DNA from: Candidatus Omnitrophota bacterium
GTDB taxonomy: Bacteria > Omnitrophota > Gorgyraeia > Gygaellales > Profunditerraquicolaceae
Length of the DNA: 64,000 nt
Reading direction: 5' to 3'
NCBI GenBank assembly: GCA_030650425.1
Contig: JAUSED010000005.1
Coordinates: 206,932 to 270,931, forward strand
Part shown: in pieces, positions 1-64,000 of the stretch
Layout of the letters: every line of letters starts with the position of its first letter
How positions within the stretch are numbered: the first letter of the stretch is position 1
Translations under genes and position numbers: made by a program
The notes under the pieces: generated by a model
Seen by the model: only the letters and a program-made list of their open reading frames with translations
The model's database searches: none
Told to the model about the DNA's origin: nothing

Positions 1-88
1 ATCTCCACAACCTAAAGAAAAAAACCATACTGGAATACGCAAAGCTTTTTAACAGAAAAAACTTAATAGAATTAGTTAAGGAAATCGT

Positions 89-826
89 ATGATTGAAAAA
101 AGACAGGTTCAAAAGTTAGCTCAAACGTGGCAGACAACAGTAGATAATGTGGCGCGGGAATATTTTCAACAACTATTTCTTTCCCAGCTTTATCAGGAAA
201 AGGGCTCCGATAGTCTCCTTTTTAAGGGAGGGACCGCGTTACGGATCATTTGGCAGAGCCCGCGGTTTTCGGAAGATTTAGATTTTACCGGAGCAGGCAT
301 CACGGTTAAAGGTATCGAAACCTTAATGGAAGGAGCCCTTGCTAACATAGAAATGGAAGGTATCCAAACCGAGATTATTGAGTCAAAAAGTACATCCGGC
401 GGATACCTTGCCATATTTCAGCTTAATACCGGCGAGTATAAAAGCCGGATTCAGATAGAAGTTTCTTTACGGCCCGGTAAAAAAGGGCTAGGTGCGGCAG
501 CGCTCATTCAATCCGACCTTGTCCTGCCCTATACGCTTATTCATCTTAAAGAAGAGATGCTTATTGCCGAAAAAATCCAAGCCTGTCTTACGCGCGGCAA
601 GGCGCGGGATTTTTATGACCTCTATTTTATCCTACGCAGCCGTATGGCCTTTAAGCAAGCCTTTATTCAGGATAAACAATTAAAGGTAAAGATTTTGAAG
701 GTTGTTAAATCCGGGAAGCTTGATTTTAGACGAGAACTTAAAACCTTTCTTCCGGTCAACCAGCATATGATTATAAAAGGATTCCCCAAAATACTAGTGG
801 CAGAGATTGAACGTAATCTTGCCTGA
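89..826 (+). CDS. AbiEii/AbiGii-family nucleotidyltransferase (type IV toxin-antitoxin / abortive-infection toxin-like)
   Basis: 245-aa ORF with the 'FKGGTALRIIW' motif and overall layout typical of the DUF1814/AbiEii nucleotidyltransferase fold. RBS AAGGAAA lies 8 nt upstream. The cognate AbiEi antitoxin would lie upstream, off the window edge. Confidence 0.55.
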   Translation: MIEKRQVQKLAQTWQTTVDNVAREYFQQLFLSQLYQEKGSDSLLFKGGTALRIIWQSPRFSEDLDFTGAGITVKGIETLMEGALANIEMEGIQTEIIESKSTSGGYLAIFQLNTGEYKSRIQIEVSLRPGKKGLGAAALIQSDLVLPYTLIHLKEEMLIAEKIQACLTRGKARDFYDLYFILRSRMAFKQAFIQDKQLKVKILKVVKSGKLDFRRELKTFLPVNQHMIIKGFPKILVAEIERNLA

Positions 827-846
827 GAGAGATAAATTCCTGCCAA

Positions 847-2409
847 ATGAAAAGATACTTAATTAGTTTTCTAACAGCCCTTGCTGTATTAGGAATAACG
901 GCAAGGGTTTTTTGTTATCCGGTTGACGCGGTAGATATTAGCGGAAAAAAATATTTTCCTGCCGTAAAGGAAGCGATTGTCAAAGCGCAGGAATCAATAA
1001 AGGTTGTAATGTTTGCTATGGAGGCATCTTTATCAAGAGAGGATACAAAACCAAACCAGCTCATTGGCGCGCTTATCGAGGCGAAGAAGCGAGGCGTGGA
1101 GGTAGAAGTTATTTTGGATCAGAATATAGACTTTTTAAAAACAAAGATATGGGAAACTAAAGTTAAAAGTACAAGGGCTTATAAACGCCTCAAAGAAGCA
1201 GGAGTAAAGGTTTATTACGATGAACCGGCTAGATACACTCATGCCAAAACTGTTATTATAGACAAGAAAATAGTCATCTTGGGGAGCACGAACTGGACAG
1301 AAGCCTCATTCGATAACAATATCGAAACAAGCGTCTTGATTAACTCAGAAAAGTTAGCAGGAGAAATTTTAACTTACCTAAAGACTATCAAGATAGATAC
1401 GAAAATAGATGAATACCTTGATTCCATCGGGCCATCGATACCTGTTAGCTGGAAATTCATGGAAAATCTGGCTTTGGCGCCTGAAATGGTAAAATTACAA
1501 GACGAGAGGGCCTTTGATGTTTATCTATACCTGCTTTGGAAATTTAGCGAAAAAATAGGGGACAGTCCCCAAAAGGCGGGGACAGTCCCCTATTTCACGC
1601 TATTCTATGATGATCTTGCCAAATATCTAGGGATTTATGAGGGTTGGAATAGCACAGATTACCGCAGGCAGATTATAAAAGTATTCAAGAAATTAGAGCA
1701 AAGATATAAACTTATAAAGTTTGAGCCGCGGTACGCGAAAGAAGCGACCATAACTTTACTTGATTACGAAAAAAATGGGGACAGTCCCCAAAAGGCGGGG
1801 ACAGTCCCCATTTTTTATGACGAAGAAGGGGATTATTTTGATTTGCCTGAAGACTACTTTAAGCTTGGCTGGAATAGGGAATTGTCTTTAAGGGCTAAAT
1901 TCTGTTATCTGATCAATCTTGCGAACATCGATATAAGCGACCTAAAGCCATACTGGTCAAAAAGCGTAATCACCATCACCAAGCAGTTCGGCGGCATAGG
2001 AAAGAGTGTGATACAGAAAGGAATGGGAGAATTGCGCAGGAATAATTTGCTGGAAGTGAGGTATGATGAATTATCCGGTAAACCCTATGAAGAAAGAAGG
2101 CCTAAGATGTATAAGCTCTTAAGGCTCTACGATCCAAAAGAGCGGGAATTAAGGCTAAAAGGAATGGAAGAGAAATATGGTAAAGAAGTATACGTAAAAG
2201 CAAGAAAATACGCGGAGATAGTCTTCGAAGAGAAGAATCCAGAAGTGATAGAGGACATCATCTTAAAAATGAAAGAATACGGGGATAAAGAAGTAGAGAG
2301 GGCGTTTGGCGAAATTAGCCGCAAAAGCATAGATAACCCCAAGAGGACTTATCTTTATCTAACAAGAATTTTAGGGAGAACATCCGGGGGATTGGGGAAA
2401 CCCCGCTAG
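847..2409 (+). CDS. Secreted phospholipase-D-like (single HKD motif, Nuc-type endonuclease domain) protein with a ~340-aa C-terminal region of unknown function
   Basis: N-terminal signal peptide (MKRYLISFLTALAVLGITA). HKD motif 'YTHAKTVIIDKKIVILGSTNWT' (HxK(x)4D(x)6GSxN). The C-terminal region contains two in-frame 33-nt palindromic repeat insertions, each encoding 'GDSPQKAGTVP'. Confidence 0.7.
   Translation: MKRYLISFLTALAVLGITARVFCYPVDAVDISGKKYFPAVKEAIVKAQESIKVVMFAMEASLSREDTKPNQLIGALIEAKKRGVEVEVILDQNIDFLKTKIWETKVKSTRAYKRLKEAGVKVYYDEPARYTHAKTVIIDKKIVILGSTNWTEASFDNNIETSVLINSEKLAGEILTYLKTIKIDTKIDEYLDSIGPSIPVSWKFMENLALAPEMVKLQDERAFDVYLYLLWKFSEKIGDSPQKAGTVPYFTLFYDDLAKYLGIYEGWNSTDYRRQIIKVFKKLEQRYKLIKFEPRYAKEATITLLDYEKNGDSPQKAGTVPIFYDEEGDYFDLPEDYFKLGWNRELSLRAKFCYLINLANIDISDLKPYWSKSVITITKQFGGIGKSVIQKGMGELRRNNLLEVRYDELSGKPYEERRPKMYKLLRLYDPKERELRLKGMEEKYGKEVYVKARKYAEIVFEEKNPEVIEDIILKMKEYGDKEVERAFGEISRKSIDNPKRTYLYLTRILGRTSGGLGKPR
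1551..1595. repeat. Compound palindromic element, family P copy 1 (GGGGACAGTCCCC-AAAAGGC-GGGGACAGTCCCC flanked by A/T runs), in-frame inside CDS 847..2409
   Basis: Direct observation: aaaaaTAGGGGACAGTCCCCaaaaggcGGGGACAGTCCCCTAttt. The 13-nt unit is a near-perfect palindrome. The 33-nt core equals 11 codons. Confidence 0.85.
1770..1816. repeat. Compound palindromic element, family P copy 2, in-frame inside CDS 847..2409
   Basis: aaaaaaaTGGGGACAGTCCCCaaaaggcGGGGACAGTCCCCAttttttt. It is identical to the core of copy 1 at 1558..1590. Confidence 0.85.
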
Positions 2410-2419
2410 AAATGAAGCT

Positions 2420-2445
2420 CCGCGGGCTAAAGCCCGCGGTTTCTT
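2420..2445 (+). terminator. Rho-independent terminator-like hairpin downstream of the PLD gene
   Basis: CCGCGGGCT-aa-AGCCCGCGG forms a perfect 9-bp GC-rich stem and is followed by TTTCTT. Confidence 0.55.
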
Positions 2446-2475
2446 GGAGCGAAATACTGAGCGGCCATGCTCCAT

Positions 2476-2499
2476 CCGCACCCTGAAGGGTGCGGTTTT
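2476..2499 (+). terminator. Second terminator-like hairpin (CCGCACCC-tgaa-GGGTGCGG-TTTT), nested in an outer GCGGCCA...TGGCCGC stem
   Basis: 8-bp GC stem with a 4-nt loop and a T4 run. An outer inverted repeat spans 2461..2507. Confidence 0.5.
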
Positions 2500-2640
2500 G
2501 TGGCCGCGAATGTATAAAAAATCCAAAAAAATCCACAAAAAAACTTGCAATTGCCTAAATTTGTGTTAAACTTAAGCTAATTGTAGTTATTAAGCTTCGC
2601 GCTTTTACTGGAGGGTAAAAGCGCCTGGAAAAGCAGTTAG

Positions 2641-2686
2641 AACCAGAATGCTGTTAGACAAAGGGTCAGCTTTCTGGTTTTTTTAT
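2641..2686 (+). terminator. Strong intrinsic terminator (AACCAGAAtGCTG...CAGCtTTCTGGTT + T7) at the end of a ~110-nt candidate small transcript
   Basis: The ~13-bp interrupted stem is followed by TTTTTTT. A TTGCAA-N17-TAAACT promoter-like sequence lies at about 2547..2575. Confidence 0.5.
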
Positions 2687-2705
2687 TTTCTAATAACTAA
2701 AGAGA

Positions 2706-3773
2706 TTGCTAGGGGACACTTTCCGTCAAGGCTCTTTCGAAGCCACTCAAAGGAAAGTGTCCCCTAGAGGCTCAAGCCCTGCCAGCAGGGGACATTTTCC
2801 GTCAGGGCTATCAGGGAACTCTTCTAAGGAAAGTGTCCCCTGGGACAAGGCTAAGCTTCAAGAAGAAACCCAAACCCTGCTCAATTACTTCCTCGTAGGA
2901 GTCACCCTCCCAGACTCTATGTTCTGGGTTAACCTACGCCCTGACTCCGAAGACCAGATTATTGACCAATATCTAGAGAAGACTGATGTAGGCAGGATTA
3001 TGCTGGAAGCTGATCTCCAACTCAAGAAAGACACTAGCGCAATGACCTCTCCAGCTACCCCTGAAGGAAGAGAATACTGGGATAGGCTCTATAAGAAGGC
3101 CGCTGATCTCTACGGCTATGACAATGTGACCATCCCCACTCTAACCCGTCCCTGGATTGTCCCGGGTGAGATTATCGTCAGAGAATCCCAAGACTCTGTC
3201 TATGTCTATAAGGCTACGCTTAAAGTCATGCTAGAGCAGGATTACCTCCAAGGAACGGCTATCCGTTATCCTGAGCTTGCTAGCCGTCATCCTGAGCCCC
3301 GCAGGGGCGAAGGATCTAATTCCTTAGATTCTTCCCCTTCGGCTTCGCCTCGGGGTCAGAATGACTATAGTTTTAAAGATATCCGCTCTAAAGCTCTTAA
3401 TGAATACTCCACTCAACTAATCAAAGAACTAATTATTCCTAAACTTACTAAAGAAGTCAACTCATCCAAAAGATATGCTCCCCTAAGACAAGTCTATTAC
3501 TCTTTAATTCTCTCCCGCTGGTTCAAACAGAAGTTTAAGCCAGCAGGGGACGCCCAGATAGTAGGGGACACTTTCCGTCAGGGCTCTAATGAAAGCCTCA
3601 AAAGGAAAGTGTCCCCTACCTTCGTCAGCCTTATTGACTCCAAAAACCTCACTAACCTCATTTCCAAAGACTCTTGGAGCAAAACCGACTATTTCAAGCA
3701 ATACCAAAAATCCTTCTCCGCAGGAGAATACAATATCCAAGAGCCGGTGGTATTTGTGGATGCGGTGAGTTAA
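2706..3773 (+). CDS. Hypothetical protein whose N-terminus and C-terminal region are built from REP-family hairpin repeats (encoded 'GDTFRQGS' segments)
   Basis: 355-aa ORF with plausible coding texture between 2860 and 3540. REP copies at 2710..2766, 2787..2841 and 3562..3618 are all read through in-frame. The true start is uncertain. Confidence 0.4.
   Translation: MLGDTFRQGSFEATQRKVSPRGSSPASRGHFPSGLSGNSSKESVPWDKAKLQEETQTLLNYFLVGVTLPDSMFWVNLRPDSEDQIIDQYLEKTDVGRIMLEADLQLKKDTSAMTSPATPEGREYWDRLYKKAADLYGYDNVTIPTLTRPWIVPGEIIVRESQDSVYVYKATLKVMLEQDYLQGTAIRYPELASRHPEPRRGEGSNSLDSSPSASPRGQNDYSFKDIRSKALNEYSTQLIKELIIPKLTKEVNSSKRYAPLRQVYYSLILSRWFKQKFKPAGDAQIVGDTFRQGSNESLKRKVSPTFVSLIDSKNLTNLISKDSWSKTDYFKQYQKSFSAGEYNIQEPVVFVDAVS
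2710..2766. repeat. REP-like hairpin element, family R copy A (TAGGGGACACTTTCC - 27-nt loop - GGAAAGTGTCCCCTA)
   Basis: Perfect 13-bp inverted repeat. The loop begins GTCAAGGCTCT. Confidence 0.85.
2787..2841. repeat. REP-like hairpin element, family R copy B (GGGGACATTTTCC ... GGAAAGTGTCCCC)
   Basis: 13-bp arms with one mismatch. The loop begins GTCAGGGCTAT. Confidence 0.8.
3562..3618. repeat. REP-like hairpin element, family R copy C, in-frame near the 3' end of ORF 2706..3773
   Basis: TAGGGGACACTTTCC-GTCAGGGCTCTAATGAAAGCCTCAAAA-GGAAAGTGTCCCCTA. Confidence 0.85.
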
Positions 3774-3786
3774 TATACACATATAG

Positions 3787-3833
3787 AAAAAATGGGGACA
3801 GTCTCCAAAAGGCGGGGACAGTCCCCATTTTTT
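3787..3833. repeat. Compound palindromic element, family P copy 3 (intergenic; one C->T change in the first unit)
   Basis: aaaaaaTGGGGACAGTCTCCaaaaggcGGGGACAGTCCCCAtttttt. The ~8 nt on each flank are also similar to copy 2. Confidence 0.85.
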
Positions 3834-3845
3834 CGCCTATTCTGC

Positions 3846-3873
3846 TTGACACTCGAGGTATTCCTGCTAAAAT
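3846..3873 (+). promoter_or_regulatory. Sigma70-like promoter candidate for the hydrogenase/Mrp operon (TTGACA-N16-TAAAAT)
   Basis: TTGACA at 3846..3851 and TAAAAT at 3868..3873. REP copy D lies between this promoter and the first start codon, so it would sit in the 5'UTR. Confidence 0.4.
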
Positions 3874-3957
3874 ATTACCCAATTCGTGTTAACCATCCTT
3901 ATTGCAAGGCTTTTTAGGCCTATCGATTGTAAAGGGACAGTTTCTAAGCACCTACAG

Positions 3958-4008
3958 TAGGGGACACTTTCCAATAAATAGTAAACGCTCGTAGGAAAGT
4001 GTCCCCTA
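3958..4008. repeat. REP-like hairpin element, family R copy D, in the 5' leader of the hydrogenase operon
   Basis: TAGGGGACACTTTCC - 21-nt AT-rich loop - GGAAAGTGTCCCCTA. A degenerate half-site GGGACAGTTTCT lies at 3933..3944. Confidence 0.85.
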
Positions 4009-4025
4009 CTGCTAAAGATACTACT

Positions 4026-5468
4026 ATGCATTATAGCGGTTTGGTTTTAGGGGCTATTTTTATTCCGGTTCTCGGCGCGTTCTGCCTGCCTTTGGCGGCA
4101 AAGGTATCCAAACGACTACGGAATATCCTGTCTTTCATTTTTATCGCTTCTTCTTTTATCCTTTGCTTAGAGCTTATCCCATTAGTTTTATCCGGACAGA
4201 CAGTTTCTATCTCCAAACAATTTGCCTTGGGCCTTAACTTTAGCCTGCTGGCGGACAGCCTCGCCGTATTTATGGCCTGCGTCTCAAGCTTAATCAGCGC
4301 GATCATCGCCTTGTATTCATTTGGCTACATCAGCCATTATGAAAATCAGAATGAATATTATTGCATGGTTACGCTTTTTCTCGGCGCGATGATCGGTTTG
4401 ATTTTTTCCGCCAACCTCATTCTTCTCTATATATTCTGGGAGATTACCGCGATTACCAGCTGGCGCTTGATTGGGTTCTTTAGAGATAAGCCGTACGTGC
4501 TTAAAGCGGATAAAGCGTTTTTAGTTACGGTTTTTGGAAGCCTTTTAATGTTAATCGGTTTCTTAAATATTTATCAGCAGACAGGTTCGTTCGACTTACC
4601 GGTGATTAAAGAAAGCCTGAAATTCAGCGCAGTATCGAATTTAACGGTGGCTTTGATTCTGGCAGGTATATTTTCCAAGTCCGCGACCCTGCCCTTCCAA
4701 ACCTGGCTTCCTGATGCCGGTGTCGCGCCCAGCCCGGTAACCGCGCTTCTGCACGCCGCGGTCTTAGTCAAGATCGGCGTCTATGTTTTTGCCCGGATTT
4801 TTATCGTTAATATTACTCCGGATGTTTTATGGCATACGATCGTGCCTTTAATCGCCGGCCTAAGCGCGATTGTCTCAGCCGGAGCCGCCTTAATCGAAAC
4901 AGACTTAAAGAGGATTATTGCTTATTCCACGATCAGCCAGATTGGTTTTATTTTCTTTGGTTTGGCGCTCGGTAACGAAGTCGCGCTTTTAGGCGCGCTT
5001 CTTTTTATTCTGATGCACGGTTTGGCTAAAGCCGGGTTATTTCTTTGCGCCGGTATTGTCGAGCAGAACGCGAAGGTTAAGGATATCACTAAGCTTGGTG
5101 GATTGATTTCAACTATGCCAATTACCGCGATTTCGTTTTTGTTTTGTTCTTTTTCTATAATGGGGATACCTCCCTTCGGAGGGTTTTTTAGCAAGTATTT
5201 AGTTTTTAGCGGCGCCTTAGCCGAGGGAAGGCTTTGGATTATCTTGATCTATTTAGTCTGCGCGTTCATGACGATTATTTATCTTTTCCGGGTTTTTAAT
5301 CTGGTATTTTTAGGAAAGGCGAACATCCCAGCGCGAGAGGCCAGCCCGATGATGGTGAAGAGCGTGGCTACGCTGGCTATATTATCGCTCGTTGCCGGTA
5401 TATTGATCTATTATCCTTATCAGTTCGCGCAGAAAGCAAGCTGGCAGATGCTGGAGGTGATCAGATGA
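4026..5468 (+). CDS. Mrp/NuoL/M/N-family antiporter-like subunit 1 of a group-4 hydrogenase complex (MbhH/HyfB-like)
   Basis: Polytopic membrane protein with the 'TWLPDA' motif typical of proton-conducting Mrp/complex-I antiporter subunits. The start was moved to the ATG at 4026, after the REP element; the tracked ORF starts at 3999. Confidence 0.8.
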   Translation: MHYSGLVLGAIFIPVLGAFCLPLAAKVSKRLRNILSFIFIASSFILCLELIPLVLSGQTVSISKQFALGLNFSLLADSLAVFMACVSSLISAIIALYSFGYISHYENQNEYYCMVTLFLGAMIGLIFSANLILLYIFWEITAITSWRLIGFFRDKPYVLKADKAFLVTVFGSLLMLIGFLNIYQQTGSFDLPVIKESLKFSAVSNLTVALILAGIFSKSATLPFQTWLPDAGVAPSPVTALLHAAVLVKIGVYVFARIFIVNITPDVLWHTIVPLIAGLSAIVSAGAALIETDLKRIIAYSTISQIGFIFFGLALGNEVALLGALLFILMHGLAKAGLFLCAGIVEQNAKVKDITKLGGLISTMPITAISFLFCSFSIMGIPPFGGFFSKYLVFSGALAEGRLWIILIYLVCAFMTIIYLFRVFNLVFLGKANIPAREASPMMVKSVATLAILSLVAGILIYYPYQFAQKASWQMLEVIR

Positions 5469-7300
5469 TGGTCCAAGCCTTACTGCTTATTCTGATCATT
5501 CCTTTGATTTCCGGGGTGATCATGTTTTTTATCCCCAAGAAAGAGCGCAGGGCTCAAGAAGGTTTGTTAATCATCGCCAGTTTAGCTAATTTTATCCTCG
5601 CGGTATCTCTATTCCCGCAAAATTTTACTTACAGGTTGCCGTGGCTCGACTCGGGAATCGAACTGTCTTTTAGGCTGTATAATTTTAGCAGCTTTATGCT
5701 TTTATCTACTGCTTTTTTTGGTTTCTTAATCGCTTTGTACTCGGTTATTTTTATGCGGGGAAGGAATTTCCTCAACCAGTTTTACGGGTATTTTCTGCTC
5801 TGTATTTTTTTTAGTAACGCGGTATTTTTATCCGATAACCTTTTGGTTTTATTCTTCTTTTGGGAAGGCCTTTTACTTTCGCTCTTTGGGATGATTGCGG
5901 TGGGTAATAAAGAGGCATTTAAGACTGCCACCAAAGCCTTTATCATTATTGGGGTGACGGATTTGTGTATGATGTTAGGGATTGCTTTGACCGGACACTT
6001 AAGCGGGACAATGACCCTTTCCAAAATTAATCTTCCGCTGAATAATCCCCTTGCCAGCATAACCTTTATTCTGTTGATGATCGGCGCGATTTCAAAAGGC
6101 GGGGCAATGCCTTTTCATAGCTGGATTCCGGACGCCGCCACTGACGCGCCGCTTCCTTTTATGAGTTTTGTGCCGGGGGCGATGGAGAAACTTTTAGGGA
6201 TCTATTTTCTTACCAGAATTTCATTGGATTTATTTCAACTCAACGCCCAGTCAGGCTTAAGTACTTTACTGATGAGTATCGGCGGAATAACGATTATCCT
6301 GGCGGTAATGATGGCTTTAATCCAGAAAGATTATAAGCGGCTCTTGTCGTATCATGCCATTAGCCAGGTTGGTTATATGATTTTAGGTGTTGGCACAGCT
6401 CTTCCTGCCGGTATCGTCGGCGGGCTCTTTCATATGATCAATAATGCCTTATATAAAAGCGGGCTCTTTCTTACCGCCGGGAGCGTGGAAAAACAAGCCG
6501 GTACAACGGATCTGGGTAAATTAGGCGGGTTAGGCAGGGTGATGCCGGTCACCTTTGGCTGTTTCCTGATTACGGCCTTGGCTATTTCCGGAGTCTGGCC
6601 CTTTAACGGGTTTTTCTCCAAGGAACTGGTCTATGACGCGGCGATTGAACGGGGGATGATTTTTTACCTTGCCGCTGTTGTCGGTTCATTCTTTACTGCT
6701 GCTTCTTTTTTAAAATTAGGGCATGCCGCATTTTTAGGCAAGCTCAGCTCCCAAAACGAAAAGACCAAAGAGGCAGCCGGAGCAATGCTGATTCCGATGA
6801 TCGTTATTGCCGCAGCCTGCGTAATTTTTGGCCTATTTAATCAACTTCCTTTAAAATACCTTATTCAGCCGATACTGGGAGATAGATTGGAAGGGCATAA
6901 TTTTAGCGGCTTCCCGGTTAACATAACACTAGTGGTTATTACTTTTGTAGTCTTATTTTTAGCCCTGGCCAACCATCTCTTCGGCGCCAAGATTAAAGGG
7001 AGCGGCTTAGCTGCCTTGGATCATATTCGTTACGCGCCGGCGCTCTCTAAGATTTACGACTTAGCTGAGAAAAGATTATTTGATCCTTATCACTGGGGTT
7101 TGGGCTTAGTGAATATTATTTCCAAGCTTAGCTTGGGCATAGATCGAGGGATAAACTGGCTCTCTGATGGATTAAGCGTGCGCTTGGCGTATGGCTTATC
7201 CTCGGGGATCAGGAAAGCCCACACAGGGAACTATTCAGTTTATTTATCCTGGTCCATCGCGGGGATGTTGATTATATTCGTTATATTAATTATTTTATAG
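5465..7300 (+). CDS. Mrp/NuoL-family antiporter-like subunit 2 (long form, 611 aa)
   Basis: Motif 'SWIPDAATDAP'; 14+ predicted TM helices; ATGA overlap with the upstream gene. Confidence 0.8.
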   Translation: MMVQALLLILIIPLISGVIMFFIPKKERRAQEGLLIIASLANFILAVSLFPQNFTYRLPWLDSGIELSFRLYNFSSFMLLSTAFFGFLIALYSVIFMRGRNFLNQFYGYFLLCIFFSNAVFLSDNLLVLFFFWEGLLLSLFGMIAVGNKEAFKTATKAFIIIGVTDLCMMLGIALTGHLSGTMTLSKINLPLNNPLASITFILLMIGAISKGGAMPFHSWIPDAATDAPLPFMSFVPGAMEKLLGIYFLTRISLDLFQLNAQSGLSTLLMSIGGITIILAVMMALIQKDYKRLLSYHAISQVGYMILGVGTALPAGIVGGLFHMINNALYKSGLFLTAGSVEKQAGTTDLGKLGGLGRVMPVTFGCFLITALAISGVWPFNGFFSKELVYDAAIERGMIFYLAAVVGSFFTAASFLKLGHAAFLGKLSSQNEKTKEAAGAMLIPMIVIAAACVIFGLFNQLPLKYLIQPILGDRLEGHNFSGFPVNITLVVITFVVLFLALANHLFGAKIKGSGLAALDHIRYAPALSKIYDLAEKRLFDPYHWGLGLVNIISKLSLGIDRGINWLSDGLSVRLAYGLSSGIRKAHTGNYSVYLSWSIAGMLIIFVILIIL

Positions 7301-7316
7301 TTACAGGAGAAAACTC

Positions 7317-8750
7317 GTGTACGCATTATTAGTTTTAGTCCCATTCTTTAGCCTTCTTGCCTTGAATCTTCCTTTTAGGGAACTGAATAGAAGGCTGGCC
7401 TTTGGCTTTGCCGCCATTTTATTTTTGCTGCAAATGGGCCTCGTATTTATTCCGGATGTTTATTTTTGGAGAGTGCACTTATCTTTCTTCGCTAATATTT
7501 TCCACTTTCAGCTGGCCGCGGATATTTTAAGTAAAGTTGTCTTGTTCTGCATTGGTTTGGTTTCTTTGACGGCCTTATGCGTTTCCCGTTCGTTGATCAA
7601 AGAATCCGAGGAAAGGTTTAATTTTATCAATATTATTTTACTGGCGGTAGCAGGGATGAACGGCGTAGCCTTAGCGCAGGATATATTCTCTCTTTACGTA
7701 TTTTTGGAGATTACCGCGGTTTCATCTTTCATTCTGATCGCGTTTGAAAAGGATATATTGGGATTGGAAAGCTCTTTTAAATACATTGTTCTTTCTGCTG
7801 TGGCTACAGTTCTGATGATCGCCGGTATTGCTATATTAATGTTCATTGCCGGAAGCACGAATTTCTCGGTCATCCATTCCGCGCTCTTAAGCCAGAACAG
7901 GAACCTCTTGCTCAGTCTGTCTATAGGGCTATTTCTTTCGGCGCTATTTATTAAGGCCGGGCTGATGCCTTTTCATGGCTGGCTTCCTGACGCTTATACT
8001 GCGGCGCCAGCCCCGGTATCGATATTCTTGGCAGGTATTGTGACTAAAGTTGCCGGGGTCTATTGTTTGATCAGGATAATCTTATCCGTCATCGGTTTTA
8101 ATGATCAATTAAAAGGTATTCTTTTATTAGTCGGAGCTTTCTCGGCTATTTTTGGCGCGCTTAGCGCCCTTACGCAAAGCGATTTTAAGAGGATGCTTAG
8201 CTATTCCAGTATTAGTCAAATCGGTTATATTATATTAGGTTTAGGGAGCGGTACAGCTTTAGGGGTTGCCGGCGCGACCTTACATATTTTTAATCACGCG
8301 GTATTCAAATCGCTCCTTTTCGTAAATTCCGCGGCAGTAGAGAGCCAGACAGGTTCAAGAGATATAGATAAGATGAACGGTTTAGCTAAGCAGATGCCTT
8401 GGACGAGCTTAACCTCGATTTTAGGGAGTTTATCCTGCGCGGGCATTCCGCCTCTGGCCGGATTTTGGAGCAAGCTGGTGATCATCATCGCGCTCTGGCT
8501 GGCCGGTTATAAGATTTACGCGGTGATCGCGGTATTGGGAAGCCTGTTGACCTTAGCCTATTTTTTGGCCCTGCAAAGGAAACTTTTCTTTGCTCAGCCA
8601 AATGATGAATTCAAGAATATTAAAGAAGCCGGGTTTGGCCTCATCTTTCCCGCGTTTTTCCTCGCGGCTTTGATTGTGGGTGCAGGGATATTATCTCCCT
8701 GGATACTCAGTAACTTTATTTTAGGTTTTAATTCACTAGTAGGAGGTTAG
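7317..8750 (+). CDS. Mrp/NuoN/M-family antiporter-like subunit 3
   Basis: 'GWLPDAYTAAPAP' motif; GTG start with RBS CAGGAGAAAA. Confidence 0.8.
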   Translation: MYALLVLVPFFSLLALNLPFRELNRRLAFGFAAILFLLQMGLVFIPDVYFWRVHLSFFANIFHFQLAADILSKVVLFCIGLVSLTALCVSRSLIKESEERFNFINIILLAVAGMNGVALAQDIFSLYVFLEITAVSSFILIAFEKDILGLESSFKYIVLSAVATVLMIAGIAILMFIAGSTNFSVIHSALLSQNRNLLLSLSIGLFLSALFIKAGLMPFHGWLPDAYTAAPAPVSIFLAGIVTKVAGVYCLIRIILSVIGFNDQLKGILLLVGAFSAIFGALSALTQSDFKRMLSYSSISQIGYIILGLGSGTALGVAGATLHIFNHAVFKSLLFVNSAAVESQTGSRDIDKMNGLAKQMPWTSLTSILGSLSCAGIPPLAGFWSKLVIIIALWLAGYKIYAVIAVLGSLLTLAYFLALQRKLFFAQPNDEFKNIKEAGFGLIFPAFFLAALIVGAGILSPWILSNFILGFNSLVGG

Positions 8751-8751
8751 T

Positions 8752-9246
8752 TTGTTGCTGGAGTTATTGATATTAATATTATTAGTTAGCGCGGGGTTAT
8801 GGACAGTGATGACCCGGAGCCTTTTACGTTCGGCTATGGGCTTGGCCTTAGCCAGCGCGATCCTAACTATAGTCATGTTTAGAATGAACGCTAATATAGC
8901 GGGTGTTTTCGAATTATCGGTCTGCGCGGGATTAATCCCGGTTTTATTTATCAGCGTGATTAGCCTTACCCAGCCAATGACCTTTAAAGAGGCATCCGAC
9001 CATATGAAAGAAAGATTACATCGTTTCTGGGGCCTGCCCTTAATCGTGGTTGTTTTAGGAGTAACGCTTGCTTTGGTGAGTTTTAAATATAAGGTTACAC
9101 CGGCAGCGATTCAGGAGGGAAAACCGGATGTGCGTTTTATCTTATGGCATTTAAAGCAATTTGATTTACTGGGACAGATCATCATACTTTTTACCGGAGT
9201 GTTTGGCGTGGCGATCTTATTTAAGGAAAGGAATAAGCGTGGCTAA
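8752..9246 (+). CDS. MnhB/MrpB-like small membrane subunit
   Basis: 164-aa hydrophobic protein; TTG start with a strong RBS (TAGGAGGTTAG); position in the operon. Confidence 0.5.
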   Translation: MLLELLILILLVSAGLWTVMTRSLLRSAMGLALASAILTIVMFRMNANIAGVFELSVCAGLIPVLFISVISLTQPMTFKEASDHMKERLHRFWGLPLIVVVLGVTLALVSFKYKVTPAAIQEGKPDVRFILWHLKQFDLLGQIIILFTGVFGVAILFKERNKRG

Positions 9247-9532
9247 CGCGATTACGGTGATTTTACTTTTTATTATCGGTATCTATTGTATCTTGGTGAG
9301 CCATAATTTAATCCGCGTCTTAATCGGATTAGAGATCCTGATTAAGGCGGTTACGCTTTTAGTTATATTTTGCGGTTATCAAACCCAAAACACAGCTTTA
9401 GCCCAAGCGCTGGTGATTACTATTATTGTCATTGAAGTAGTAATGATGACTGTGGCAGCAGGGGTGGTGGTGGGTATCCATCGCCAGAATAATTCGCTGG
9501 ACGCGCGAAATATAAGAAAATTGAAAGGATAA
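9239..9532 (+). CDS. NuoK/MrpC-like subunit
   Basis: ~97 aa with 3 TM helices. GTG start at 9239 preceded by AAGGAAAGGAAT; the tracked ORF begins at 9161 and overlaps the previous gene. Confidence 0.55.
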   Translation: MANAITVILLFIIGIYCILVSHNLIRVLIGLEILIKAVTLLVIFCGYQTQNTALAQALVITIIVIEVVMMTVAAGVVVGIHRQNNSLDARNIRKLKG

Positions 9533-9538
9533 CCTCTA

Positions 9539-9871
9539 ATGGGGAATTTACTGGTTAGCCCGCCGGTTGTTTTTACCATAATCTTGGCCTTACTTTTTCT
9601 CTTAAACCGTTTATGCGCGGGAATAGCCTTTCATTCCGATAAGAATCAAGCGAGCTGTTGTAAATCTTACGCCTGCGGAGAGAATAATTTCAACAGCAAT
9701 GCCCAGCCGGATTACAGTCTTTTTTTTCCTTTCGCCTTTTTCTTTACCTTAGCGCATGTGGCCACCTTGATGATTACTACTATTCCTTTTATCGACGCCG
9801 GCGCGCTGATGATAGCGATGTTTTATATTATCAGTGGGATTATCGGGTTGTATATATTATTAAGGAAATAG
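9539..9871 (+). CDS. Small membrane subunit of the hydrogenase module (function unclear; NuoA/MbhI-like position)
   Basis: 110-aa ORF with two hydrophobic segments and a Cys-rich loop. Assigned by operon context only. Confidence 0.35.
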   Translation: MGNLLVSPPVVFTIILALLFLLNRLCAGIAFHSDKNQASCCKSYACGENNFNSNAQPDYSLFFPFAFFFTLAHVATLMITTIPFIDAGALMIAMFYIISGIIGLYILLRK

Positions 9872-9891
9872 AAAAAGGTGACAGATAGAAT

Positions 9892-10341
9892 ATGATGAAT
9901 TTAACTAAAAAGATAATTACTTGGGCGAGAATCAAATCTCCATGGATCTTACACTTTAATACCGGGGCTTGCAATGCCTGCGACATTGAAATTATTGCCG
10001 CCTTAACGCCGCGCTATGACTTGGAGCGTTTCGGGGTTTTACTCAAAGGCTCGCCGCGCCACGCGGATGTATTGGTTTGTTCCGGGCCGGTGACTAAGCA
10101 GATAGAAGAGAGGTTATGCCGGATTTATGAACAGATGCCTGAGCCGAAATTTGTGGTGGCTGTCGGCGCCTGCGCCTGTTCCGGAGGAGTGAATAAAGGT
10201 TGTTATAATGTTGCCGAGGGGATAGATAAGGTTATTCCTGTTTCAGCGTATATCCCGGGTTGCCCGGCCAGCCCTAAGGCGATTATCGATGGCGTGGTTA
10301 AGCTTTTAGCCAGCCTTGAAGAGAAAGAAGCTAAAAAATAG
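9892..10341 (+). CDS. [NiFe]-hydrogenase small subunit / NuoB-like (proximal 4Fe-4S)
   Basis: Four conserved Cys: 'GACNACD', 'GACACSGG', 'GCPASP'. NuoB/MbhJ/EchC-family size of 149 aa. Confidence 0.85.
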   Translation: MMNLTKKIITWARIKSPWILHFNTGACNACDIEIIAALTPRYDLERFGVLLKGSPRHADVLVCSGPVTKQIEERLCRIYEQMPEPKFVVAVGACACSGGVNKGCYNVAEGIDKVIPVSAYIPGCPASPKAIIDGVVKLLASLEEKEAKK

Positions 10342-10353
10342 CGGGAGGTAACG

Positions 10354-10833
10354 ATGTCCCAAGAAGAAAAAATCAAAGAAAACCTAATCAGTAAATTCAG
10401 CTATCTTGATAATTCTATCAACTTAGTCCGGCCGCGGCGCATCTCTATTGAGGTCGGTTTGGATAATTTTTTAGCGGTCTTCGCGTATTTAGCTAAGGAT
10501 ATGCAATTTTCGCATCTATGCACGATCACCGGTTTAGATGAGCAGGAAAGATTGGGATTCATTTATCATTTGGCCGGCGCAGGCGGAGTGATGATAAATT
10601 TAAAGACCAGCGTGCCAAAAGCGAAGCCTTTGATTAAAAGTGTTACGGCTTATTTTCCCGGAGCTGAAATTTATGAAAGGGAATTGGTGGATTTATTCGG
10701 GGCAAAGGTTGAAGGCCTTCCACCCGGGCATCGTTATCCTCTGACTGATGATTGGCCTGCTGGCCAGCATCCTTTGAGAAAAGATTGGAGACCCAATCCT
10801 GATATAGGAAAGGAGGCGGGTAAAGATGCATAA
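10354..10833 (+). CDS. NuoC/30-kDa-subunit-like hydrogenase component (MbhK/EchD-like)
   Basis: 159 aa, position between the small and large subunits, and the 'ERxxxDxxGxxxxGxP'-like C-terminal motif (ERELVDLFGAKVEGLPPGHRYP). Confidence 0.7.
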   Translation: MSQEEKIKENLISKFSYLDNSINLVRPRRISIEVGLDNFLAVFAYLAKDMQFSHLCTITGLDEQERLGFIYHLAGAGGVMINLKTSVPKAKPLIKSVTAYFPGAEIYERELVDLFGAKVEGLPPGHRYPLTDDWPAGQHPLRKDWRPNPDIGKEAGKDA

Positions 10834-12061
10834 TTCAGAAGAGTTTAGGATTCCTATCGGTCCGCAGCATCCGGCATTAAAAGAGCCGGAGGGTTTTAGC
10901 GTAGCTCTTAAAGGCGAAAAAATCTTAGGCGTAGATATCCGTTTAGGTTACAATCACCGCGGGATAGAAAAAGCTGCTGAAGAGAGAAGCTATATACAGG
11001 ACATCTATCTTATTGAACGCGTCTGCGGCATATGTTCGCATTCGCACTCTACTTGTTTTGTTCAGACAGTTGAGGAGATTGCCGGTTTAACCGTTCCGGC
11101 CAGAGCGCTTTATATCCGCACGATTATCGCGGAATTAGAGAGGGTGCACAGCCATCTTTTGTGGCTGGGTGTAGCCGGACATGAAATTGGTTTTGATACT
11201 TTACTCATGTATTCCTGGCGGGATAGAGAAGTGGTGATGGATATTTTGGCGCTGGTTACCGGGAACAGGGTAAACTATGGTATGAATACTATTGGCGGAG
11301 TGCGCCGGGATATCAGCCTCCAACAGGCCCAAGAGATACTCAAAGCCATGGATATCTTGGAGGAGAGGACAAAATATTATATTGAAGTTGCTACCAACGA
11401 GACGACTATAATTAAAAGATTGTCAGGGGTAGGGGTTTTATCCCGCGAAGATGTTTTACTACTGGATGCGGTTGGGCCGACTGCCCGCGCCTCCGGGGTT
11501 AAGCGCGATGTGCGGGTTGATGATCCCTATGCCGCCTATGGGGAGCTCACCTTTAACGTGATTACCGATGATCATTGCGATGTTTACGGCAGGACAGTGG
11601 TCCGGGTTAAAGAACTTTTGGAATCCTACAAAATAATCCGGCAGGCGCTTAAGAATTTACCCGCTGGACCGATAGCGATCAGGGCTCCGCGCAAGATTCC
11701 GGCGGGTGAGGCCTTAGGCCGTTACGAAGCTCCACGCGGCGAAGATGTGCATTATGTCAAATCCAATGGCACTGAGAAGCCGGAGAGGGTTAAAATCAGG
11801 GCGCCTACTTTAGCCAATGTTCAGGCGGTAAAGCATATGCTGCGCGACAGGTTTTTAGCGGATATGCCGATAGTCGTCGCGGCGATTGATCCTTGTTTTT
11901 CCTGTACTGACCGTATGGTTAGATTAGCAGAGCAGGGGAGCGATAAATCCAAGATAATCAGTTGGCCTAGCCTGCACGCTTATAGTATAGAATGGCATAA
12001 AAAGCAGGGTATAGATTTTAGCGAACTTAATAAGAAGCTGGCAGCGAGGTTAGCGAGATAA
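10826..12061 (+). CDS. Group-4 [NiFe]-hydrogenase large subunit (NuoD-like; MbhL/EchE-type)
   Basis: N-terminal 'RVCGICSHSH' (RxCGxCxxxH) and C-terminal 'DPCFSCTDR' (DPCxxCxxR) Ni-Fe ligand motifs are both intact. Confidence 0.85.
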   Translation: MHNSEEFRIPIGPQHPALKEPEGFSVALKGEKILGVDIRLGYNHRGIEKAAEERSYIQDIYLIERVCGICSHSHSTCFVQTVEEIAGLTVPARALYIRTIIAELERVHSHLLWLGVAGHEIGFDTLLMYSWRDREVVMDILALVTGNRVNYGMNTIGGVRRDISLQQAQEILKAMDILEERTKYYIEVATNETTIIKRLSGVGVLSREDVLLLDAVGPTARASGVKRDVRVDDPYAAYGELTFNVITDDHCDVYGRTVVRVKELLESYKIIRQALKNLPAGPIAIRAPRKIPAGEALGRYEAPRGEDVHYVKSNGTEKPERVKIRAPTLANVQAVKHMLRDRFLADMPIVVAAIDPCFSCTDRMVRLAEQGSDKSKIISWPSLHAYSIEWHKKQGIDFSELNKKLAARLAR

Positions 12062-12063
12062 TT

Positions 12064-13005
12064 ATGTTAGGGGAGCTTTTTTACATATTTATATTTCCGG
12101 GATTTATTTTCCTGATTATTTTTAGCTTGACCGCGGAATTTATCGACCGCAAGATTTACGCCCGGCTGCAGAATAGGGTTGGGCCTCCCTGGTTTCAACC
12201 TTGGGCTGATTTTATCAAGTTGTTAGCTAAGGAAGATATTGTTCCGGCCGAATCTAATCCAAAGATGTTTAAGGTAGCTCCGATATTTGCCTTGGCCGCG
12301 GCAATAAGCGCGTTTCTTTATATCCCTCTCTGGAAGACGGACGCGTTATTTTCTTTTAATGGCGATTTGATCGTCGTCCTTTATCTGTTGACCCTGCCTA
12401 CACTAGCGTTTTTTATCGGAGGTTGGTATTCTACTTCGCTCTATTCCCGGATCGGTTCGGTGCGTTGTATGACTCAACTCTTTGCTTATGAAGTCCCTCT
12501 TTTTATGGGCATTCTTTCTTCGGCCTTATTGGCGGATAGCTGGTCATTAAAAGGAATCGCGGTTTTTTATATGGCTCATCCCTGGTTTTGGCTATTTAAC
12601 TTGGCCGGCTTTAGCGTATCTCTAATCAGTTTGTTGGGTAAACTGGAGAAAGTTCCTTTTGATATTCCTGAGGCAGAGACAGAAGTAGTTGCCGGAGCGT
12701 TTACCGAATATAGCGGCAGGATGCTCGCTTTTTTAAGGATGACCTTAGACATAGAATTGGTTACCGGAAGCGCGCTTTTAGCTTTAGTCTTCTTTCCTTT
12801 TGCTCTTAATGTTCATCCGGCTCTGGGGTTCGTAATTTTTATGATCAAAATTCTCTTTATCGTAAGTTTAATCGCGTTGCTGCGCACGGTGGTCGCCCGC
12901 TTGCGCATCGACCAGATGATTGATTTCTGCTGGAAATTCCTGGTTCCGCTTGCTGCCACGCAACTTTTACTAAATCTTATGTTGAAAGGAATGTTTTTAA
13001 GATGA
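12064..13005 (+). CDS. NuoH-like membrane anchor subunit (MbhM/EchB/HyfC-type)
   Basis: 313-aa polytopic protein with a NuoH/ND1-like pattern; position in the operon. Confidence 0.8.
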   Translation: MLGELFYIFIFPGFIFLIIFSLTAEFIDRKIYARLQNRVGPPWFQPWADFIKLLAKEDIVPAESNPKMFKVAPIFALAAAISAFLYIPLWKTDALFSFNGDLIVVLYLLTLPTLAFFIGGWYSTSLYSRIGSVRCMTQLFAYEVPLFMGILSSALLADSWSLKGIAVFYMAHPWFWLFNLAGFSVSLISLLGKLEKVPFDIPEAETEVVAGAFTEYSGRMLAFLRMTLDIELVTGSALLALVFFPFALNVHPALGFVIFMIKILFIVSLIALLRTVVARLRIDQMIDFCWKFLVPLAATQLLLNLMLKGMFLR

Positions 13006-13367
13006 GGCCGGGAAAGATGTTAAGAGAGGTGCTCGGGTCTATTTTTAAGAAACCGGCCACGAATTTATACCCGGCGCAAAAATTAGAGATGCCGGATAAA
13101 TTCCGCGGCAAACTTAAATTTTATCCTGAGAAATGTATCGGTTGCAAGATGTGCATGCGCGACTGCCCGACTAACGCCATCACTATCAATAAAATCGCTG
13201 AAAATAAGTTTGAGGCGGTTTTTGATTTAAGCCGCTGTATATATTGCGCGCAGTGCGTGGATTCCTGTCCCAAGAAGGCGCTGGAACCGACTAAAGATGT
13301 AGAGCTGGCCCAGTTGGATAAGAATAAACTGCGAGTGGTTTTTTCATATAAAGAAAAGAGCAGGTAA
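13002..13367 (+). CDS. NuoI-like 2x[4Fe-4S] ferredoxin subunit (MbhN/EchF-type)
   Basis: Two CxxCxxCxxxCP motifs: CIGCKMCMRDCP and CIYCAQCVDSCP. Confidence 0.85.
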   Translation: MRPGKMLREVLGSIFKKPATNLYPAQKLEMPDKFRGKLKFYPEKCIGCKMCMRDCPTNAITINKIAENKFEAVFDLSRCIYCAQCVDSCPKKALEPTKDVELAQLDKNKLRVVFSYKEKSR

Positions 13368-13380
13368 AATAAAGAAGTCA

Positions 13381-13450
13381 TTGCGAGGCGAAGCCGAAGC
13401 AATCCCTGGGAAAACGAGATTGCTTCGCCACTGCGTGGCTCGCAATCAGA
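13381..13450. repeat. Palindromic element family G copy 1 (…GCGAGGCGAAGCCGAAGCAATC…GATTGCTTCGCC…GCTCGCAA…), intergenic after the hydrogenase operon
   Basis: Long inverted repeat; member of the 'GTCATTGCGAGCGAAGCGAAGCAATC' family seen at four sites. Confidence 0.75.
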
Positions 13451-13466
13451 CGGGCGGAATTAATTA

Positions 13467-14063
13467 ATGAACTACTCAAGTTTGTTACATAACGATATGA
13501 CAGGATTACTCGCTAAGCTCGGAGATTTAGGCGTTTTTATAGCCATGTTCCTGGAGTCATGCATCGCGCCTATACCTTCGGAAGTAATCATCATCAGCGC
13601 CGGCGCAATCGGGTTCCCTTTAGCTTCAGTGGTTATTTTTGGTTCGTTAGGCTCGACTTTGGGGGCAATGGTGGGATACGCGTTAGGAAGATATGCCGCT
13701 ATGCCGGTATTATTGAAATTCGGCAGGTTCATTCTGATTAAACCGCACCATATTTATAAAGCGGAAGAATTCGCCAAAAAATACGGGGTGGCCAGCGTCT
13801 TTATTGGGAGGGTCCTTCCGATAATTCCCTTTAAGGTTTTTTCGATTGCCGCGGGGATTACCCATATTCCGTTTACGCCGTTTGTATTCTGCACCCTGCT
13901 TGGTGTTGTGCCGAGAATATTCCTCTTGGCTCTTTTTGGCGCGGCGATCGTCAAATATACAAAGGTAGTCTTTATTTTAATAATTTTTGCCGTACTGATA
14001 TTTTTGGCGCATAGGATATTACGTTATATTTATGGTGTAGGAAAGCATAAAACACTTTCCTAA
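13467..14063 (+). CDS. DedA/VTT-domain (SNARE-associated) family membrane protein
   Basis: 198-aa membrane protein with the typical DedA pattern (…FLESCIAPIPSEVII…GRVLPIIPF…). Confidence 0.65.
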   Translation: MNYSSLLHNDMTGLLAKLGDLGVFIAMFLESCIAPIPSEVIIISAGAIGFPLASVVIFGSLGSTLGAMVGYALGRYAAMPVLLKFGRFILIKPHHIYKAEEFAKKYGVASVFIGRVLPIIPFKVFSIAAGITHIPFTPFVFCTLLGVVPRIFLLALFGAAIVKYTKVVFILIIFAVLIFLAHRILRYIYGVGKHKTLS

Positions 14064-14158
14064 CCACTGAAACTTCATAAGGAAAGTTTTGAATCCCGCC
14101 TTTAGCGGGATGAAGTTTCTTGAGCGAAGAAAGAAAATAATATTAAGGGAGGTTCCCA

Positions 14159-14776
14159 ATGACTATCTGGCAGATGCTTAAAAGCGGCGGCCTAACCATT
14201 TATATACTTTTAGCCTGTTCGGTTCTATCGCTGGCCATCATTATCGAGAGGTATATTTATTATCGCCGAAGGTCCAGGGCCAAGAGGGCGCCTTTCATGT
14301 CCAAGATAAGTAAGGATTTGGAGAAAGGGAATCTGGTAAAAGCTTTGGATGCCTGTAAAAATATAGATACTCCATTTTCCAATGTCGTCTATTCAGGCCT
14401 TAATTTATCCGGGCACAACGAGATGCTCATCTCCAATACTATGGAGCGGGAAATAAGCATTGAGACGATCAAATTAGAAAAATATACGAGTATCGTAGGC
14501 ACAATCGGAAGCACCGCTGTCTATATCGGCCTCTTCGGGACGGTCTTGGGAATTATCCGCGCCTTTCACGATATTGCCGCGGCCGGCTCCGGAGGGATAA
14601 GTGTGGTAATTAGCGGCATATCCGAATCACTGGCTTGTACAGCTATGGGTTTATGCGTGGCTGTTCCGGCGGTGATTGCCTATAATTATTTTATCAAGAA
14701 GATCGATAATTTTATTACCGATATGGAATTGTGCGCTTCCGAGACAATGGATCTGTTGACTGTTAAGCAGAAATGA
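14159..14776 (+). CDS. MotA/TolQ/ExbB-family proton channel protein
   Basis: 3 TM helices plus a conserved C-terminal channel region (…FGTVLGIIRAFHDIA…LACTAMGLCVAVPAVIAYNYF). Confidence 0.75.
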   Translation: MTIWQMLKSGGLTIYILLACSVLSLAIIIERYIYYRRRSRAKRAPFMSKISKDLEKGNLVKALDACKNIDTPFSNVVYSGLNLSGHNEMLISNTMEREISIETIKLEKYTSIVGTIGSTAVYIGLFGTVLGIIRAFHDIAAAGSGGISVVISGISESLACTAMGLCVAVPAVIAYNYFIKKIDNFITDMELCASETMDLLTVKQK

Positions 14777-15180
14777 ATCTACGCGCCCACAAACAAAGAT
14801 TAATTGCTGAAATAAATATTACCCCTTTTACCGACGTCATTTTGGTTTTATTGATTATCTTTATGATCACGACGCCTTTAATACTTCAATCAAGCCTTAA
14901 GGTAAACCTGCCGCGGGCTGAGAGCGCTTCCGCGGTAAAAGAGATGGGGCCGGTTAATATCATCATCACCAATGAAGGCACCGTATATCTGGACGGAGCG
15001 ATGGTTACCCGTAGAGAACTAAGAGAAAGGATTAATAGCAGGCATAGGAATGATCCGAACTTAGCCGTGGTTGTAAGTTCCGACAGGCTCGTTCGTTTTA
15101 AGGATATCGTGGATATCCTGGATATTTTAAATACAGTAGGTATAAAAAATCTTAATATCGCGGCAACAAACGATAAATAG
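14773..15180 (+). CDS. ExbD/TolR-family protein
   Basis: 135 aa, a single N-terminal TM helix (ITPFTDVILVLLIIFMITTP), and overlap-coupled to the ExbB-like gene. Confidence 0.7.
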   Translation: MNLRAHKQRLIAEINITPFTDVILVLLIIFMITTPLILQSSLKVNLPRAESASAVKEMGPVNIIITNEGTVYLDGAMVTRRELRERINSRHRNDPNLAVVVSSDRLVRFKDIVDILDILNTVGIKNLNIAATNDK

Positions 15181-15198
15181 GAAAGGAGAACTTGTAAA

Positions 15199-17481
15199 AT
15201 GTTAGGTTTAATGAACGCGAGTGTTTTCGAGACGTTTGCGATTTGGGGAGTGCTTCTAATTGCTTTTCTGGGGTTAGCTTATGCTTTGTTATTGCGTAAA
15301 CAGATTATGGCGCATGATAAAGGTACGCAAGGTATGCAGGATGTCTGGAATGCCATCCGCACAGGAGCGGATGCTTACTTAAGCCGCCAGTTAAAAAGCA
15401 TACTGCCTTTAATTTTAGTACTTACCGCTGTTTTATTTTTCTCGGTCTATATTATCCCGCCTAGCGATGAGGCATTAAGGCGTTTTAGCAAATTTACTCC
15501 GGATATGGTCCGGCTGATCGTCGGTTTGGGAAGGGCCGCGGCATTCGTGATGGGCGCTTTCTTTTCGCTTACCGTGGGCCAGTTTGGGATGCGTATGGCG
15601 GTTGAGGGTAATGTGCGGGTTGCCTCTGCCTCCCGCAGGAGTTTTAGCGAGGCGTTAAAAATAGCCTACCGGACCGGGACGATTACCGGAATGCTTACTG
15701 ACGGCCTTGGGCTTTTAGGCGGGACAGTCATCTTTATTATTTTCGGTATAGCTTCGCCCGACGTATTACTAGGGTTTGGTTTTGGCGGGACGCTCCTGGC
15801 GCTCTTTATGCGTGTCGGCGGCGGCATCTACACTAAGGCAGCGGACGTCGGCGCGGATTTAGTCGGGAAAGTAGAGAAAAATATTCCTGAAGATGATCCA
15901 AGAAACGCCGCGGTGATCGCTGATCTTGTGGGAGATAATGTCGGCGATTGCGCGGGTATGGCCGCGGATATATTTGAGTCATATGAGGTAACCATTGTTT
16001 CCGGCTTGATTTTAGGTTTAGCGCTGGTTTCCATTACCGGAGAGCTAAAATGGATCGTTTTCCCGCTTTTAGTGCGCGGTATCGGCGTGCTTTCTTCGAT
16101 TATCGGTACGTATCTGGTAAAAGGAAATAAGAAGGATGGCAAAGGGCAAGATGCCTTTAAGAGTATCAATCGCGGATTTTATTCATCTGCCGCAATTTCT
16201 GTGGCTGCATTTTTAATTTTAGCTCATTATTATATGCATGAATGGAGGGCCTTCTTTTCTGTGGCCATGGGTATAGTTTTGGCTATCGTGATTGACGAAA
16301 TAACCAAATACTTCACCCATACGCATCACGCGCCGGTCAAAGAAATCGCCTCTTCATCCCGGACGGGTGCCGCAACCTTGATTTTACGCGGCTTATCCAT
16401 CGGACTTGAATCCAGTGCTTGGCAGTTTGTGGTTATTGCGCTTACGATTATGGCTGCTGTTATTATCTATTGGGGCCAGCCCGTGGTTTTTGTCCTTTAT
16501 GGTGTAGCGATGACCGGCATCGGTATGCTTACCTTAACCGGTAATAATGTGGCGATGGATTCATTCGGCCCGATCGCGGATAATGCTAACGGTATTGGCG
16601 AAATGGCGCATTTAGAGCCAGAGGCCCGGCAGATTATGGCTGACCTTGACGCTGTAGGAAATACTACTAAAGCCATCACTAAAGGTGTAGCCATTGGTTC
16701 AGCAGTGATTGCCGCGGTTTCTTTGTTCGGCGCTTTTTTAACCGATGTTACCAAGGTGCAGGCGCAGATGGGGGTGGTAGAATCTTTACGGCTTCTATCT
16801 ACCGGTATCAGGGTTTCTGAGCCGATTGTTTTTGTCGGCGTGCTGATCGGAGCCGCGGTGCCTTGTTTATTTTCCAGCCTGATGATTAATTCCGTAGCCC
16901 GCGCGGCTGCCTTGATTGTGGATGAGGTACGTAGACAATTCCATACCCCGGGAGTGATGGAAGGGAAAGTCAAGCCAGACTATAAAAAGGCAGTGGATAT
17001 TTGTACGATAGCCGCGCAAAGAGAGCTTATTGGTTTGGCTTTGATTGCCGTATTAAGCCCGATTTTAATCGGTATGGTCTTGAGGGTTGAAGCTTTAGGC
17101 GGATTTTTGGCTGGCGTAATTGTTTCAGGCCAGCTTTTGGCAGTGTTTATGGCTACCGCAGGTGGAGCTTGGGATAATGCCAAGAAGACGATCGAAGATG
17201 GCTTATATGGGGGTAAAGGTTCTGAGGCGCATAAATCATCGGTTGTCGGCGATACAGTCGGTGATCCTCTCAAAGATACTTCCGGCCCGGCATTGAATCC
17301 GATGATTAAGGTAATTAATCTTGTTTCTCTTCTGGCCGCGCCTATAATTATTCACTATCGTCAAACTGATGTAGGTGTTATAATTGCAATTGTGCTCTGC
17401 GTAGTCTTGATATTCGGCGCGATCCTTTATTCAAAACACGGAGCCCTAAGTTTTAGAAAAAAGAGCGAAGCGGGTTTCTAG
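15199..17481 (+). CDS. hppA: Membrane-bound H+(or Na+)-translocating pyrophosphatase
   Basis: 760 aa with hallmark motifs '[20 protein letters not shown]' and '[23 protein letters not shown]'. Confidence 0.9.
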   Translation: [760 protein letters not shown]

Positions 17482-17490
17482 TTTCCCTAG

Positions 17491-17570
17491 TAGGGGACAC
17501 TTTCCTTTAGTAGTTTAGTAAGAGCCCTGACGGAAAGTGTCCCCTAGTTGTGAGTTAGGAAAGTGTCCCC
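17491..17570. repeat. REP-like hairpin element, family R copy E (inverted orientation relative to A-C) plus an extra right half-site
   Basis: TAGGGGACACTTTCC…AGAGCCCTGAC-GGAAAGTGTCCCCTA. The loop ends with the reverse complement of the GTCAGGGCTCT seen in copies A-C. An additional GGAAAGTGTCCCC lies at 17558..17570. Confidence 0.85.
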
Positions 17571-17629
17571 TGAATGGTAGAGAGAAAATTTCCTTGCAAA
17601 AGCAAAACTTGAATGTTAAGCTGTGCTTA

Positions 17630-18253
17630 ATGAAGGCCCGCCTTTTACTAGCCCTATTTTTTTGCCTGCTTTTGCCAGTTCTAACTTTTGCCGCCCAAGC
17701 TTCTTCCTCAAGGCCTGCCAGGCTTAGGCAAGCTGTAATTCCCATAACCATAAATAATGGCGCCAATAATACTAATTCAACCACAGTAACCCTGAATCTC
17801 TCTGTGGATAACCTCTCAGGCCAGCCTCCTTTTCAGATGTCTTTTTCCAACAACAACTATCTCTGGTCAACCTTATTTCCCTTTAGCCCAAGCAAAACCT
17901 GGGAACTATCTCCTTTGGGAGATACTTCAGGAGACGCTAAGCTGGATATGGGAGATGCGATGCTCATTGCCCAATACCTGGCGCATATACGCTCTCTCAC
18001 CCCTGAGCAGATAGCTGTAGCTGATGCTAACCAGATCAAAGGAATTGATATAGGTGACGCTATGTTGATTGCCCAGCGCGTGAATAAGAAAAGAGTCCTG
18101 CCTATCGGCGAAGGAGCGCGCACGGTCTATGTTAAATTTAAGGATAGTCTCGGAAACTGGTCAGATATTTACTCTGCCGCGATTATCCTGGATACTCAAG
18201 GCCCAACTTTAGAGATCACCTCGCCTCAAGAAGGAGCAGTAATCAAAGAATGA
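17630..18253 (+). CDS. Secreted dockerin-like repeat protein ending in a truncated Ig-like segment
   Basis: Signal peptide MKARLLLALFFCLLLPVLTFAAQA. Two dockerin/EF-hand-like Ca-binding repeats: 'GDTSGDAKLDMGDAMLIAQYL' and 'DANQIKGIDIGDAMLIAQRV'. The start was moved to the ATG at 17630, after the REP element. The gene shares an ATGA overlap with the RHS gene. Confidence 0.5.
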   Translation: MKARLLLALFFCLLLPVLTFAAQASSSRPARLRQAVIPITINNGANNTNSTTVTLNLSVDNLSGQPPFQMSFSNNNYLWSTLFPFSPSKTWELSPLGDTSGDAKLDMGDAMLIAQYLAHIRSLTPEQIAVADANQIKGIDIGDAMLIAQRVNKKRVLPIGEGARTVYVKFKDSLGNWSDIYSAAIILDTQGPTLEITSPQEGAVIKE

Positions 18254-21200
18254 AGAAAATCAGCGCGTTTTTTATCAGCCTTGGCTTAATCCTCTCCGTA
18301 GTTAGCCTTGTCTTTGCCCAAAACGCCGATGTGTCGGGAGAGTGGTGGATAGATCCAACTGTCTATCCGATTATAAGCGCTAAAAGAGTACAAACGGACA
18401 TTATCCATCTGCCCACAGGAGATAAAACAGGTATTACTGAATCCACTGTAGCTGCCTCATTTGCGGCTTCAAGCGGTTTTTATGATGTAACTCAAAATAG
18501 CAACGGGGATATTAGTGCCTCAAGGTCGATAACGGATGCCGGCGGAACGGTTATCATAAGTACAATGAAAGGGAAGGTCACCGGCAATACTGTAACTTTT
18601 ACCATAGATAATAAGATGATATTCCCTTCAGACGCTATTACCGGATTTAGTGGTTATGAAGCTACCAATCTTGCCTGCTCCGGAACAATAAAAACCTCTG
18701 ATTTACCAAACACTATTGATTATACCTATAGCGGTACTTATTACCTTTACTCTCAGATGTCTACTCCTTGGGCCGATAGTTTTACTGTTACTACCGCAAC
18801 ATCTGAGAATACCGCCTCTCTTAGAATAACAAAATCCTCACCTCCGCCTCCGCAGCAACCAAACCCTCCTCCAGATTCTTCTAACGGCGAATTTTATAGC
18901 GATCCGCAAAATAGCGTAGGGGAGCCGATTAACTCGGTTACCGGGAATATGTATATCATTACCCCGGATTTAACCCTTTCGGGTAAAGGAATGAATTTTG
19001 CCTTTAGCCGCACCTATAATAGCCAGTCTGCCAGTAACACCAGTGAATCCGGCCCCTTAGGTTATGGCTGGACGCATAGTTATAATCTTTATCTTACGCA
19101 AGATACCCAGAATAAGCTTGTCAAAATAAAAGATGAGGAGGGGAAGGGCTATTTATTCGCGGATAATCAAGACGGTACATTTGTCTCCCAGCGCGGCGAA
19201 TATTCCATTCTCACCAAAGACTCATCTAACTTCATCTGGAGAAAAAAGGACGGCAAGCAATATATCTTTGATTTAGCCGGCAAGCTTACCCAGATCAAAG
19301 ACCGCAATAATAATACTATCAATCTTTCCTATAATAATCAAAACCAACTAACCTCGGTTACTGATACTTACGGCCGAAAGATAGAACTAACCTACTCAGA
19401 AGCTAGAATCAGTTCTCTAATTGATCCTTCAAGTAGATCCTTTATCTATACTTACGATACTCAAGGGAATTTATCTGCTGCCACTGATCCTCTGGGTAAC
19501 AGTACTACTTATACCTATGACTCCCAACATAACTTAACCAAGCAAACTGACCCCCTAAACCAATCGATCTATTATACCTACGATAGCTTAAACCGCTGCA
19601 CTTCCTCATCCGGAGAGAATAATGCCGGCAGGGTGGATTTGGTTTTTGATCCAGCGAATCACCAAACTACTATCACCGATTCTAAGAACAATAGCGCTAT
19701 CCATTACTACAATGATGATTCCCTGATTATCAAGGTTAAGAACACTCAGGGAAGCGAAAGTACCTCTATCTGGGATAATAATTTTAACCTGGTCTCCCGC
19801 ACTGATGCTTTAGGCCGCGCCACTCAGATGGAGTATGATGCAAAGGGTAACCTAACCAAGGTTACTGATGCGGATAATAAGATTACCTCTTTTACTTATG
19901 AGCCCGACTTTAATCTATTACTGACTTCCACCGACGCTCAAAGCAATCTCACCACCTATACCCGCGACGCCAGTGGTAACCCCACCAAGGTAACTGACGC
20001 CTACAACAACTCCACTAATTACACCTATAATAACGCAGGCCAAGTAACCAGTGTTCAAAACGCCTTGGGAAACTCTACTAATTTTACTTATGATACCCAA
20101 GGTAACCTGATTCAGGTAAAAGACGCTTTAGGCAATCTAACTACCTTTAGTTATGATACTATAGGTAACCTACTCCAATCCAAAGACGCCCTAAGTAATA
20201 TCACCAAGTTTACCTATGATAACCTGAATCAGTTGACTAAGGTTACTTACCCGGATGATACCACTCTAACTTACGTCTATGACTCAGCAGGTAACCGTAT
20301 TTCCGTAACCGATACTCTTGGCAATACCACCACCTCTACCTTTGATCAATTCCAGCGCATCACTTCCACCACTGATGCTTTAGGTAATAGTATTAACTAC
20401 GTTTATGACAGCGAAGGCAACTTAACCTCGCTTACCGATCAAAACAATAACCAGACTACCTACACCTACGACAGCTTAAACCGCCTAATCCTAGAGACCG
20501 ACGCCCTCGGCAACAAAAAGCAATACCAATATGATGCTGTAGGTAACCGCACTACTTACATTGATGCCAAAAATCAAAGCACTAGTTATACCTATGACAA
20601 ACTCAACCGTCTGACTAAAATCACCTATCCAGATAGAGATGTGAGTTATACTTATGATTCCTTAGGCAGGCGTCTAACGATGTTGGATGAGCGCGGCACA
20701 ACTAATTACACCTATGATAAATTAGGCCGCCTGACGCAAGTTGACGGCCCAAAAGCTAATGATACAGTTAGCTATACCTATGATAAGCTTGGTAACCGCT
20801 TGACTATGACTGATCCAACAAACAAAATCACTTCCTACTCCTACGATGCGCTCAACCGCCTGACTTCGATCACTGACCCGCAAGCTAAAGTTACTAGCTA
20901 CACCTATGATACTTTAGGTAATTTAACCAACCTAATTTATCCCAACGCTACTAAAACAACCTATACCTACGATACCTTAAACCGCCTGCTTAAACTTACC
21001 GAACAGCTAGCCACAAGCCCCTATACTAAGTTAGCTGAGTTTAGCTATACCTATGATCAATTAGGCAGGAGAACTCAAGTTAATCTTTTAGACGCAAGCC
21101 AGATCAATTATACCTATGATGCTTTAAGCCAACTCACTCAAGAGAACAAAACTTACTCGACCAGCCCTTATCAGATTAGCTATAGCTATGACCCTGCAGG

Positions 21201-22503
21201 TAACCGCCTAGAGATGATTAATCAAGGTGTAAAACACGCTTATTCCTATAATTCCCTAAATCAACTCACCGAGGAAAGTTTTAGCGGCGGCAGCAATCCC
21301 ACTAAAATCACAGTTACCGGAAGAGCCTCGGATGCAAGCGGGATCAAACAGGTAACCGTTAACAATATAACCGCAGCCTTAGCAGGGAATAGCTTTACCT
21401 GCGCGGATGTTACGCTTACACCCGGGCCAAATACCCTCACTGTCATAGCTACTGATCAGGCCGGTAACAGCACTACCAAAATACTCCACGTCACCTACAG
21501 TCCTACTACTAAGCTTATCTATACCTATGACAATAACGGAAGCTTGATTAGCAAGACAGGATCAGGCGATGCTCTTAACTTAAGCTATGACTCAACTAAC
21601 CGGCTCACCCGTTTTAAAAACTCTCAGCTTGATGAGACTTATCAATATGACGCAGAGGGTAAAAGAATCGCTAAGCAATCCGGCTCAAGCACAACAAACT
21701 ACCTTTATGATGGCTTAAATGTAATTCAGGAGAACACTTCAATTGGCTCAACTAACTACACCCGTAATCCCAATGCTCCGGGAGGTATCGGTGGTATAAT
21801 CAACCAGCAGTCTCCAAGTAATGTATCCTCCTATTATCATTACGACGGCTTAGGCAGCGTAACTAATTTAACCAACTCAACAGGAACAAATACCCAAACC
21901 TACAGCTACGATGCCTTTGGTAATTTACAGGGACTGTCCTCGAAGGGAACTGTCCCTGATCTTCGCGGATTCCTGACTAAAGAAGCTGACTCAACCGGTC
22001 TAAGTTACTTCGGCGCAAGATACTACGACCCCAAGATCGGAAGATTCATCACTCAGGACCCGAGCGGTATGAGTGATGGGCCGAATTTGTACTTGTATGT
22101 TAAAAATAATCCTGTAAATTTTGTGGATGCGTGGGGGTTGTGTAAGAATCCCTCGCAGTTAATCCTTCAACAATTATCGCCTTCAGATATAATCTTTGGA
22201 GTTAAACAATACTTAAAAGTTCTTGATTTACTCTCGCCACAACTACGCGCTACTTTAGATACAATAAGTAGTTTTTCTTCAAATAAGGGGCCATTGGAGA
22301 CGCTTGGCGGAATAGGTGGTGGATTATTGGGCGGGATTGGAGGATCAGCTATAGGGAGCGTAGAGGGTCCTTTTGGAACCTTTGTTATTGGCACAATAGG
22401 TTCATATCTAGGTTCTAAATTTGTATCAGATAAAGGTAAAGTCGCAGACGAATATTATTACCAAATAATTTATGAATTAATAACTAGAAAGGAAAATAAA
22501 TGA
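18250..22503 (+). CDS. RHS/YD-repeat polymorphic toxin with an Ig-like domain, RHS core (…DPxGL-type cleavage site 'VDAWGL') and a ~120-aa glycine-zipper C-terminal toxin tip
   Basis: 1417 aa. Signal peptide; dozens of 'YTYDxxGN(L/R)' YD repeats; RHS-associated core 'YHYDGLGSV…ARYYDPKIGRFITQDPSGMSDGPNLYLYVKNNPVNFVDAWGL'; C-terminal 'GGIGGGLLGGIGGSAIGSVEGPFGTFVIGTIGSYLGS'. Confidence 0.85.
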   Translation: MKKISAFFISLGLILSVVSLVFAQNADVSGEWWIDPTVYPIISAKRVQTDIIHLPTGDKTGITESTVAASFAASSGFYDVTQNSNGDISASRSITDAGGTVIISTMKGKVTGNTVTFTIDNKMIFPSDAITGFSGYEATNLACSGTIKTSDLPNTIDYTYSGTYYLYSQMSTPWADSFTVTTATSENTASLRITKSSPPPPQQPNPPPDSSNGEFYSDPQNSVGEPINSVTGNMYIITPDLTLSGKGMNFAFSRTYNSQSASNTSESGPLGYGWTHSYNLYLTQDTQNKLVKIKDEEGKGYLFADNQDGTFVSQRGEYSILTKDSSNFIWRKKDGKQYIFDLAGKLTQIKDRNNNTINLSYNNQNQLTSVTDTYGRKIELTYSEARISSLIDPSSRSFIYTYDTQGNLSAATDPLGNSTTYTYDSQHNLTKQTDPLNQSIYYTYDSLNRCTSSSGENNAGRVDLVFDPANHQTTITDSKNNSAIHYYNDDSLIIKVKNTQGSESTSIWDNNFNLVSRTDALGRATQMEYDAKGNLTKVTDADNKITSFTYEPDFNLLLTSTDAQSNLTTYTRDASGNPTKVTDAYNNSTNYTYNNAGQVTSVQNALGNSTNFTYDTQGNLIQVKDALGNLTTFSYDTIGNLLQSKDALSNITKFTYDNLNQLTKVTYPDDTTLTYVYDSAGNRISVTDTLGNTTTSTFDQFQRITSTTDALGNSINYVYDSEGNLTSLTDQNNNQTTYTYDSLNRLILETDALGNKKQYQYDAVGNRTTYIDAKNQSTSYTYDKLNRLTKITYPDRDVSYTYDSLGRRLTMLDERGTTNYTYDKLGRLTQVDGPKANDTVSYTYDKLGNRLTMTDPTNKITSYSYDALNRLTSITDPQAKVTSYTYDTLGNLTNLIYPNATKTTYTYDTLNRLLKLTEQLATSPYTKLAEFSYTYDQLGRRTQVNLLDASQINYTYDALSQLTQENKTYSTSPYQISYSYDPAGNRLEMINQGVKHAYSYNSLNQLTEESFSGGSNPTKITVTGRASDASGIKQVTVNNITAALAGNSFTCADVTLTPGPNTLTVIATDQAGNSTTKILHVTYSPTTKLIYTYDNNGSLISKTGSGDALNLSYDSTNRLTRFKNSQLDETYQYDAEGKRIAKQSGSSTTNYLYDGLNVIQENTSIGSTNYTRNPNAPGGIGGIINQQSPSNVSSYYHYDGLGSVTNLTNSTGTNTQTYSYDAFGNLQGLSSKGTVPDLRGFLTKEADSTGLSYFGARYYDPKIGRFITQDPSGMSDGPNLYLYVKNNPVNFVDAWGLCKNPSQLILQQLSPSDIIFGVKQYLKVLDLLSPQLRATLDTISSFSSNKGPLETLGGIGGGLLGGIGGSAIGSVEGPFGTFVIGTIGSYLGSKFVSDKGKVADEYYYQIIYELITRKENK

Positions 22504-22916
22504 TGAGGGTTGTTTTAACGAATATAAAAACCGCAATCGTTTTCTTAGTGGAAATTATATGTATTTTTATGATTATAGCGTTTTCGGCGCTTTATTTCAT
22601 ATTTAAAAAAGGAGATTTTATATTTTTTGTAACTAGTATTTTGTTATTTAGTACCGGGTGTATTGTTTTAGATTTAATTAGAAGAAACAAAATCCCACTT
22701 TTTGTGACTAATATTACAAAGGTAGATAATTCTTCGAGATTAATGTTGGGTTTGCTTTGCATAGCCCTTGGTTTAAGTGGATTTTATTATGCTTATAGTA
22801 ATCCTAATGATAAATTGCTAGGTATTTTTGGGGGATTATTATTTGGTCTTGGTGGTATCGGTTTACTTATCCCGAATGAAAAAGAAAATAAAACAAGAAA
22901 AGAGAATAAGGAATAA
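22500..22916 (+). CDS. Putative RHS immunity protein (small 4-TM membrane protein)
   Basis: 138-aa ORF overlap-coupled (ATGA) to the 3' end of the RHS toxin gene; four hydrophobic helices. Assigned from polymorphic-toxin gene architecture only. Confidence 0.4.
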   Translation: MMRVVLTNIKTAIVFLVEIICIFMIIAFSALYFIFKKGDFIFFVTSILLFSTGCIVLDLIRRNKIPLFVTNITKVDNSSRLMLGLLCIALGLSGFYYAYSNPNDKLLGIFGGLLFGLGGIGLLIPNEKENKTRKENKE

Positions 22917-22920
22917 CTAC

Positions 22921-22969
22921 AAGACACACAAGACACAGACAGTTTCTCCAAGACACAGACAGTTTCTCA
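22921..22969. repeat. Tandem direct repeat (2.4 x 20 bp, AAGACACAGACAGTTTCTCC)
   Basis: Direct observation: aagacacac + AAGACACAGACAGTTTCTCC + AAGACACAGACAGTTTCTCA. The unit resembles the R-family arm (ACAGACAGTTTC versus GGGACACTTTCC). Confidence 0.8.
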
Positions 22970-23023
22970 GCTAATCGGGACAGTGTACCTCGCTCAAGAT
23001 AGAAGGTGTACCTTTTGAGGAAA

Positions 23024-23518
23024 TCATATCTGTAGCTGATCTAGTAACCAAATGAATGAACTTTTGGCCAAAACTCTTTCTTGGCAGCTGCTCCAGCGGT
23101 ATTCTCCCGCTGAGTTTACAAGCTTTGCTCTGACGGGATTGAGTTCAACATAATGGGTACAGTCGATTAGATAGTTATCTTTGACAATCACCTTGCTCTT
23201 AAAGCGCCCTTGCCATAGATGGCCTACTTTCTGATAGCGTTTATTGAAGTATGCGGTGTAGGCTCTGGATAGCCCTTGCATAAACTTAGCCATATTGGCG
23301 GAAAGCCTCGGCTCTCCGATTAGGTGAATATGGTTTGGCATAAGGCAGTAGCCATACAACAGGAAACCGAATTTCCTTTTGAATCTTCTTAGGAATATAA
23401 GGTATCTCTTATAATCATTTTCATCAAAGAATACCTGTTGTCTTTGGTTGCCGCGAATGGTAATGTGATAACAAGCGTTTTTGATTAGTAGCCTTGGGCC
23501 TGTAGGCATAAGCATCAC
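23024..23518 (-). CDS. IS200/IS605-like Y1 HUH transposase of the RAYT (TnpA-REP) type
   Basis: N-terminal 'YHITIRGNQRQQVFFDENDYKRYL'; HUH motif 'NHIHLI'; catalytic-Tyr region 'YRWSS'. Length of 164 aa is typical of RAYTs. Confidence 0.8.
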   Translation of the reverse strand: MMLMPTGPRLLIKNACYHITIRGNQRQQVFFDENDYKRYLIFLRRFKRKFGFLLYGYCLMPNHIHLIGEPRLSANMAKFMQGLSRAYTAYFNKRYQKVGHLWQGRFKSKVIVKDNYLIDCTHYVELNPVRAKLVNSAGEYRWSSCQERVLAKSSFIWLLDQLQI

Positions 23519-23648
23519 CTCCTACATTAATAGACGTAAGATAGCCAGGAATCTAACGCAGATTTGTTAAAAAACTAGAAAAGGGTACACTTTCCAGCGT
23601 GGCATAGGTACAGTTTCCCGATTGGAACGGAAAGTGTCTGTAAGAAGA

Positions 23649-25628
23649 ATGTCGATAATCAAACGGGTAAAAAATCTAATCATAGGAAAATCGCGGAATC
23701 CCCAAGATTCTGCGATTTTCCACAAGCTATCGCTGATCGCCTTTTTTGCCTGGATAGGCTTGGGCGCGGATGGCTTATCTTCATCATGTTACGGACCTCA
23801 AGAAGCTTTCTTGGCATTGGGGAGCCATACTTATTTAAGCATTTTTGTCGCCTTAGGGACTGTTTTTACCATTTTTATTATCAGCACAAGCTATTCTCAG
23901 ATCATCGAATTATTCCCGGGAGGCGGCGGAGGGTATCTGGTAGGAAGTAAGTTACTTTCGCCTACGCTGGGGATGATTTCCGGATGCGCCCTGCTGATTG
24001 ATTACGTGCTGACAATCGCAATTTCTATCGCCAGCGGCGCGGACGCATTATTCAGTTTTATGCCTATGGGTTTGCACGCCTATAGATTAGCTTTCGCGGC
24101 GATCGTAGTCTTTTTACTGATGGTTTTGAATATGCGCGGAATAAAAGAATCGGTGCTCATCCTTACGCCGATTTTCCTGATCTTTATCGCCACCCATGTT
24201 TTTATTATTTTCTATAGTTTAATTAAACATTCATCAGCTTCAGGCGCGTTAGTAACTTCTGTTACCAATGAGGTGCATAATTCTGTTAATCAATTGGGTT
24301 TGTGGGGGGCTATTTTTCTAGTACTTAAGGCTTATAGCATGGGAGCAGGCACCTTTACCGGAATTGAAGCAGTGAGTAACGGCGTTCCCGTTTTACGCGA
24401 CCCCAAGGTGCAGACCGCCAAGCGCACGATGCGCTATATGGCCGTATCGCTCTCTTTTCTGGTTTTGGGTTTAATGATCGCCTATCTACTCTATCAAGTT
24501 ACCCTGCAACCCGGTAAAACATTAAACGCTGTCCTCTTTGAACAAGTTACCGCGGGGTGGGGAAAGTTCGGTTACGCGTTTGTTTTGATTACCTTGTTTT
24601 CTGAGGCTACCTTGCTTTTTGTCGCGGCGCAAGCCGGTTTTCTTGACGGCCCGAGGGTTTTGGCGAATATGGCCAATGATCGCTGGTTCCCTACGCGTTT
24701 TTCGGCGTTAAGCGACAGGCTGGTAACGCAGAATGGCATATTGATTATGGGTGGCCTGGCTTTATTGGTTATGTTTATAACAGGCGGTTCGGTTAAACTT
24801 TTGGTAGTTCTGTACAGTATCAACGTTTTTATTACCTTTTGTTTCTCTCAGGCGGGTATGGTGCGTCATTGGTGGCAGGCGCGTTCGCAGGTTAAGGATT
24901 GGTTAAAGAAATTCTTTATCAATGGCACAGGGCTTATTTTGTGCGCCTTCATACTTGTCTCTATGGTAATTATGAAATTTAACGAAGGAGGATGGATTAC
25001 CCTCTTTTTTACCGGAGCGGCGGTTTCTCTAGCTTTGTTGATCAAGCGGCATTACTACGCTACGGCCAAACTTTTACATAGATTGAACAGCTTGGTTACT
25101 GTCGCCGAATCTGCCGAAGAATCGCTGGCTAATCTTCCCTTAGGCGCGGGATTGGAAACAAAACCGGATCCTAAGGCTAAAACCGCGGTCCTCTTGATCA
25201 GTGGTTTTAACGGGATTGGGCTGCATACTTTATTTGGGATAATCAGATTATTCGGCGGAGTGTTTAAAAATTTTATCTTTGTTCAGGTGGGCGTAGTTGA
25301 TGCCGGTAATTTTAAGGGAAGGGATGAAATCGGGAGGATCGAGAGCGAAGTTAAAAATGATTTGGCCCGTTATATAAGGTTTATGAATAAGCAGGGTTTT
25401 TATGCCGAAGGGGTATTTGAAGTAGGTACGGATGTGGTGGAAGAGGTGGGTAATATCGCGCCTAAAATACTCGCGCGCTTTCCGTACGCAGTATTTTTCG
25501 GCGGACAACTAATTTTTCCTAAAGATTCGTTTGCTGTGCGTTTCCTGCATAACTATACTGTATTTGCCATGCAGAAGAAGCTGTACCGCGAAGGCATACC
25601 GTTTGTTATATTGCCAATCAGGGTATAG
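23649..25628 (+). CDS. APC-superfamily (amino acid/polyamine/organocation) permease with a ~200-aa cytoplasmic C-terminal domain
   Basis: 12 predicted TM helices with APC-like N-terminal motifs (…GADGLSSSCYGPQEAF…). The start was moved to the ATG at 23649, after REP copy F. Confidence 0.65.
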   Translation: MSIIKRVKNLIIGKSRNPQDSAIFHKLSLIAFFAWIGLGADGLSSSCYGPQEAFLALGSHTYLSIFVALGTVFTIFIISTSYSQIIELFPGGGGGYLVGSKLLSPTLGMISGCALLIDYVLTIAISIASGADALFSFMPMGLHAYRLAFAAIVVFLLMVLNMRGIKESVLILTPIFLIFIATHVFIIFYSLIKHSSASGALVTSVTNEVHNSVNQLGLWGAIFLVLKAYSMGAGTFTGIEAVSNGVPVLRDPKVQTAKRTMRYMAVSLSFLVLGLMIAYLLYQVTLQPGKTLNAVLFEQVTAGWGKFGYAFVLITLFSEATLLFVAAQAGFLDGPRVLANMANDRWFPTRFSALSDRLVTQNGILIMGGLALLVMFITGGSVKLLVVLYSINVFITFCFSQAGMVRHWWQARSQVKDWLKKFFINGTGLILCAFILVSMVIMKFNEGGWITLFFTGAAVSLALLIKRHYYATAKLLHRLNSLVTVAESAEESLANLPLGAGLETKPDPKAKTAVLLISGFNGIGLHTLFGIIRLFGGVFKNFIFVQVGVVDAGNFKGRDEIGRIESEVKNDLARYIRFMNKQGFYAEGVFEVGTDVVEEVGNIAPKILARFPYAVFFGGQLIFPKDSFAVRFLHNYTVFAMQKKLYREGIPFVILPIRV

Positions 25629-25638
25629 TAGTTGGGTA

Positions 25639-25872
25639 ATGGTAAATAAAGAATTTTATAAAAGGATTAAAATCGCGGGAATGATTTCCTATATTCCCAT
25701 AATGCTGGCCGCGCCTGCCTTAGCCGGATTTTTTTTAGGTGATTACCTGCAAAAGAGATTTGGTTTGCCTTTTTATATTTCAATTTTTTGCATCGGTCTG
25801 GGTATCGTCATTGGCATAAGGGAGTCGATCAGGATCATCCGGCTTGTCTTAAAGATAGAAGATAGGAAGTAA
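25639..25872 (+). CDS. AtpZ-like small membrane protein (putative F-ATPase-associated)
   Basis: 77 aa with 2 TM helices, immediately upstream of atpI/atpB. An internal ATG of the tracked ORF was chosen as the start. Confidence 0.35.
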   Translation: MVNKEFYKRIKIAGMISYIPIMLAAPALAGFFLGDYLQKRFGLPFYISIFCIGLGIVIGIRESIRIIRLVLKIEDRK

Positions 25873-25873
25873 A

Positions 25874-26245
25874 GTGCCCGAAGCGCTCAGGAAAAGCATA
25901 AAGATAAATATTGTTTTGGTGTTGATTGCGGCTTTGGTTTTTACGCTCATGCGTAAAATCAGCTTTAGCTCCGGACTATTAGTCAGCGCGGCCTGGTCAA
26001 CGGTTAATTTCTACTTAACTTTGAACTTATTTGAGATCGCCGCTCTGCGTAAATCCAAAAAAAAGCTTTTATTATTGCTTTTGATAAAATTTCCAGTATT
26101 ATATTTGTTGGGATTTTTAATTTTAATTGTAAAGTTTTTTCCGATTACAAGTTTACTCGCGGGTATGTCTTCAATTTTACTGGTTTTGGGGGTATCTACT
26201 ATATGGCCGAAGCGCGCCAAGCTCAACACGAGCTGCCAAATTTAG
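25874..26245 (+). CDS. atpI: ATP synthase protein I-like
   Basis: 123-aa hydrophobic protein in the canonical position before atpB. Confidence 0.45.
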   Translation: MPEALRKSIKINIVLVLIAALVFTLMRKISFSSGLLVSAAWSTVNFYLTLNLFEIAALRKSKKKLLLLLLIKFPVLYLLGFLILIVKFFPITSLLAGMSSILLVLGVSTIWPKRAKLNTSCQI

Positions 26246-26964
26246 TCTCGCTACTCGCGGATAAAATCGGCAGGGCTACCCACTTAGGTGAACAAGTTTA
26301 TCTCTGGGAAAACGTCATCTTTTCCCTATTGATTGTTTTTGTCATTTCCTTGATTGCCTATCTAGCCTCGCGTAAATCTAAGATGATTCCGGATAGGCTG
26401 CAGAACGCGCTGGAAGTAGTGTTTGGAGGCTTAGATGATTTTATTTGCGGTATTTTGGGTGAAAAAGGAAGAAGATACACTCCTTTTATCGGCACGCTTT
26501 TTATCTACATACTCTGTATGAATTTAGCCGGACTTATTCCTTTAATGAAGTCTCCGACTTCCAGCTGGTCAACCACATTAGCTTTGGCGACTTGCGTTTT
26601 TGTATATGTGCAATATACCGGGATAAGAGAATTGGGGTTCTTGGGTTATTTGGATCATATGATGGGCAGGCCGCGGGGGATCCTGGCTTTTTCCGTGTTT
26701 ATCCCGCTGATGATGTTAATGCTGCACATCGTTTCGGAATTAGTCAGGCCGATAAGTTTATCTTTACGTTTACGCAGCAATATTTGGGGAGACGATCTGC
26801 TTCTATCAGTTTTAGCCGGATTTGGCCTGGTCGGGGTACCGTTATTAGTATTCAGCGCGCTGCTGGCGATCTTAGCCGCGGTAGTCCAGGCAGTAGTTTT
26901 TAGCCTTTTAACAACCATATATTTTGCCCTTGTGTTGACCCACGAGGAAGAACCGGGAGGATAA
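26203..26964 (+). CDS. atpB: F0F1 ATP synthase subunit a
   Basis: 253 aa with the conserved Arg region 'SLSLRLRSNIWGDD'; operon context. Confidence 0.8.
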   Translation: MAEARQAQHELPNLVSLLADKIGRATHLGEQVYLWENVIFSLLIVFVISLIAYLASRKSKMIPDRLQNALEVVFGGLDDFICGILGEKGRRYTPFIGTLFIYILCMNLAGLIPLMKSPTSSWSTTLALATCVFVYVQYTGIRELGFLGYLDHMMGRPRGILAFSVFIPLMMLMLHIVSELVRPISLSLRLRSNIWGDDLLLSVLAGFGLVGVPLLVFSALLAILAAVVQAVVFSLLTTIYFALVLTHEEEPGG

Positions 26965-26965
26965 G

Positions 26966-27196
26966 ATGGATTACAAAGTAATGTTGGCATTGGCTATTCC
27001 GTTAGGGTTAGCGATAACCGCGTTTGGCTCAGCTTTTGCTTTAGGTAAGGCGGTTTCTTCGGCAATGGACGCGACAGGAAGGCAGCCGGAAGCCGCGACT
27101 AAAATCCTGATTAATATGGCTACAGGTTGCGCCTTTATCGAAGCATTGACAATCTACGCGCTGGTTTTTGCGTTTGTCTTATCGGGGAAATTATAA
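26966..27196 (+). CDS. atpE: F0F1 ATP synthase subunit c
   Basis: 76-aa proteolipid hairpin (…GRQPEAATKILINMATGCAFIEALTIYALV…). Confidence 0.85.
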   Translation: MDYKVMLALAIPLGLAITAFGSAFALGKAVSSAMDATGRQPEAATKILINMATGCAFIEALTIYALVFAFVLSGKL

Positions 27197-27240
27197 AAAA
27201 CGAGATTGCTTTACCCCTTCGGGGTTCGCAATGACAGTTT
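27196..27240. repeat. Palindromic element family G copy 2 (compact form with a CCCCTTCGGGG tetraloop hairpin), between atpE and atpF
   Basis: aaaacgaGATTGCTTtaCCCCTTCGGGGttCGCAATGACagttt shares GATTGCTT and CGCAATGAC with copies 1, 3 and 4. Confidence 0.7.
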
Positions 27241-27738
27241 ATGGAATTACTTAAGCTTTTAAGCACTAACGAAATTATCGCGCAGGTTTTGGGGTTCCTT
27301 ATCCTATTAACCCTGCTTAGGGTTTTTGCCTGGAAGAAGATTCTTGGCCTTCTGGATAAGCGTAAAGAATATGTTGTTTCAGAGCTAAAGGGAATAGAGG
27401 ATGCCAAGGCGGATATAGCAAAGATTAAGCTTGAGTATGCTGCCAATATGGCCTCGATTGAAGAAACGGCAAAAGAAAAACTTCATCAAGCGTTCAATGA
27501 ATCCAAGATTATTCTAGAGGATGCCCGCAAGTCCGCGCATCTGGCGGCTCAGGAAATAATTGATAACGCGAAAAAGAGCGTTCAATACGAGCTTGCCAAA
27601 GCCAAGGATGAATTAAAAAATGAGATTATTGATTTAACGGTTAAGGCTGCCGAGAATATTATTCAAGAGAAGCTTACCGGAGCAGGGGATAGGAAGATAG
27701 TGGAGAATTTTTTAGGCGAGTTAGATAAGCTGGAATGA
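27241..27738 (+). CDS. atpF: F0F1 ATP synthase subunit b
   Basis: N-terminal TM helix followed by a long charged helix; operon order. Confidence 0.7.
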   Translation: MELLKLLSTNEIIAQVLGFLILLTLLRVFAWKKILGLLDKRKEYVVSELKGIEDAKADIAKIKLEYAANMASIEETAKEKLHQAFNESKIILEDARKSAHLAAQEIIDNAKKSVQYELAKAKDELKNEIIDLTVKAAENIIQEKLTGAGDRKIVENFLGELDKLE

Positions 27739-28277
27739 CGGATAGGCTGGCAGTAAAGAGATATGCCGAGGCGTTCATGGGTTTTGCCGGGGAGAGTATC
27801 GGGTTTGATAAGGCCGCGCAGGATCTTAAGAATATCAAGTTGCTTATTCAGAAAAATAAAGGATTCTTGACGCTGATCGAAAGTCTCGATATATCGTATT
27901 CCGAGAAATGCGCTTTTATCGATAAGGTTTTAGATGATAATTTCTCCGGAGAATTCAGGCAGTTTTTGAAGCTTCTTTTGGAAAAGCGGCGCATTGATAT
28001 AATTACTGATATTGCTGATTATGTAAGAATCGCTTACGCGCATTTGGGAAAGACCGAAGCGGTTTTAAAAACAAGCTTTCCTTTGGATTTGGATTTGATC
28101 AAAGAGATAAAAGAGCGGCTGGAAAAGAAATTTAAGCGCAGGTTCAAGTTCTATATTGATTTAGACGCAAGCCTGCTCGGAGGGGTGCAGGTGATTATCG
28201 GTAATACTATAATCGACGGTTCAGTGCGCAGGCGTTTAGATGATTTGAAAGAAAAACTTTTAACCGTAAGGATTTAA
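27735..28277 (+). CDS. atpH: F0F1 ATP synthase subunit delta (OSCP)
   Basis: 180 aa; position between atpF and atpA. Confidence 0.7.
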
Positions 28278-28278
28278 T

Positions 28279-29804
28279 ATGACATTAAGGCCGGAAGAGG
28301 TAACTTCAGTTATTCGCCAAGAGTTAGAGAAATACAAGACCCGTATGCGTTCGGAGTCTATCGGTACGGTCATCCAAGTCGGAGACACGATTGCCCGTAT
28401 TCATGGCCTAGACGACGTAATGGTAGGCGAACTTGTCCAGTTTTCGGAAAATGTCATGGGGATGGTCTTAAATCTGGAAGAAGAAAGCGTAGGCGTGGTT
28501 ATTTTTGGCACGGATAATCCCGATAAGAATATTAAAGAAGGCGATATTGTCAAGAGGACAGGAAAAATAGTCGAGGTTCCGGTGGGAGAGGGGCTTATCG
28601 GGCGGGTAGTGAACGCGTTAGGCCGGCCGATTGACGGCAAGGGCCCGATTAATACCAATAAATTACGGCCTATAGAATCCAAGGCGCCTAATGTTGTTGA
28701 GCGTCAACCCGTATGTGAATCGCTCGAGACCGGGATTAAGGCGATTGACGCGATGACGCCGATCGGCCGGGGCCAGCGCGAATTAATTATCGCTGACCGT
28801 CAGACAGGCAAAACCGCTATCACCATCGATACGATTATCAATCAAAAAGGCAAAGGGGTATATTGTATTTATGTTGCCATCGGGCAAAAACTTTCCAGCG
28901 TAGTCGCGGTTTCCGAAATCCTGAAAAAACACGGGGCAATGGAATATACTACGATTGTCAGCGCCTCAAGCCGCGCCTCCGCTTCTTTGCAGTACTTGGC
29001 GCCTTACTCCGGATGCGCGATGGCCGAAGAGCTGCTCTATTCCGGAAAACACGTTTTAGTCATCTATGATGATCTGACGAAACACGCGCAGGCTTACCGC
29101 CAGCTCTCATTGCTTTTACGCAGGCCTCCGGGAAGAGAGGCTTATCCCGGAGACATATTTTATCTGCATTCGCGCTTATTGGAGCGCGCGGCAAAACTAA
29201 ATGACGCTCTCGGCGCGGGTTCATTTACGGCCATTCCGATCGTCGAGACTCAAGCCGGAGATATCACCAGCTATATTCCCACTAATGTAATTTCTATTAC
29301 CGACGGCCAGATTTATTTAGAGAACGACCTTTTTTACGCCGGGGTACGCCCGGCGATAAACGTAGGGTTATCCGTTTCACGGGTGGGAGGAAAAGCTCAG
29401 GTAAAAGCTATGCGTCAGGTAGCCGCAAAGCTTAGATTAGATCTGGCGCAATACAGGGAGCTGGTCACTTTTACGCAATTCGGCACGGAATTGGATAAGG
29501 CCACGCAGGCACAATTAGCTCGCGGGGAGAGAATGGTGGAGATCTTAAAACAGGAACAGTTTAATCCTCTTTCTGTATCCAAACAAGTAATGATTATTTA
29601 CTGCGGCACGCGCGGTTTCTTAGACGAGCTTCCGGTAGGAATAATCAAGAAATTTGAAGCGCGGTTCTTTCAGTATATGGATAAACATAATCCCGAAATC
29701 TCCGCGGAAATAGAGTCCAAGAAAGAGCTAAGCCAGTTACTTATGCAAAAAATGGATGCGGCTATAACTGTTTTCAAGGAAGAGTTTATAAAAGATAACA
29801 AACT

Positions 29805-29808
<4 letters not shown>
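28279..29808 (+). CDS. atpA: F0F1 ATP synthase subunit alpha
   Basis: Walker A 'DRQTGKTAI' and highly conserved alpha-subunit sequence throughout. Confidence 0.95.
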
Positions 29809-32323
<2,515 letters not shown>

Positions 32324-32335
32324 AATAAAAATCCG

Positions 32336-34242
32336 ATGGATAAAGAAGAGGCAATAGGTGATTTCTTAAAAGGGCTGCGTATAGCCATTAACAATTCTCT
32401 GGCTTACTCCCGCCAGCACCCTTATTTCTTAAAAAACTCCCAAGACTTTAAAGAAAAAATTGACGAAATACTTAACTTTTTAAATCCCGTAAAAGTTAAC
32501 GTTACCCCCGAAACCTTATTTCTAGATGGAAAAGACCGGGGTAAAGTTCCTTTTGTTACGGAGTTGGCCCGTCTTTTACATCAGCGTAAGATTAAGAGCG
32601 TAGAGATTAAGCCCGGCTTAACCGTCAATGAGATAGCGGATTTCTTAAGCTTTCTATCTCTGCAGCCGAAAGAAATTATCAAGAATGGCGGTTTGTCCCG
32701 CTTGCTAAAGAATGCGGAGAGTGAACATATCTCTGTTGAAGATTTGGATTATTCAGCGCTCTTGGGCGCAGAGGGAGAAGAGGCTAAGGATATCTGGCTG
32801 TATATGTTTAAAGAGGCGGTAGAGAAGCAGGATGTTAAAAAAATAAATGAATTCGCGGATAACTTCTCTCAAAACGTAAATAAACTTAGCGTGAACGAGC
32901 TGGTTGAGGATGATAAATTAAGGGAAAACCTGGGCAGTTTTCTTAGTCATTTAAAAGAAGAGGAAAAAGAAAAATTTTCCAAATGTTCTCAGGAGCTCTC
33001 CAATGTTATTATGGACTCAGCTGCCCAAATCAGCGTTGATCATGTTGATAAGCTGAAAGAAATATTCAAGGATTTTGACAGTAATGATTTTTCGGATGTT
33101 TTACTTTCCCGGTTATCCGGCGAAAGCGGATTAAATGCCTTGAACCTGGGATTATTCTCCCGCCTCGCGGGAGAGGATAAGGCGAATAAGATTACCTCCG
33201 GGTTATTAAGTAAGGTTGAAGGGAGGACGGATTTAAAAAATAACGCCGCCTTATTCAAAAAAATTACAAATCTACTATCCGGAACAGACGCTGAAACGGT
33301 TTCTCCTGCTTACCACGCCGCCCTTACCGCTTTAATGAAGGATATTTCTACCAGCAGCAGCCTGTTTTTTGACCGCGAAAAATTGCGGGTTAATTACCGC
33401 ATGATTATGCTTAATCTGTTCGCTCAAGAAGAGAGCCCGGAGGGGCTCGAGCTGATCGCTAAGAGGTTGAGCGAAGAATGGGAGAGCATAGTTCAGGAGA
33501 AGGATTACAGCTTTTTGAGGTATTTATTAGATACCCTGAAGAAAAAGAAGGGACGATCGCCTTTAGATTTATTGGAGGGCATGGAAAAGAAGATTGCCCA
33601 GATTATTGAAAGCGATCTCTGGGATGGAGAGCTGTCCGGGGATTTGATTTATTTAGCCGACTCTTTAGAAAAGAGTTATTCGACGGCTAATTTTTATCTA
33701 GATAAGATATTTCAGGAAAAAAAACTTAGTGCTTACGGATTAAAGTTATTCTTGAAGTTTTTCCCCGCGGAGCTAAGTAACTTCTATGGGTTCTTGAAGG
33801 AAAGGCATACTGATTTTGAGTTAATCAGCGCAATCATTAAGGATCTGGCGCAGGTTAATTTGCCGGTTTCTTTAGCTGTCTTAAAAGAAATCTTCTCTTT
33901 TGGGAATGAGTTGATTAAACTAGAGGTATTGAAAGCCATGCAGAGCGCCCGGGAATTTGATCCGGAGTTTATCATTCCTCTGCTTAAAGAGAAAAGCGTA
34001 ATCTTAAGGAGAGAGGCGTTATCGGTTTTACTTAGAGATAGCCAAGCTAAGCAAAAGGCGATTAGCATACTTTTGGGAATCCCGAGTCTCTGGGGCATGG
34101 AAAATCAGCTAATTTTAGAAAATATTATGATTATCGAGGAATTGAATGTAAGGGAAGCCAAGGATTATTTAATACTTTTAGGGAAAAAGAGATTTTTCTG
34201 GAACAGGGAATTGAGAAATCGGGCGCTTAAGCTGCTGGAGCA

Positions 34243-34252
<10 letters not shown>
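32336..34252 (+). CDS. Hypothetical protein with an N-terminal domain paralogous to that of the downstream HD-GYP protein (DUF3391-like); no HD motif
   Basis: The N-terminal ~130 aa align with the N-terminus of ORF 34243..35589. The rest is helical and repeat-like. Overlap-coupled to the HD-GYP gene. Confidence 0.5.
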
Positions 34253-37217
<2,965 letters not shown>

Positions 37218-37218
37218 A

Positions 37219-38316
37219 ATGAACGCGATACTAGCCTTAGAAGACGGAACAATATTTCAAGGCAGGTCTTTTGGCGCCCAAGGCGAAAGATCCGGTGAAG
37301 TAGTTTTTAATACCAGTATGTCCGGGTATCAGGAAGTGATTACTGATCCTTCCTACAAGGGTCAGATTGTAGCGATGACTTATCCTTTAATCGGTAATTA
37401 CGGCGTAAATAGCGAAGATGTTGAATCCTGCAAGCCGTTTATCGAAGGGTTTGTGGTTAAAGAATGCAGTAAAATCGCCAGCAATTGGCGCGCGCAGCAG
37501 CCATTGGCAGAATACCTGAAAGCAAACAATATTCCCGGAATTGAGGGAGTGGATACCCGGCGCCTGACTTTGCATATTAGGCAAAAAGGGGCGATGAAGG
37601 CAGTCTTATCCACGCTTGATTTGGATGTGCAGAGTTTGGTTAAAAAGGCGCAAGGTTCACCGGGTTTAGTCGGCAGGGATTTGGTTAAAGAGGTAATTTG
37701 CGATAAGCCTTATGAATGGAATGAAAAAGGTAAGTTTAAGGTCGTGGCTATGGATTGCGGCATAAAGTTAAACATGTTAAGGATTTTAGAAAGAAAGGGC
37801 TGTCAAGTGGTAGTCGTCCCGGCAACCGCTTCAAGCAGCCAGATACTTCAGATGAAGCCTGACGGGCTCTTGCTCTCTAACGGCCCCGGTGATCCGGCGG
37901 CGCTGCCTTATATCGTAAATACGCTAAAAGAGTTGTTGAATAAACTGCCGATATTCGGAATTTGCCTAGGGCATCAGATGCTCGGACAGGCCTTCGGCGG
38001 GAAGACCTACAAGCTTAAATTCGGCCACCATGGAGCAAATCAACCGGTAAAAGATTTAAAGACGGGTAAGGTATCAATTACCGTGCAAAATCATGGTTTC
38101 TGCGTGGATATGGATTCCTTGAATAAAAAAGAGATAGAATTGACCCATATTAATTTAAATGATCATACCTCGGAAGGCTTACGGCATAAAAAACTGCCGA
38201 TCTTCTCGGTGCAGTTTCATCCTGAATCCTCTGCCGGGCCGCACGACGCGGAGTATTTGTTTGACCAGTTTATAGAGTTGATCAAGAAAAGTAAAAAAAA
38301 TGCCAAAAAGAACTGA
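37219..38316 (+). CDS. carA: Carbamoyl-phosphate synthase small (glutaminase) subunit
   Basis: 'GICLGHQ' catalytic Cys motif and a conserved N-terminal domain. Confidence 0.9.
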
Positions 38317-39961
38317 CCTAAAAAAGATCTTAATCATTGGTTCCGGACCGATTGTCATCGGACAGGCTTGCGAATTTGATTATTCCGGAACCCAAGCCTG
38401 TAAAGTATTAAAGCAGGATGGGTTTAAAATAATTTTAGTAAATTCCAATCCCGCGACGATTATGACTGACCCGCAAGTAGCTGACGCTACTTACGTTGAG
38501 CCGATTACGCCGGAAGTTGTGGAGAGGATAATCGCCAGAGAAAGGCCGGATGCCCTTTTACCGACATTAGGAGGTCAGACTGCCTTAAATACCACGGTCG
38601 CCTTAGCGGAAAGAGGGGTATTGAAGAAATATAAAGTAGAGGTCATCGGCGCCAATATTAAAGCAATCAAGAAAGGCGAGGATCGGCAGCTATTTAAAGA
38701 GGCGATGAAAAAAATAGGTTTGGATTTACCGCGCAGCGGCAAGGCCTATAACTTGAAAGAGGCGTTTAAGGTGGCAGGTAAAATAGGTTTTCCTTTAATT
38801 ATCCGGCCGAGTTTTACTTTGGGCGGAACCGGCGGAAGTATGGCTAAGAATAAAGATGAGTTTAAGGATTTAGCTAAGGCCGGGCTTGAATCCAGCATGA
38901 TTAGTGAAATATTGATTGAAGAATCCGTCGCCGGATGGAAAGAGTTTGAACTGGAAGTAATGCGCGACGCGAAAGACAATGTGGTGATTATCTGTTCGAT
39001 TGAGAATTTCGATCCTATGGGAATTCATACCGGAGACAGTATTACCGTAGCCCCGATTCAGACCCTTACTGACAAAGAATATCAGAAGATGCGCGATGCT
39101 TCGATTGCCTGCATAAGAGAGATTGGTGTTGAAACCGGCGGTTCAAATATCCAGTTTGCCGTGCATCCGGATACGGGCCGGATGGTGATTATCGAGATGA
39201 ACCCGCGCGTATCCCGAAGTTCCGCCTTAGCTTCCAAGGCCACTGGTTTTCCGATCGCTAAAATTGCCGCTAAATTAGCCGTAGGTTATACCTTAGATGA
39301 AATCCCTAACGATATTACCCGCGAAACACCTGCCTGTTTTGAGCCGGCGATTGATTACTGCGTCGTTAAGGTGCCGCGTTTTACTTTTGAAAAATTCCCC
39401 TCTGCCGACCCGACCCTTACTGTTTCCATGAAATCCGTCGGTGAAGCGATGTCCATAGGCAGGACATTTAAGGAGGCGCTGCAAAAAGGCCTGCGCTCTT
39501 TGGAGATCAAGAAATACGGGTTGGAAAGTATTTTATTTAGTGATCTGGCGAATGTAAAGGCAGATGAAGATATTAGGAATCTAATCGAGCAAAAGTTAAG
39601 CGTGCCTTGCGCCGAAAGAATATTCTATATCGGAGATGCCTTGAGAATCGGTATGGGGATAGAAAAGATTTTTGAACTTACCCGTATAGACCGCTGGTTT
39701 CTGAGTAATCTTAAAGAGATAATTGATTTCGAGAAAGAGATTGTTAAAAATAAAGCTAATCTATCTAAAGAGACGCTTGTCAAAGCCAAGGAGTTCGGTT
39801 TTAGCGATAAACAGCTGGCTAAACTTCTGGATAAGCAAGAAGAGGAGATTTACGCTTTGCGTAAATCATTTAGTATCGAGCCTGCCTTTAAGCTTGTGGA
39901 TACCTGCGCCGCGGAGTTTCTTGCCCACACCCCGTATTTTTATTCCACTTACGACAAATAA
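38300..39961 (+). CDS. carB: Carbamoyl-phosphate synthase large subunit, N-terminal half only (split carB)
   Basis: 553 aa covering the first ATP-grasp unit and oligomerisation domain. It ends at '…YFYSTYDK', the canonical split point. The next gene is unrelated. Confidence 0.85.
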
Positions 39962-39963
39962 AT

Positions 39964-41358
39964 ATGGCGATTAAAGTAAAATTTTTAGGCGGAGTAAAAA
40001 CAGTTACCGGTTCGAGCCACTTAGTAAGCGCCGGGAAAACCGAAATCCTGCTTGATGCCGGGCTCTTCCAAGGCAGACGCGATGAATCTTATAAAATAAA
40101 TACTACTTTTAGTTTTAATCCCCGCTTGATTAACGCGCTGGTTTTATCGCACGCGCATATCGACCATTGTGGGAATATCCCCAGCTTGATCAAGAAGGGC
40201 CTGCGTTGTAAGATTTATACCACGCTCGCCACAAAAGCTTTGAGCCAGCTTATGCTTAGCGATTCCGGAAAGATCCAAGAAGAGGATGTAAACTATGTGA
40301 ATAAAATAAATAAGAGGATCGGACTCCCTGAAAGAAAGCCTCTCTATACCAAAAAGGAAGCGGCTCGTGCCACCAAAATATTCAGGCCGATTTCTTATCA
40401 CCAGAAATTCTGTATTGCTAAAAATGTTTGCGCGACCCTGCTTGATGCCGGGCATATTCTAGGTTCAGCGGTAATTGTATTGGATATTAAAGATGAAGCT
40501 CGTTCTGTTCGGTTGGGTTATGCCGTAGATTTAGGGAGAAAGAACCTGCCGTTGTTGAATGATCCGGTTATACCAAAAGGCTTGGATTATTTGATTATCG
40601 AAAGTACTTACGGAGGCAGGCTGCACGCTCCGATTGAAGAGGCGCAATCGAAATTAAGAGAGGTGATATCCCGGACGTTACGGCGCGGCGGAAAAGTGCT
40701 TATTCCTTCTTTTACCTTAGAGCGCACGCAGGAGGTAATTTATTTTTTAAATGAGCTTTTAAAAGAAAAGCTTATTCCTAATGTTCCGATCTATGTGGAT
40801 AGCCCGCTGGCCACAGAGATTACTGAAGTATTCGAGGCCCATCCTGATTATCTTGATGAAAAGACCCGTCAGGCGATTACACGGGGGGAGAGCCCTTTCG
40901 CATTTTTAAATTTAAGATTTATTCGTGAACAGAGAGAGTCTAAGGCCTTAAACGCGGATAAACGGCCGATGATTATTATCGCCGGCAGCGGGATGTGCGA
41001 ATCCGGAAGGATCCTGCATCATCTTCAGAATAACATCGAGGATTCCCGGAATACGATTCTGGTCGTCGGTTATATGGCGCACGATACCTTAGGCAGGAAA
41101 ATAGTAGACAGGGAAAAAATTGTGCGTATATTTGGGATAGAATATGAATTGAATGCCGAGGTGGTGGTTATTAACGCGCTCTCGGGCCACGCGGATAAGA
41201 ACGAACTGATGAAATTTATAGCCGGATCTCTCCCGCTTAAACGCATATTCCTTGTTCATGGAGAGGAAGATCAGGCGCTCGCTTTACTCGAGGCGCTTAC
41301 CCGGGAAGGCCTCAATGCCTATATCCCGTCTAAAGACGAAGAGGTGTTGCTTGATTAG
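39964..41358 (+). CDS. MBL-fold beta-CASP ribonuclease (RNase J/CPSF-like)
   Basis: 'HAHIDHCG' metallo-beta-lactamase motif; beta-CASP layout; 464 aa. Confidence 0.75.
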   Translation: MAIKVKFLGGVKTVTGSSHLVSAGKTEILLDAGLFQGRRDESYKINTTFSFNPRLINALVLSHAHIDHCGNIPSLIKKGLRCKIYTTLATKALSQLMLSDSGKIQEEDVNYVNKINKRIGLPERKPLYTKKEAARATKIFRPISYHQKFCIAKNVCATLLDAGHILGSAVIVLDIKDEARSVRLGYAVDLGRKNLPLLNDPVIPKGLDYLIIESTYGGRLHAPIEEAQSKLREVISRTLRRGGKVLIPSFTLERTQEVIYFLNELLKEKLIPNVPIYVDSPLATEITEVFEAHPDYLDEKTRQAITRGESPFAFLNLRFIREQRESKALNADKRPMIIIAGSGMCESGRILHHLQNNIEDSRNTILVVGYMAHDTLGRKIVDREKIVRIFGIEYELNAEVVVINALSGHADKNELMKFIAGSLPLKRIFLVHGEEDQALALLEALTREGLNAYIPSKDEEVLLD

Positions 41359-41417
41359 GGATTGTATGGTAATATTACAAAAGTCAAAAGTTAGCGCAAA
41401 TTCATAAGGAGGATGCA

Positions 41418-41657
41418 ATGACAGGTGGATTTTCAACCCCAAAGAAAGATAAGGCGAATAAAGTTTCCGCAGGGATGAGCGTTAAAACCGGACAGATTTT
41501 GGTAAGAGGGGTAGATACTTACAAGTCTGGTGTTAACGTAAAGGGTTTAGGCACGTTGATTGCTCAATGTCCCGGGGAAGTTTATTTTAGCAAAAAGAAG
41601 ACCAGTCACGGTAAAGTGCGCACCTTCGTGAACGTTAAACCCGCTGAAAAGAAATAG
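41418..41657 (+). CDS. Ribosomal protein L27-like (divergent)
   Basis: 79 aa. The pattern 'AG.S...GQILVRG…G.NV.G.G.LIA…G.V.F' parallels the L27 core, but the N-terminus is atypical. Confidence 0.35.
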   Translation: MTGGFSTPKKDKANKVSAGMSVKTGQILVRGVDTYKSGVNVKGLGTLIAQCPGEVYFSKKKTSHGKVRTFVNVKPAEKK

Positions 41658-41674
41658 AGAATGTTCTCTTAGGC

Positions 41675-41702
41675 GGTAGCGGACACTTAAGTGTCCGCTA
41701 CC
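41675..41702. repeat. Perfect 28-bp palindrome GGTAGCGGACAC-TTAA-GTGTCCGCTACC
   Basis: Direct observation. The inner GGACACTT matches the REP family R arm GGGGACACTTTCC. A second hairpin AGAGAAtgTTCTCT lies at 41657..41670. Confidence 0.8.
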
Positions 41703-41707
41703 TAAAT

Positions 41708-42838
41708 TTGGTAACTATTATTTTTTCCATGGTCGATAGGGCAAAACAGTATTCCAACATTAAGTACAGCTTGGAAATCGCTGGTATAATCTACACCTTT
41801 CTCCTTATCTTTCTCTTTCTAAAATCAGGCCTATCTAAAAATCTTGCTTCTACGCTTAGTATCTTCTCGCCGGGATTTTTAGCAGGGGCACGGCATACCA
41901 TGCCCCTACTTTTATACCTATTCATCGTTTCTTTAGGTTACTATATTTTGAACCTTCCGCTGAATATCTATCAATCATATATCTTGGAGCATAAATTTTC
42001 GTTAACTACTCAAAGCCTTGGAAGTTGGTTTAAGGATCAGTTTAAGGCAGGCGCGATTTCTTATGTGATTAGTCTTATATTAGTAGCGGCCTTCTATTTA
42101 ATTTTGCATTATAATCCCGCGAGCTGGTGGTTAGCGCTTTCCATATTCTGGATTATTTTTAGTATCGTCTTGGCCAAGCTCCTGCCTATCGTGATTATCC
42201 CTATTTTTTTCAAATATAAGAAACTAAGTGATGAAAATTTACGGGTGCGGGTTATGAAACTGGCCGCGAAGATGAAAGTCAAGATATTGGATTGTTTCGA
42301 GATCGATTTTAGCAAAAAAACATTGAAAGCTAATGCCGCTTTCGTAGGTATAGGTAATACGCGCAGGGTGATTTTAGCCGATACCTTAAAGGATAAATAT
42401 AGCTATGATGAAATAGAGGTAGTCTTAGCGCATGAGTTCGCGCATTACCAACTGAAGCATCTCTTAAAATTAGTGGTGGTTAATTCACTCTCTACTCTGG
42501 CAATCTTTTATTTAATTTTCCGGACGAACGCCTATATCTTAAATTGGTTTGGTTTATCTTCGCTGAATGATTTGGCCAGCCTGCCGGTTATCTTAATTTA
42601 TTTTATCCTCTTTGGTATAATCACGCAGCCGCTGGAGGCTTTTATTAGTAGGAGTTTTGAGAGGAGCGCGGATTCCTTGGCGCTTGAGACTACAGGATTA
42701 AAAGAAGCCTTTATTTCTACGATGGATAAACTCGCCAAACAAAATCTTAGCGATAGGTCTCCCCACCCGATCATCAAATTCTTCTTTTTTGATCATCCGC
42801 CAATTGATGAGCGCATCAAAATGGCGCGTTCATTATAA
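41708..42838 (+). CDS. M48-family (HtpX/Ste24-like) membrane zinc metalloprotease
   Basis: 'LAHEFAHY' HExxH motif followed by TM helices. Confidence 0.7.
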   Translation: MVTIIFSMVDRAKQYSNIKYSLEIAGIIYTFLLIFLFLKSGLSKNLASTLSIFSPGFLAGARHTMPLLLYLFIVSLGYYILNLPLNIYQSYILEHKFSLTTQSLGSWFKDQFKAGAISYVISLILVAAFYLILHYNPASWWLALSIFWIIFSIVLAKLLPIVIIPIFFKYKKLSDENLRVRVMKLAAKMKVKILDCFEIDFSKKTLKANAAFVGIGNTRRVILADTLKDKYSYDEIEVVLAHEFAHYQLKHLLKLVVVNSLSTLAIFYLIFRTNAYILNWFGLSSLNDLASLPVILIYFILFGIITQPLEAFISRSFERSADSLALETTGLKEAFISTMDKLAKQNLSDRSPHPIIKFFFFDHPPIDERIKMARSL

Positions 42839-42840
42839 AA

Positions 42841-42925
42841 CTCAGAACTGTCATTGCGAACCCCGAAGGGGTGAAGCAATCTCTTAAAACACGTGATTGC
42901 TTCGCTTCGCTCGCAATGACTCAAA
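42841..42925. repeat. Palindromic element family G copy 3 (intergenic, convergent gene ends)
   Basis: GTCATTGCGAACCCCGAAGGGGTGAAGCAATCTC…GATTGCTTCGCTTCGCTCGCAATGAC. It generates the phantom ORF 'MLRFARNDS…'. Confidence 0.8.
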
Positions 42926-42928
42926 TTT

Positions 42929-44143
42929 TTATTTTATAAAGTCAATTATAATCTTGGCGGCGCGGGCGGAAGCCCCGGATTGGCCTAATGAGGATTTGAC
43001 TGCGGCAAGGTCAGCGCGCATATTTTCCAACTTAACGCGGTTATTGAGGATTTCCAGAGTCTTTTGCGCTATTTTTTTAGGAGAAGCGCCAAACTGGATA
43101 AATTCCGGGATTATTTTTTTACCGGCTATGATATTGACTATCCCGATATAGGGAATTTTAATCTGCGGACGATAGAGCAGATAATTGAGCAAGCCCATCT
43201 TATAAATTATCAGGAAGGGTTTTTGCATGATGGCGGTCTCAAGCGTAGCAGTCCCCGAGCAGACGAGAGCGAAATCCGCGATATTTAGGGCATCGTAAGT
43301 TTTTCCATCTAAAATCTTTAGAAAATTACACGAAGTGTCATTGCGAGCGACCGAAGGGAGCGAAGCAATCTCGTTTTTATGATTGCTTCGTCGGGCTTCG
43401 CCCTCCTCGCAATGACTACGGTTGATTATCCGGTCATAAATTTTCCAATCGGCTTGGGGAGCTTTAGCGATGAGGAATTGAGCGTTGATTTTTTTATTTA
43501 TGAGCGCAGCAACCTTAAGCATTACCGGTAAGATCTTACTTATCTCTTGTTTACGGGAACCAGGAAGGAGGGCAATGGTTGTTTTTTCCGGAGAGAAATT
43601 CAACTTAGCGCGCAGCTCTTCTTTATCGATGCAGGGTTTAACGATATCTAAGAGGGGATGGCCAACGCAATCCGCGTTGATGCCGTGTTTCTTGTAGAAT
43701 CCTTTTTCAAATTCAAAAAGCACAATCATTTTTTGGATGTACTTTTTGATGTTTTTTATGCGCCCAGCTCTAGACGCCCAGACCTGCGGGCTGACATAAT
43801 AGATAGTCGGTATGCGCTTATTGATCGCTTTGGCCAGGCGAAGGTTAAATCCGGAAAAATCTACCAATATCACCGCGTCGAATCTTTCGGACGCTATCTT
43901 TTTTAGAATTAATTTCTTTAAATTGATAAATCGGGGGAGTTTTTTTAAAACATCAAAAAGGCCCATTACGCTTAGGCCTTTAATGTCATAAAATATTTCT
44001 GCTCCTGCCTGAGCAAGCAGCGAGCTGCCTATCCCTGAAATTTGTATATCCGGATTAATTTTTTTTATCGCGGAGACGAGGCCAACCGCGTGCAGTTCGC
44101 CTGAAGGCTCGCCGCAGATAATTAAGATTTGTTTCTTTGCCAT
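42929..44143 (-). CDS. lpxB: Lipid-A-disaccharide synthase carrying a ~30-aa in-frame insertion derived from a palindromic repeat
   Basis: N-terminal 'ILIICGEPSGELHAVGL' and '…LVCSGTATLE…' LpxB (GT19) motifs. The insertion 'HCEEGEARRSNHKNEIASLPSVARNDTSCNF' coincides exactly with repeat G copy 4. Confidence 0.8.
   Translation of the reverse strand: MAKKQILIICGEPSGELHAVGLVSAIKKINPDIQISGIGSSLLAQAGAEIFYDIKGLSVMGLFDVLKKLPRFINLKKLILKKIASERFDAVILVDFSGFNLRLAKAINKRIPTIYYVSPQVWASRAGRIKNIKKYIQKMIVLFEFEKGFYKKHGINADCVGHPLLDIVKPCIDKEELRAKLNFSPEKTTIALLPGSRKQEISKILPVMLKVAALINKKINAQFLIAKAPQADWKIYDRIINRSHCEEGEARRSNHKNEIASLPSVARNDTSCNFLKILDGKTYDALNIADFALVCSGTATLETAIMQKPFLIIYKMGLLNYLLYRPQIKIPYIGIVNIIAGKKIIPEFIQFGASPKKIAQKTLEILNNRVKLENMRADLAAVKSSLGQSGASARAAKIIIDFIK
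43331..43420. repeat. Palindromic element family G copy 4, inserted in-frame within lpxB
   Basis: GTCATTGCGAGCGACCGAAGGGAGCGAAGCAATCTCgtttttatGATTGCTTCGTCGGGCTTCGCCCTCCTCGCAATGAC. The lpxB ORF is continuous through it. Confidence 0.8.
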
Positions 44144-45099
44144 ATTTGATTTTGGATTTCCAAAGCTACCTTAAGGGCTTCGCGGGCAACAGTGCCTGAT
44201 ACAAGCGGTTCTTCGCGCCTTATCACGCAGTTGATAAAAGCCTGTAATTCTTTCTGTAGGGGTTGTTCTTTTTCAATCGGCAGGTTTTCTTTTGAAATTT
44301 TCAGCAGGCCTTTACGGTAGACCCAGGCTTCGGCATTTTTGTAATCCAGAGAGATGTAGGCATTTTCCTGAAAGATACGGATTTTACGCATTGTCTCGTC
44401 GGAAATACGGCTGGCAGTGAGGTTGGCTACGCAGCCGTTCTTAAAGGTAACCCGGGCATTGGCGATATCCTCGAAATGGGTGAGCACGTTTATGCCTACG
44501 GATTCAATGCGTTCTATGGGAGAGGCGACTAGGCCTAGAATAATATCGATATCATGAATCATAATGTCTAAGACCGCTCCTACGTCCAGCGAACGGTTGG
44601 GAAAAGGAGAGAGCCGGTGGCACTCGATAAATTTTGGGTTTTTAATTAGCTTTTGCGTAGCGCTAAAGGCGGAGTTGAAACGCTCAATATGGCCTACCTG
44701 CAGGATTAGATTATTTTCTTGGGCTATTTTGATCAGGCTGTCAGCTTCTTCGAGGGTAGGGGTGAAAGGTTTCTCAACTAAGGTATGCAGATTATGTTTT
44801 AAACATTCGCTGGCGACAGCGTAATGCGATTTTGTGGGAGTGGCTATGCTTACGGCTTCAACTTTCCCGAAAAGTTCCCGGTAATCCTTGTATGCGGGAA
44901 CATTCAAGCTTTGGCTAACTGCCTCCAGATGCGCTTTATCCGTATCGCAGACAGCCTCAAGCGAGCAATTAGGGAGTTCTTTGTAGATTTTAGCATGAAT
45001 GCTTCCTAAATGCCCTACACCAATCACTCCTACCTTTAATTTATCCATAAAGGAATAATAGCAAATCGACTCTTCTAATGCAACTATAATTTTAGACAA
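44122..45099 (-). CDS. Gfo/Idh/MocA-family NAD(P)-dependent oxidoreductase (possibly a sugar-nucleotide 3-dehydrogenase of GnnA type, given lpxB adjacency)
   Basis: Rossmann motif 'KVGVIGVGHLGSIHA' and '…EKPF…'. The true start may be the internal Met (MDKLKVGVIG). Confidence 0.7.
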   Translation of the reverse strand: MSKIIVALEESICYYSFMDKLKVGVIGVGHLGSIHAKIYKELPNCSLEAVCDTDKAHLEAVSQSLNVPAYKDYRELFGKVEAVSIATPTKSHYAVASECLKHNLHTLVEKPFTPTLEEADSLIKIAQENNLILQVGHIERFNSAFSATQKLIKNPKFIECHRLSPFPNRSLDVGAVLDIMIHDIDIILGLVASPIERIESVGINVLTHFEDIANARVTFKNGCVANLTASRISDETMRKIRIFQENAYISLDYKNAEAWVYRKGLLKISKENLPIEKEQPLQKELQAFINCVIRREEPLVSGTVAREALKVALEIQNQIWQRNKS

Positions 45100-45163
45100 T
45101 AAAAAAGTTGCTTGCGTAGGGAAGGTATGCTACAATACAATTCCTTTTAGACAGGAGCGAAAG

Positions 45164-46954
45164 ATGCGTGATTACTTGAAGTTACTAAAATTTATCCGGC
45201 CGTATTTAGGGAAGTTTGCGCTGGCCTCCATATGTATGGTATTCTCCGCCATATTTGACGGTGTATCTTTGGCGATGATGGTTCCTTTGGCGGATAAAGT
45301 TTTAACCAACAAAACAATCATTCTACCCGTTAAATTACCCGGTTTTCTAGCTAATTTTGTGGATAAGATCAATGCTATTACTCCGCTTGTGCTTTTGAAT
45401 TACATGGCGATAGCGATTGTATTACTTTTTGTGCTCAAAGGATTTTTTGGTTTCTGGCAGAGTTATATTATGTCTGATATCGGCCAGCGGATTGTCAGGG
45501 ATATCAAAGCCAAGCTTTACGCCAAGTTTCAGTCGCTTTCCTTGGATTATTTTACCCATAAACGCGGCGGAGAGATGATTTCGCGTATCACCAATGACGT
45601 AAAGCTGGTAGAGAACGCGGTTTCTTACGGTTCGACTGACCTTGTCTATCAGGGCGCGCAGGTAATCATATTTTTCTCCCTGACCATGTTTATTTACGCT
45701 AAATTCGTTATCTTCATTGTTCCGCCCTTGGCGATCTTAGGTTATTTGATCGCTGTGGTGGGGAAGAAACTGAGGAAATTATCCAAGACTTCGCAAGAGA
45801 AGATGGCGGATACTAACTCCATACTTTACGAAACGATCATCGGCGCCCGCATCGTCAAAGGGTTCAATATGGAGGAGTACGAAATCAAGAAATTCAATAA
45901 GGTAAACCACGATTATTATCGCGTTTCCATGAAATCCATCAAACGCCTGTTGCTTTTAAGCCCGGCTACGGAAATTTTAGGCTGTATCGCCGGGGTAATC
46001 ATATTCTTCTTAGGCGGCAGGGAGGTCATCGCCGGAAAAATTTCATTCGGCGTATTTGGCCTCTTCCTCGGCTCACTTTTATCGACGATCAGGCCGTTTA
46101 AGAAATTAAGCCAAGTGAATTCTTTGAATCAGCAGGCGGTGGCAGCCAGCGAGCGCATCTATGAAGTTTTAGAGACTGAGCCGACAGTGGTTGAATTACC
46201 TTCGGCAAGGGAATTGAGCGGATTCAAAAATAATGTTGTCTTTAGCGATGTATGGTTTAACTATGGGGATAACCCTGTGCTTAAGGGTATAAGTTTAGAT
46301 GTTCCGTATGGCTCAGTCCTAGCTATCGTCGGGCCCAGCGGCACAGGTAAGACCACGCTTTTGGATTTAATCCCGCGTTTTTACGATCCCAAACAGGGTA
46401 AGATTCTGATTGATGGGGTGGATATTAAGGAAGTTAGCTTGAAGTCGTTACGCCAACAAGTCGGTATTGTTACTCAGGAGACCATACTTTTTAATGATAC
46501 GATTAAGGCGAATATCGCTTATGGAAAGCCGGGAGCAGGCGAAGACGAAATTAAAGAAGCAGCCGAGCAAGCCAATGCCCATGATTTTATCAGTCATCTT
46601 CCTCAGGGTTATGATACGATTATCGGAGATAGAGGGATGCGTATCTCAGGAGGAGAGCGGCAGAGGATTGCCATTGCGCGCGCCCTGCTTAAAAACCCGC
46701 CTATTTTAATCCTCGATGAAGCGACTTCTCAGTTGGATTCGCAGTCCGAAAGGGTGGTTCAGGATGCCCTGGATCGGCTTATTCAGGGACGCACGGTATT
46801 TGTGATTGCCCACCGGCTCTCTACCGTGAGAAACGCGCGTAAGATAGTGGTGCTGGATAAGGGGGTTATTGCCGAAGCAGGAACGCATGACGAACTCTTA
46901 GGCCGGGAAGGCTTGTATAAAAAACTCTATTTAATGCAAGAAATCGGAAAATAG
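45164..46954 (+). CDS. ABC transporter permease/ATPase fusion, MsbA-like lipid exporter
   Basis: 6-TM domain plus NBD with Walker A 'GPSGTGKTT', signature 'SGGERQRIAIAR' and Walker B 'ILILDEATS'. Confidence 0.8.
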   Translation: MRDYLKLLKFIRPYLGKFALASICMVFSAIFDGVSLAMMVPLADKVLTNKTIILPVKLPGFLANFVDKINAITPLVLLNYMAIAIVLLFVLKGFFGFWQSYIMSDIGQRIVRDIKAKLYAKFQSLSLDYFTHKRGGEMISRITNDVKLVENAVSYGSTDLVYQGAQVIIFFSLTMFIYAKFVIFIVPPLAILGYLIAVVGKKLRKLSKTSQEKMADTNSILYETIIGARIVKGFNMEEYEIKKFNKVNHDYYRVSMKSIKRLLLLSPATEILGCIAGVIIFFLGGREVIAGKISFGVFGLFLGSLLSTIRPFKKLSQVNSLNQQAVAASERIYEVLETEPTVVELPSARELSGFKNNVVFSDVWFNYGDNPVLKGISLDVPYGSVLAIVGPSGTGKTTLLDLIPRFYDPKQGKILIDGVDIKEVSLKSLRQQVGIVTQETILFNDTIKANIAYGKPGAGEDEIKEAAEQANAHDFISHLPQGYDTIIGDRGMRISGGERQRIAIARALLKNPPILILDEATSQLDSQSERVVQDALDRLIQGRTVFVIAHRLSTVRNARKIVVLDKGVIAEAGTHDELLGREGLYKKLYLMQEIGK

Positions 46955-47113
46955 TTGCATATTTGAATAAATTTGTTACAATAATTGAATTAAACTGTTG
47001 CCGGGAGCCTCTGGCCGCAGCTCATATTAACAATCATCCCGCCAAGCTATTTGATAGCAGGCGGGATCCCGCATACTATTACATAGACTGGCGGGAAAAA
47101 GGGGGAGTAAAAA

Positions 47114-48007
47114 GTGCCATCAGATTTAATTAAGCAGTTACTGGAAGCAGGGGTGCATTTTGGGCACCAGACTAAGCGTTGGAATCCGAAAATGAAGAAA
47201 TTTATCTTCGGCTCAAGAAGCGGTATTTATATCATTGACCTTGAAAAGACCGAGGAATGTATAAATAAAGCCCGGGATTTTCTGTTGGAGATCACCTCAA
47301 AAGGCGAATACGTTCTTTTCGTGGGGACCAAGAAACAGGCGCAGGAGGTTATGCTGCAGGAAGCGCAGCGATCAGGGATGTATTACGTGACTGACCGCTG
47401 GCCGGGGGGGCTTTTAACCAATTTTGCTACGATTAAGAAGAGTATCAACCGGCTAAAAGAGATCGAAAAGATGCGTATAGACGGTACATTTGAAAAGCTG
47501 ACCAAGAAAGAAGTGGCGCGCCTGGAGAAAGAGCTGGCAAAATTAAATAAGAATTTCTTGGGGATCGTTCCGATGGAGCGTATGCCTAAGGCTGTTTTTG
47601 TAGTGGATTCCAATAAAGAAGAAACAGCAGTAAAAGAGGCAAAGCGCCTAGGCATACCGGTTATCGCGCTGATTGATACTAACTCTAATCCGGATTTGGT
47701 CGATTATCCTATCCCCGGTAATGATGATGCTACTAAGTCGATTAAAGCCGTGGCCGATATTGTTACGGATACGATCATTGAAGGCAGAAAGAGGTTCCTT
47801 TCTTATATGTCTCAGGATGGGGTAAAGATCGAAACAGAAGCTAAAGCGGAAGAACCGGTATTATTGCCTGAAGAAGAGATCAAGATCAAAGAGATCGAAG
47901 AAATAGTCGAGACGACCGAACCTGTTGATGAAGAGGCTAAGGCGGTAAAAAAAGGGCATATTAAGCCGGTGGTGGATATAAAGGGAAAGGGTAAGAGAAA
48001 AGTATGA
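47114..48007 (+). CDS. rpsB: 30S ribosomal protein S2 with an acidic/lysine-rich C-terminal extension
   Basis: 'GVHFGHQTKRWNPKM' N-terminus; GTG start with RBS AAAGGGGGAG. Confidence 0.9.
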   Translation: MPSDLIKQLLEAGVHFGHQTKRWNPKMKKFIFGSRSGIYIIDLEKTEECINKARDFLLEITSKGEYVLFVGTKKQAQEVMLQEAQRSGMYYVTDRWPGGLLTNFATIKKSINRLKEIEKMRIDGTFEKLTKKEVARLEKELAKLNKNFLGIVPMERMPKAVFVVDSNKEETAVKEAKRLGIPVIALIDTNSNPDLVDYPIPGNDDATKSIKAVADIVTDTIIEGRKRFLSYMSQDGVKIETEAKAEEPVLLPEEEIKIKEIEEIVETTEPVDEEAKAVKKGHIKPVVDIKGKGKRKV

Positions 48008-48537
48008 GTAAAATGAGTATATCAGTAGAATTAATTAAAGAATTAAGGGAAATTACTTCTTCGAGTGTGGCTCATTGCAAGAAGGCGCTTGAGGAGACAA
48101 AGGGGGATATAAAGAAAGCGGCGGAGTTACTGCGTAAGCAGGGACTGGAGATTGCCGCGAAGAAACAGTCGCGAGCGGCAAAAGAAGGAAGAATAGAGGC
48201 GTATGTGCATCACGGGAATAAGGTCGGCGTATTGCTGGAAGTTGACTGCGAATCGGATTTTGTCGCTAAAAACGAAGGATTTGTCCAATTTACCAAGGAT
48301 CTGGCGATGCAGATAACCGCGACCAGCCCCCTATACATCAAGAAAGAAGATGTCCCGCCAGAAGTTGTGGAGCATGAAAAGAATAAAGAAGATTTCTACA
48401 AGAATCATTGTCTGATGGAGCAGCCGTTTGTTAAAGACCCATCGATGACGATTAAAGATTATTTGGGAAGTGTTGTGGCTAAGATCGGCGAGAATATTGT
48501 TGTGCGCAGGTTCACGCGTTATAAAGTCGGCGAATAA
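48004..48537 (+). CDS. tsf: Elongation factor Ts (short form)
   Basis: 'LRE(I)[12 protein letters not shown]…' UBA-like N-terminus and '[20 protein letters not shown]' motif; 177 aa. Confidence 0.8.
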
Positions 48538-48542
48538 TACCA

Positions 48543-49262
48543 ATGGGTTCAGTTTACAAGAGAATAGTCCTTAAGTTAAGCGGCGAAGCCCTTCAGGGAA
48601 AAAAATCCCACGGAATAGACCAGTCGGTGCTCATCTCTATTTCCCGCCAAATAAAAGAAATCCGCGATCTAAAAGTGGATGTCGCCGTAGTTTTGGGCGC
48701 TGGAAATATCTTTCGCGGTAAAGAGAATACCGGCTCGCGCGGCTTGGACATGGATAGGTCTGTTGCTGATTACATGGGGATGCTGGCTACAGTGATTAAT
48801 GGCCTGGCCCTGCAGGATGCTTTAGAAAAAGCAGGGGTCCCTACCCGGGTAATGACGGCCATAGATATGGAACGTATTGCCGAGCCGTATATTAGAAGGC
48901 GAGCCATACGTCATTTGGAAAAAGGCCGGGTAGTTATATTTGTCGCCGGAACCGGGAATCCTTATTTTACTACTGATACGGCGGCAGCGCTTCGGGCGAT
49001 GGAGATAAACGCTAATGCCATACTTAAGGCTACTCAGGTAGACGGGGTTTATTCCGCCGATCCTTTGAAGGTGAAGAGCGCTAAAAAGTTTACCCAATTA
49101 AAATATATTGATGTGCTTAAAAAAGGTTTAAAGGTTATGGACGCTACCGCGATTAGCCTTTGTATGGATAATAAGCTTCCGATTGTAGTTTTTAATCTGA
49201 GCGTAAATGGGAATATTAAGCGCGTGGTATCAGGGGAAAAAATAGGGACAGTTGTTCAGTAA
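48543..49262 (+). CDS. pyrH: UMP kinase
   Basis: '[13 protein letters not shown]' N-terminus and conserved amino-acid-kinase fold motifs. Confidence 0.9.
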
Positions 49263-49274
49263 CCGGAGGCAGTT

Positions 49275-49835
49275 ATGACTACCAAAGAAATTTTACATAG
49301 CACCGAAGAAAAAATGAAGAAGGCCTTTGAGTCGGTGAATCGCGAATTTTTAGAAATTCGAACTGGTAGGGCCAGCCCGGCGTTAGTCGAGGGGTTGCAT
49401 ATCGATTATTACGGCACTCCCACTTTGTTGAAACAACTGGCTTCTATCTCGGCTGCCGACGCGCATTTATTAGTTATTCAGCCTTGGGATATCTCGGCGA
49501 TTGCCGAAATCGAGAAAGCGATCTTGAAATCTAATTTAGGGGTTAATCCTTCTAATGACGGTAAGCTTATCAGGTTATCTTTTCCGCAGCTATCCAAGGA
49601 GAGACGCCAGGAATTAGCCAAAGATATCCATAAAATGACGGAGAACGGCAGGATATCTTTGAGGACGATCAGGCGGGATTCCAAAGAGCATATTGAAAAG
49701 TTAGAAAAAGATAAAACGATCTCCGAAGATGATAAATTCCGCGGCGTTGATGAATTACAGAAGCTGGTGGATAGGTATATCGCCAAGGTTGACGATCTTT
49801 TAAAGAATAAAGAAAAAGAAGTATTGGAATTTTAA
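49275..49835 (+). CDS. frr: Ribosome recycling factor
   Basis: 186 aa with conserved RRF sequence (…SLRTIRRDS…). Confidence 0.9.
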   Translation: MTTKEILHSTEEKMKKAFESVNREFLEIRTGRASPALVEGLHIDYYGTPTLLKQLASISAADAHLLVIQPWDISAIAEIEKAILKSNLGVNPSNDGKLIRLSFPQLSKERRQELAKDIHKMTENGRISLRTIRRDSKEHIEKLEKDKTISEDDKFRGVDELQKLVDRYIAKVDDLLKNKEKEVLEF

Positions 49836-49839
49836 ATTT

Positions 49840-49912
49840 GGGCCTCTAGCTCATCCGGTAGAGCAGCGGCTTTTTAAGCCGCGTGTGCCGAGTTCGAGTC
49901 TCGGGAGGCTCA
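49840..49912 (+). tRNA. tRNA-Lys (anticodon TTT)
   Basis: Cloverleaf folded by hand: acceptor GGGCCTC/GAGGCTC; D-arm GCTC…GAGC; anticodon stem GCGGC/GCCGC with loop TTTTTAA; T-arm CCGAG-TTCGAGT-CTCGG. Confidence 0.8.
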
Positions 49913-49944
49913 CTTAATTTTAGCAAAGCGGTAAGAGGTTATAG

Positions 49945-50026
49945 GGGCGGATGGCGGAATTGGCATACGCGATAGCCTTAGGAGCTATTGGGGCAACCCT
50001 TGGAGGTTCAAATCCTCTTCCGCCCA
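49945..50026 (+). tRNA. tRNA-Leu (anticodon TAG), long variable arm
   Basis: Acceptor GGGCGGA/TCCGCCC; D-arm GGCGGAATTGGCATACGCG (Leu-like); anticodon stem ATAGC/GCTAT with loop CTTAGGA; variable arm TTGGGGCAACCCTTGG; T-arm GAGGTTCAAATCCTC. Confidence 0.75.
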
Positions 50027-50170
50027 TTAGAATTTTCCGACAAGGAAAATTCTAATGGCACTCAAGCGAGCGTTAAACAGCCCGACAAGGGCTGTAGCGA
50101 GCGGAGTGCCTAGCTACAATTTTCCGACACCCGGCGCTAACAGGAATTGCGCCAGTGCGCAATAGGCATT

Positions 50171-50246
50171 GCGGGAGTAGCTCAGCTGGTAGAGCGCAAC
50201 CTTGCCAAGGTTGATGTCACGGGTTCGAATCCCGCCTCCCGCTCCA
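50171..50246 (+). tRNA. tRNA-Gly (anticodon GCC), CCA encoded
   Basis: GCGGGAGTAGCTCAGCTGGTAGAGCGCAACCTTGCCAAGGTTGATGTCACGGGTTCGAATCCCGCCTCCCGCTCCA. This is a canonical Gly-GCC sequence. Confidence 0.9.
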
Positions 50247-50279
50247 AAGTATAATCTATCAATTGAAAGGAGAATTAAT

Positions 50280-50750
50280 ATGCAGGTTATGGAATTCTTA
50301 TCTAAAAAAGCAATTCTCACCGATATAAAATCCAGTAAGAAAGAAGATGTGATCAAGGAATTGGTGGATACGTTGATTGCCGCCGGCGATATTGAAAAGC
50401 GCTGTCGCGCCAAGCTGATCGATTCGCTTATGGCTAGAGAGGCCCTTGGTTCAACCGCGATCGGCCAAGGGATAGCTATTCCTCACGCCAAGTCTGACTG
50501 CGTAGAAAAGTTAGTCGCGGCATTCGGTCTATCAAAAAAAGGCGTGGACTTTGATTCATTAGACGGCGAGTTAGCCTATATTTTCTTTCTCTTGGTCGCC
50601 CCTCAAGATTCTGCCGGCCCGCATTTAAAAGCTTTGGCGCGTATCTCCAGGCTGCTTAAAGATAAATACTTCCGCGATACTCTGCGCGGTTGTGAAGACG
50701 ACAAAGCTGTTGTTAAGATCATAGCTCAGGAAGACGAAAAGAAGATTTAA
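50280..50750 (+). CDS. ptsN: PTS EIIA(Ntr)-type regulatory protein
   Basis: PTS_EIIA_2 fold with active-site His in 'GIAIPHAK'. The start was set to the ATG at 50280 (RBS GAAAGGAG), because the tracked ORF start overlaps tRNA-Gly. Confidence 0.7.
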   Translation: MQVMEFLSKKAILTDIKSSKKEDVIKELVDTLIAAGDIEKRCRAKLIDSLMAREALGSTAIGQGIAIPHAKSDCVEKLVAAFGLSKKGVDFDSLDGELAYIFFLLVAPQDSAGPHLKALARISRLLKDKYFRDTLRGCEDDKAVVKIIAQEDEKKI

Positions 50751-50776
50751 CCAGCTTTCGCCGGAGACTTCAGTAA

Positions 50777-52018
50777 ATGGCTAGTAAGATTCATGATATG
50801 CTTAAATGGTTTTATCCCGGCATAGGGCTTAAGCGCTGGATCGGTTTAAGTATTTTCGGTGTCTTACTTTTGATTTTTGCTACCGGCCACTTGCGGGCCG
50901 ATGAGTTTCTGGGTATTCAGATACTCGATTCGATAATTCTGTTCTCCGGAATTATAATATTAATACTGGGCATCAAGCGGATGATGCGTTCTTTTGTTGC
51001 CGCCTTTGTGCCTTCCTCAAAAAGTAGCGAGCTTTTTGACATAATTTATCAGAATAAGCAATTATCACGCGGGCCCAAGGTTGTAGTTATCGGAGGCGGG
51101 ACAGGCCTCTCGGTTTTACTGAGCGGCTTAAAGCAATTTACTACTAATCTTTCGGCTATCGTTACTGTTGCTGATGACGGCGGCTCAAGCGGGAGGATAA
51201 GGAAAGAATTCGGGATGCTTCCGCCGGGAGATATCCGTAATTGCCTGGTGGCCTTAGCCGACGCTCCGGCGTTGATGCGGGATTTGTTTCAATTCCGCTT
51301 TGATACGAATTCCGAATTGTCAGGACATAGTTTTGGGAATCTTTTTATAACAGTGATGACGCAGTTGACCGGTGACTTTGAGAAAGCGATTAAAGAAACA
51401 AGCAAGGTTTTGGCGCTTAGGGGGCAGGTTATTCCGTCGACTTTAAATAAAGTGGTTTTGGTTGCCGAACATAAGGATGGCTCAACTACGGTAGGAGAGA
51501 CTAAAATCCCTCAAACACATCGTTCTATCAATCGGGTTTATCTTAATCCCGCGCAGTCGGCTGCGACGCCTGACGCGATTAAAGCAATCAAGGAAGCGCA
51601 GGTCATTGTTTTAGGCCCCGGCTCATTGTACACGAGTATCATCCCTAATCTGTTGATTCGGGAGATTACCGAAGCAGTCAGTACCTCGCAAGCGCTTAAG
51701 GTATATGTGTGTAACGCCATGACCCAGCCGGGAGAGACGGATGGTTTCAGCGCTTCAGAGCATGTTAAGACGCTTATCTTACATTCGCATCCGCGGATCC
51801 TGGATTACTGCGTCGTGAATACGGGTGAAGTGCCTCAGGGTACGCTTAAACGTTATTCCGGTCAGGGTTCATATTTAGTGATTAATGACAGGAAGAAAAT
51901 CGAAGAGATGGGTTATCGCGTGATTGAGGATGATTTCGGGATCATTGAGGACGGCGTAATCAGGCACGACGCGGACAAGTTAGCTAAGATTATATTGGGA
52001 TTGATTGAGGAAATATAA
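50777..52018 (+). CDS. YvcK/UPF0052 (CofD-like) gluconeogenesis-factor family protein with an N-terminal 2-TM extension
   Basis: 'KVVVIGGGTGLSVLL…VTVADDGGSSGRIR…GDIRNCLVALA' motifs. The N-terminal ~90 aa are hydrophobic. Confidence 0.8.
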   Translation: MASKIHDMLKWFYPGIGLKRWIGLSIFGVLLLIFATGHLRADEFLGIQILDSIILFSGIIILILGIKRMMRSFVAAFVPSSKSSELFDIIYQNKQLSRGPKVVVIGGGTGLSVLLSGLKQFTTNLSAIVTVADDGGSSGRIRKEFGMLPPGDIRNCLVALADAPALMRDLFQFRFDTNSELSGHSFGNLFITVMTQLTGDFEKAIKETSKVLALRGQVIPSTLNKVVLVAEHKDGSTTVGETKIPQTHRSINRVYLNPAQSAATPDAIKAIKEAQVIVLGPGSLYTSIIPNLLIREITEAVSTSQALKVYVCNAMTQPGETDGFSASEHVKTLILHSHPRILDYCVVNTGEVPQGTLKRYSGQGSYLVINDRKKIEEMGYRVIEDDFGIIEDGVIRHDADKLAKIILGLIEEI

Positions 52019-52027
52019 AGAAAAATT

Positions 52028-52297
52028 ATGGCTTTAGTTAAAAAAGAATTAATCGTTAAGAATAAATCAGGCTTACACGCGCGGCCGGCCGCTTTATTTG
52101 TTCAGGTGGCGAATAAGTTTGAGTCACGTATAACCGTTAAACGTGATGACGAAGAAGTAAACGGTAAGTCCATCATGGGTATACTCATGCTGGGAGCGGA
52201 AAAGGATAGTGTAATTATCATTGAAGCCGATGGAGAGGACGCGCCAGCGGCTTTGGCAGAATTAGAAAAGATTATTACTAACGAGGAAGACCGATGA
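52028..52297 (+). CDS. ptsH: Phosphocarrier protein HPr
   Basis: 'KNKSGLHARPAALFV' with the active-site His. Confidence 0.85.
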   Translation: MALVKKELIVKNKSGLHARPAALFVQVANKFESRITVKRDDEEVNGKSIMGILMLGAEKDSVIIIEADGEDAPAALAELEKIITNEEDR

Positions 52298-54024
52298 TCC
52301 AGATTAAAGGTATAGCTGCTGCCGGCGGAATTAGTATTGGCGCCGCCTACAAGATGGGTAAAGAAGAGTTTATCATCCCTAAAGTAGCGATCAGTGATTC
52401 GGATATCCCCGTCCAGATACAGCTTTTTGAGGAAGCGTTAATCCGCACGCGCAGGGAAATCATCGCACTGCAGAAGAGGATAAGCGCGGACATGGGCCAG
52501 GAAGAAGCGCAGATTTTTGACGCGCACCTTCTGGTCTTGGAAGACCGCATGCTTATCGAAGAGGTGATCTCCCGCCTTAAAAAAGATAGGCTTAATGTCG
52601 CTTTTATCTTTCAGGAAGTCCTGAAGAAGTACGTTTCTGTCTTCTCCAAGATAGAAGACGAGTACCTTAAAGAGCGCATCGCCGATATAAATGATGTAGG
52701 CAAGAGAATCTTGCGCAATATTTTAGGGAAGGAGACCAAAGGCCTTGGAGATTTAAAAGCGCGGGTAATCGTAGTCGCTCATGACCTTTCTCCTTCGGAT
52801 ACCGCGGCAATGCATAAAAGGAATGTAGCAGGGTTTGTCACGGATATCGGAGGGAAGACTTCGCATACCGCGATCATGGCTAAGTCCTTAGAGATACCGG
52901 CGGTAGTCGGTGCGGAAGAAGCCACCATTAGAATTAATCAGGGAGATATGCTGATTGTGGACGGCGCTCTCGGGATAGTCATTGTCGATCCCGATGAAGA
53001 AACCCTGGAGTCGTATCATACCGCGGAATTAAAGTTAAAGGGTGTCACTGAAAAGTTTCTTTCGGTAAAAGATCTTCCAGCGGTTACCGTTGATGGCAAT
53101 AAGATTGAGATAAATGCCAATATAGAATTTCCCGATGAGGTTCCGGCAGTGAAACTTCACGGAGGAGAAGGTATTGGCCTTTACCGCACAGAGTTCTTTT
53201 ATATGAACAGAAAAGATTTGCCTACCGAGGAGGACCATTACCAAGCCTATAAGTATGTGGCTGAAGAGATGAATCCTTACCCTGTGATCATCCGCACCTT
53301 GGATTTAGGCGGAGACAAATTCTTGTCGCAATTCCAGCTTCCGCATGAGATGCATCCTTTTTTAGGCTGGAGGGCAATCAGATTTTGCCTGGCGCGGCCG
53401 GAGATATTCAAGCTGCAATTAAGGGCTATACTGCGGGCTTCCGTGCACGGGAACTTAAAGCTTATGTATCCGATGATCTCCGGTATCGAGGAGTTGAGGC
53501 AGGCAAATAAGCTGCTGGAGGATGCAAGATCAGAGCTTAAAGCTAAGGGCATGTCTTTTGATGAAGATCTTCAGGTTGGAGCAATGATCGAAGTCCCTTC
53601 GGCGGCAATGACCGCGGATATACTAGCTCAAGAAGCGGATTTTTTCAGCATCGGGAGCAACGACTTAATCCAATATTCTTTGGCGGTTGACCGCGCCAAT
53701 GAAAAAGTAGCTTATCTCTATGAGCCGGCGCATCCGGCGGTTTTACGCCTGATTAAATATATCATTGATTCCGCGCATAAAGCCGATATTAACGTTGGTA
53801 TGTGCGGTGAAATGGCCGGAGAACCGAGTTTGGCATTAATACTTTTGGGTTTGGGCTTGGATGAATTCAGTATGCCTCCGCAGGTTATACCGGAATTAAA
53901 ATTCCTGATTCGCTCGGTCAGCTTAAAAGAAGCTAAAGGGATAGCTGAAGAGGCGCTTGGTTTTTCTACAGGGACGCAGGTAGAAGAATTCGCCCGGGCA
54001 AAGTTAAGGGAGATATTAAAATAA
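52294..54024 (+). CDS. ptsI: Phosphoenolpyruvate-protein phosphotransferase (PTS Enzyme I)
   Basis: 576 aa with phospho-His domain 'GGKTSHTAIMAKSLEIPAVVG' and a PEP-utilising C-terminal domain. Confidence 0.9.
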   Translation: MIQIKGIAAAGGISIGAAYKMGKEEFIIPKVAISDSDIPVQIQLFEEALIRTRREIIALQKRISADMGQEEAQIFDAHLLVLEDRMLIEEVISRLKKDRLNVAFIFQEVLKKYVSVFSKIEDEYLKERIADINDVGKRILRNILGKETKGLGDLKARVIVVAHDLSPSDTAAMHKRNVAGFVTDIGGKTSHTAIMAKSLEIPAVVGAEEATIRINQGDMLIVDGALGIVIVDPDEETLESYHTAELKLKGVTEKFLSVKDLPAVTVDGNKIEINANIEFPDEVPAVKLHGGEGIGLYRTEFFYMNRKDLPTEEDHYQAYKYVAEEMNPYPVIIRTLDLGGDKFLSQFQLPHEMHPFLGWRAIRFCLARPEIFKLQLRAILRASVHGNLKLMYPMISGIEELRQANKLLEDARSELKAKGMSFDEDLQVGAMIEVPSAAMTADILAQEADFFSIGSNDLIQYSLAVDRANEKVAYLYEPAHPAVLRLIKYIIDSAHKADINVGMCGEMAGEPSLALILLGLGLDEFSMPPQVIPELKFLIRSVSLKEAKGIAEEALGFSTGTQVEEFARAKLREILK

Positions 54025-54779
54025 AAGCGTTAGTCTTAGCTGCCGGATACGCTACACGACTCTACCCTTTAACCAAGGAATATCCTAAATCTTTACTCGA
54101 GGTTAGAGGAAAGCCTATTCTTGGTTATATTATTGATAAGTTAGAAACGATAGATGAAGTTAATGAGATTATTATAATTACCAATAGCAAATTTATCGCT
54201 CAGTTCCGGCAGTGGAAAAAAAGAGTACGGTCAAAGAAGAGGCTGACATTGGTAGATGATCTTACTAAGAGTAACGCTGACAGGCTCGGGGCAATCGGCG
54301 ATATCAATTTTGTGATCAAGAAAAAAAATATTAAAGAAGATGTCCTGGTTATCGGCGGGGATAACCTGTTTAACGCGGGATTGACAAGATTCCTTGAGTT
54401 TGCGACGCAAAAGAAACCCGCAGCGACCATCGGAGTTTATAAATTAAAGGCTTTAAAAGACGCCTGTCGTTATGGCGTGGTTAAGCTGGATAGCGCTGAT
54501 AAGGTCGCCAACTTTGAAGAAAAACCCAAAAAACCGAAATCGCAACTTGTGGCTATGTGCCTGTATTTTATTCCTTCAGCGCGCCTGAGCCTGGTCAGGG
54601 ATTATTTAAAAATAAGGAAAAAGACTGATGCTACGGGCAATTATATAGATTGGTTAAAGGAAAGGGTGGATACCTTTGGATTCATTTTCCACGGTTCTTG
54701 GTATGACATCGGAGATTTTAAATATCTAACCGCGGCAAGAAATAATTTTGCTGCACAGCCCGATAAACGGGCCAATTGA
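54021..54779 (+). CDS. Sugar-phosphate nucleotidyltransferase (glucose-1-P thymidylyl/uridylyltransferase-like) with no canonical start codon
   Basis: The conserved N-terminus 'KALVLAAGYATRLYPLT…PKSLLEVRGKPIL' lies in-frame upstream of the first ATG/GTG/TTG of the tracked ORF at 54249. The only in-frame candidates after the upstream stop at 53946 are ATT at 54015 and ATA at 54021. SD TAAGGGAG sits at 54005..54012. Confidence 0.5.
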   Translation: MKALVLAAGYATRLYPLTKEYPKSLLEVRGKPILGYIIDKLETIDEVNEIIIITNSKFIAQFRQWKKRVRSKKRLTLVDDLTKSNADRLGAIGDINFVIKKKNIKEDVLVIGGDNLFNAGLTRFLEFATQKKPAATIGVYKLKALKDACRYGVVKLDSADKVANFEEKPKKPKSQLVAMCLYFIPSARLSLVRDYLKIRKKTDATGNYIDWLKERVDTFGFIFHGSWYDIGDFKYLTAARNNFAAQPDKRAN

Positions 54780-54788
54780 GGAGGAGTC

Positions 54789-55958
54789 ATGACAGCGCGG
54801 AAGCACTATTTTACTTCTGAGTCGGTAGGCGAAGGGCATCCGGATAAGCTTTGTGATCAGATATCCGACGGTGTGTTGGATGAAGTTTTAAAGCAGGATC
54901 CTTACGGCAGAGTTGCCTGTGAAACCTTTGTGACGATGGGGCTTTTGATTGTAGGCGGCGAAATTACGACCACCGCTTATGTTGACATCCAGAAATTAGC
55001 CCGTAATATTATTAAAGAAATAGGTTATACGCATACTAAATACGGATTTGATTATCATACCTGCGCGATTATCAATACGATTAACTCACAATCTCCGGAT
55101 ATCGCCCAAGGCGTCAATACAGGCGGCGCGGGAGATCAAGGGTTTATGGTTGGCTTTGCCTGCCGCGAGACCGAGGAGCTTATGCCGCTTCCGATCATGC
55201 TTTCTCAGAAATTAGTGCGCATGATGGCGGAAATAAGGAGAAAAGGAACTTTGAAATATTTAGGCCCTGATTGTAAATCCCAGGTTTCCGTGGAATATCA
55301 CGATGGCAAACCCAAGAGAGTGGATTCTGTTGTTTTAGCCTGTCAGCATACAGATGAGATCCTTGATTCCAGCAAAGAGAAGATTACTAAAGCCGCCCGG
55401 CAGGAATTTATCGATGTGATTGCCAAACCGGTGCTTAAAGATTATATCGATAAGGATACTAAATACTTTATCAACGAGACGGGAAAATTTGTTATCGGCG
55501 GCCCGCAATCCGATACCGGTATGACCGGAAGAAAAATTGTTGTAGATACTTACGGCGGAATGGCTGCCCCGGGCGGAGGCGCGTTTTCCGGCAAGGACCC
55601 GACTAAGGTTGATCGTTCCGCGGCTTATATGGCCCGTTACATTGCCAAGAACATCGTGGCCGCGGGCCTAGCGGATAAGTGCCTGATTCATTTGGCTTAT
55701 GCTATCGGCAAGGCGGAACCTTTAGCGATTATGGTGGATACTTCCGGTACAGGTAAGTTAACCGAAGTACAATTTATTAAGTTAATTCGGGATAATTTTG
55801 AACTTACTCCACATGGTATGATTAAATCATTGGATCTTCTGCGTCCCATATATAGGAAAACTGCCTGCTATGGGCATTTTGGCAGGACCGAACCCGAGTT
55901 TAGCTGGGAGAGTACGGATAAGGCAGCGACTTTGAAGAAACAAGCGGGAAAATTATAA
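54789..55958 (+). CDS. metK: S-adenosylmethionine synthetase
   Basis: '[20 protein letters not shown]' and '[16 protein letters not shown]' motifs. Confidence 0.95.
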
Positions 55959-55976
55959 CTCAAAATAGGAGAGTAG

Positions 55977-57233
55977 ATGAAATATGACGTTAAAAATATA
56001 AACTTAGCTAAGAAAGGGTCACTGAGAATTGAATGGGCATCTAATAATATGCCTGTTTTGAATTTAATCAAGCAGAGATTCTTAAAAGAAAAACCATTGA
56101 AAGGGTTAAAGATTGCCGCTTGCCTGCATGTTACTACTGAAACAGGTGTTTTAAGCGAGGTCTTAAAATCAGGAGGAGCCCAAGTTTTTATTTGCGCCTC
56201 CAATCCTCTATCTACGCAGGATGATGTAGCCGCGTCTTTGGCTAAGAATTTAAAGATAGCGGTTTTTGCGATTAAAGGCGAAGATACTAAAACTTATTAC
56301 GCGCATATAAAATCAGTGCTTAGCGCGAAACCCGATATCACCATGGATGACGGAGCGGATTTGGTTTCGACCATCCATCAGGCGCCTTCCGCCTTGCACC
56401 AGAATATTATCGGAGGGACAGAGGAGACCACTACCGGGGTGATTCGTTTAAGGGCATTGGCTAAAGAAGGAAAGTTACGTTATCCGATCATCGCGGTAAA
56501 TGACGCTTTGACTAAGCATTTATTTGATAACCGGTACGGGACAGGGCAATCTACCATAGACGGGATTGTCAGGGCGACGAATAAACTATTAGCCGGAGCC
56601 AATTTTGTAGTGGCAGGTTATGGCTGGTGCGGTAAAGGAGCGAGCTTGCGCGCCAGCGGTATGGGAGCTAAGGTGATCGTCGTGGAGGTTGATCCTTTAC
56701 GGGCCTTGGAAGCAAATATGGACGGATTCCGGGTAATGCCGATCAAAGAAGCGGCGAAGATCGGCGATATTTTTGTCACGGTGACCGGTGACATAAATGT
56801 GATCAGGAAAGAACACTTTCAGGTGATGAAAGACGGCGCCATCGTGAGCAACTCCGGGCATTTTAATGTGGAGTTGGATATTCCGGGATTAGCAAAGCTA
56901 AGCGTCAGGAAAAGGCTTATCCGTGATTTTGTGGATGAGTATATTTTAAAAGACGGCCGCCGGATTTACCTTTTAGGAGAAGGCCGGTTGATCAATTTAG
57001 CCGCGGCTGAAGGCCATCCGGCAAGCGTTATGGATATGTCTTTTGCCAATCAGGCCCTCTCCGCCGAATATATGGCTAAGAATTATAAAGAATTACAAAA
57101 TCAGGTTTATAAAGTTCCCGATGATATCGATAAGAATATCGCCGCTTTAAAATTAAAGTCTTTGGGGATTAAGATTGATACCTTGACTCCGGAGCAGAAG
57201 AAATATCTGGCAAGCTGGGAGATGGGGACGTAA
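55977..57233 (+). CDS. ahcY: Adenosylhomocysteinase
   Basis: Conserved SAHH sequence with an NAD-binding region (…[10 protein letters not shown]…). Confidence 0.95.
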
Positions 57234-57314
57234 AAATCTTATAAAGATCCTTTCCAGAGGAAAGGATGAAATGAAGCCAAGACGCCAGAGGCTGGCTTCA
57301 TTTCAGATGGGCAC

Positions 57315-58277
57315 TTGATGAAAAGAATAGCGGTTCTGACGACAGGCGGGGACGCGCCGGGAATGAACCCGGCGATACGGGCGGTAGTCCGTTACGGTAT
57401 CGCCAATAAATTAGAGGTAATCGGTGTTTTTCGCGGATGGAGCGGCCTGATTAATGAGGAAATCAAGGTTTTAGACCACCGTTCGGTCTCCGGGATCATT
57501 AGCCAAGGAGGGACGATCTTAAAGACATCCCGCTGCGTTGAATTTCGCAGCAAAGAAGCCCAGGAACGCGCTTATAATACTGTAAAGAAATTCGCTGTCG
57601 ACGGTTTGGTTATAATTGGCGGAAACGGAAGTTTTACCGCAGGGCATGAATTCGGTAAGAAATACAATGTTCCGTGTATGGGGATAGCAGCGTCTATTGA
57701 CAATGATATAAACGGATTAGATTACACGATCGGGAGTGATACCGCGATCAATACCGCGCTGAATGCGATTGATAATATCCGCGATACCGCGACTAGCTTA
57801 GAACGGATTTTTGTAGTTGAGGTAATGGGCCGCGATTGCGGTTTTATTGCCTTGGCTGTAGCCCTTGCCGGAGGATGTGAGGATGTTTTTATTCCGGAGA
57901 GACCGGTTGATTTAGAGTCAGCTTGCCATGATATTGTCCATGGTAATTTGATCGGCAAGGTAAGCTGGATCATTGTGGTAGCTGAGGGTGCAGGTAAAGC
58001 GGAAGATTTTGCCAAAAAGATTAACGGGATAACCGGCTTGGAGACCCGCGCGGTTACCTTGGGGCATATCCAAAGGGGAGGAAGGCCGACAGCTTTTTCT
58101 AGAGATCTGGCTTTAAGATTGGGTAAGGAAGCGGTGGATGCTCTTTTGGAAGGGGATCGCGATAAAGCTGTGGGGCTATCTAAAGGAAGGGTGGTTAGGA
58201 TAGGTTTTGAAACCGCGATTAAGAAGAAAGAATTTGATTTAGAAGGTATTTATAAATTGATTAAGACCTTAACTTAG
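57315..58277 (+). CDS. pfkA: ATP-dependent 6-phosphofructokinase
   Basis: 'RIAVLTTGGDAPGMN' and 'IGGNGS' motifs. Confidence 0.9.
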   Translation: MMKRIAVLTTGGDAPGMNPAIRAVVRYGIANKLEVIGVFRGWSGLINEEIKVLDHRSVSGIISQGGTILKTSRCVEFRSKEAQERAYNTVKKFAVDGLVIIGGNGSFTAGHEFGKKYNVPCMGIAASIDNDINGLDYTIGSDTAINTALNAIDNIRDTATSLERIFVVEVMGRDCGFIALAVALAGGCEDVFIPERPVDLESACHDIVHGNLIGKVSWIIVVAEGAGKAEDFAKKINGITGLETRAVTLGHIQRGGRPTAFSRDLALRLGKEAVDALLEGDRDKAVGLSKGRVVRIGFETAIKKKEFDLEGIYKLIKTLT

Positions 58278-58301
58278 GAATGAAAGGAGAAGTTAGCTGA
58301 A

Positions 58302-59627
58302 ATGGGAAGGAAAGCTTTGAGTATCGACGCAATGGTCAAAGATTTAGTAGTGAGCGATGATTTGAATGCTAAAAAAGTATTGGCTAAAAAGATTCTAGGG
58401 ATAGCCTATAAAAAAGGAATTTATCCGGCCAGTATTCATGACTTTTATATCGCTAGCGGCCGGGGTGAGTTTACTGGTTTTACAGTCCCGGCGATCAACC
58501 TGCGCAGCCTGACCTATGATTTGGCCCGGGCGATATTTAGGGTTGCTAAAAAGAATAACTCCGGGGCGTTTATTTTTGAAATCGCTAAATCTGAAATGGG
58601 ATACACTTCTCAGGCTCCGGTTGAATATGTAAGCGTAGTTCTGGCAGCCGGAATAAAAGAAGGCTATTCCGGTCCGGTATTTATTCAGGCTGACCATACG
58701 CAGGTCAATGCCAAAAAATTTCAGGAGGATCCTGATAAAGAATTACAGGGTTTACAGGACTTGATTGCTGACGCGATAGCCGCGGGTTTCTACAATATTG
58801 ATATTGATTCTTCTACTTTGGTAGATTTATCCAAGTCAGATATCCGGAAACAGCAGAAAAATAATTATGAAGTTTGCGCCAAACTTACGCAATTTATCCG
58901 CAGGGTCGAGCCAAAAGGTATTACTGTTTCAGTGGGAGGAGAGATAGGCGAAGTTGGTCATCAGAATTCCACTCCAGAAGACCTGCGCGCGTTTATGGGA
59001 GGATACCGGGAAAAATTACGCAAGGGCTTAGTGGGGATTTCCAAAATTTCTATTCAGACAGGGACTTCTCACGGTGGAGTAGTTAAGGCTGACGGCTCAA
59101 TTGCCGAGGTAAAACTGGATTTTAATACCTTAAAGACTCTTTCCGCTATTGCCAAGAAGGAATTTGGTCTTGGGGGGGCAGTGCAGCATGGCGCATCCAC
59201 CTTGCCGGAAGAGATGTTTCATAAATTCCCGGAGAATGATACCTTAGAGGTGCATCTGGCTACCGGTTTTCAGAATATGCTGTTGGATAGTAAGCATTTC
59301 CCAGCTGACTTAAAGAAAAGGATGTATGATTGGCTCTTGGTTAATGCCGCCAGTGAAAGAAAAGTAGGTGAAACAGACGAACAATTCTTCTATAAAGCGC
59401 GTAAAAAAGCCCTCGGTCCCTTTAAAAAAGATATTATGGGCCTAGCGCAGGAAGTACGCGACAGTATAGCCGCTGAAATTGAGACTAAATTCGATTTTCT
59501 CTTTAAACAATTAGACGCCGTGAATAATCGGGAATTGGCGGATAAATACGTAACTTTAAAACGGGTGATTGTCAGGCCGCGTAAAGCAGCGAAAGCAATC
59601 GTTCACGACGGAGAAGGCGCAGACTAA
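58302..59627 (+). CDS. Class II (metal-dependent) ketose-bisphosphate aldolase-family protein, long divergent form
   Basis: Motifs 'VFIQADHTQ' (~DH), 'SVGGEIGEVGHQNS' (~ElG..GG.EDG) and 'AVQHGASTLPE' (~HGGSG), in the order characteristic of class II FBA. Length of 441 aa is unusual. Confidence 0.5.
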   Translation: MGRKALSIDAMVKDLVVSDDLNAKKVLAKKILGIAYKKGIYPASIHDFYIASGRGEFTGFTVPAINLRSLTYDLARAIFRVAKKNNSGAFIFEIAKSEMGYTSQAPVEYVSVVLAAGIKEGYSGPVFIQADHTQVNAKKFQEDPDKELQGLQDLIADAIAAGFYNIDIDSSTLVDLSKSDIRKQQKNNYEVCAKLTQFIRRVEPKGITVSVGGEIGEVGHQNSTPEDLRAFMGGYREKLRKGLVGISKISIQTGTSHGGVVKADGSIAEVKLDFNTLKTLSAIAKKEFGLGGAVQHGASTLPEEMFHKFPENDTLEVHLATGFQNMLLDSKHFPADLKKRMYDWLLVNAASERKVGETDEQFFYKARKKALGPFKKDIMGLAQEVRDSIAAEIETKFDFLFKQLDAVNNRELADKYVTLKRVIVRPRKAAKAIVHDGEGAD

Positions 59628-59642
59628 AAAGCGAGGAAAACT

Positions 59643-61295
59643 ATGCGTTCGGATAAAATAAAAAAAGGATTAGAGAGAGTGCCGCATCGCGCGCTTTTAC
59701 ACGCTACGGGATTATCCAGAAAAGATTTGGATAGGCCGTTTATCGGAGTGGCTACTTCTTTTACTGATCTTATCCCCGGTCATATCGGCATGCGCGACCT
59801 GGAACGTTTCATTGAACGCGGGATTTGTTATGGACAGGGAGTGCCTTTTTTATTCGGAGTCCCGGGGATCTGCGATGGTATTGCGATGGGACATTTAGGA
59901 ATGTGTTATCCTTTGGCCCTGCGCGAGATTGTCGCTGATACGATTGAAACAGTCTGTAATGCCCATCAATTAGACGGGATTATCTGCCTGACTAACTGTG
60001 ATAAAATTACTCCCGGTATGCTGATGGGGGTAGCGCGTCTGAACATTCCGGCGATCATCATAACTGCCGGGCCAATGCTCTCCGGCCGTTATAATCAACG
60101 TAAGCTTGCTTTTGTGCATGATACCTATGAAGCAATGGCCCGGGCTAAAAAAGGGGATATTTCGAGCGACGAGTTATCCTGCCTAGAGATGGAGGCTTGT
60201 CCCGGAGCAGGTTCCTGCCAAGGTTTATATACGGCTAATACCATGGCCTGTTTGACTGAAACGATAGGGATGTCTTTACCCGGTTGCGGGACGGCTTTAG
60301 CTGCCTCCGCGAAAAAACGCAGGATTGCCGAAGCTAGCGGCGAACGCATCGTGGAGTTAGTGAGAAAAAATATTAAGCCCCGTGATATTATTACCAAGCA
60401 GTCTTTAGAGAACGCTATTGTGGTGGATATGGCCTTGGGCGGATCAAGTAATACTGTGCTGCATCTTATGTCTATTGCCCATGAAGCAGGGATCGACTTA
60501 GACCTTAAAACTTTTGATAAAATAGGCAAAGTCACTCCGCATATTACCAGTTTAGAGCCGGCAGGAACGCACTTTATGGAAGATTTGGAGTATAGCGGCG
60601 GGATCCCTGCGGTTTTAAAGAGATTAAAGCCAAAACTAAATAATGTTTTGAATGTGAGCGGTGAGAAAACTTTTGAAATTGCTGGCCAAGCAAAGATATT
60701 TGATGAAGAAGTAATTCGTCCGTTAAATAAAGCCTACCATAAACAAGGCGGTATCGCGGTGTTATATGGGAATATCGCGCCGCAAGGTGCAGTGGTTAAG
60801 CAATCTGGCGTGAGCGAAAAGATGATGAAGTTTAACGGTAAAGCGCGCGTATTTAACCGTGAGGAAGAGGCAATGCAGGCGATTATGAATAATCAAATTA
60901 AACAAGGCGATTGCCTTGTTATCCGTTACGAAGGCCCGGCAGGCGGGCCGGGGATGCGCGAGATGCTTGCGCCGACTGCCGCGATTGTGGGATTAGGGTT
61001 AGCGGACTCAGTGGCGTTGATTACCGATGGCCGTTTTTCAGGAGGGACAAAAGGGCCGTGTATCGGACATATTTCTCCGGAGGCTTCCAGCGCCGGGCCG
61101 ATCGCGATTTTAAAAGACGGGGATAGGATTACTATTGATATCCCGAATCGAAAAATCGACGCGCAATTAAGCCAAGAAGAGATTAAAGAAAGATTTAAGC
61201 ATTGGAAACCGGTTGCGCCTAAAATTAAAACCGGATATTTATCCAGATATTCCAGGTTAGTTAGTTCGGCGGATAAAGGAGCGATTTTGCAATGA
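59643..61295 (+). CDS. ilvD: Dihydroxy-acid dehydratase
   Basis: '[10 protein letters not shown]' and 'CPGAGSC' Fe-S ligand motifs. Confidence 0.95.
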
Positions 61296-62956
61296 AGGGT
61301 TCAGAAATACTATTGGAGTCTTTAAAGCGCGAAGGGGTAAAGGTAATCTTTGGTTATCCCGGTGGACAGGTTTTGCCTATATTCGACAGCCTTTATGACT
61401 CAGATATCCAATTTATCCTTACACGGCATGAGCAGGGAGCAGCGCATGCTGCTGACGGCTATGCGCGAGCAACCGGCAAGGTCGGGGTGTGCCTGGCTAC
61501 TTCAGGCCCGGGAGCGACGAATTTAGTTACCGGAATCGCTAACGCTTATATGGATTCCATTCCCATGGTCGCGATTACCGGACAGGTGAAAAGTTTTTTA
61601 ATCGGTAATGACGCTTTTCAGGAGGCGGATGTAACCGGAATCACCCGTCCGATAACCAAGCATAATTATTTAGTCAAGGATGTGAAAGATTTAGCCCGGA
61701 TTATCCGGGAGGCTTTTTATATCGCCTCAACCGGTAGACCCGGGCCGGTGCTGGTGGATATTCCTTCGGATATCCAACTTGCCGATACAGAATTTAATTG
61801 GCCGGAGAATATCCAAATGCGCAGCTACAATCCGACTTATTTTGGCCATCCCGGGCAAATTAAGAAAGCAGCTAAGCTTATTGCAGGAGCTAAGAAACCG
61901 ATTATTTATGCCGGTGGTGGAGTGATTAGCTCAGGCGCGCATAGAGAATTAAAGATGCTGGCGGAAAAAATCAACGCGCCATTAACCTGGACGCTTATGG
62001 GTATAGGAGCCTTTCCGGCAACCCACGAATTATCATTGGGTATGCTTGGGATGCACGGGACTGCCTACGCGAATCATGCGATTATGGAGAGCGACCTGAT
62101 TATCGCGGTAGGCGCTCGTTTTGATGACCGGGTAACCGGACGTCTGGACGCCTTTGCTCCGGATGCCTTAGTTATTCATATTGATATTGATCCTTCTTCT
62201 ATTAGCAAGAATGTAAGTGTGCATGTGCCTATTGTGGGGGATGCCAAGAATATTTTAACCGAGCTGTTAAAAGATATTAAAAAAACGCCGGATACTAATG
62301 ATTGGCTCAAGAGAATTGAAGGTTGGAAGAAGAAATATCCTTTGGCCTATAAAGACGATGGTAAGCTTAAGCCGCAATACGTGGTCGAGCAGATTTATGA
62401 GGTAACTAAGGGTGATGCGATTATCACTACTGAAGTCGGGCAAAACCAGATGTGGGCAGCGCAATGGTATAAGTACACTCAGCCACGTACATTTATTTCA
62501 TCCGGCGGATTAGGCACTATGGGGTTTGGTTTACCGGCGGCGATGGGTGTGAAGATGGGTTGCCCGGATAAGACAGTATTTGATATCGCAGGAGACGGTT
62601 CAATTCAAATGAATATTCAGGAGTTGGGGACCTGCGTTGCCAATAAAATAAACGTGAAAGTGGCAATTTTAAATAACGGTTATTTAGGAATGGTGCGTCA
62701 ATGGCAGGAGCTTTTTTACAAAAGGCGCTATTCCTATGTCGGTATAACCAGCCCGGATTTTGTGAAACTAGCAGAAAGTTATGGCGCCGTCGGAATACGC
62801 GTGACTAAAAAAGAAGAAGTACGGCCAGCGCTTGAAAAGACGATTGCCGTAGAGAATACCGTGCTGATTGATTTTAGGGTAGAGCCTGAGGAGAATGTCT
62901 TTCCTATGGTTCCGGCAGGCCAGGCGATCAATCAATTTATCGGCGGGTTAGCTTAA
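61292..62956 (+). CDS. ilvB: Acetolactate synthase large subunit
   Basis: ThDP-binding 'GDGS…N' region and conserved AHAS sequence. Confidence 0.9.
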
Positions 62957-62957
62957 G

Positions 62958-63470
62958 ATGAGACACACAATTTCAGTTTTAGTGGAAAATAAGTTTGGCG
63001 TACTGGCGCGGATCGCGGGATTATTCAGCGCCCGCGGGTATAATATCGCCTCTTTAGCGGTTTCGGAGACCTTAGATCCGGCTATCTCTTATATGACGAT
63101 AGTCGTTGAGGCAAAAGATGAAAAGGTCCTCGAACAGATCAAGAAACAGTTGAATAAGTTGATCGATGTGATTACGATTACTGATTTTACCAAGAAGGAG
63201 CACGTTGACCGCGAGCTTATTTTAGCTAAAGTAAGTTATTCCGCGAAAGATAAGACTAAGCTGGAAAATATTTTTAATAAATATGTCGGCAAGATCATCC
63301 AACGTAAAGGCGATATCGCGATTATCGAGGCAGTAGGGGATAATCAGCAGATAAGGTCCTTGCTTGAAGAATTGAATAAGTTTGGAATCCAGGAATTGGT
63401 GAGGACAGGGAAATTGGCAATCGGGGCAATCGGGGACGCTTCCCAAGGGGACACTCTCCGGAGATTTTAG
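62958..63470 (+). CDS. ilvN: Acetolactate synthase small (regulatory, ACT-domain) subunit
   Basis: 'HTISVLVENKFGVLARIAGLFSARGYNI' ACT-domain N-terminus. Confidence 0.85.
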   Translation: MRHTISVLVENKFGVLARIAGLFSARGYNIASLAVSETLDPAISYMTIVVEAKDEKVLEQIKKQLNKLIDVITITDFTKKEHVDRELILAKVSYSAKDKTKLENIFNKYVGKIIQRKGDIAIIEAVGDNQQIRSLLEELNKFGIQELVRTGKLAIGAIGDASQGDTLRRF

Positions 63471-63559
63471 GTAAAAATTATCAAAAAATAGTGAAAATAA
63501 GCATTTTTTAAAAGTAGAGTGGTACTTTGGGGAGCGTCCCCTAGTAAAGGAGGATATAA

Positions 63560-64000
63560 ATGGCCAAGATTTATTATGACAAGGATGCGGATTTAAATAT
63601 TTTAAAGAATAAGACCATTGCGATTATTGGTTACGGTATTCAGGGCCGCGGGCAGTCATTATGCTTGAGAGATTCGGGGATGCATGTGGTGGTTTCGGAG
63701 ATGCCCGGGACAGCGAATTACGAACAGGCTAAAGCCGATGGATTTACTCCTGTAAGCGCAGCCGAAGCAGCCAAAGCCGCGGATATTATTCAAATTTTGA
63801 CTCAGGATCATGTGCAGGCTAAAGTATATCAAGAAAGCATTAAACCGAATTTAAAAAAGGGGAAGGCGCTCTGTTTTTCGCATGGGTTCAACATCCGTTT
63901 TAAGCAGATCAAGCCTCCGAAGAATGTAGATGTGTTTATGGTGGCCCCTAAAGGCCCGGGAGCTTTAGTGAGGAAAATGTACGAGGAGGGTAAAGGCGTG
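63560..64000 (+). CDS. ilvC: Ketol-acid reductoisomerase (5' partial; continues beyond the window)
   Basis: 'MAKIYYDKDADLNILKNKTIAIIGYGIQGRGQSLCLRDSG…'. RBS AAGGAGG lies 7 nt upstream. The ORF runs open to the end of the window. Confidence 0.9.
   Translation, partial: MAKIYYDKDADLNILKNKTIAIIGYGIQGRGQSLCLRDSGMHVVVSEMPGTANYEQAKADGFTPVSAAEAAKAADIIQILTQDHVQAKVYQESIKPNLKKGKALCFSHGFNIRFKQIKPPKNVDVFMVAPKGPGALVRKMYEEGKGV

Follow-up and report, generated by a model that had tools for sequence, protein, structure and literature searches.

The window analysed here, a 64,000-nt stretch of a Candidatus Omnitrophota metagenome-assembled genome (GCA_030650425.1, contig JAUSED010000005.1, positions 206,932–270,931 of the forward strand), carries an operon for a membrane-bound, complex-I-like group-4 [NiFe] hydrogenase with 11 subunit types. 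The ORF list together with Pfam and NCBIfam matches places 11 intact open reading frames on the plus strand, from 3999 or 4026 to 13367, in the order L′-L-N-J-K-A-B-C-D-H-I, just where a preliminary description of this DNA had reported a compact 11-gene cluster. Adjacent genes overlap or are separated by gaps of 1–20 bp, indicating a single operon. The genes are as follows.

3999..5468, plus strand: gene 1, antiporter-like subunit 1 of the NuoL/HyfD/MrpA-N type, without lateral helix (PF00361, 6e-70; PF00662)
5465..7300, plus strand: gene 2, antiporter-like subunit 2, full-length NuoL homologue with C-terminal TM15, lateral helix HL and TM16 (NF005141, TIGR01974)
7317..8750, plus strand: gene 3, antiporter-like subunit 3 of the MrpD/NuoN/NuoM type (PF00361, 2e-68)
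8752..9246, plus strand: gene 4, NuoJ-like protein, 164 aa (Oxidored_q3, PF00499; 35.6 bits, above the gathering score of 33.2)
9239..9532, plus strand: NuoK/MrpC-like protein, 97 aa (Oxidored_q2, PF00420, 1.7e-18)
9539..9871, plus strand: probable NuoA/ND3-like protein, divergent, 3 TM helices, 110 aa (Oxidored_q4, E = 0.029, its sole Pfam match)
9892..10341, plus strand: NuoB/HycG/MbhJ-type hydrogenase small subunit with one proximal [4Fe-4S] cluster (PF01058, 3.6e-31)
10354..10833, plus strand: NuoC/30-kDa-like subunit, separate from the large subunit (PF00329, 8e-24)
10826..12061, plus strand: [NiFe] large subunit, 411 aa (Complex1_49kDa and NiFeSe_Hases; motifs L1 RVCGICSHSH and L2 DPCFSCTDR)
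12064..13005, plus strand: NuoH/MbhM-like membrane anchor (PF00146, 7e-75)
13002..13367, plus strand: NuoI/MbhN/HycF-like 2×[4Fe-4S] subunit (Fer4 families)

All 11 core subunit types of complex I and Fpo (NuoA, B, C, D, H, I, J, K, L, M and N) are thereby represented, the NuoA assignment being weak. The Pfam domains agree with the earlier naming of NuoB, NuoC, NuoD, NuoH and NuoI homologues, and the MrpC/NuoK-like gene was likewise recognized correctly. From its sequence, the 11-subunit hydrogenase probably pumps protons.

The catalytic identity of the complex is set by its large and small subunits. The large subunit, for which an identical protein is on record at NCBI, holds both CxxC pairs that had been read as Ni-Fe ligands; L1 and L2 align column-for-column with RMCGICSFSH and DPCLSCTDR of MbhL and with RVCGICGFAH and DPCYSCTDR of HycE, showing that the cysteines were not mis-assigned. 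Nqo4 has RMDYLHSFAH and DPVMGDVDR at these columns, with no cysteines. The DPCFSCTDR motif is invariant in 120 of 120 close homologues, and CGIC is identical in every homologue printed. MbhL is the best PDB match and the nearest solved relative (329.6 bits, 48% identity), followed by HycE (295.9 bits, 40%) and NuoD/Nqo4 (222 bits). At its C terminus the large subunit extends by 48 residues, which line up with the peptide that HycI cleaves from HycE; across the window's clade, identity is 86% in the core of the large subunit versus 50% in the extension, which keeps a conserved motif and is nowhere truncated. The small subunit is 43% identical to HycG and HyfI versus 38% to NuoB, and its cysteine pattern (GACNAC...GACACSGG...IPGCP) aligns with HycG, with a hydrogenase-type CxxC (CNAC) rather than the tandem CC of NuoB. 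Two CxxCxxCxxxCP motifs of the NuoI-like subunit, presumed to be the entry point for electrons from ferredoxin, align with HycF and NuoI.

L1 and L2 motifs, a four-cysteine NuoB-like and a 2×[4Fe-4S] NuoI-like subunit, a NuoH-like anchor and antiporter-like subunits are all features of group-4 [NiFe] hydrogenases. Complex I itself was rejected on the NiFe cysteines at the NuoD position, where they replace quinone-site residues, and on CNAC instead of CC in the NuoB homologue. Ehr, Mbx and Mbs, multi-subunit membrane complexes that likewise derive from group 4 and contain several antiporter-like proteins, are without the NiFe cysteines. The large subunit of the window keeps all four, so the complex is not an Ehr, and it also bears a protease-cleavable extension. 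Together with a family-wide linkage to HycI and Hyp genes (below), these comparisons support the earlier view that the operon encodes a true group-4 hydrogenase and not a complex-I or Ehr-type remnant.

Three proteins match Proton_antipo_M (3999–5468, 5465–7300 and 7317–8750; E values of 1e-52 to 6e-70), as the preliminary description had counted. Gene 1 has HyfD and NuoL as its best E. coli matches, and gene 3 has MrpD, NuoM and NuoN as its best NCBIfam matches. Residues 4–610 of gene 2 align to positions 3–611 of the 615 in the NuoL model NF005141, TIGR01974 covers residues 6–607, and at the C terminus the motif ...HTGNYSVYLSW lines up with NuoL and HyfB. A Glu in TM5 and a Lys in each of TM7, TM8 and TM12 are kept in all three antiporter-like subunits; the charged axes comprise E148, K227, H252, K258 and K399 in gene 1, E134, K211, K242 and K386 in gene 2, and E131, K213, K244 and K386 in gene 3. 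Three such modules, noted earlier as more than the one or two of classical Mbh and Ech, are not unprecedented: E. coli Hyf also has three and an 11-subunit Hfo has been published (PMC7886697).

The fourth gene had been called MrpB-like. Its product instead resembles NuoJ and MbhD: it exceeds the PF00499 gathering score, has the length and layout of NuoJ with the conserved TM3 Glu, is homologous to MbhD/MbsD and to the DUF4040 domain, and finds MbsD, MbhD and Nqo10 in the PDB; MrpB appears only as a faint match to this protein (E = 5e-5). In the NuoK-like protein, whose start was set at 9239 after the gene call at related locus L001, equivalents of both NuoK membrane glutamates (E36 and E72) are present. 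The next gene had been described simply as a small TM protein. Its AlphaFold 2 model does show three helices, with a long TM1–TM2 loop (pLDDT 67), and the protein is now read, on weak scores, as a divergent NuoA. A family profile retrieves one PDB match, ND3 (7zm7_3, E = 0.015), in which YACGE of the invariant family motif YACGE...AQPDYS..F..FFFT.AHV pairs with FECGF; the best Foldseek matches, NdhC/ND3, are not significant. JGI labels homologues subunit A, and at NCBI the NuoA-like protein is labelled hypothetical. Though weak (E of 0.015–0.03), the match is specific and agrees with the protein's topology and its place in the operon; homology to NuoA is probable. The NuoH-like anchor scores about equally against MbhM (142.6 bits) and Nqo8 (131.7 bits), with HycD at 72.3 bits.

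No match to the MrpE, MrpF or MrpG families was found among the 11 proteins with Pfam or NCBIfam, indicating a membrane arm of the complex-I type and not an Mrp module. The term Mrp module, used earlier for this locus, is therefore a misnomer: MrpE/F/G/B are missing, and the arm comprises NuoA/H/J/K and three antiporter-like subunits, one with the full NuoL lateral helix. Much the same evidence bears on a Na+-coupled enzyme of the Mbh/Mrp type, implied by that description and by the Mrp-linked annotations published for Omnitrophota, in which H+ pumped by the redox reaction would be swapped for Na+ by an Mrp antiporter module. P. furiosus Mbh (4d; PDB 6CFW) does provide the nearest solved counterparts of both the large subunit and the NuoH-like subunit (142.6 bits for the latter), and its ferredoxin-dependent H2 evolution coupled to ion translocation serves as our working model; the antiporter-like subunits match MrpA and MrpD models, and the literature applies the label Mrp-linked (PMC8542988). 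Mbh, however, has 14 subunits with one antiporter-like subunit, a NuoJ split into MbhD and MbhE, and the Na+ module MbhA/B/C/F (equivalent to MrpE/F/G/B) of the 4d and 4b types; in the operon no homologues of that module were found, NuoJ is a single polypeptide, and the membrane subunits include a NuoA homologue as well as a complete NuoL. Signatures in neighbouring genes also speak against Na+. The c subunit of the neighbouring ATPase lacks the Na+ signature, and HppA in the window has GNTTKAITKG, the signature of K+-independent, H+-pumping PPases. We consider Na+ coupling of this kind highly unlikely.

Some 80 loci, assigned to no fewer than 15 phyla, share this gene order; the identity of their large subunits is 65–87%. 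In most of these hycI lies directly 3′ of the operon, and in eight hypB and/or hypCDE adjoin it. At the syntenic Velamenicoccus archaeovorus locus (L023) the large subunit is 75% identical, and at Endomicrobiales loci about 70%. We infer that these are the V. archaeovorus and Endomicrobium group-4 hydrogenases that have been classed as 4g and presumed to be ferredoxin-dependent and H2-evolving (PMC10066038, PMC11257099, PMC8542988). HydDB subgroup 4g is a loose, polyphyletic bin (PMC13582414, PMC7886697), and none of its enzymes had been characterised by 2021 (Loh et al.; PMC7886697). The operon belongs to a widespread, already catalogued, biochemically unstudied family and is not a new kind of hydrogenase.

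In the window and its closest relatives (L008–L012), hycI is missing from its usual slot. Pfam, NCBIfam and tblastn searches of the 64-kb window detected no MrpE/F/G, Hyp or HycI homologues, in agreement with the preliminary description as regards the mrp-type and hyp genes, and none of the best 120 HycI homologues lies on a contig of 338,433 bp, the length of the contig that holds the window. Loss of the maturation protease gene could have left an inactive enzyme, or the complex could be a decaying remnant with Ehr-, Mbx- or complex-I-like chemistry. Against this stand the 11 intact reading frames, the retained metal ligands and the clade-wide conservation of the extension motif. Maturation genes for hydrogenases are commonly unlinked, and hycI may sit on another contig. 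Of all the readings weighed here, the remnant is the one to which we give least credence.

The HycE-like peptide and HycI-type protease of the family recall E. coli Hyf (HyfA–J, 4a) and Hyc (hydrogenase-3, PDB 7Z0S), as does the small subunit. The three antiporter-like subunits equal those of Hyf in number and type, with HyfD corresponding to gene 1, HyfB to gene 2 and HyfF to gene 3. A Hyf-like or otherwise donor-specific complex, with its dehydrogenase partner (FDH, CODH or NuoEFG-like) encoded elsewhere, would account for these likenesses. The E. coli enzymes, however, have a fused NuoC–NuoD, a HyfA/HycB ferredoxin and an FDH-H partner, no NuoA or NuoJ homologues, and HyfE in place of NuoK. 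Here NuoC and NuoD are separate genes, and HycD and HyfE are more distant from the H and K subunits than NuoH/MbhM and NuoK are. At none of the roughly 80 loci did the cluster contain a gene for NuoEFG, FDH or CooS (CODH) or, by tblastn, for a HycB/HyfA-like ferredoxin. Membership of group 4a was rejected on these grounds, and a donor-specific complex is very improbable. Since the cluster encodes none of these input proteins, ferredoxin, the donor for Mbh and Ech, is the simplest candidate here too.

Hfo offers a parallel in composition. This Fpo-like [NiFe] hydrogenase, also built of 11 subunits, occurs in Bathyarchaeia, Pyrodictium and Methanomethylicus (HydDB 4g, subclade 4g-6; Loh et al. 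2021, PMC7886697). It has the same 11 types (A, B, C, D, H, I, J, K and three antiporter-like subunits), keeps the NiFe L1 and L2 motifs, and has neither a NuoEFG/FpoFO input module nor the MbhABCF Na+ module; it is uncharacterised, with ferredoxin its presumed partner. Outside the family, some of the nearest clusters consist of Bathyarchaeota sequences (52–56% identity). In the nearest Bathyarchaeota cluster (P0124) the large subunit has 560 residues and the match begins at residue 175, an offset consistent with an N-terminal NuoC-like fusion. Hfo is, however, archaeal and ordered A-B-C-D-H-I-J-K-L-M-N, whereas the family described here is bacterial and ordered L′-L-N-J-K-A-B-C-D-H-I, usually with hycI; judged by gene order and bacterial hosts, the operon would fall outside subclade 4g-6.

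We favour, with moderate confidence, a ferredoxin-dependent, reversible, H+-translocating, 11-subunit energy-converting group-4 [NiFe] hydrogenase. Its peripheral arm would be of the hydrogenase type, with the 2×[4Fe-4S] NuoI-like subunit, the NuoB-like subunit carrying one [4Fe-4S] cluster, NuoC and the NiFe large subunit. The membrane arm would follow complex I, with NuoH/A/J/K and then the three antiporter-like subunits, which the long lateral helix of the NuoL homologue would clamp together. Reduced ferredoxin is predicted to dock on the NuoI-like subunit, from which electrons would travel along three [4Fe-4S] clusters until they reach the NiFe site and reduce H+ to H2. Reaction at the NuoH/NuoA interface would set the conserved Glu/Lys axis in motion, by way of J/K and on into the three antiporter-like subunits, so that H+ is exported. 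The resulting proton-motive force could serve two systems encoded near the operon, ExbBD and an F-ATP synthase of the H+ type. The reaction is expected to be reversible. The sequences show the subunit homologies, the conservation of metal ligands and charged residues, and the linkage of the family to HycI and Hyp; from these we infer ferredoxin as donor, H+ over Na+, the complex-I-like arrangement and fermentative H2 evolution as the in vivo direction.

The direction is the point at which the arm itself raises a question. Electron transfer from ferredoxin to H+ releases less energy than is needed to move four H+ per two electrons, which makes a three-pump arm puzzling for H2 evolution; a lower stoichiometry would fit better, or else operation in reverse. 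In the latter case the same enzyme would run backwards, with a proton-motive force built by the ATPase or the H+-PPase driving uphill reduction of ferredoxin with H2 for CO2/acetyl-CoA reduction, and the pumps would give a high gear ratio. Three intact antiporter-like modules plus an E-channel, beyond what the ferredoxin-to-H2 reaction can power, would suit this role, and across Omnitrophota the operon shows synteny with H+-PPase and ExbBD genes. Just such a function has been proposed by Loh et al. for the 11-subunit Hfo (PMC7886697), Eha and Ehb have been given similar roles, and many Omnitrophota with 4g enzymes have Wood–Ljungdahl genes (PMC10066038). No Wood–Ljungdahl genes were found in the window, however; glycolysis and PTS genes in the window and pta-ackA near the operon in a relative (L002) fit a fermenter that needs to dispose of reductant, and published Omnitrophota reconstructions assume H2 evolution. 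Reverse operation is rather unlikely, and H2 evolution with H+ export remains our preferred reading.

In its core the complex matches complex I and Fpo: 11 subunit types, a full-length NuoL with HL, and a Glu/Lys axis in the L, M, N, K and J equivalents. It differs from complex I in its NiFe and CxxC ligands, in its gene order and in having two L-type subunits among the three antiporter-like ones rather than one. We suggest, tentatively, that a clade inside the HydDB 4g bin is a complex I with a hydrogenase head, having 11 core subunits, a complex-I-type arm with three working pumps and an E-channel, and strict H+ coupling. Were this right, archaeal Hfo would have its bacterial counterpart in the clade, and among living bacterial systems none would be a closer model of the ancestor of complex I. 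The H+/2e− ratio of the complex would be unusual: slipping or in low gear if it evolves H2, in high gear if proton-motive force drives the reduction of ferredoxin. Such a clade may so far have gone unnoticed; we conjecture that the hypothetical label of NuoA at NCBI and the scrambled gene order could contribute.

Three features lie in the leader of the operon or just upstream of it.

3786..3834, no strand assigned: palindromic repeat REP-B, inverted repeat AAAAAATGGGGACAGTCyCC-AAAAGGC-GGGGACAGTCCCCATTTTTT
3846..3873, plus strand: sigma-70-like candidate promoter, TTGACA-16-TGcTAAAAT, a consensus match only
3955..4011, plus strand: leader hairpin REP-A, with perfect 18-bp arms (3955–3972 and 3994–4011) and a 21-nt loop

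REP-B, present in three near-identical copies in the window and containing a terminator-like site (3814–3826), looks from its sequence like a hairpin of terminator type, bidirectional, with which the upstream unit ends. The candidate promoter matches an earlier report of a σ70-like site in the leader; it scores 11/12 against the consensus with an extended −10 and ranks first of 22 sites in 10.8 kb (3500–14300), a total not above chance expectation. The REP hairpin reported with it is a true repetitive palindrome (fold z = −5.2), its arm occurring nine times in the window versus 0.02 expected; other family copies lie at 2707–2769, 3559–3621 and 17488–17549. REP-A was not found at any related locus, which points to a genome-specific element rather than a conserved operon regulator. 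Because the hairpin spans GTG 3999, gene 1 probably starts at ATG 4026 (480 aa). Its relatives have 482–483 aa, and their gene calls open at query residue 10 in L002, equivalent to ATG 4026, and near residue 8 in L004.

Eleven intact ORFs, all on the + strand, occupy positions 3846-13367 together with their leader, in keeping with the group-4 [NiFe] hydrogenase cluster that the preliminary description had placed there. Their junctions overlap or measure 1-20 bp, which indicates a single transcription unit. The window derives from a Candidatus Omnitrophota MAG (NCBI locus-tag prefix Q7K98). Pfam and NCBIfam gave strong matches for 10 of the 11 ORFs, and an identical large subunit is found in NCBI on a 338,433-bp contig under the name "nickel-dependent hydrogenase large subunit".

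Genes of the hydrogenase operon
3999-5468, +, antiporter-like subunit, gene 1 (Proton_antipo_M; E 1e-52 to 6e-70 across genes 1-3)
5465-7300, +, antiporter-like subunit, gene 2 (Proton_antipo_M)
7317-8750, +, antiporter-like subunit, gene 3 (Proton_antipo_M)
8752-9246, +, NuoJ (Oxidored_q3, 35.6 bits, above the gathering score; faint MbhD/DUF4040 and MrpB signals)
9239-9532, +, NuoK (PF00420, 1.7e-18)
9539-9871, +, 110-aa protein, NuoA/ND3 candidate (one weak Pfam match, Oxidored_q4, E=0.029)
9892-10341, +, NuoB (PF01058, 3.6e-31)
10354-10833, +, NuoC (PF00329, 8e-24)
10826-12061, +, large subunit (Complex1_49kDa and NiFeSe_Hases)
12064-13005, +, NuoH (PF00146, 7e-75)
13002-13367, +, NuoI (2x[4Fe-4S])

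In HMMER alignments with solved structures, RVCGICSHSH of the large subunit lies opposite RMCGICSFSH of MbhL, from the Pyrococcus furiosus hydrogenase Mbh, and RVCGICGFAH of Escherichia coli HycE, and DPCFSCTDR lies opposite DPCLSCTDR and DPCYSCTDR, respectively. Thermus thermophilus Nqo4, from complex I, instead has RMDYLHSFAH and DPVMGDVDR at the aligned L1 and L2 positions. DPCFSCTDR is unchanged in 120 of the 120 closest large-subunit homologues, and CGIC is identical in all homologues listed among them. The large subunit was placed by score, the comparison set being solved structures, paralogues from E. coli and representatives of 50% clusters; among the solved structures it ranks closest to MbhL (329.6 bits, 48% identity), followed by HycE (295.9 bits, 40%), Nqo4 (222 bits) and MbsL (181 bits). 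The NuoB homologue carries hydrogenase-type cysteines, GACNAC (compare GGCNGC in HycG), where NuoB has SCC; its third and fourth ligands are present in GACACSGG and IPGCP, and the NuoI homologue has two CxxCxxCxxxCP motifs. C-terminal to DPCFSCTDR, the large subunit has a 48-residue extension whose start aligns with the peptide that HycI removes from HycE (KSKIISWPSLHAYSIEW versus KSKVVPYKELERYSIER) and whose core, W..L..YS.EW...GIDF..LNK, is conserved family-wide. Collectively, these sequence features support a catalytic head of hydrogenase and not of complex I, and uphold the earlier claim of a true [NiFe] hydrogenase with both CxxC pairs. Membership of complex I was rejected on the NiFe cysteines in the NuoD position and the lack of CC in the NuoB homologue, and membership of Ehr, the hydrogenase-related complexes without NiFe cysteines, on the retention of all four.

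The membrane subunits had been labelled an Mrp module, and this label we replace with a complex-I-type membrane arm. None of the 11 proteins matches the MrpE, MrpF or MrpG families in Pfam or NCBIfam, as had been noted from the sequence, and a full NuoL, a NuoJ and a probable NuoA type are present. The 611-aa product of gene 2 matches NuoL models over its full length (residues 4-610 against model positions 3-611 of 615), taking in the TM15, lateral-helix and TM16 extension; gene 1 is of the NuoL/HyfD type without the lateral-helix extension, and gene 3 is of the MrpD/NuoN/NuoM type. All three retain the canonical Glu in TM5 and Lys in TM7, TM8 and TM12, both membrane glutamates are kept in the NuoK homologue and the TM3 glutamate in the NuoJ homologue. 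This fourth gene, initially called MrpB-like, is better read as NuoJ given its Oxidored_q3 score and faint MrpB signal; it encodes one polypeptide of 164 residues, a NuoJ-like length, whereas NuoJ is split as MbhD/MbhE in Mbh. The NuoH homologue scores about equally against MbhM (142.6 bits) and Nqo8 (131.7 bits) and far lower against HycD (72.3 bits). The sequences support assignment of the arm to the complex-I type and not to an Mrp module; Mbh/Mrp membership was rejected because the Mrp-derived Na+ module is missing from the operon.

The 110-aa ORF had been described as a small TM protein. A small three-TM ORF is indeed present, but Pfam, profile and naming evidence make NuoA the better reading. 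Its only Pfam match is NuoA, and a 28-sequence family profile searched against the PDB returned a single match, ND3 7zm7_3 (E=0.015), which pairs the invariant YACGE with FECGF of ND3. The AlphaFold 2 model (pLDDT only 67) contains three TM helices and, between TM1 and TM2, a long loop of the kind that typifies ND3; NdhC and ND3 rank top in a Foldseek search with this model, at a non-significant E of around 1, and JGI labels the homologues "subunit A". These individually weak but concordant lines point to NuoA, and the subunit types of the complex are therefore better read as the same 11 that form the complex I/Fpo core. We noted that FFFTLAHV in TM2 of the family aligns opposite the acidic FVIFDVE segment of E. 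coli NuoA, whose acidic residues we take to be D79/E81, and that His73 and the YACGE...AQPDYS loop are invariant throughout the family. Such features may represent an ND3-type loop adapted to a NiFe site in place of a quinone cavity.

Most family loci, syntenic operons from other genomes, have a HycI-type endopeptidase gene directly 3′ of nuoI, and hypB and/or hypCDE adjoin the operon in eight. In the window and in L008-L012, its closest relatives, the hycI slot is empty or occupied by a DedA/VTT-domain gene; in two further loci, L017 and L018, hycI and dedA occur together. Within the 64 kb, neither annotation nor tblastn with HycI and HypA-E queries from E. coli and from the family loci revealed a HycI or Hyp homologue, in line with the reported absence of hyp genes. 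Short SRR13727527 Logan contigs matching the large subunit and the window's first and last complete proteins carried no hyp genes, and a profile built from the HycI proteins of Omnitrophota matched 3338 homologues, none of the best 120 lying on a 338,433-bp contig. The C-terminal extension is retained although hycI is missing from its slot, and all 11 ORFs are intact; a decaying remnant we regard as highly improbable. Downstream of the operon, the order exbB-exbD-hppA is conserved in Omnitrophota, within an Omnitrophota-specific synteny, hydrogenase-(hycI)-(dedA)-exbB-exbD-hppA (window 13467-17481; loci L004, L008-L013, L015 and L017).

Genes outside the operon
89-826, AbiEii toxin-family gene
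13467-14063, DedA/VTT-domain gene in the hycI slot
17537-18253, dockerin-domain protein
18250-22503, 1417-aa RHS/YD-repeat toxin-like protein, directly after the dockerin-domain gene
22500-22916, small membrane ORF after the RHS/YD-repeat gene
23024-23518, -, Y1_Tnp transposase, IS200/RAYT-like (PF01797, E=1.7e-16)
25531-32085, F-type ATP synthase operon (c subunit 26966-27196)

Scanning one genome per GTDB species yielded 80 loci, and tblastn with the window proteins recovered the order L'-L-N-J-K-A-B-C-D-H-I in essentially every sufficiently long one, at large-subunit identities of 65-87%. The MAGs that carry this extremely conserved operon are assigned to 15 phyla or more, and many are uncultured anaerobes; the attributions, which come from record labels that may be wrong for some MAGs, include Omnitrophota, Spirochaetota, Endomicrobiales/Elusimicrobiota, Verrucomicrobiota, Lentisphaerae, Fibrobacterota, Riflebacteria, Margulisiibacteriota/WOR-1, Krumholzibacteria, Bipolaricaulota, Myxococcota, Geobacter, Bacteroidales and Acidobacteriota. 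Among the Omnitrophota it is carried by Ca. Velamenicoccus archaeovorus LiM, whose genome is complete and whose large subunit is 75% identical. Clustering at 50% appears to leave all members in a single cluster, since only one full-length representative comes near the family in score (559 bits). The clusters that follow, at 45-59% identity, contain among others proteins of Methanoregula, Anaerolineales, Bathyarchaeota, Asgard archaea and Kosmotoga.

HydDB-based surveys have reported a "group 4g membrane-bound NiFe hydrogenase" in the Omnitrophota Saelkia and Gorgyraea (PMC8542988) and a group 4g hydrogenase in V. archaeovorus and Fontincolimonas (PMC10066038); from organism and similarity, we infer that these are the loci found here. 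Endomicrobium, too, is reported to have a 4g enzyme. The literature explicitly treats group 4g as a heterogeneous, polyphyletic set (PMC7886697, PMC13582414). One member is Hfo, an Fpo-like [NiFe] hydrogenase of archaea with 11 subunits, presented as the first hydrogenase to share the subunit set of complex I while lacking the Mbh Na+ module (Loh et al. 2021; PMC7886697). Compared with Hfo, the window operon has another gene order and a bacterial host, and E. coli Hyf likewise has three antiporter-like subunits. Since the Hfo subunit set and the three Hyf antiporter-like subunits are known, the architecture is not new in kind, and the operon is another instance of an already catalogued, biochemically unexplored family. 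To our knowledge, no member of the clade has been characterised biochemically, and almost none in group 4g.

In the best-supported model, the complex would operate as a ferredoxin:H+ oxidoreductase in which electrons enter at the NuoI-like subunit and pass through three [4Fe-4S] clusters to the NiFe site, and NuoH/A/J/K and the three antiporter-like subunits couple this transfer to the export of H+. We presume ferredoxin to be the donor because an input module (NuoEFG, FDH, CODH or HycB) is absent from every locus of the 80-locus family. A donor-specific complex resembling Hyf would share the three antiporter-like subunits, but no locus holds an FDH, CODH or HycB gene, and we consider it very unlikely; Hyf membership was rejected on the separate NuoC and large-subunit genes and the absence of a HycB-like gene and of FDH from all loci. 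The HppA motif GNTTKAITKG is, by established signature, that of the K+-independent, H+-pumping PPase class, and the ATPase c subunit (…GCAFIEALTIYALV…) lacks the Na+-binding Q...E-S/T signature, which suggests that the F-ATPase is coupled to H+. On these two signatures and the missing Mrp Na+ module, we favour H+ as the coupling ion of the hydrogenase; the same evidence leaves little room for Na+ coupling of the Mrp type, to which we give scant credence. The ferredoxin:H+ oxidoreductase seems somewhat likelier to evolve H2 than otherwise. The energy released by electron transfer from ferredoxin to H2 is insufficient to export about four H+ per two electrons, implying a lower stoichiometry or operation in reverse. 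Reverse operation, with pmf driving electrons from H2 to ferredoxin as proposed for Hfo (PMC7886697), draws support from this shortfall, and we judge it rather unlikely.

By uniting a hydrogenase catalytic head and a complete complex-I membrane arm, the operon bears on how complex I arose from hydrogenase and antiporter modules and on how a reaction of low free energy is coupled to several putative proton pumps. It is of interest chiefly as the counterpart of Hfo in bacteria and as a potential model for how complex I evolved. Annotation can easily mistake such clusters for complex I (through PF00346, for instance) or for "Mrp-linked Mbh", distorting metabolic reconstructions of Omnitrophota. 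A survey of the phylum scored respiratory complex I through PF00346 (PMC10066038), which the window large subunit matches too (E=4e-71), and some Omnitrophota complex I calls may in fact be hydrogenases of this type.

In the leader, the σ70-like promoter proposed earlier was recovered as the top-scoring candidate in the region (TTGACA-16-TGcTAAAAT, 3846-3873), and the REP hairpin as a perfect 18-bp stem at 3955-4011 (fold z = -5.2). The hairpin belongs to a repeat family, TAGGGGACACTTTCC...GGAAAGTGTCCCCTA, with invariant 15-nt arms, variable 21-28-nt loops and four full copies in the window, where 0.02 arm matches are expected.

Positions of the TAGGGGACACTTTCC/GGAAAGTGTCCCCTA REP family
2707-2769
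2783-2800
3559-3621
3955-4011, operon leader
17488-17549, directly after hppA

The arms are absent from 88 of 88 other loci, including relatives at 87% large-subunit identity, so the hairpin is a genome-specific REP and its reading as a conserved regulatory element was rejected. The only matches in an Rfam scan were three tRNAs; no riboswitch or leader RNA of a known family precedes the operon. Because the hairpin covers GTG 3999 and gene calls in relatives start later (from query residue 10 in L002, near residue 8 in L004), ATG 4026 is the likelier start of gene 1. The leader and post-hppA copies bracket the hydrogenase-dedA-exbBD-hppA block, and two others lie in frame within ORF 2706-3773 (no Pfam match), generating the repeated peptide GDTFRQGS...KRKVSP. 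A second palindromic repeat, AAAAAATGGGGACAGTCCCCAAAAGGCGGGGACAGTCCCCATTTTTT, has three copies (1552-1596, 1771-1815 and 3788-3834); the last, of 47 nt, closes the unit upstream of the operon, and the first two lie inside a 520-aa ORF (847-2409), which is probably over-extended or disrupted and has a PLD domain on residues 41-179 only. The transposase at 23024-23518 has no flanking REP copies; by its family it could be the RAYT behind the REP families. The small membrane ORF at 22500-22916 may encode an immunity protein.

Follow-up and report, generated by a model that had tools for sequence, protein, structure and literature searches.

A small palindromic element recurs at four sites in a 64,000-nt stretch of DNA (hereafter the window) from a Candidatus Omnitrophota metagenome-assembled genome (MAG), and its presence inside lpxB and in the spacer between two ATP synthase genes raises the question of what kind of repeat it is, how it spreads and how its host genes persist with it. 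The four sites listed by the first-pass annotation all exist, with coordinates only a few bases off, and the true copy limits were set from the exact ends GTCATTGCGA and TCGCAATGAC (Table 1). Together they hold seven half-elements, six of them paired in three inverted doublets and the seventh a singlet. Each unit measures about 26–36 nt and runs from GTCATTGCGA through a variable small hairpin to GAAGCAATC. From its 5′ end, a half-element comprises an unpaired YGTC tag (TGTC or, in three window halves, AGTC) and a 5-bp stem (ATTGC/GCAAT), inside which lie a GA//GAA internal loop, an inner stem of variable sequence but maintained pairing, and a GNA triloop; a short unpaired tail, in the window mostly CTC rather than CCA, forms the 3′ end. 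The triloop is found in all seven window halves (six GAA, one GCA), whereas the inner stem differs from CCCC/GGGG in five, and the CCCC/GGGG hairpin previously described as frequent is therefore limited to the CCCC-GAA-GGGG of copy B and the left half of copy C.

Two units placed head to head form a doublet able to adopt a single long hairpin or a cruciform. With DNA parameters all seven halves share one fold, and copy D reaches −24.8 kcal/mol (z −6.6). The doublets also fold strongly as RNA, with −31.8 kcal/mol (z −2.95) for copy A, −33.8 kcal/mol (z −5.7) for copy C and −43.7 kcal/mol (z −6.2) for the mRNA strand of copy D. With at most one mismatch, GTCATTGCGA matches nine times in the window against 3.06 expected, a count reached by none of 100 shuffles, and the tagged half pattern matches six times against 0.08 expected by chance; a pattern search of the whole window detected no copies beyond the four sites. 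The copies are thus confirmed as real and non-random. Copy A (left half 13377..13404, spacer 13405..13417, right half 13418..13448 with a degenerate tag) begins 10 nt past the stop of an ORF (13002..13367) for a 4Fe-4S ferredoxin; downstream of it comes a VTT/DedA-domain gene (13467..14063), both assignments being from Pfam. Copy C occupies the convergent spacer between an M48 peptidase gene (stop 42838) and lpxB (stop 42929). Copy B reads, on the minus strand, GTCATTGCGAACCCCGAAGGGGTAAAGCAATC followed by the tail TCGTTTTT, and, flanks included, matches the left half of copy C, some 15 kb away, at 37 of 38 positions. The ORF previously attributed to the element is present and indeed starts within copy C, and a Pfam search with its product matched no family even at E ≤ 10. 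The element likewise seeds two minus-strand ORFs, 13121..13402 and 27135..27446.

Table 1. Element copies and associated genes in the window.
Feature	Position	Strand	Description	Basis
Copy A	13377..13448	.	Head-to-head doublet; right end degenerate (TCGCAATcAg)	Sequence and pattern matches
RAYT gene	23024..23518			Pfam Y1_Tnp 1.7e-16; NCBIfam REP_Tyr_transpos 80.8 bits, cut-off 80
atpE	26966..27196	+	c subunit, 76 aa	ORF call
Copy B	27196..27235	-	Single half; core 27204..27235, A-rich tail 27196..27203	Sequence and pattern matches
atpF	27241..27738	+	b subunit	ORF; Pfam ATP-synt_B 5e-19
Copy C	42850..42920	.	Head-to-head doublet	Sequence and pattern matches
Spurious ORF 'MLRFARNDS...'	42897..43151	+	84 aa; TTG start in right half of copy C; antisense overlap of lpxB 3′ end	
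lpxB	42929..44143	-	Lipid-A-disaccharide synthase, 404 aa, intact ORF; host gene of copy D	
Copy D	43337..43416	.	80-nt head-to-head doublet within lpxB	Sequence and pattern matches

The identity of the gene that hosts copy D is supported by Pfam LpxB (1.3e-86), PDB entry 5w8s (2e-42) and the NCBIfam LpxB equivalog TIGR00215 (257 bits in two stretches, cut-off 190), and its product is 100% identical to a protein that NCBI lists for a Candidatus Omnitrophota MAG as just 'hypothetical protein'. On the minus strand copy D translates to SHCEEGEARRSNHKNEIASLPSVARND, and with the 4 nt next to it the copy accounts for an 84-nt, stop-free, in-frame segment. The first-pass annotation had proposed an insertion of about 30 codons that keeps the frame, and the frame is intact, though comparison with orthologues sets the size at 28 codons. 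The orthologue alignment it suggested identifies the segment as an insertion, without counterpart in any of 71 aligned LpxB orthologues (65–86% identity, mostly 376–378 aa), and the DNA of the closest of these (L001) is shorter by exactly 84 nt at this site. Disruption of the gene was looked for and none was found, every invariant column of the 72-sequence LpxB alignment being kept. That an assembly error created the copy, or that lpxB is a pseudogene, is hardly credible: the source is a MAG, the exact protein is known from one contig and short repeats can confuse assemblers, but both flanks of the element are lpxB in unchanged frame and order, the ORF is free of stops and frameshifts, common short-read lengths exceed 80 nt, and in an unrelated MAG, that of an uncultured gammaproteobacterium, a comparable doublet has independently lengthened GuaA by 24 aa in frame.

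The structural placement of the insert, raised earlier as a possible surface loop, was addressed with an AF2 model (mean pLDDT 81) whose best fold matches are E. coli LpxB structures. Residues 245–271 have a pLDDT below 50, and in the model the insert (pLDDT 25–50) is a loop without structure, preceded by helix 233–242 and followed by strand 275–279; it is thus predicted to be a disordered surface loop, running alpha-to-beta, in the C-terminal Rossmann half. In Rossmann-type folds the alpha-to-beta loops lie on the sheet edge opposite the ligand-binding edge. This position, the match of the segment to no Pfam family, its lack of modelled secondary structure, its absence from all aligned orthologues and its being a mere translation of the palindrome make it very improbable that the 28 residues are a selected module conferring a new function on LpxB rather than a neutral passenger, even though the ORF is unbroken, the sequence on either side of the insert is conserved, and some intragenic REPs are speculated, in the account of PMC3733652, to change protein activity. 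The lpxB copy is, as far as sequence can tell, a tolerated in-frame insertion, and from the intact gene we infer that the element is probably tolerated as both protein and mRNA.

Comparison with related Omnitrophota bears on the history of the element. The lpxB/M48 spacer of two syntenic relatives (L123, L124) is 37 nt long and holds another palindrome, and the element is absent from 53 kb of DNA surrounding lpxB in relatives, 42 kb of it being syntenic with the window. The annotated copy between atpE and atpF is correctly positioned, although it is a single half and not a doublet, and it fills the intercistronic spacer. Relatives carry a 76-aa ATP-synt_C gene at the position matching atpE; the atpE-atpF spacer is just 10 nt in the closest (L125), and in each of three others it contains a different, unrelated palindrome. 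Because the relatives are without the element at lpxB, the lpxB/M48 spacer and the atpE-atpF spacer, their orthologous sites being empty or occupied by other palindromes, the family has evidently spread in this lineage.

Beyond the window, the exact arms occur at at least 120 genome loci, with about 20 phyla and classes named in record titles among the matches listed. Viral contigs that carry them number at least 120, and the arms lie there within genuine capsid, portal and protease modules. Both scans demanded GTC and the final C, which are therefore conserved by construction, and gene context in the scanned loci was judged by crude ORF calls. Among the matches listed, 116 distinct inner segments were found in 185 halves, odd-length inner segments pair at 295 of 396 positions against 138 ± 9 in shuffles, and a GNA triloop is present in 50 of 77; structure is thus kept under changing sequence. 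The commonest inner segment among these matches, GCGAAGC, is a very stable DNA mini-hairpin (PMC13037366, PMC3201870). Among the matches listed, GTC is preceded by C in 107 of 184 halves and by T in 62, a head-to-head partner exists for 105 of 178 halves and a tail-to-tail partner for 14, and no recurrent gene family was found among the neighbouring genes; alphaproteobacterial copies have the tail CCA(G). Adjacent single units on one viral contig lie on the same strand in 19 of 21 cases among the matches listed (p = 2e-4), which speaks for the REP-type reading given below but could also reflect local duplication, or selection tied to phage genes running in one direction.

It is possible, if on balance unlikely, that the elements exist mainly as useful RNA hairpins for upstream mRNA stabilisation, attenuation or processing, with mobility secondary; the atpE-atpF copy would then set the c:b subunit ratio. 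This reading is favoured by the unrelated palindromes that relatives have in that spacer, by copies A and C lying right behind stop codons, by the orientation bias (30 to 13) of single units between co-directional bacterial genes and the mild depletion of units between divergent genes (both among the matches listed), and by the argument in PMC3733652, as presented there, that many REPs function as RNA. Hairpins in operons and directly past stop codons, and a copy between genes whose products (c and b) are needed in very different amounts, also resemble in placement the mRNA-stabilising REP/BIME elements of E. coli, of which malE-malF is the classic example, although the sequences are unrelated. 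However, an RNA hairpin needs no 19 fixed arm bases across about 20 phyla and classes as well as phages (matches listed), units in viral contigs face either way with respect to genes (32 to 29 among the matches listed), and the in-frame lpxB and guaA copies have no obvious RNA role. Copy B itself lies in the rarer, 'opposite' orientation, and its sense strand has no terminator-like site at the element and no T-run after it.

A candidate mobiliser is encoded in the window, 3.7 kb from copy B, as a REP-associated tyrosine transposase (RAYT), and the doublets have the layout of REPINs as outlined in PMC3337134, in which a short spacer separates two inverted hairpin units. We nevertheless regard it as improbable that they are REPINs mobilised by this RAYT. 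Its gene is bounded by 62-nt inverted arms (22955–23016 and 23580–23641) that carry the motif of another palindrome family (GGGTACACTTTCC at 23583) and no CGTC-type unit, and that family (GGGGACAC-type) has GTAG-like tags (TAGTAGGGGACAC), the type associated with RAYTs. Related Omnitrophota possess GGGACAG-type palindromes without the CGTC-type family, and a search of 1.95 Mb of element-bearing DNA (about 240 of the loci listed) turned up no ORF with the Y1 HUH motif. Inverted doublets that fold into one long hairpin, the occurrence of singlets, and presence or absence that varies among relatives are shared with the REPIN-RAYT system as far as its published descriptions outline it (Bertels & Rainey, 2011; PMC3116915, PMC3337134). 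In contrast to that system as described, which is vertically inherited in lineages, the present family lacks the GTAG tag, has no RAYT nearby in the roughly 240 loci listed, is accompanied in the window by a sole RAYT bounded by different palindromes, and extends across many phyla and phages.

The copies are instead likely to be a REP-type, non-autonomous hairpin repeat fitting the CGTC-tagged REP superfamily (Di Nocera, De Gregorio & Rocco, 2013, BMC Genomics 14:522; PMC3733652), an assignment made by comparing described anatomy. Shared with the superfamily, as characterized there, are the unpaired 5′ tag (CGTC or TGTC), the A-T, T-A opening of the stem, a short unpaired 3′ tail (CCA in alphaproteobacterial copies of the present family), the predominance of head-to-head over rare tail-to-tail dimers, a mostly intergenic location with some in-frame intragenic copies, and the lack of a linked transposase gene, that account reporting no association of CGTC repeats with such genes; taxa in common include Bradyrhizobium, Sphingomonas and relatives, Micavibrio and Rickettsiales. 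Differences from that description are also evident. The four published families, from five phyla, have 8–9 bp stems and 4–5 nt loops, whereas the present family combines a 5-bp outer stem, an internal loop, a variable inner stem and a GNA triloop, its window tags are AGTC or TGTC with mostly CTC tails, and its range is much wider (Omnitrophota, Patescibacteria, Chloroflexota and phage contigs). The first-pass suggestion of RPE-like behaviour is supported because the same account places RPE-4 and RPE-6 of R. conorii in the CGTC superfamily.

As with RPEs, especially RPE-4 and RPE-6, palindromic repeats lie in frame within housekeeping genes left intact; the host phylum differs, free-living or episymbiotic Omnitrophota as against an obligate intracellular bacterium. 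RPE-1 is longer, at about 100–150 bp. The element also resembles MITEs in being small, non-coding and multicopy, with 10-bp terminal inverted arms and in-frame insertion now and then. Unlike insertion-sequence-derived MITEs, it has single halves copied alone (copy B and the left half of copy C), a trait characteristic of REPs, and no target-site duplication, mobilising enzyme or clean insertion junction was found for it.

As a REP-type repeat, the element would spread by copying that acts on a single-stranded DNA hairpin, through an enzyme working in trans that is encoded elsewhere and is probably not the window RAYT. Insertions into essential genes would survive only where the frame is kept and the insert lands in a loop. 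Intergenic copies would be transcribed as hairpins, some of which, such as that between atpE and atpF, may be co-opted for tuning mRNA stability or translation. The lpxB copy is a good example of an already known, widespread repeat type and represents no new kind, and the family, judging from the genomes in which its arms recur, is not lineage-specific but spread bacteria-wide rather than particular to this Omnitrophota genome.

The palindromic element under study, referred to here as CGTC-type, occurs in the window as seven half-elements, that is, single hairpin units, arranged at four sites as three head-to-head doublets (two inverted halves each; copies A, C and D) and one singlet (copy B). 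All four sites had been recognized in the first-pass annotation, with coordinates that a pattern search for the exact ends corrects by a few bases, and a loose pattern search found no additional copies in the window. The arm GTCATTGCGA, with at most one mismatch, matches nine times against 3.06 expected, a count reached by none of 100 shuffles, and the tagged half pattern matches six times against 0.08 expected. Each half reads, in order, GTC, ATTGC, GA, an inner hairpin, GAA, GCAAT and C, and under DNA parameters all seven halves adopt one common fold, in which GTC is unpaired, ATTGC and GCAAT form a 5-bp stem, a 2x3 internal loop leads to an inner stem closed by a 3-nt loop, and the final C is again unpaired. 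The tag (TGTC in three halves, AGTC in three and degenerate in one) is unpaired in every DNA fold, and GCAAT is followed by CTC in four halves and by CCC, CAC and CAT in the other three; an extended tail, GCAATCTCGTTTT, is found in this genome on A-right, B and D-left. The CCCC-GAA-GGGG inner hairpin, earlier described as a frequent feature, is present in B and C-left and is confined to these two halves. Copy B and C-left are identical at 37 of 38 positions including their flanks and, since the inner hairpin is otherwise highly variable, this resemblance suggests that one half was recently copied on its own. Within a doublet the halves face each other head to head across a spacer of 10–14 nt, and the predicted fold is a single long branched hairpin. 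Folding z-scores of doublets A, C and D range from −3 to −6.6 under RNA and DNA parameters; as RNA, the doublets reach −32 to −44 kcal/mol (z −3 to −6), and copy D as DNA reaches −24.8 kcal/mol (z −6.6). We infer that the window copies are transcribed. A small perfect-armed palindrome at 50146..50163 (ATTGCGC-CAGT-GCGCAAT), 8 nt upstream of a tRNA (50171..50243), has the ATTGCG/CGCAAT ends in common with the family and is without its tag and arms.

Element copies and associated features of the window
Feature	Positions	Strand	Form or size	Basis or remark
Copy A	13377..13448		doublet, right end degenerate	region reading and pattern search
Copy B	27204..27235		single half	region reading and pattern search
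Copy C	42850..42920		doublet	region reading and pattern search
Copy D	43337..43416		doublet, 80 nt	region reading and pattern search
lpxB	42929..44143	−		Pfam LpxB 1.3e-86; E. coli LpxB structure 5w8s 2e-42; TIGR00215 257 bits
atpE	26966..27196		76 aa	upstream gene of copy B
atpF	27241..27738			downstream gene of copy B
RAYT	23024..23518	−		six-frame Y1 motif search; Pfam Y1_Tnp 1.7e-16; NCBIfam NF047646, the REP-associated tyrosine transposase equivalog, 80.8 bits (cut-off 80)
Other palindrome family (GGGGACAC-type unit)	1551..4006, 17488..17570, 63432..63541			

Copy D lies inside lpxB, where an in-frame insertion of about 30 codons had been proposed; the frame is indeed intact, and the insertion amounts to 28 codons (residues 244–271). 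The corresponding 28-residue block is absent from the nine closest orthologues (70–86% identity, 376–378 aa) and, in a larger alignment, from 71 of 71 LpxB orthologues, and the window protein keeps every invariant column. At the DNA level the closest orthologue (locus L001) has 84 nt fewer at the insert point. These consist of the 80-nt palindrome plus 4 nt whose origin is blurred by divergence of the junction. The window LpxB matches the NCBIfam model TIGR00215 above its cut-off of 190 bits in two separate stretches (257 bits), whereas the closest orthologue matches it in one (284 bits). The protein is identical to one from a Candidatus Omnitrophota MAG (338-kb contig). Its NCBI name is only ‘hypothetical protein’, its orthologues being named lipid-A-disaccharide synthase, and the insert that splits the TIGR00215 match may be the reason.

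An AlphaFold2 model of the protein, built on a 72-sequence alignment (mean pLDDT 81, pTM 0.79), has E. coli LpxB structures as its best PDB fold matches and places the insert between helix 233–242 and strand 275–279; residues 245–271 are modelled at pLDDT below 50 and lack secondary structure. In a Rossmann-type half, the alpha-to-beta loops lie on the sheet edge opposite the ligand-binding edge. The modelled position of the insert in such a loop, away from the ligand-binding edge, makes its tolerance by LpxB plausible. In-frame insertion at a position tolerated by the fold, which RPE elements show in functional genes, is seen in lpxB and again in guaA of an uncultured gammaproteobacterium (L100), where the glutaminase domain of GMP synthase carries 24 residues (137–160) more than solved GuaA structures and the DNA at the insert, at about 4466..4540, is an independent in-frame doublet of the CGTC-type family. 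Candidate in-frame copies, named on Pfam matches, lie in an MFS transporter (L069), a PD-(D/E)XK nuclease (L080), a radical-SAM ORF (L004) and locus L034. Pfam holds no family for the repeat-encoded peptides, and a protein-database search with the 40-aa insert returned no candidates.

Two further sites could be compared with relatives. Copy B fills the spacer between atpE and atpF (27197..27240), as had been reported; the same spacer measures 10 nt (302..311) in the closest relative with available DNA (L125, AtpF 85% identical), 72 nt with a GGGACAGCGACC... palindrome in L127 (529..600) and 122 nt with a AAATCCCAAAT.../...TGGGATTTGG palindrome in L126 (479..600). The palindromes of L126, L127 and the window are mutually unrelated, and the occurrence of three such palindromes in one spacer points to a site that may favour a hairpin and is worth testing. 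A hairpin there could possibly shield the upstream mRNA or hold down translation of atpF. Copy B was also considered as an intrinsic terminator and rejected: the sense strand has no terminator-like site or T-run at copy B, and it is on the antisense strand alone that a T-run, TCGTTTTT, comes after the unit. Copy C occupies the spacer where the stops of an M48 peptidase gene and lpxB converge; in the syntenic loci L123 and L124 this spacer is 37 nt long and holds a GGGAC..GTCCC palindrome in its place. No CGTC-type units were found around lpxB in relatives L123 (21 kb), L124 (21 kb) and L122 (11 kb). The comparison thus covers three of the four sites (lpxB, lpxB/M48 and atpE-atpF), and in relatives each of these is either empty or has another occupant. 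The element has 10-bp terminal inverted arms, a feature of MITEs, and the diverged junctions at these three sites show no clear target-site duplication or clean junction. The window copies can form hairpins, differ in presence between relatives and, in lpxB, are tolerated by an essential gene that stays intact.

Three ORFs of 84–103 aa start in or run through elements (13121..13402 and 27135..27446 on the minus strand, 42897..43151 on the plus strand), one of which contains INCHCEPRRGKAISFF; all three lie over real genes or spacers and are in all likelihood spurious. The third had already been suspected of being a phantom, and Pfam has no family for it. The repeat as a source of spurious ORFs is a practical point for this genome. 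At gathering thresholds, Rfam returns three tRNAs only for the window; a permissive Rfam scan of the C/D region gave matches at chance level only, and we also take the best-looking of them, CRISPR-DR12 (E = 3.2), as chance.

The CGTC superfamily of REPs (Di Nocera et al., 2013; PMC3733652) is defined by an unpaired CGTC tag, often TGTC and also accepted as CCTC, a stem of 8–9 bp starting with A-T and T-A pairs, a loop of 4–5 nt and an unpaired 3-nt tail near CCA. Head-to-head dimers dominate and tail-to-tail ones are rare, units may be intragenic, no transposase is associated, and the hosts, which span five phyla overall, are mainly Alphaproteobacteria. The present family shares the tag, the stem start, the dimers, the intragenic units and the lack of a linked transposase. 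The CCA tail is matched by alphaproteobacterial copies but mostly not by those of the window, and the stem and loop geometry differs, with an outer stem of 5 bp that opens through a 2x3 internal loop into an inner stem whose length varies, capped by a GNA loop of 3 nt; the same source remarks that bulged repeats may have escaped its survey (PMC3733652). By its described features the family therefore fits the CGTC superfamily, at the level of the superfamily and with no family within it assigned. The arms and encoded peptides have no matches in the parts of the PMC3733652 supplements and intragenic-peptide table available to us, and a literature search for the DNA string or the repeat-encoded peptides found nothing relevant. 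The initial ‘RPE-like’ reading gains support and precision from this placement, as the same source places Rickettsia conorii RPE-4 and RPE-6, as well as Neisseria dRS3, in the superfamily; the link runs through that placement. With REPIN-RAYT systems, the window doublets share the arrangement of two inverted units forming one hairpin. The tags are YGTC or AGTC instead of a GTAG-type 5′ tetranucleotide, and the RAYT (REP-associated tyrosine transposase) of the window is not flanked by CGTC-type units in the way that a single-copy RAYT is by its cognate REP or REPIN.

Family properties were derived from 185 half-elements, comprising the window copies and the genome loci among the matches listed. 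The ATTGC...GCAAT stem is common to all of them, as to the seven window halves, but its bases, GTC and the C after GCAAT were fixed in the scan pattern and are conserved by construction. Before GTC, 107 halves have C and 62 have T (together 169 of 184), with A in 11 and G in 4; after GCAAT and the pattern-fixed C follow C (97) or T (73) and then A (85) or C (82), and the tail CCA(G) is found in alphaproteobacterial and Legionellales copies. Inner segments are diverse, with 116 distinct ones of 5–30 nt among the 185 halves, the commonest being GCGAAGC (26 times) and GGAGCGAAGCGAC. Where their length is odd, 295 of 396 positions are paired, compared with 138 ± 9 after shuffling, and 50 of 77 have GNA as their middle triplet; G.A/A.G oppositions are concentrated at positions three and four from the loop. 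GCGNAGC forms a DNA mini-hairpin of extraordinary stability, and d(GNA) loops with a C-G closing pair are likewise very stable as DNA (PMC13037366, PMC3201870), which makes a role for a single-stranded DNA form of the element plausible. With degenerate arms allowed, a partner within 70 nt lies head to head for 105 of 178 halves and tail to tail for 14.

The scan with GTCATTGCGA-N5-25-GAAGCAATC, run on one genome per species, returned at least 120 genome loci, and the same scan of viral contigs at least 120 matches. Taking each taxon as the record names it, the genome matches listed include Alpha- and Gammaproteobacteria, Desulfobacterota, Helicobacter, Bacteroidota, Chlorobiota, Ignavibacteriota, Chloroflexota, Cyanobacteria, Melainabacteria, Patescibacteria, Omnitrophota, Planctomycetota, Nitrospirota, Zixibacteria, Latescibacterota, Hydrogenedentes, Gemmatimonadota, Armatimonadota and Firmicutes, so that 19 arm bases are common to genomes named for about 20 phyla and classes. 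Complete chromosomes that carry the unit include those of Bradyrhizobium ganzhouense (CP181318) and Sporomusa malonica (CP155572). The initial observation is confirmed; the element fits a known superfamily, here in a host phylum and a target gene that are both new for it, and CGTC-type REPs are thereby extended to Omnitrophota, Patescibacteria and phage contigs. In a patescibacterial locus (L048; 3703..3736 and 5977..6010), the inner segment GCGACCGAAGGAAGC differs by one base from GCGACCGAAGGGAGC of D-left (43337..43370), and the CTCG tail is common to both, which suggests a subfamily common to two groundwater candidate phyla. Tandem copies occur in locus L174 (2695..2818; four copies, 33-nt period) and in Chloroflexus (L010, 1372..1506; three copies, period of about 50 nt). 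In the unrelated loci L033 (2398..2481) and L077 (5510..5547), an element immediately precedes valS (valyl-tRNA synthetase) or spans its called start, and copies lie near valS in a third (L063); the association could be coincidence. Phage contigs L143, L164 and L131 carry up to six single units on one strand, in short gaps between co-directional genes.

Crude ORF calling in the bacterial loci places most units between genes that run in one direction or converge; for single units between co-directional genes, the two orientations stand at 30 to 13. Long ‘ORFs’ near copies in high-GC loci are in many cases probably spurious. Among the genes of the element-bearing viral contigs are genuine ones for capsid, portal and prohead protease, and single units predominate on these contigs. 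Their orientation relative to genes is mixed, at 32 to 29, but of 21 cases of neighbouring single units on one viral contig, 19 have both on a common strand (p = 2e-4). This coherence is more easily reconciled with a strand-specific than with a transcription-specific process; local duplication could contribute to it, as could the one-directional gene layout of phages.

One RAYT gene lies within the window, between inverted arms of 62 nt (22955..23016 and 23580..23641, 73% complementary) that bear the GGGGACACTTTCC-type motif of the other palindrome family, with GGGTACACTTTCC at 23583 and a tandem 20-nt repeat, CAAGACACAGACAGTTTCTC, present twice in the left flank. That family, the first of the two palindrome families in the first-pass annotation, comprising GGGGACAGTCCCC and GGGGACACTTTCC...GGAAAGTGTCCCC, has 16–17 matches in the window against about one expected, and some copies carry a GTAG-like tag, TAGTAGGGGACAC. 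No CGTC-type unit flanks the RAYT, the nearest being 3.7 kb away. Since the gene is flanked by the motif of the other family and by no CGTC-type unit, that other family is most likely, from this arrangement, the cognate REP/REPIN of the RAYT. Just upstream of the RAYT region, a 1417-aa ORF (18250..22503, plus strand) with many diverged TACACCTATGAT... repeats encoding Y-T-Y-D looks like an RHS/YD-repeat protein. A narrow motif search of the element-bearing loci, each of at most about 15 kb and together amounting to 874 kb for bacteria and 1.07 Mb for viruses, found no ORF with a Y1 HUH motif. ORF clustering of the bacterial loci gave only ABC ATPases, short-chain dehydrogenases, GGDEF proteins, ValRS and other housekeeping proteins as recurrent neighbours, and in the viral loci it gave capsid, portal and protease genes; neither set yielded an enzyme linked to the element.

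It is conceivable, though we think it rather unlikely, that the ATTGCGA...GAAGCAAT hairpin is a single element carried across bacterial phyla and by phages, with an enzyme other than a RAYT making strand-specific copies of it from single-stranded DNA. Such a reading is left open by the 19 common arm bases in the roughly 20 phyla and classes among the matches listed, by an almost identical variant in one omnitrophotal and one patescibacterial copy, and by phage-contig single units that are nearly always on a common strand. If it were true, a small genome with a RAYT and its own palindrome family beside an ‘orphan’ CGTC family would be a natural test bed for the movement of orphan REPs. The lpxB case indicates that an essential lipid-A enzyme tolerates a 28-residue loop at one defined position. 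A single 64-kb stretch in which a RAYT with its own family stands beside a second family without a linked enzyme sharpens the question, posed in 2013, of how CGTC-type REPs move.

Follow-up and report, generated by a model that had tools for sequence, protein, structure and literature searches.

A probable RHS polymorphic-toxin cassette of Omnitrophota with a glycine-zipper tip, a four-transmembrane immunity candidate and a tail-coupled partner

Three consecutive genes at positions 17630..22916 of a 64-kb stretch of a Candidatus Omnitrophota MAG (hereafter the window), each overlapping the next by the four nucleotides ATGA, probably make up a polymorphic-toxin cassette of diderm Omnitrophota, in which a membrane-depolarising tip carried by an RHS protein would be countered by a four-transmembrane (4-TM) immunity protein. 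The presence of LpxB in the window marks the producer as diderm. All three open reading frames are intact (Table 1), with an alternative, longer GTG start at 17537 being possible, albeit less likely, for the first of them. The cassette is of an ordinary kind, namely an RHS shell, a swappable tip, and a membrane protector, and its novelty lies in the tip family and the matching 4-TM family, both of them unnamed, which the polymorphic-toxin catalogue would gain from a phylum that has, to our knowledge, no cultured, genetically tractable members. It overturns no current understanding and adds usefully to it.

Table 1. Coordinates of the cassette and its flanking elements (window positions).
Feature	Position	Strand	Remarks
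REP-type palindrome cluster	17484..17571	.	GGGACACTTTCC and its complement; upstream edge of the cassette
Partner gene	17630..18253	+	207 aa, counted from the ATG opening the signal peptide MKARLLLALFFCLLLPVLTFA
Type I dockerin module	17912..18106	+	partner residues 95-159; inserted in a β-sandwich loop
Conserved partner tail	18185..18250	+	ILDTQGPTLEITSPQEGAVIKE; also holds the Shine-Dalgarno AAGGAG of the RHS gene
RHS gene	18250..22503	+	1417 aa; NCBI MDO8662137.1
Sec-type signal peptide of RHS protein	18250..18318	+	MKKISAFFISLGLILSVVSLVFA; by inspection and hydropathy
N-terminal β-rich domain	18319..18834	+	common to the closest relatives
Pro-rich linker	18835-18882	+	residues 196-211; follows the β-rich domain
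DUF6531, N-terminal plug of the RHS shell	18919..19152	+	residues 224-301; E 2.5e-16
Ig-like Glucodextran_B-type domain	21301..21495	+	residues 1018-1082; E 1.1e-7; within the YD shell
Aspartyl autoprotease motif DPSG-x19-DAWG, then L	22057..22140	+	residues 1270-1297; predicted cleavage after L1297
C-terminal tip	22141..22500	+	residues 1298-1417; 120 aa; new rare family
Predicted glycine-zipper hairpin of tip	22303-22416	+	within the all-helical tip prediction
4-TM gene	22500..22916	+	138 aa; MDO8662138.1
REP-associated tyrosine transposase (RAYT)	23024..23518	-	NF047646 E 9e-23, at the cutoff; Y1_Tnp in Pfam

The original prediction was of an RHS/YD polymorphic toxin with a signal peptide, a Pro-rich linker, and a recognisable core end, and all of these features were found in place. 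The assignment is borne out by 19 stretches of RHS repeats (PF05593, E 1.5e-110), 13 stretches of YD repeats (TIGR01643, E 4.3e-90), the DUF6531 plug, an Rhs core at residues 1220-1297 (TIGR03696, E 3.3e-22) with its protease motif, and a variable tip, swapped among relatives, that is followed by a downstream gene. In comparison with the published autoprotease motif, DPXGX18-19DPXG (PMC10684867), both catalytic aspartates are kept and the second DPxG has an alanine in place of the proline. The Ig-like domain was also correctly foreseen; it is not N-terminal but interrupts the YD shell, from which it would face outward, and is kept in six relatives (L087, L007, L090, L088, L089, and L016). The N-terminal β-rich domain shares 21-41% identity with its counterparts in L085, L006, L089, and L090 (alignment A6) and belongs to a family with no match in Pfam, the PDB, or among cohesins; its AlphaFold2 (AF2) model is unusable (pLDDT 43).

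Export of the RHS protein across the inner membrane would proceed by Sec. A Sec-type N-terminus is the norm in the clade (58 of the 75 related RHS genes with an intact N-terminus). No PAAR or VgrG match occurs in the protein, whose N-terminus is a signal peptide, not that of a T6SS-delivered Rhs effector. The expectation that no T6SS, PAAR, or VgrG gene would lie nearby was upheld by a Pfam scan of most large ORFs of the window (the short ORFs 9161..9532 and 62958..63470 being excluded), which returned housekeeping functions only and no T6SS, PAAR, VgrG, two-partner, or T2SS gene. WapA of Gram-positive bacteria has a cell-wall-binding domain, which the RHS protein of the window lacks, and since the producer here is diderm an extra outer-membrane step would be needed, unlike for WapA. 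Shared with WapA and the other signal-peptide (“T2SS-type”) RHS toxins are the Sec signal peptide, the RHS repeats, the variable C-terminal toxin, and the downstream immunity gene. Such toxins have long been recognised as a class (PMC3482391), with WapA (PMC12704120, PMC4436062) among them.

The tip, foreseen as some 120 residues dominated by GxxxG repeats, is exactly 120 residues long, contains 18 glycines and no tryptophan, and carries its glycine zipper, LGGIGGGLLGGIGGSAIGSVEGPFGTFVIGTIGSYLGS, at tip residues 55-92. An exhaustive phmmer search of 1.84 billion representatives returned four relatives (P0005, P0002, P0003, and P0007; E 2.6e-8 to 1.7e-5). Alignment of the five members gave 18 invariant columns, 10 of them glycine; six glycines at i+4 spacing (G56/60/64/68/72/76 in tip numbering) are invariant in 5/5, and the N-terminal ~50 residues are conserved as well (PSDIxFxVxQYxK..LL.P). 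By its sequence conservation the tip is thus a real domain, and both it and the 4-TM protein belong to rare, previously undescribed families. The size of the tip family is possibly underestimated, as the clustered libraries consisted mostly of RHS shells and the word-index searches missed the query's own protein. No known domain, non-toxic ones included, was matched by the tip in Pfam, NCBIfam, or the PDB: the Pfam glycine-zipper models fell below threshold (PF05433, E 1.8, 9 bits against 24.2), as did the best Pfam match (PF20721 C19orf12, E 0.23, 11.7 bits against 30), and the tip-family profile run against all PDB chains gave a best E of 0.029, to a spike S2' fragment, with no Tse5 chain among the matches.

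In the low-confidence AF2 model (pLDDT 55.7) the tip is all-helical, with a predicted layout of two short helices, a helical hairpin bearing the G-x3-G ladder around an EGPF turn, and an amphipathic helix. Given this helical anatomy and the lack of room for an enzyme domain, membrane insertion is the most likely mode of action. By analogy with Tse5, RhsA, and Rhs1, the RHS shell would encapsulate the tip, which would be cut free after L1297 and let go on contact with the target cell. The anatomy of the freed tip suggests that it most likely enters, from the periplasm, the cytoplasmic membrane of the target, where it would oligomerise by way of its glycine faces and cause the membrane potential to collapse. 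The invariant glycine ladder fits a membrane-depolarising helical toxin akin to Tse5-CT, EsxX, and CdzC/D, and it is on this footing that we infer pore formation.

A close architectural parallel is Tse5 (RhsP1, PA2684)/Tsi5 of Pseudomonas aeruginosa, in which a pore former is housed in an Rhs shell and paired with a 2-TM immunity protein (PMC9637101, PMC10684867). The DUF6531 plug, the DPxG...DPxG autoprotease, and a helical C-terminal fragment free of enzyme motifs are common to both systems. The ~15-kDa fragment of Tse5 depolarises the target inner membrane (PMC9637101, PMC10684867), whereas depolarisation by the window tip is a prediction; Tsi5 is a small integral membrane protein with two predicted TM helices and the window candidate has four; and Tse5, which has a PAAR-like N-terminus, is delivered by the H1-T6SS together with VgrG1c, in contrast to the Sec signal peptide and T6SS-free context of the window protein. 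The two tips share no sequence similarity detectable with the tip-family profile against PDB chains. The design of an RHS shell loaded with a membrane-depolarising helical peptide, proven for the T6SS-delivered Tse5, would thereby be extended to a Sec-exported RHS protein of a diderm lacking T6SS. Short helical toxins with a GxxxG ladder and an adjacent polytopic membrane immunity protein are likewise found in EsxX-CT, a T7SS glycine-zipper depolariser paired with ExiCD (PMC12744356), in CdzC/D, exported by T1SS and paired with the 3-TM CdzI (PMC5380434), and in the CDI ionophores, EC93-type CdiA-CT with CdiI (PMC11630599). Depolarisation or lysis is known for these systems; their delivery differs from that in the window (LXG/T7SS, RTX-type T1SS, and two-partner secretion, respectively), and no sequence homology to the window tip was detected. 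For EsxX a cytoplasmic immunity pair is required as well; an RHS tip that is encapsulated and leaves by Sec would have no need of one. Tox-WTIP, a two-helix pore-forming tip catalogued on RHS scaffolds by comparative genomics, was also considered and rejected, the window tip having neither its RxxR and Wx[ST]IP motifs (PMC3482391) nor any tryptophan.

It is conceivable, although we think it unlikely, that the two proteins form a toxin/immunity pair in which the tip is no pore former: the zipper might serve only to bring the tip into the membrane or through it, or the tip might bind and block a specific membrane protein, with the killing activity residing elsewhere. A precedent is the T6SS DNase Tde1, whose glycine zipper is required for translocation and not for killing (PMC10240207). 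The hydrophobicity of the tip is moderate (maximum 19-residue Kyte-Doolittle mean 1.03), so that no classical TM helix is predicted, and its conserved N-terminal ~50 residues could serve entry or binding as in the two-domain CDI ionophores. Weighing against such a role are the mere 120 residues of the tip, for which helices alone are predicted and which show neither a catalytic-looking motif nor a family match, the fact that nearly all of its invariant positions are zipper glycines, and the candidate immunity protein being an integral membrane protein, as with known depolarising toxins.

Depolarisation by the tip remains the reading that we prefer, and the 138-aa product of the third gene is the candidate for the cognate immunity protein, seated in the producer's inner membrane. 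As had been foreseen, the gene is overlap-coupled to the RHS gene, and hydropathy analysis of its product revealed four hydrophobic segments. In three of the four relatives the tip is joined to an RHS core end, with ...NNPVNFVDPWGL (L005), ...NNPVNWVDPWGM (L002), and ...NNPINYTDPTGM (L004) running directly into it; in L003 the tip ORF begins 30 nt past the core-end ORF, and L003 stops before any downstream gene. A homologous multi-TM ORF of 118-145 aa lies directly after the tip in L002, L004, and L005, so that a 4-TM homologue follows the tip in 4/4 loci with downstream DNA, the window included. The window protein matches that of L002 with a BLASTP E of 7e-8 and that of L004 weakly; the L004 sequence helped to build the 4-TM HMM, which makes its own HMM score circular. 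The HMMs of the tip and the 4-TM protein, run over the 18,906 ORFs of 164 loci, matched these loci only, both families being absent from ~150 other related RHS loci with other tips. Conservation independent of RHS loci would have spoken against the 4-TM ORF as immunity partner; in this set it showed the opposite, a restriction to tip-bearing loci. With five members in the tip family, co-inheritance rests on three independent loci plus the window. The argument from a 4-TM neighbour to a membrane-acting toxin proved weaker than claimed, since 53 of the 116 first downstream ORFs in the RHS clade have at least two predicted TM segments irrespective of the tip, and such a neighbour alone is no sign of a membrane-acting tip.

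The tip and its immunity candidate would together form a mobile, low-GC module recombined onto RHS cores. Identity between the window and L005 falls from 59.7% in the core to 38.4% in the tip and 25.9% in the 4-TM protein, and GC content from 0.43 through 0.366 to 0.285 (window 0.442); both gradients fit a mobile toxin/immunity module, whose low-GC tract starts exactly at the predicted cleavage site. The closest relative, L085, has the sequence in common up to DAWGL|CK.P and carries an unrelated tip beyond. Tips are very diverse among 144 related loci, none of seven alternative tips sampled from related loci matched Pfam, and orphan rhs-CT arrays are present in L002, L008, and L018. These observations bear on a highly improbable non-toxic alternative, whereby the RHS protein would be structural, at the cell surface or in adhesion, with the tip as its membrane anchor and the 4-TM protein as a membrane partner or chaperone, or whereby the locus is decaying with an inactive DAWGL protease site. 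The proline-to-alanine change in the second DPxG, the adhesin-like partner and Ig-like insert, and the toxicity of the tip being predicted from sequence would be in keeping with it. However, the three ORFs are intact and coupled, both catalytic aspartates are retained, L085 too has the DAWGL site, homologous shells bear unrelated tips, the tip occurs in orphan-cassette arrays as toxin modules do, and the low-GC boundary coincides with the cleavage site.

The upstream partner of the presumed toxin is a Sec-exported protein consisting of a single β-sandwich module and a conserved C-terminal tail. It had been described as a dockerin-like protein, translationally coupled and unusual for an RHS toxin. 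The coupling and the dockerin both stand, Dockerin_1 (PF00404) scoring 27.2 bits against a gathering threshold of 22.9 (E 4.6e-6; residues 96-152, model positions 1-57 of 57); the dockerin is, however, a loop insert and not the body of the protein. It is a clean ~65-aa insertion missing from all homologous modules (alignment A7) and unique to the window locus, phmmer matches to the partner spanning only query residues 17-94 and 157-206. As in clostridial type I dockerins, a loop-helix segment is present in duplicate (DTSGDAKLDMGDAMLIAQYL and DANQIKGIDIGDAMLIAQRV), and the model is matched over its full length and above threshold. D1, S3, D5, and D12 occupy the first calcium loop. In the second, D1, N3, and D12 are accompanied by isoleucine at position 5, which makes this site only partly canonical. 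Clostridial dockerins are terminal and accompany a glycoside hydrolase, whereas this one sits inside a β-sandwich loop of a protein coupled to a toxin.

The claim that such a partner is unusual did not hold, the dockerin insert alone being unique. A related RHS gene is immediately preceded by a homologue in L090 (phmmer E 4e-44), L010, L099, and L101 (~1e-17), L089 (5.6e-10), and L007 (1e-3), and homologues with the same tail overlap the RHS start by ATGA or GTGA in related Omnitrophota. The tail pattern, [IL]DTxxPxxxIxSPxxGxx[IV]x, was found in 8 of 18,906 ORFs, 8/8 directly upstream of an RHS gene. On this sequence evidence the partner is a member of a tail-coupled β-sandwich family of Omnitrophota RHS genes, defined here. 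The partner carries a dockerin in the window; elsewhere it has discoidin, fn3, or Ig modules, with F5/8 type C in L007 and fn3, Big_13, and DUF7743 in L090. The family comprises secreted accessory proteins of β-sandwich or carbohydrate-binding type, and the window member probably tethers or targets the toxin. The tail-coupled gene offers a handle on how diderm signal-peptide RHS toxins are displayed and aimed. The dockerin insert suggests calcium-dependent docking onto a putative cohesin-type surface scaffold; no cohesin was matched in any scanned ORF of the window. A more elaborate proposal, which we regard as doubtful, is that the partners are an undescribed family of accessory subunits for Sec-exported RHS toxins of Omnitrophota, adhesins or carbohydrate binders that hold the RHS particle via the tail ...LDTxxPxxxITSPxxGEVIx, with the dockerin plugging the loaded toxin onto a cohesin-bearing scaffold. 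If true, an ultra-small and possibly predatory bacterium would be displaying, in the manner of a cellulosome, a contact-dependent weapon that depolarises membranes, and the way in which a diderm lacking T6SS brings an RHS toxin before its target would be explained.

Omnitrophota, whose surface proteins are rich in dockerins and discoidins and whose T2SS-like loci are conserved, have indeed been proposed to be predators or parasites (bioRxiv 10.1101/2023.11.21.568195), and the RHS toxin could conceivably be a weapon of these ultra-small bacteria against host or prey and not one of kin competition, the partner, N-terminal, and Ig-like domains attaching to the prey. The carbohydrate-binding or adhesion modules of the partner homologues (L007, L090) would suit that purpose. 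We consider it quite unlikely, as an immunity gene that is dedicated, co-inherited, and fast-diverging, together with arrays of orphan rhs-CT/immunity cassettes, is characteristic of conflict between relatives sharing the weapon; self-protection needs an immunity gene either way, so that predation would overlap with the main explanation rather than exclude it.

The cassette is bordered on both sides by REP-type elements. The window has 21 copies of the palindrome GGGACACTTTCC, where 3.8 would be expected, and 0/100 shuffles reached 21; the inverted repeats I1 and I8 fall in the upstream cluster. The RAYT gene marks the downstream edge, with degenerate REP copies at 22978-23640. Logan contig L001 begins just within the upstream REP cluster.

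The RHS protein of the cassette is, as read from its sequence, a predicted Sec-type RHS polymorphic toxin. Its 1417-aa ORF corresponds to MDO8662137.1 (annotated 'RHS repeat-associated core domain-containing protein') and the 138-aa ORF behind it is identical to MDO8662138.1 (locus tag Q7K98_02805), and each of them, located on a 338-kb contig in a MAG assigned to Candidatus Omnitrophota, forms a singleton cluster. Together with the gene of a secreted partner protein, they constitute three consecutive ORFs joined by 4-nt ATGA overlaps. The proposed architecture, a signal-peptide RHS protein with a core, a C-terminal tip and an overlap-coupled gene for a protein with four hydropathy segments (the 4-TM protein), was borne out by ORF, domain and hydropathy analyses, and the original prediction for the cassette proved essentially right.

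Features of the RHS cassette, of related loci and of the adjoining repeats (L-numbers denote related metagenomic or MAG loci, with their own coordinates; a slash marks the junction)
Feature	Location	Remark
Partner gene	17630..18253 (+)	207 aa
RHS gene	18250..22503 (+)	1417 aa
4-TM gene	22500..22916 (+)	138 aa
Signal peptide	RHS residues 1-23	MKKISAFFISLGLILSVVSLVFA
β-rich N-terminal domain	RHS residues 24-195	
Pro-rich linker	RHS residues 196-211	
DUF6531 plug	RHS residues 224-301	
RHS/YD repeats (shell)		19 Pfam stretches
Glucodextran_B-type Ig-like insert	RHS residues 1018-1082	inside shell
TIGR03696 Rhs core	RHS residues 1220-1297	
Autoprotease motif	RHS residues 1270-1297	DPSG-x19-DAWG/L
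Tip	RHS residues 1298-1417	120 aa, 18 Gly, zero Trp
L005 tip junction		…NNPVNFVDPWGL/CVGS…; RHS core-end fusion
L002 tip junction		…NNPVNWVDPWGM/ECEN…; RHS core-end fusion
L004 tip junction		…NNPINYTDPTGM/IRQK…, cut by contig end; RHS core-end fusion
L003 tip ORF		starts 30 nt after RHS core-end ORF
L002 downstream ORF	955..1311	BLASTP E 7e-8 to window 4-TM protein
L005 downstream ORF	1112..1474	overlaps RHS stop
L004 downstream ORF	554..991	weak BLASTP similarity to window 4-TM protein
Orphan core-end/tip array, L002	2009..3440	each with own small ORF behind
Orphan core-end/tip array, L018	11968..13248	each with own small ORF behind
Orphan core-end/tip array, L008	9857..11351	each with own small ORF behind
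REP cluster	2713-4005	
REP cluster	17494-17569	
REP cluster	22978-23640	degenerate copies around RAYT gene
RAYT gene	23024..23518 (-)	accompanies REP family

Of 75 related RHS genes whose 5' end is intact, 58 have signal-peptide-like N-termini; Sec-type RHS proteins are the local norm in the clade and a long-recognised class, designated 'T2SS'-type in PMC3482391, of which WapA is another member. No T6SS, PAAR, VgrG, two-partner or T2SS genes were present among the ORFs scanned across the 64-kb window, in agreement with the earlier claim that the first three are absent from the vicinity. The LpxB gene in the window indicates a diderm cell, and T2SS-like loci, a potential outer-membrane route, reportedly occur widely across the Omnitrophota (bioRxiv 10.1101/2023.11.21.568195). 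The published Rhs autoprotease motif is DPXGX18-19DPXG (PMC10684867); both catalytic aspartates are retained here and the second proline is replaced by alanine, likewise in L085, the closest relative. The Ig-like insert is kept in relatives, and the N-terminal domain is common to the closest of them at 21-41% identity. The latter was considered as a possible cohesin, a notion unsupported at the sequence level, given that searches against Pfam, PDB and cohesin models yielded no signal. A genome scan using the N-terminal 330 aa recovered zero relatives, and a single-sequence AF2 model of the domain (pLDDT 43) was too poor for fold searching.

The tip represents a rare, previously unnamed glycine-zipper family. 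It had no significant match in Pfam, NCBIfam or PADLOC, and its family profile none among PDB chain sequences; hence the known non-toxic domain that would have undermined a toxin reading was not encountered in these collections. Run exhaustively over 1.84 billion cluster representatives, phmmer returned nine weak matches, four of which align across the whole domain with 31-38% identity and 18 invariant columns. Ten of these columns are glycines (G56, 60, 61, 64, 68, 72, 84, 87, 91 and 99). Five of them, together with G76 (invariant in four of the five family members), form an i+4 ladder at G56-60-64-68-72-76, after which come an (E)GPF turn and another Gly-rich helix. RHS core-end fusions account for three of the four relatives; the fourth adjoins such a core end. 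The other matches are compositional or have only the zipper hairpin in common. P0004 is a pre-toxin region bearing AEENN, a VENN-like motif. Neither P0008, a repeat protein of 661 aa with a LysM-like appearance, nor P0009, of 250 aa, is an RHS protein, and the recurrence in both of the hairpin G.I.GG..G…GP[LF]G…G..G at E ~1e-4 hints at a wider glycine-zipper-hairpin module. An AF2 model built on a 4-sequence alignment comprised four helices (14-27, 33-45, 51-75 and 77-118) at pLDDT 55.7 and was therefore not trusted for fold searching.

Further searches did not enlarge the family: a metagenome scan with a tip alignment gave 56 pattern matches with zero confirmed, a tblastn comparison of tip and 4-TM protein with 72,556 plasmids found no match, and word-index searches with the tip and its profile retrieved nothing, or only sequences already in the profile. 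Because the word-index searches also missed the query's own 1417-aa protein, a singleton cluster representative in the same database, their negatives are weak and reliance was placed on the exhaustive search and a local HMM survey. Short-query searches in general did not recover that protein; tips inside long RHS proteins are thus easily missed, and the true size of the family is probably underestimated.

The 4-TM protein likewise belongs to a rare, unnamed family, without a match in Pfam, NCBIfam or PADLOC. Every tip homologue that has DNA on its 3' side is immediately followed by an ORF for a multi-TM protein of 118-145 aa with the common C-terminal motif SNPxDKLL…LFGLxGI…. The HMM survey applied tip and 4-TM models to 18,906 ORFs from 164 loci, including ~150 distinct RHS loci found through the window core end, and matches were confined to the window, its duplicate in Logan, and L002-L005, the loci carrying tip homologues; each family is therefore limited to loci of the other, and conservation of the 4-TM gene independently of RHS loci, which would have spoken against an immunity role, was not seen among these ORFs. 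As the L004 sequence helped to build the 4-TM HMM, its score is not independent evidence. Identity between the window and L005 falls from 59.7% in the core end to 38.4% in the tip and 25.9% in the 4-TM protein, and the GC content in the window from 0.43 (core) to 0.366 (tip) and 0.285 (4-TM). A second orphan rhs-CT (core-end/tip fragment) lies in L002; its tip is different, and an ORF of its own follows it. The behaviour of the tip and 4-TM genes and the orphan rhs-CT arrays is, on the sequence evidence, that of a textbook toxin/immunity module (PMC3482391), and the pair is very likely to be functional as such.

A signal peptide, shell, plug, protease motif, conserved helical glycine-ladder tip and co-inherited membrane protein are all seen in the sequence. 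Following Rhs structural work (PMC10684867), the tip would be encapsulated in the RHS shell and autoproteolysis would occur after L1297. By analogy with Tse5-CT/Tsi5 (PMC9637101), EsxX/ExiCD (PMC12744356), CdzC/D/CdzI (PMC5380434) and the CDI ionophores (PMC11630599), the tip may insert into the membrane, oligomerise via its glycine faces and dissipate the membrane potential, and the 4-TM protein would counter it at the inner membrane of the producer. A specifically depolarising or pore-forming action of the tip is favoured with moderate confidence.

Pfam confirmed the dockerin of the partner protein; the description as a dockerin-like protein nonetheless captured only part of it. In the alignment of partner modules, a ~95-aa β-sandwich module (…TNxTxVTLxLSAxD…QMQFSNDNxxWS…KTWxLxS/GDGxKTVYVKFKDxxGNWS…ILDT) is interrupted only in the window protein by a clean ~65-aa insertion, which is the dockerin; phmmer matches accordingly span only residues 17-94 and 157-206, contiguous in the targets. 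Nor is such a partner unusual for an RHS toxin, as had been supposed, since homologues immediately precede related RHS genes of Omnitrophota at L090 (E 4e-44), L010/L099/L101 (~1e-17), L089 and L007, with DUF7743, Big_13, fn3 or discoidin modules in other partners. All partners end in …[IL]DTxxPxxxIxSPxxGxx[IV]x with a stop overlapping the RHS ATG or GTG, a tail pattern present in 8 of the 18,906 ORFs and always immediately upstream of an RHS gene; an embedded Shine-Dalgarno accounts for part of this conservation. A further match, in L018/L119, is located one ORF away from its RHS gene and does not end in this tail. L085 and L006, the two closest relatives by core end, have no partner, which is therefore an accessory and not an obligatory component. 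The idea that the partner tail, resembling an Ig-like strand A, completes the RHS N-terminal domain by donor-strand complementation (a split Ig) was set aside because at L010 the tail is paired with an RHS protein of unrelated N-terminus, and the N-terminal domain in question also occurs at L085 and L006, where a partner is missing. The partner is inferred to be a tethering or targeting subunit, and its dockerin suggests docking to a cohesin-type scaffold; the ORFs scanned in the window gave no cohesin match. This recurrent tail-coupled accessory gene, which gained a dockerin here, is undescribed, and the idea of display by this gene and its dockerin is the part of the finding that could prove novel.

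Among 144 related RHS loci with complete tips (median 130 aa), the tips are extremely diverse, a large toxin repertoire still uncharted; seven alternative tips, taken as a sample from related Omnitrophota/PVC loci, were all without a Pfam match. At least two TM segments were predicted in 53 of 116 first downstream ORFs, so that a membrane-embedded neighbour is common in the clade and alone no proof of a membrane-acting tip; such a neighbour is plausible, since a toxin exported by Sec encounters its producer from the periplasmic side alone. Further tips appear hydrophobic or Gly-rich (L087, L091, L097, L009, L024, L056 and L074), and L008 and L092 have a common 'HD…W…Y' tip with a multi-TM ORF downstream. 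At L090 (10793..11731), whose 626-aa partner with several β-sandwich modules is the largest among the relatives, the RHS tip is Pro-rich and only 45 aa long, and the gene that follows specifies not a membrane protein but a secreted one made of MORN-like YEGEFKDG repeats.

The cassette is flanked on both sides by clusters of a REP-type palindrome, GGGACACTTTCC, with 21 copies in the window versus 3.8 expected, and the independent Logan assembly of the region begins just within the upstream cluster. RAYT-like Y1 transposase genes recur at related loci (L018 13367..13993, L012 9757..10266, L088/L089). Promoter and terminator scans of the cassette gave signals at background level, and PADLOC defence models no meaningful match there. 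The surroundings are housekeeping in nature. On the downstream side, the RAYT transposase gene is accompanied by those of an amino-acid permease, the ATP synthase operon, and pyrimidine synthesis, LpxB, ribosomal and glycolysis genes. Upstream is a Mrp-antiporter/complex-I-like membrane module of 10 genes (3999..13367), followed by ExbB/ExbD and an H+-pyrophosphatase. With its NiFe-hydrogenase-type large subunit (Complex1_49kDa plus NiFeSe_Hases), this module resembles a membrane-bound hydrogenase or an energy-converting complex of the Mbx type. The tRNA cluster Lys-TTT, Leu-TAG, Gly-GCC at 49840..50246, after the ribosome-recycling-factor gene, is far from the cassette and therefore not its integration site. 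ORFs 32336..34252 (638 aa) and 2706..3773 (355 aa, overlapped by REP copies) have no Pfam match at E<=1e-5. Two adjoining ORFs at the left edge of the window, 89..826 and 847..2409, encode a nucleotidyltransferase toxin of the AbiEii type (type IV TA, E 1.7e-24) and a secreted-looking PLD-like protein (PLDc_2, E 2e-27); the pair may be a further conflict locus.

Follow-up and report, generated by a model that had tools for sequence, protein, structure and literature searches.

A RAYT/TIRYT-type Y1 HUH transposase gene of Omnitrophota with conserved inverted terminal repeats and its likely relationship to dispersed hairpins

Can a single transposase gene account for hairpins that are dispersed through the DNA around it? 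The locus studied here, a Y1 HUH gene lying between inverted flanking sequences, raises this question. It is located in a 64-kb stretch of Omnitrophota DNA (the window) that also carries two families of hairpins, R and P; the contig from which this stretch comes is 338 kb or longer. The initial annotation took the gene for a RAYT, its flanks for degenerate copies of R, and the enzyme for the explanation of both families. Genes of the RAYT/TIRYT type are widespread. Within this type, E. coli TnpA-REP is to our knowledge the only one whose biochemistry has been studied, and we know of no substrate for the subclass 2.1/TIRYT branch.

The features of the locus are as follows (terminal repeats are denoted LE, upstream, and RE, downstream, relative to the gene).

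22917..22968, minus strand: reiterated outer end of the downstream repeat, a 9-mer x2.1 (22919-22937) plus the 20-mer CAAGACACAGACAGTTTCTC x2.0 (22929-22968)
22955..23016, minus strand: downstream terminal inverted repeat (RE), with boxes A', B' and C'
22955-22968: RE Box A', ACAGACAGTTTCTC (letters of the plus strand)
22973-22989: RE Box B', AATCGGGACAGTGTACC (letters of the plus strand)
23002-23012: RE Box C', GAAGGTGTACC (letters of the plus strand)
23024..23509, minus strand: intact Y1 HUH gene of the RAYT/TIRYT type, 161 aa
23510..23579, minus strand: conserved leader from the upstream repeat to the start codon, with GTTAGAT, ACGTCTATTA and the ribosome-binding site AGGAGGTGAT
23580..23644, minus strand: upstream terminal inverted repeat (LE), with boxes A, B and C
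23583-23595: LE Box C, GGAAAGTGTACCC (gene orientation)
23607-23623: LE Box B, AATCGGGAAACTGTACC (gene orientation)
23629-23641: LE Box A, CTT-ACAGACACTTTCC (gene orientation)

Read from a GTG codon, the open reading frame spans 23024..23518 and encodes 164 aa. No record matches this form, whereas the 161-aa form is on record, and because the homologs are 161 aa long we place the start codon at the ATG at 23509. The exact sequence of the protein is recorded at one place only. Its sole Pfam domain is Y1_Tnp (1.7e-16), and Pfam finds no C-terminal HTH domain in the 161 aa. The NCBIfam model REP_Tyr_transpos scores 80.8 bits (cutoff 80), and transpos_IS200 scores 17.6 bits (cutoff 55). A profile search of the PDB returned E. 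coli TnpA-REP (4er8) at 7.5e-8 and ISDra2 TnpA at E=0.03; a profile query was needed, since phmmer with the single sequence gave no match in the PDB. The same structure was the best PDB match when an AlphaFold model (pLDDT 84.8) was searched with Foldseek (TM 0.78, against ~0.5 for IS608 and ISDra2), at a sequence identity of 19%. Altogether, these searches support the annotation of the gene as a RAYT-class Y1 HUH enzyme.

The HUH motif of the protein is H60-I-H62, within NHIH (N59-H60-I61-H62), and is followed by W99-Q100, by Y120 in Y120-V-E-L-N-P, and by a tail with W139-S-S. NHIH and YVELNP are invariant or nearly so across 23 homologs, with YIELNP as the family consensus. The catalytic tyrosine is Y120, which aligns with Y115 of E. 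coli TnpA-REP; it is not the tyrosine of the YRWSS motif named in the initial annotation, WSS being an accessory tail motif. Of the residues that contact GTAG in the E. coli enzyme, W94 and Q95 (E. coli numbering) are retained, whereas S105, K106 and V109 stand in place of E100, H101 and R104.

To which class does the enzyme belong? It has the HUH motif and the Y---NP tyrosine on a Y1_Tnp fold, and related inverted flanks around the gene (REPtron-like), all of which are traits of class 2 TnpA-Y1 (RAYT sensu lato). Within this class, NHIH, WQ, YVELNP and SS agree with the subclass 2.1 row of a published table (Table 1 of PMC6006769), whose motif set comprises NH[VYF]H and W[EQ], either YIELNP or Y[IV]HLNP, and an SS pair conserved in the proximal tail. 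By its motifs and nearest relatives we therefore assign the window protein to subclass 2.1, as a short, HTH-less member; we equate this subclass (Quentin et al. 2018, PMC6006769) with RAYT group 1 (Bertels et al. 2017, PMC5581495) and with TIRYT. The distal HTH of subclass 2.1 (Bac_DnaA_C, HTH_23 or HTH_28; median length 238 aa) is absent from the 161 aa, and subgroup 2.1.2 has been described as mixed for the presence of a distal C-terminal domain. The closest relatives outside the clade are 190-340 aa long, and those of ~318 aa bear Bac_DnaA_C. The traits of IS200/IS605 subclass 1.1 (Y---Q, equivalog score, direct hairpins) were not found, nor were the GT[AG]G-foot REP flanks and GTAG-contact residues of REPIN-associated RAYTs. 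Another trait of the latter, a commonest flanking 16-mer that is abundant elsewhere, is missing as far as the 64-kb window goes, in which the flank 16-mers do not recur beyond the local tandem duplication.

We next turn to the flanks. The sequences quoted in the initial annotation all lie where it had placed them (GGGACAGTGTACC at 22977-22989, GGGTACACTTTCC at 23583-23595, GGTACAGTTTCCC at 23607-23619 and GGAAAGTGTCTGT at 23629-23641), and the inverted arrangement around the gene is stronger than was described: instead of a set of 13-mers, the two sides form one imperfect inverted repeat of 62 nt (22955-23016 and 23580-23641, 73% complementary). Each repeat has three related boxes, with the general forms A = (AC)AGACACTTTCC, B = AATCGGGAAACTGTACC and C = GGAAAGTGTACCC. 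An nhmmer profile made solely of upstream flanks, taken from 20 other loci, matches both the LE (E=5.8e-16) and the RE (E=5.1e-11). The conserved unit ends near 23644 and its ends are sharp, CT(A/T)ACAGAC... and ...GTCT(G). The tandem 20-mer at the downstream edge, previously counted at 2.4 copies, amounts to 2.0 copies, the second of which contains Box A'; short tandem repeats at this edge are found in 28/72 related loci (39%) vs 4.75% of control segments. GTAG is absent from the feet of the flanks. The motif GGGGWSAS, reported for many TIRYT repeats (PMC3733652), has no exact copy in the window flanks, where GGGTACAC and CGGGACAG are each one mismatch away; it is exact in the flanks of 17/70 related loci, as it is in R and in P.

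Box A of the LE can pair with either Box B or Box C. As single-stranded DNA the LE folds weakly (-8.8 kcal/mol, z -1.9 to -2.6), and the RE folds no better than shuffled sequences (z +0.2 to +0.6). Across 35 loci, 75.5% of cells in the A:B helix are paired, vs 31-55% when the boxes are slid against each other, and 8/12 pairs show compensatory changes. This covariation supports the A:B helix; Box A, with Box B or C, makes up a predicted subterminal hairpin maintained by compensatory changes.

The three-box terminal repeat accompanies the gene, upstream and downstream, in ~80 related Omnitrophota loci, mostly without R nearby. We therefore set aside the view of the flanks as degenerate R copies in favour of a conserved repeat that travels with the gene. 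The repeat stays with the gene across 52-90% protein identity; at one locus whose protein is 85% identical, the same repeat occurs at the same 563-nt spacing. With third codon positions at 70-81% identity, the repeats reach 79-90%, and beyond the unit the sequences are unrelated. The leader is conserved in most loci of the clade and is 78-81% identical to those of relatives with the same 70-81% at third codon positions; a consensus scan found no sigma-70 promoter in it. These comparisons show that gene, leader and repeats have been inherited as a single unit across the Omnitrophota clade, as judged from sequence conservation. RHS-gene synteny is shared with a genome whose RAYT is 85% identical, which may point to vertical inheritance.

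The window holds one RAYT copy, with no second Y1 gene in the 64 kb or in 4.6 kb beyond. A scan of contigs of GTDB representative genomes with the single protein gave 11 loci, at a best identity of 68%, which places the source species outside these representatives, and no 12-mers were over-represented in 20-kb loci around 68%-identical relatives. P0003, present in five contigs, proved to be a single locus and not several insertion sites. Locus L017, whose protein is 90% identical, has two full copies of the unit and one partial copy within 3.5 kb, two further loci (L026 and L037) have partial second copies, and gene-less derivatives occur as a solo LE (L003) and as a fused LE and RE (L010). 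The L017 copies show, at the level of sequence, that the putative mobile unit can be multi-copy.

Such duplicates, the differing genomic contexts in which the unit is found and its sharp boundaries would all fit a plain insertion sequence, autonomous, with a Y1 transposase gene between terminal inverted repeats, which copies nothing but itself and whose likeness to R is incidental; Bertels group 1 is also the most IS-like of the RAYT groups. We consider this improbable. Over 600 nt the two full copies at L017 show 100% identity, yet their REs differ at 6/62 positions and each resembles that of a different relative. This weakens the duplicates as proof of fresh transposition and points to gene conversion between older copies. 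Moreover, the cassette is single-copy here and its flanks are unrepeated, its ends are inverted whereas those of IS200/IS605 are direct, and the IS200 score is far below the cutoff, with Y---NP rather than Y---Q. Finally, R and the flanks resemble each other reciprocally and with strong statistical support, as described below.

The exact arm of R, GGGGACACTTTCC, occurs 10 times in the window, where 0 are expected, in five hairpins and one solo arm:

2709..2767, plus strand: R hairpin 1, TAGGGGACACTTTCC, 27-nt loop, GGAAAGTGTCCCCTA; z -6.2
2786..2842, plus strand: R hairpin 2, whose 5' arm, GGGGACATTTTCC, has one mismatch
3561..3619, plus strand: R hairpin 3, in frame within ORF 2706..3773; z -7.1
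3957..4009, plus strand: R hairpin 4, with a distinct 21-nt loop; z -8.9
17490..17571, minus strand: R hairpin 5 (17490-17547, opposite orientation) and solo arm GGAAAGTGTCCCCT (17558-17571)

R is an inverted dimer of the 15-nt unit TAGGGGACACTTTCC, which fits the TIRYT motif GGGGWSAS, with spacers of 21-27 nt. The arms of hairpin 4 extend to CAGTAGGGG...CCCCTACTG, with a GTAG/CTAC double foot. The residues encoded by hairpin 3 are missing from homologs of ORF 2706..3773. Compared with shuffled sequences, both R and P fold into strong hairpins. When genes at the edge were extended in the source genome, the Logan contigs were short and terminated in P or R; since the two families break short-read assemblies, they are multi-copy. 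In ~4.6 kb beyond the window there was no new R, P or Y1 gene. A Logan contig from the same sample ends inside the R hairpin 5 element.

How is R related to the flanks? Flank arms differ from R arms at 1-3 of 13 positions, and the ~248 nt of flank contain 4 matches to an R arm at up to 3 mismatches, vs 0.05 expected (Poisson 2.7e-7). The longest word shared by Box A and R is the 12-mer GACACTTTCCGT. Of the 13 occurrences of the core ACACTTTCC/GGAAAGTGT in the window, 10 are in R, two in the LE and one at 14052. Beyond the window, across ~80 independent loci, 13-mers resembling R arms show an 85-fold enrichment at distances of up to 250 nt from RAYT genes, with 14 at up to 1 mismatch in 42 kb of RAYT flanks vs 2 in 632 kb elsewhere. 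An LE profile run on the 64-kb window recovers both flanks first and then R arms alone, and nhmmer matches between R and the flanks are reciprocal. This enrichment and these reciprocal matches indicate a shared origin or a shared recognition of R and flanks, which we regard as likely on sequence grounds, and R arms belong to the same box family as the boxes of the cassette. The part of the initial annotation that tied R to the RAYT flanks is thus borne out; the part concerning P is not, as 13-mers of the P type (GGGGACAGTCCCC) are not enriched in RAYT flanks (0 flank vs 2 non-flank hits at up to 1 mismatch), which led us to reject P as a relative of the flanks. All that remains is a loose formal resemblance of palindromes of the GGRRACAGTYYCC type to the GGAAACAGTTTCC boxes of the comM-linked subclade.

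In a canonical REPIN-RAYT system, a single-copy, domesticated RAYT would be the dedicated mobiliser of R and P, and the flanks would be old, mutated copies of R. The RAYT-class protein, its single recorded place, the RHS synteny with its hint of vertical inheritance, the ACACTTTCC core that the inverted flanks share with R and the multi-copy state of R and P, deduced from broken assemblies, are all consistent with such a system. Nevertheless, we think this account unlikely. It does not explain why the flank architecture occurs in ~80 loci, most of them without R nearby, why the window shows no abundance of flank 16-mers, or why P shows no enrichment; in addition, the protein is of the subclass 2.1/TIRYT type, whereas the groups associated with REPINs are 2 and 3, and its close relative at L017 is multi-copy.

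A more plausible competitor, though still a tentative one, is that R (and P) are served by another Y1 enzyme, whose gene lies outside the window, and that the window cassette shares only box ancestry with R. Such an enzyme could be a clade paralogue whose boxes are GGGACACTTTCC, as at L030, or else a RAYT from another subclass that recognises GTAG. With its GTAG/CTAC double foot and a stem that starts with three G-C pairs at its base, R resembles REPs that have been described, as canonical or 'double foot', in other subclasses; a (G)TAG foot speaks against the window enzyme as the mover of R, given that the protein lacks equivalents of E100, H101 and R104. The flanks of L030, L038 and L095 are nearer to R than those of the window, and 14/15 positions of the L030 downstream flank TAAGGGACACTTTCC agree with the R arm. 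Furthermore, two organisms with RAYTs that are only 66% identical and with different Box A sequences have identical R arms, contrary to what tight co-evolution of enzyme and repeat would predict. Several RAYTs per genome, each with its own repeat family, are known elsewhere. However, neither the window nor the 4.6 kb beyond it contains a second Y1 gene, and at L046 the LE of a 66%-identical RAYT of the same clade has an exact R hairpin at a distance of 55 nt; R-type hairpins are rare at the related loci, occurring at 1 of ~80.

Taken together, we think it probable that the locus is a ~690-bp cassette (22955-23644) of the REPtron/TIRtron kind, comprising an intact gene for a putative class-2 Y1 HUH ssDNA nuclease/transposase, a conserved leader belonging to it and, at each end, a 62-nt terminal repeat in inverted orientation, with R as its likely non-autonomous relatives. 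From the sequence comparisons, R elements would most likely be recognised by the window enzyme or a close paralogue. If it works as E. coli TnpA-REP and IS608 TnpA do, the enzyme would bind the repeat in its folded form where DNA is single-stranded at the replication fork, cut at the outer edge of the repeat by means of Y120 and a metal site at H60/H62, and then rejoin the strands. A bolder version, which we hold to be doubtful, is that an HTH-less TIRYT lineage is active in Omnitrophota, cutting and rejoining at the outer ...GTC/TG edge, leaving tandem reiterations from the cleavage point (which would be a new footprint) and seeding R dimers that insert in frame into protein-coding genes. If this were true, the cassette would not only move itself but also drive a REPIN-like population in a candidate phylum of ultra-small cells.

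Otherwise the window locus is ordinary, a known kind of domesticated or semi-selfish element in a new phylum, and it extends transposase-plus-hairpin systems to Omnitrophota. It offers a compact candidate substrate, the 62-nt three-box repeat with its covariation-supported hairpin, to which the same genome adds a related family of perfect hairpins (R) and the clade adds ~80 natural variants for comparison. With substrate, hairpins and variants at hand, a study of binding and cleavage in the subclass 2.1 branch would be straightforward.

Among known systems, the locus is most readily compared with the TIRYT/TIRtron (Di Nocera et al. 2013, PMC3733652). The two share a class-2 Y1 HUH enzyme with NH(I/V)H, WQ, a YIELNP-type motif and SS, terminal inverted repeats around the gene in place of REPs that are canonical and abundant, a GGGGWSAS-type motif in the associated repeats (which R and P carry exactly and the flanks with one mismatch), moderately abundant repeat families in dimers or clusters, and a gene that is duplicated now and then. 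Subclass 2.1 has been reported without REP association (PMC6006769). Unlike its typical members, the window protein has no C-terminal Bac_DnaA_C/HTH within its 161 aa; its repeats, with 62 nt, three boxes and a hairpin backed by covariation, also differ, and its host phylum, Omnitrophota, lies outside the coverage of the TIRYT, TnpA-Y1 and RAYT-group surveys.

E. coli TnpA-REP (RayT/YafM, 4er8) is the top profile and fold match, with tyrosine and HUH aligned. The inverted flanks related to dispersed hairpins recall both its REPtron and the REPIN-RAYT systems of Pseudomonas (groups 2 and 3), whose REPINs R resembles in having two inverted units and a spacer. However, E100, H101 and R104 of the E. 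coli enzyme are lost here, the flanks are long three-box repeats instead of REP hairpins, and the flank words are not the abundant genomic words of REPIN-RAYT systems. With the IS200/IS605 transposases (IS608, ISDra2) the locus shares the HUH/Y1 fold, subterminal hairpins near the ends and the lack of an obvious target-site duplication. It differs from them in having Y---NP instead of Y---Q and an IS200 score well under the cutoff, in its inverted ends, where IS200/IS605 ends are direct on one strand, and in its low copy number and the absence of tnpB.

The flanks of the RAYT gene pair as one 62-nt inverted repeat (22955-23016 against 23580-23641, 73% complementary). All of the flank strings quoted in the initial annotation were found where it placed them, and its claim that inverted, arm-like flanks bracket the gene turned out stronger than it had been worded: about 248 nt of flank hold four matches, with at most three mismatches, to the arm of R, one of two families of dispersed hairpins in the window (0.05 expected, P about 3e-7). 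The tandem 20-mer beside the gene is also present, at 2.0 rather than the proposed 2.4 copies. The flanks had further been taken for degenerate R copies. We found instead that they belong to a conserved cassette, in which a three-box repeat recurs with the gene in related loci. The cassette has the following parts, where LE and RE are its upstream and downstream terminal repeats and boxes and leader are given for LE in gene orientation, as they read across related loci.

22919-22937, tandem 9-mer, 2.1 copies
22929-22968, tandem 20-mer, 2.0 copies
22955-23016, RE
23024-23509, minus strand, RAYT gene
23580-23641, LE
Box A, (AC)AGAC(A/G)CTTTCC
Box B, AATCGGGA(A/C)A(C/G)TGT(A/C)CC
Box C, GGAAAGTGT...
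Conserved leader between Box C and ATG, GTTAGA..., ACGTCTATTA, AGGAGG

For the flank comparison, about 100 loci encoding relatives at 52-90% identity were collected. LE nearly always runs Box A, 5-6 nt, Box B, about 12 nt, Box C, leader and ATG, and the downstream flank consists of the three boxes inverted. One locus with an 85% identical RAYT (L001) carries a 62-nt repeat of the window type at the same spacing as in the window, 563 nt. A profile trained solely on upstream flanks taken from 20 further loci recovered the window LE (E=5.8e-16) and, inverted, the window RE (5.1e-11). In an alignment of four copies the edges are sharp: similarity begins at CT(A/T)ACAGAC and stops at ...GTCT(G), and the DNA beyond is unrelated. 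Identity among copies is 79-90% in the repeats and 78-81% in the leader, while in the coding sequence it is 70-81% at third codon positions and 88-95% at positions 1 and 2. The cassette entirely occupies the gap between an APC-family amino-acid permease gene and a small ORF that follows an RHS toxin gene, antisense to both, and the permease start (GTG 23634 or ATG 23649) lies within, or just beside, the outer end of LE (region 23622-23650).

Boxes A and B form a 12-bp helix, in which 75.5% of cells were paired across 35 loci, against 31-55% in slid controls. Eight of its 12 pairs show compensatory changes in these loci (for instance TTTCC/GGAAA vs CCCTT/AAGGG vs CGCTG/CAGCG), and at most 1 in 500 shuffles matched these values. 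As single-stranded DNA the window LE has a modest fold (-8.8 kcal/mol, z -1.9 to -2.6), RE has none beyond shuffles (z +0.2 to +0.6), and R and the second dispersed family, P, fold very strongly as hairpins (z -6 to -9). Short tandem reiterations immediately beyond the ...GTC end of RE are found at 28 of 72 loci, compared with 95 of 2000 control segments (4.75%). Their units are 6-35 nt long and mostly begin with TG (e.g. L017 10531-10650, L023, L047 and L046); the 20-mer and 9-mer repeats of the window (22917-22968) are one instance. This excess may possibly be a trace of cleavage and rejoining activity. Similar reiterations lie outside some upstream ends (L030, L047, L079, L093).

The RAYT ORF (23024..23518, minus strand) would encode 164 aa from a GTG start. 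A length of 161 aa and the start MPTGPR are shared by more than 100 close homologs, so the ATG at 23509 is the real start. The protein matches Pfam Y1_Tnp (1.7e-16) and reaches 80.8 bits against the NCBIfam REP-associated tyrosine transposase model (cutoff 80). A profile search with 23 homologs found E. coli TnpA-REP (4er8) at E 7.5e-8, and the AlphaFold model (pLDDT 84.8) matches 4er8 over its whole length with a TM of 0.78. The IS200/IS605 family is excluded as home of the gene: the IS200 equivalog was not reached (17.6 bits, cutoff 55), ISDra2 TnpA was found at just E 0.03 in the profile search, and the IS608 and ISDra2 transposases gave a TM of about 0.5. In the 4er8 alignment the catalytic Tyr115 of E. 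coli TnpA-REP falls on Y120 in YVELNP. The YRWSS motif pointed out in the initial annotation is therefore present as an accessory tail motif, not as the catalytic one. The HUH/Y1 catalytic set is intact.

The superfamily is very large, with 25,047 representatives at E <=1e-10 among 1.84 billion searched. The motif set of the window protein, NHIH / WQ / Y(I/V)ELNP / SS, is assigned to TnpA-Y1 subclass 2.1 in Table 1 of Quentin et al. (PMC6006769), who treat it as equivalent to Bertels group 1 and to the TIRYTs described by Di Nocera et al. Outside the clade, the closest relatives measure 190-340 aa; at about 318 aa they end in a C-terminal Bac_DnaA_C helix-turn-helix (HTH), the hallmark of subgroup 2.1.2 in the Quentin et al. 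classification. From this motif set and this domain in the nearest relatives, we place the window protein in subclass 2.1 as a short member lacking the HTH, or beside that subclass as a sister.

The window holds one RAYT copy, and its exact protein sequence is on record at a single place only. Since the 85% identical relative adjoins an RHS/YD toxin gene in the equivalent position, inheritance in place is suggested. In the closest relative (90%, L017/L018), whose genomic context is unlike that of the window, two full cassettes are separated by 2 kb, and a third, partial one consists of LE, leader and 22 codons. No differences separate the two full copies in their first 600 nt, yet their REs differ at 6 of 62 positions, one resembling that of the window and the other that of L001; this pattern points to probable gene conversion between older copies. 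Gene-less derivatives were found as a solo LE at a distance of 2.5 kb from the L003 RAYT and as a 92-nt LE+RE fusion (L010); L026 and L037 have partial second copies. The cassette has sharp ends, a conserved subterminal hairpin and, in relatives, multiple copies and gene-less derivatives. The whole cassette is, or has been, mobile, and can yield small non-autonomous derivatives.

Several neighbourhoods are of note. A protein encoded near the RAYT is 100% identical to NCBI Q7K98_02715, from a 338-kb contig of a Candidatus Omnitrophota MAG. In the window, 18250-22916 encodes an RHS/YD-repeat protein of 1417 aa and then, immediately beside the cassette, a 138-aa membrane ORF, possibly an immunity protein; the RHS neighbourhood recurs beside the 85% identical relative. 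An AbiEii-type toxin gene lies at the left window edge (89-826). One RAYT subclade (L007, L008, L009, L010, L055, L059, L064, L074, L075, L083, L084, L086, L094 and others) has palindromic boxes GGAAACAGTTTCC and no leader, and its RAYT always directly follows the 3' remnant (~170 aa, with the end ...AIQYRSLD) of a comM/yifB-type Mg-chelatase gene. A TraG-like gene upstream of the L010 RAYT is a hint that comM may harbour an integrative element.

Ten exact copies of the 13-mer GGGGACACTTTCC are present in the window (0 expected) and make up five R hairpins and a solo arm. R hairpins have the form TAGGGGACACTTTCC, 21-27 nt, GGAAAGTGTCCCCTA: a variable spacer parts two 15-nt units that are invariant and inverted to each other, the architecture of a REPIN or TIR dimer. 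The dispersed elements are as follows.

2709-2767, R hairpin 1
2786-2842, R hairpin 2
3561-3619, R hairpin 3
3957-4009, R hairpin 4
17490-17547, R hairpin 5
17558-17571, solo R arm
1552-1596, 1771-1815 and 3786-3834, P elements (GGGGACAGTCCCC, AAAAGGC, GGGGACAGTCCCC)

R is an insertion. Within a conserved Omnitrophota protein, hairpin 3 occupies 57 nt of a variable linker, in frame, and the residues it encodes have no counterpart in most homologs. Short-read contigs from the sample of the window organism terminate inside R and P, which are therefore multi-copy. The first 4 kb of the window are a hot spot of hairpin elements. Here ORF 2706..3773 is what remains of a protein with no assigned function that is conserved in Omnitrophota at 320-530 aa; two R hairpins replace its N-terminal ~90 residues, and its C-terminus is cut a few codons short of a P element (region 2706-3834).

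R and the cassette boxes share words: the window has 13 copies of the 9-mers ACACTTTCC / GGAAAGTGT (10 of them in R, two in LE, one at 14052), and the 12-mer GACACTTTCCGT is common to Box A and R. Across about 80 non-redundant loci, R-arm-like 13-mers with at most one mismatch number 14 in the 42 kb within 250 nt of RAYT genes, compared with two in the other 632 kb (85-fold); with at most two mismatches, the counts are 63 and 19. Boxes of some relatives are near-identical to the R arm, as in L030, where TAAGGGACACTTTCC matches 14 of 15 positions. The only other window matches of the LE profile, all weak (E 0.02-0.25), are R arms and an R-arm-like 13-mer adjoining R hairpin 4, and the best non-R matches of an R profile in 740 kb of loci are RAYT flanks. 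In one other organism (L046, RAYT 66% identical), an R hairpin with exact arms and another loop lies 55 nt from the LE. R arms start GGGGACAC, which fits the GGGGWSAS motif of TIRYT terminal repeats (Di Nocera et al., PMC3733652). Together, these lines of evidence place R in the box family of this enzyme clade, and the dispersed hairpins share that family with the cassette. Between ilvN and ilvC, 63432-63543 holds a further GGGG-type imperfect palindrome pair, GGGGACGCTTCCC-AA-GGGGACACTCTCC, about 70 nt, GGGGAGCGTCCCCTA, whose second unit differs from the R arm at a single position.

Alternatively, R could have its true partner in a different Y1 gene of this genome, paralogous or not, for three reasons. 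None of the flank 16-mers is repeated elsewhere in the 64-kb window; an abundance of such words is the diagnostic of RAYT groups 2 and 3, which are REPIN-associated. The R foot is (G)TAG on a stem base of three G-C pairs, as in the canonical or double-foot REPs that other subclasses have (PMC6006769), and the E. coli residues that touch the GTAG foot, E100, H101 and R104 (PMC6006769), are S, K and V in the window protein; W94 and Q95 are conserved. Finally, R arms are identical between two organisms whose RAYT boxes differ. That this RAYT mobilizes R, as first proposed, is plausible but unproven.

The proposed link to P found no such support. P is a 47-nt palindrome, AAAAAATGGGGACAGTCCCC-AAAAGGC-GGGGACAGTCCCCATTTTTT (z about -7 to -9), that is not enriched in RAYT flanks at about 80 loci, and its sole remaining resemblance to the cassette is a generic GGGGWSAS fit. 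Two P copies fall in frame within the PLD-like ORF 847..2409, where they encode GDSPQKAGTVP; a comparable stretch, GLSPKGTVP, is seen in a homolog of the neighbouring gene (P0123). Two GC-rich stem-loops, CCGCGGGCTAAAGCCCGCGG and CCGCACCCTGAAGGGTGCGG, lie just 3' of the stop codon of this ORF (2400-2500). A third hairpin kind, GTCATCCTGAGCCCCGCAGGGGCGAAGGATC ... GGGGTCAGAATGAC (3255-3360), is a ~34-aa in-frame insertion missing from every aligned homolog of ORF 2844..3773.

By analogy with E. coli TnpA-REP and IS608 TnpA, the enzyme would bind the folded repeat on single-stranded DNA, cut beside it through a 5'-phosphotyrosine at Y120 with a metal site at H60/H62, and then rejoin the strands.

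No publication describing REP or RAYT systems from Omnitrophota came up in our literature search. The closest solved structure to the window protein is E. coli TnpA-REP, and the closest described entity to the locus is the TIRtron/TIRYT (subclass 2.1, group 1), a known class to which the locus belongs. It differs from published TIRYTs in having no HTH tail, in its structured three-box repeat and in coming from Omnitrophota.
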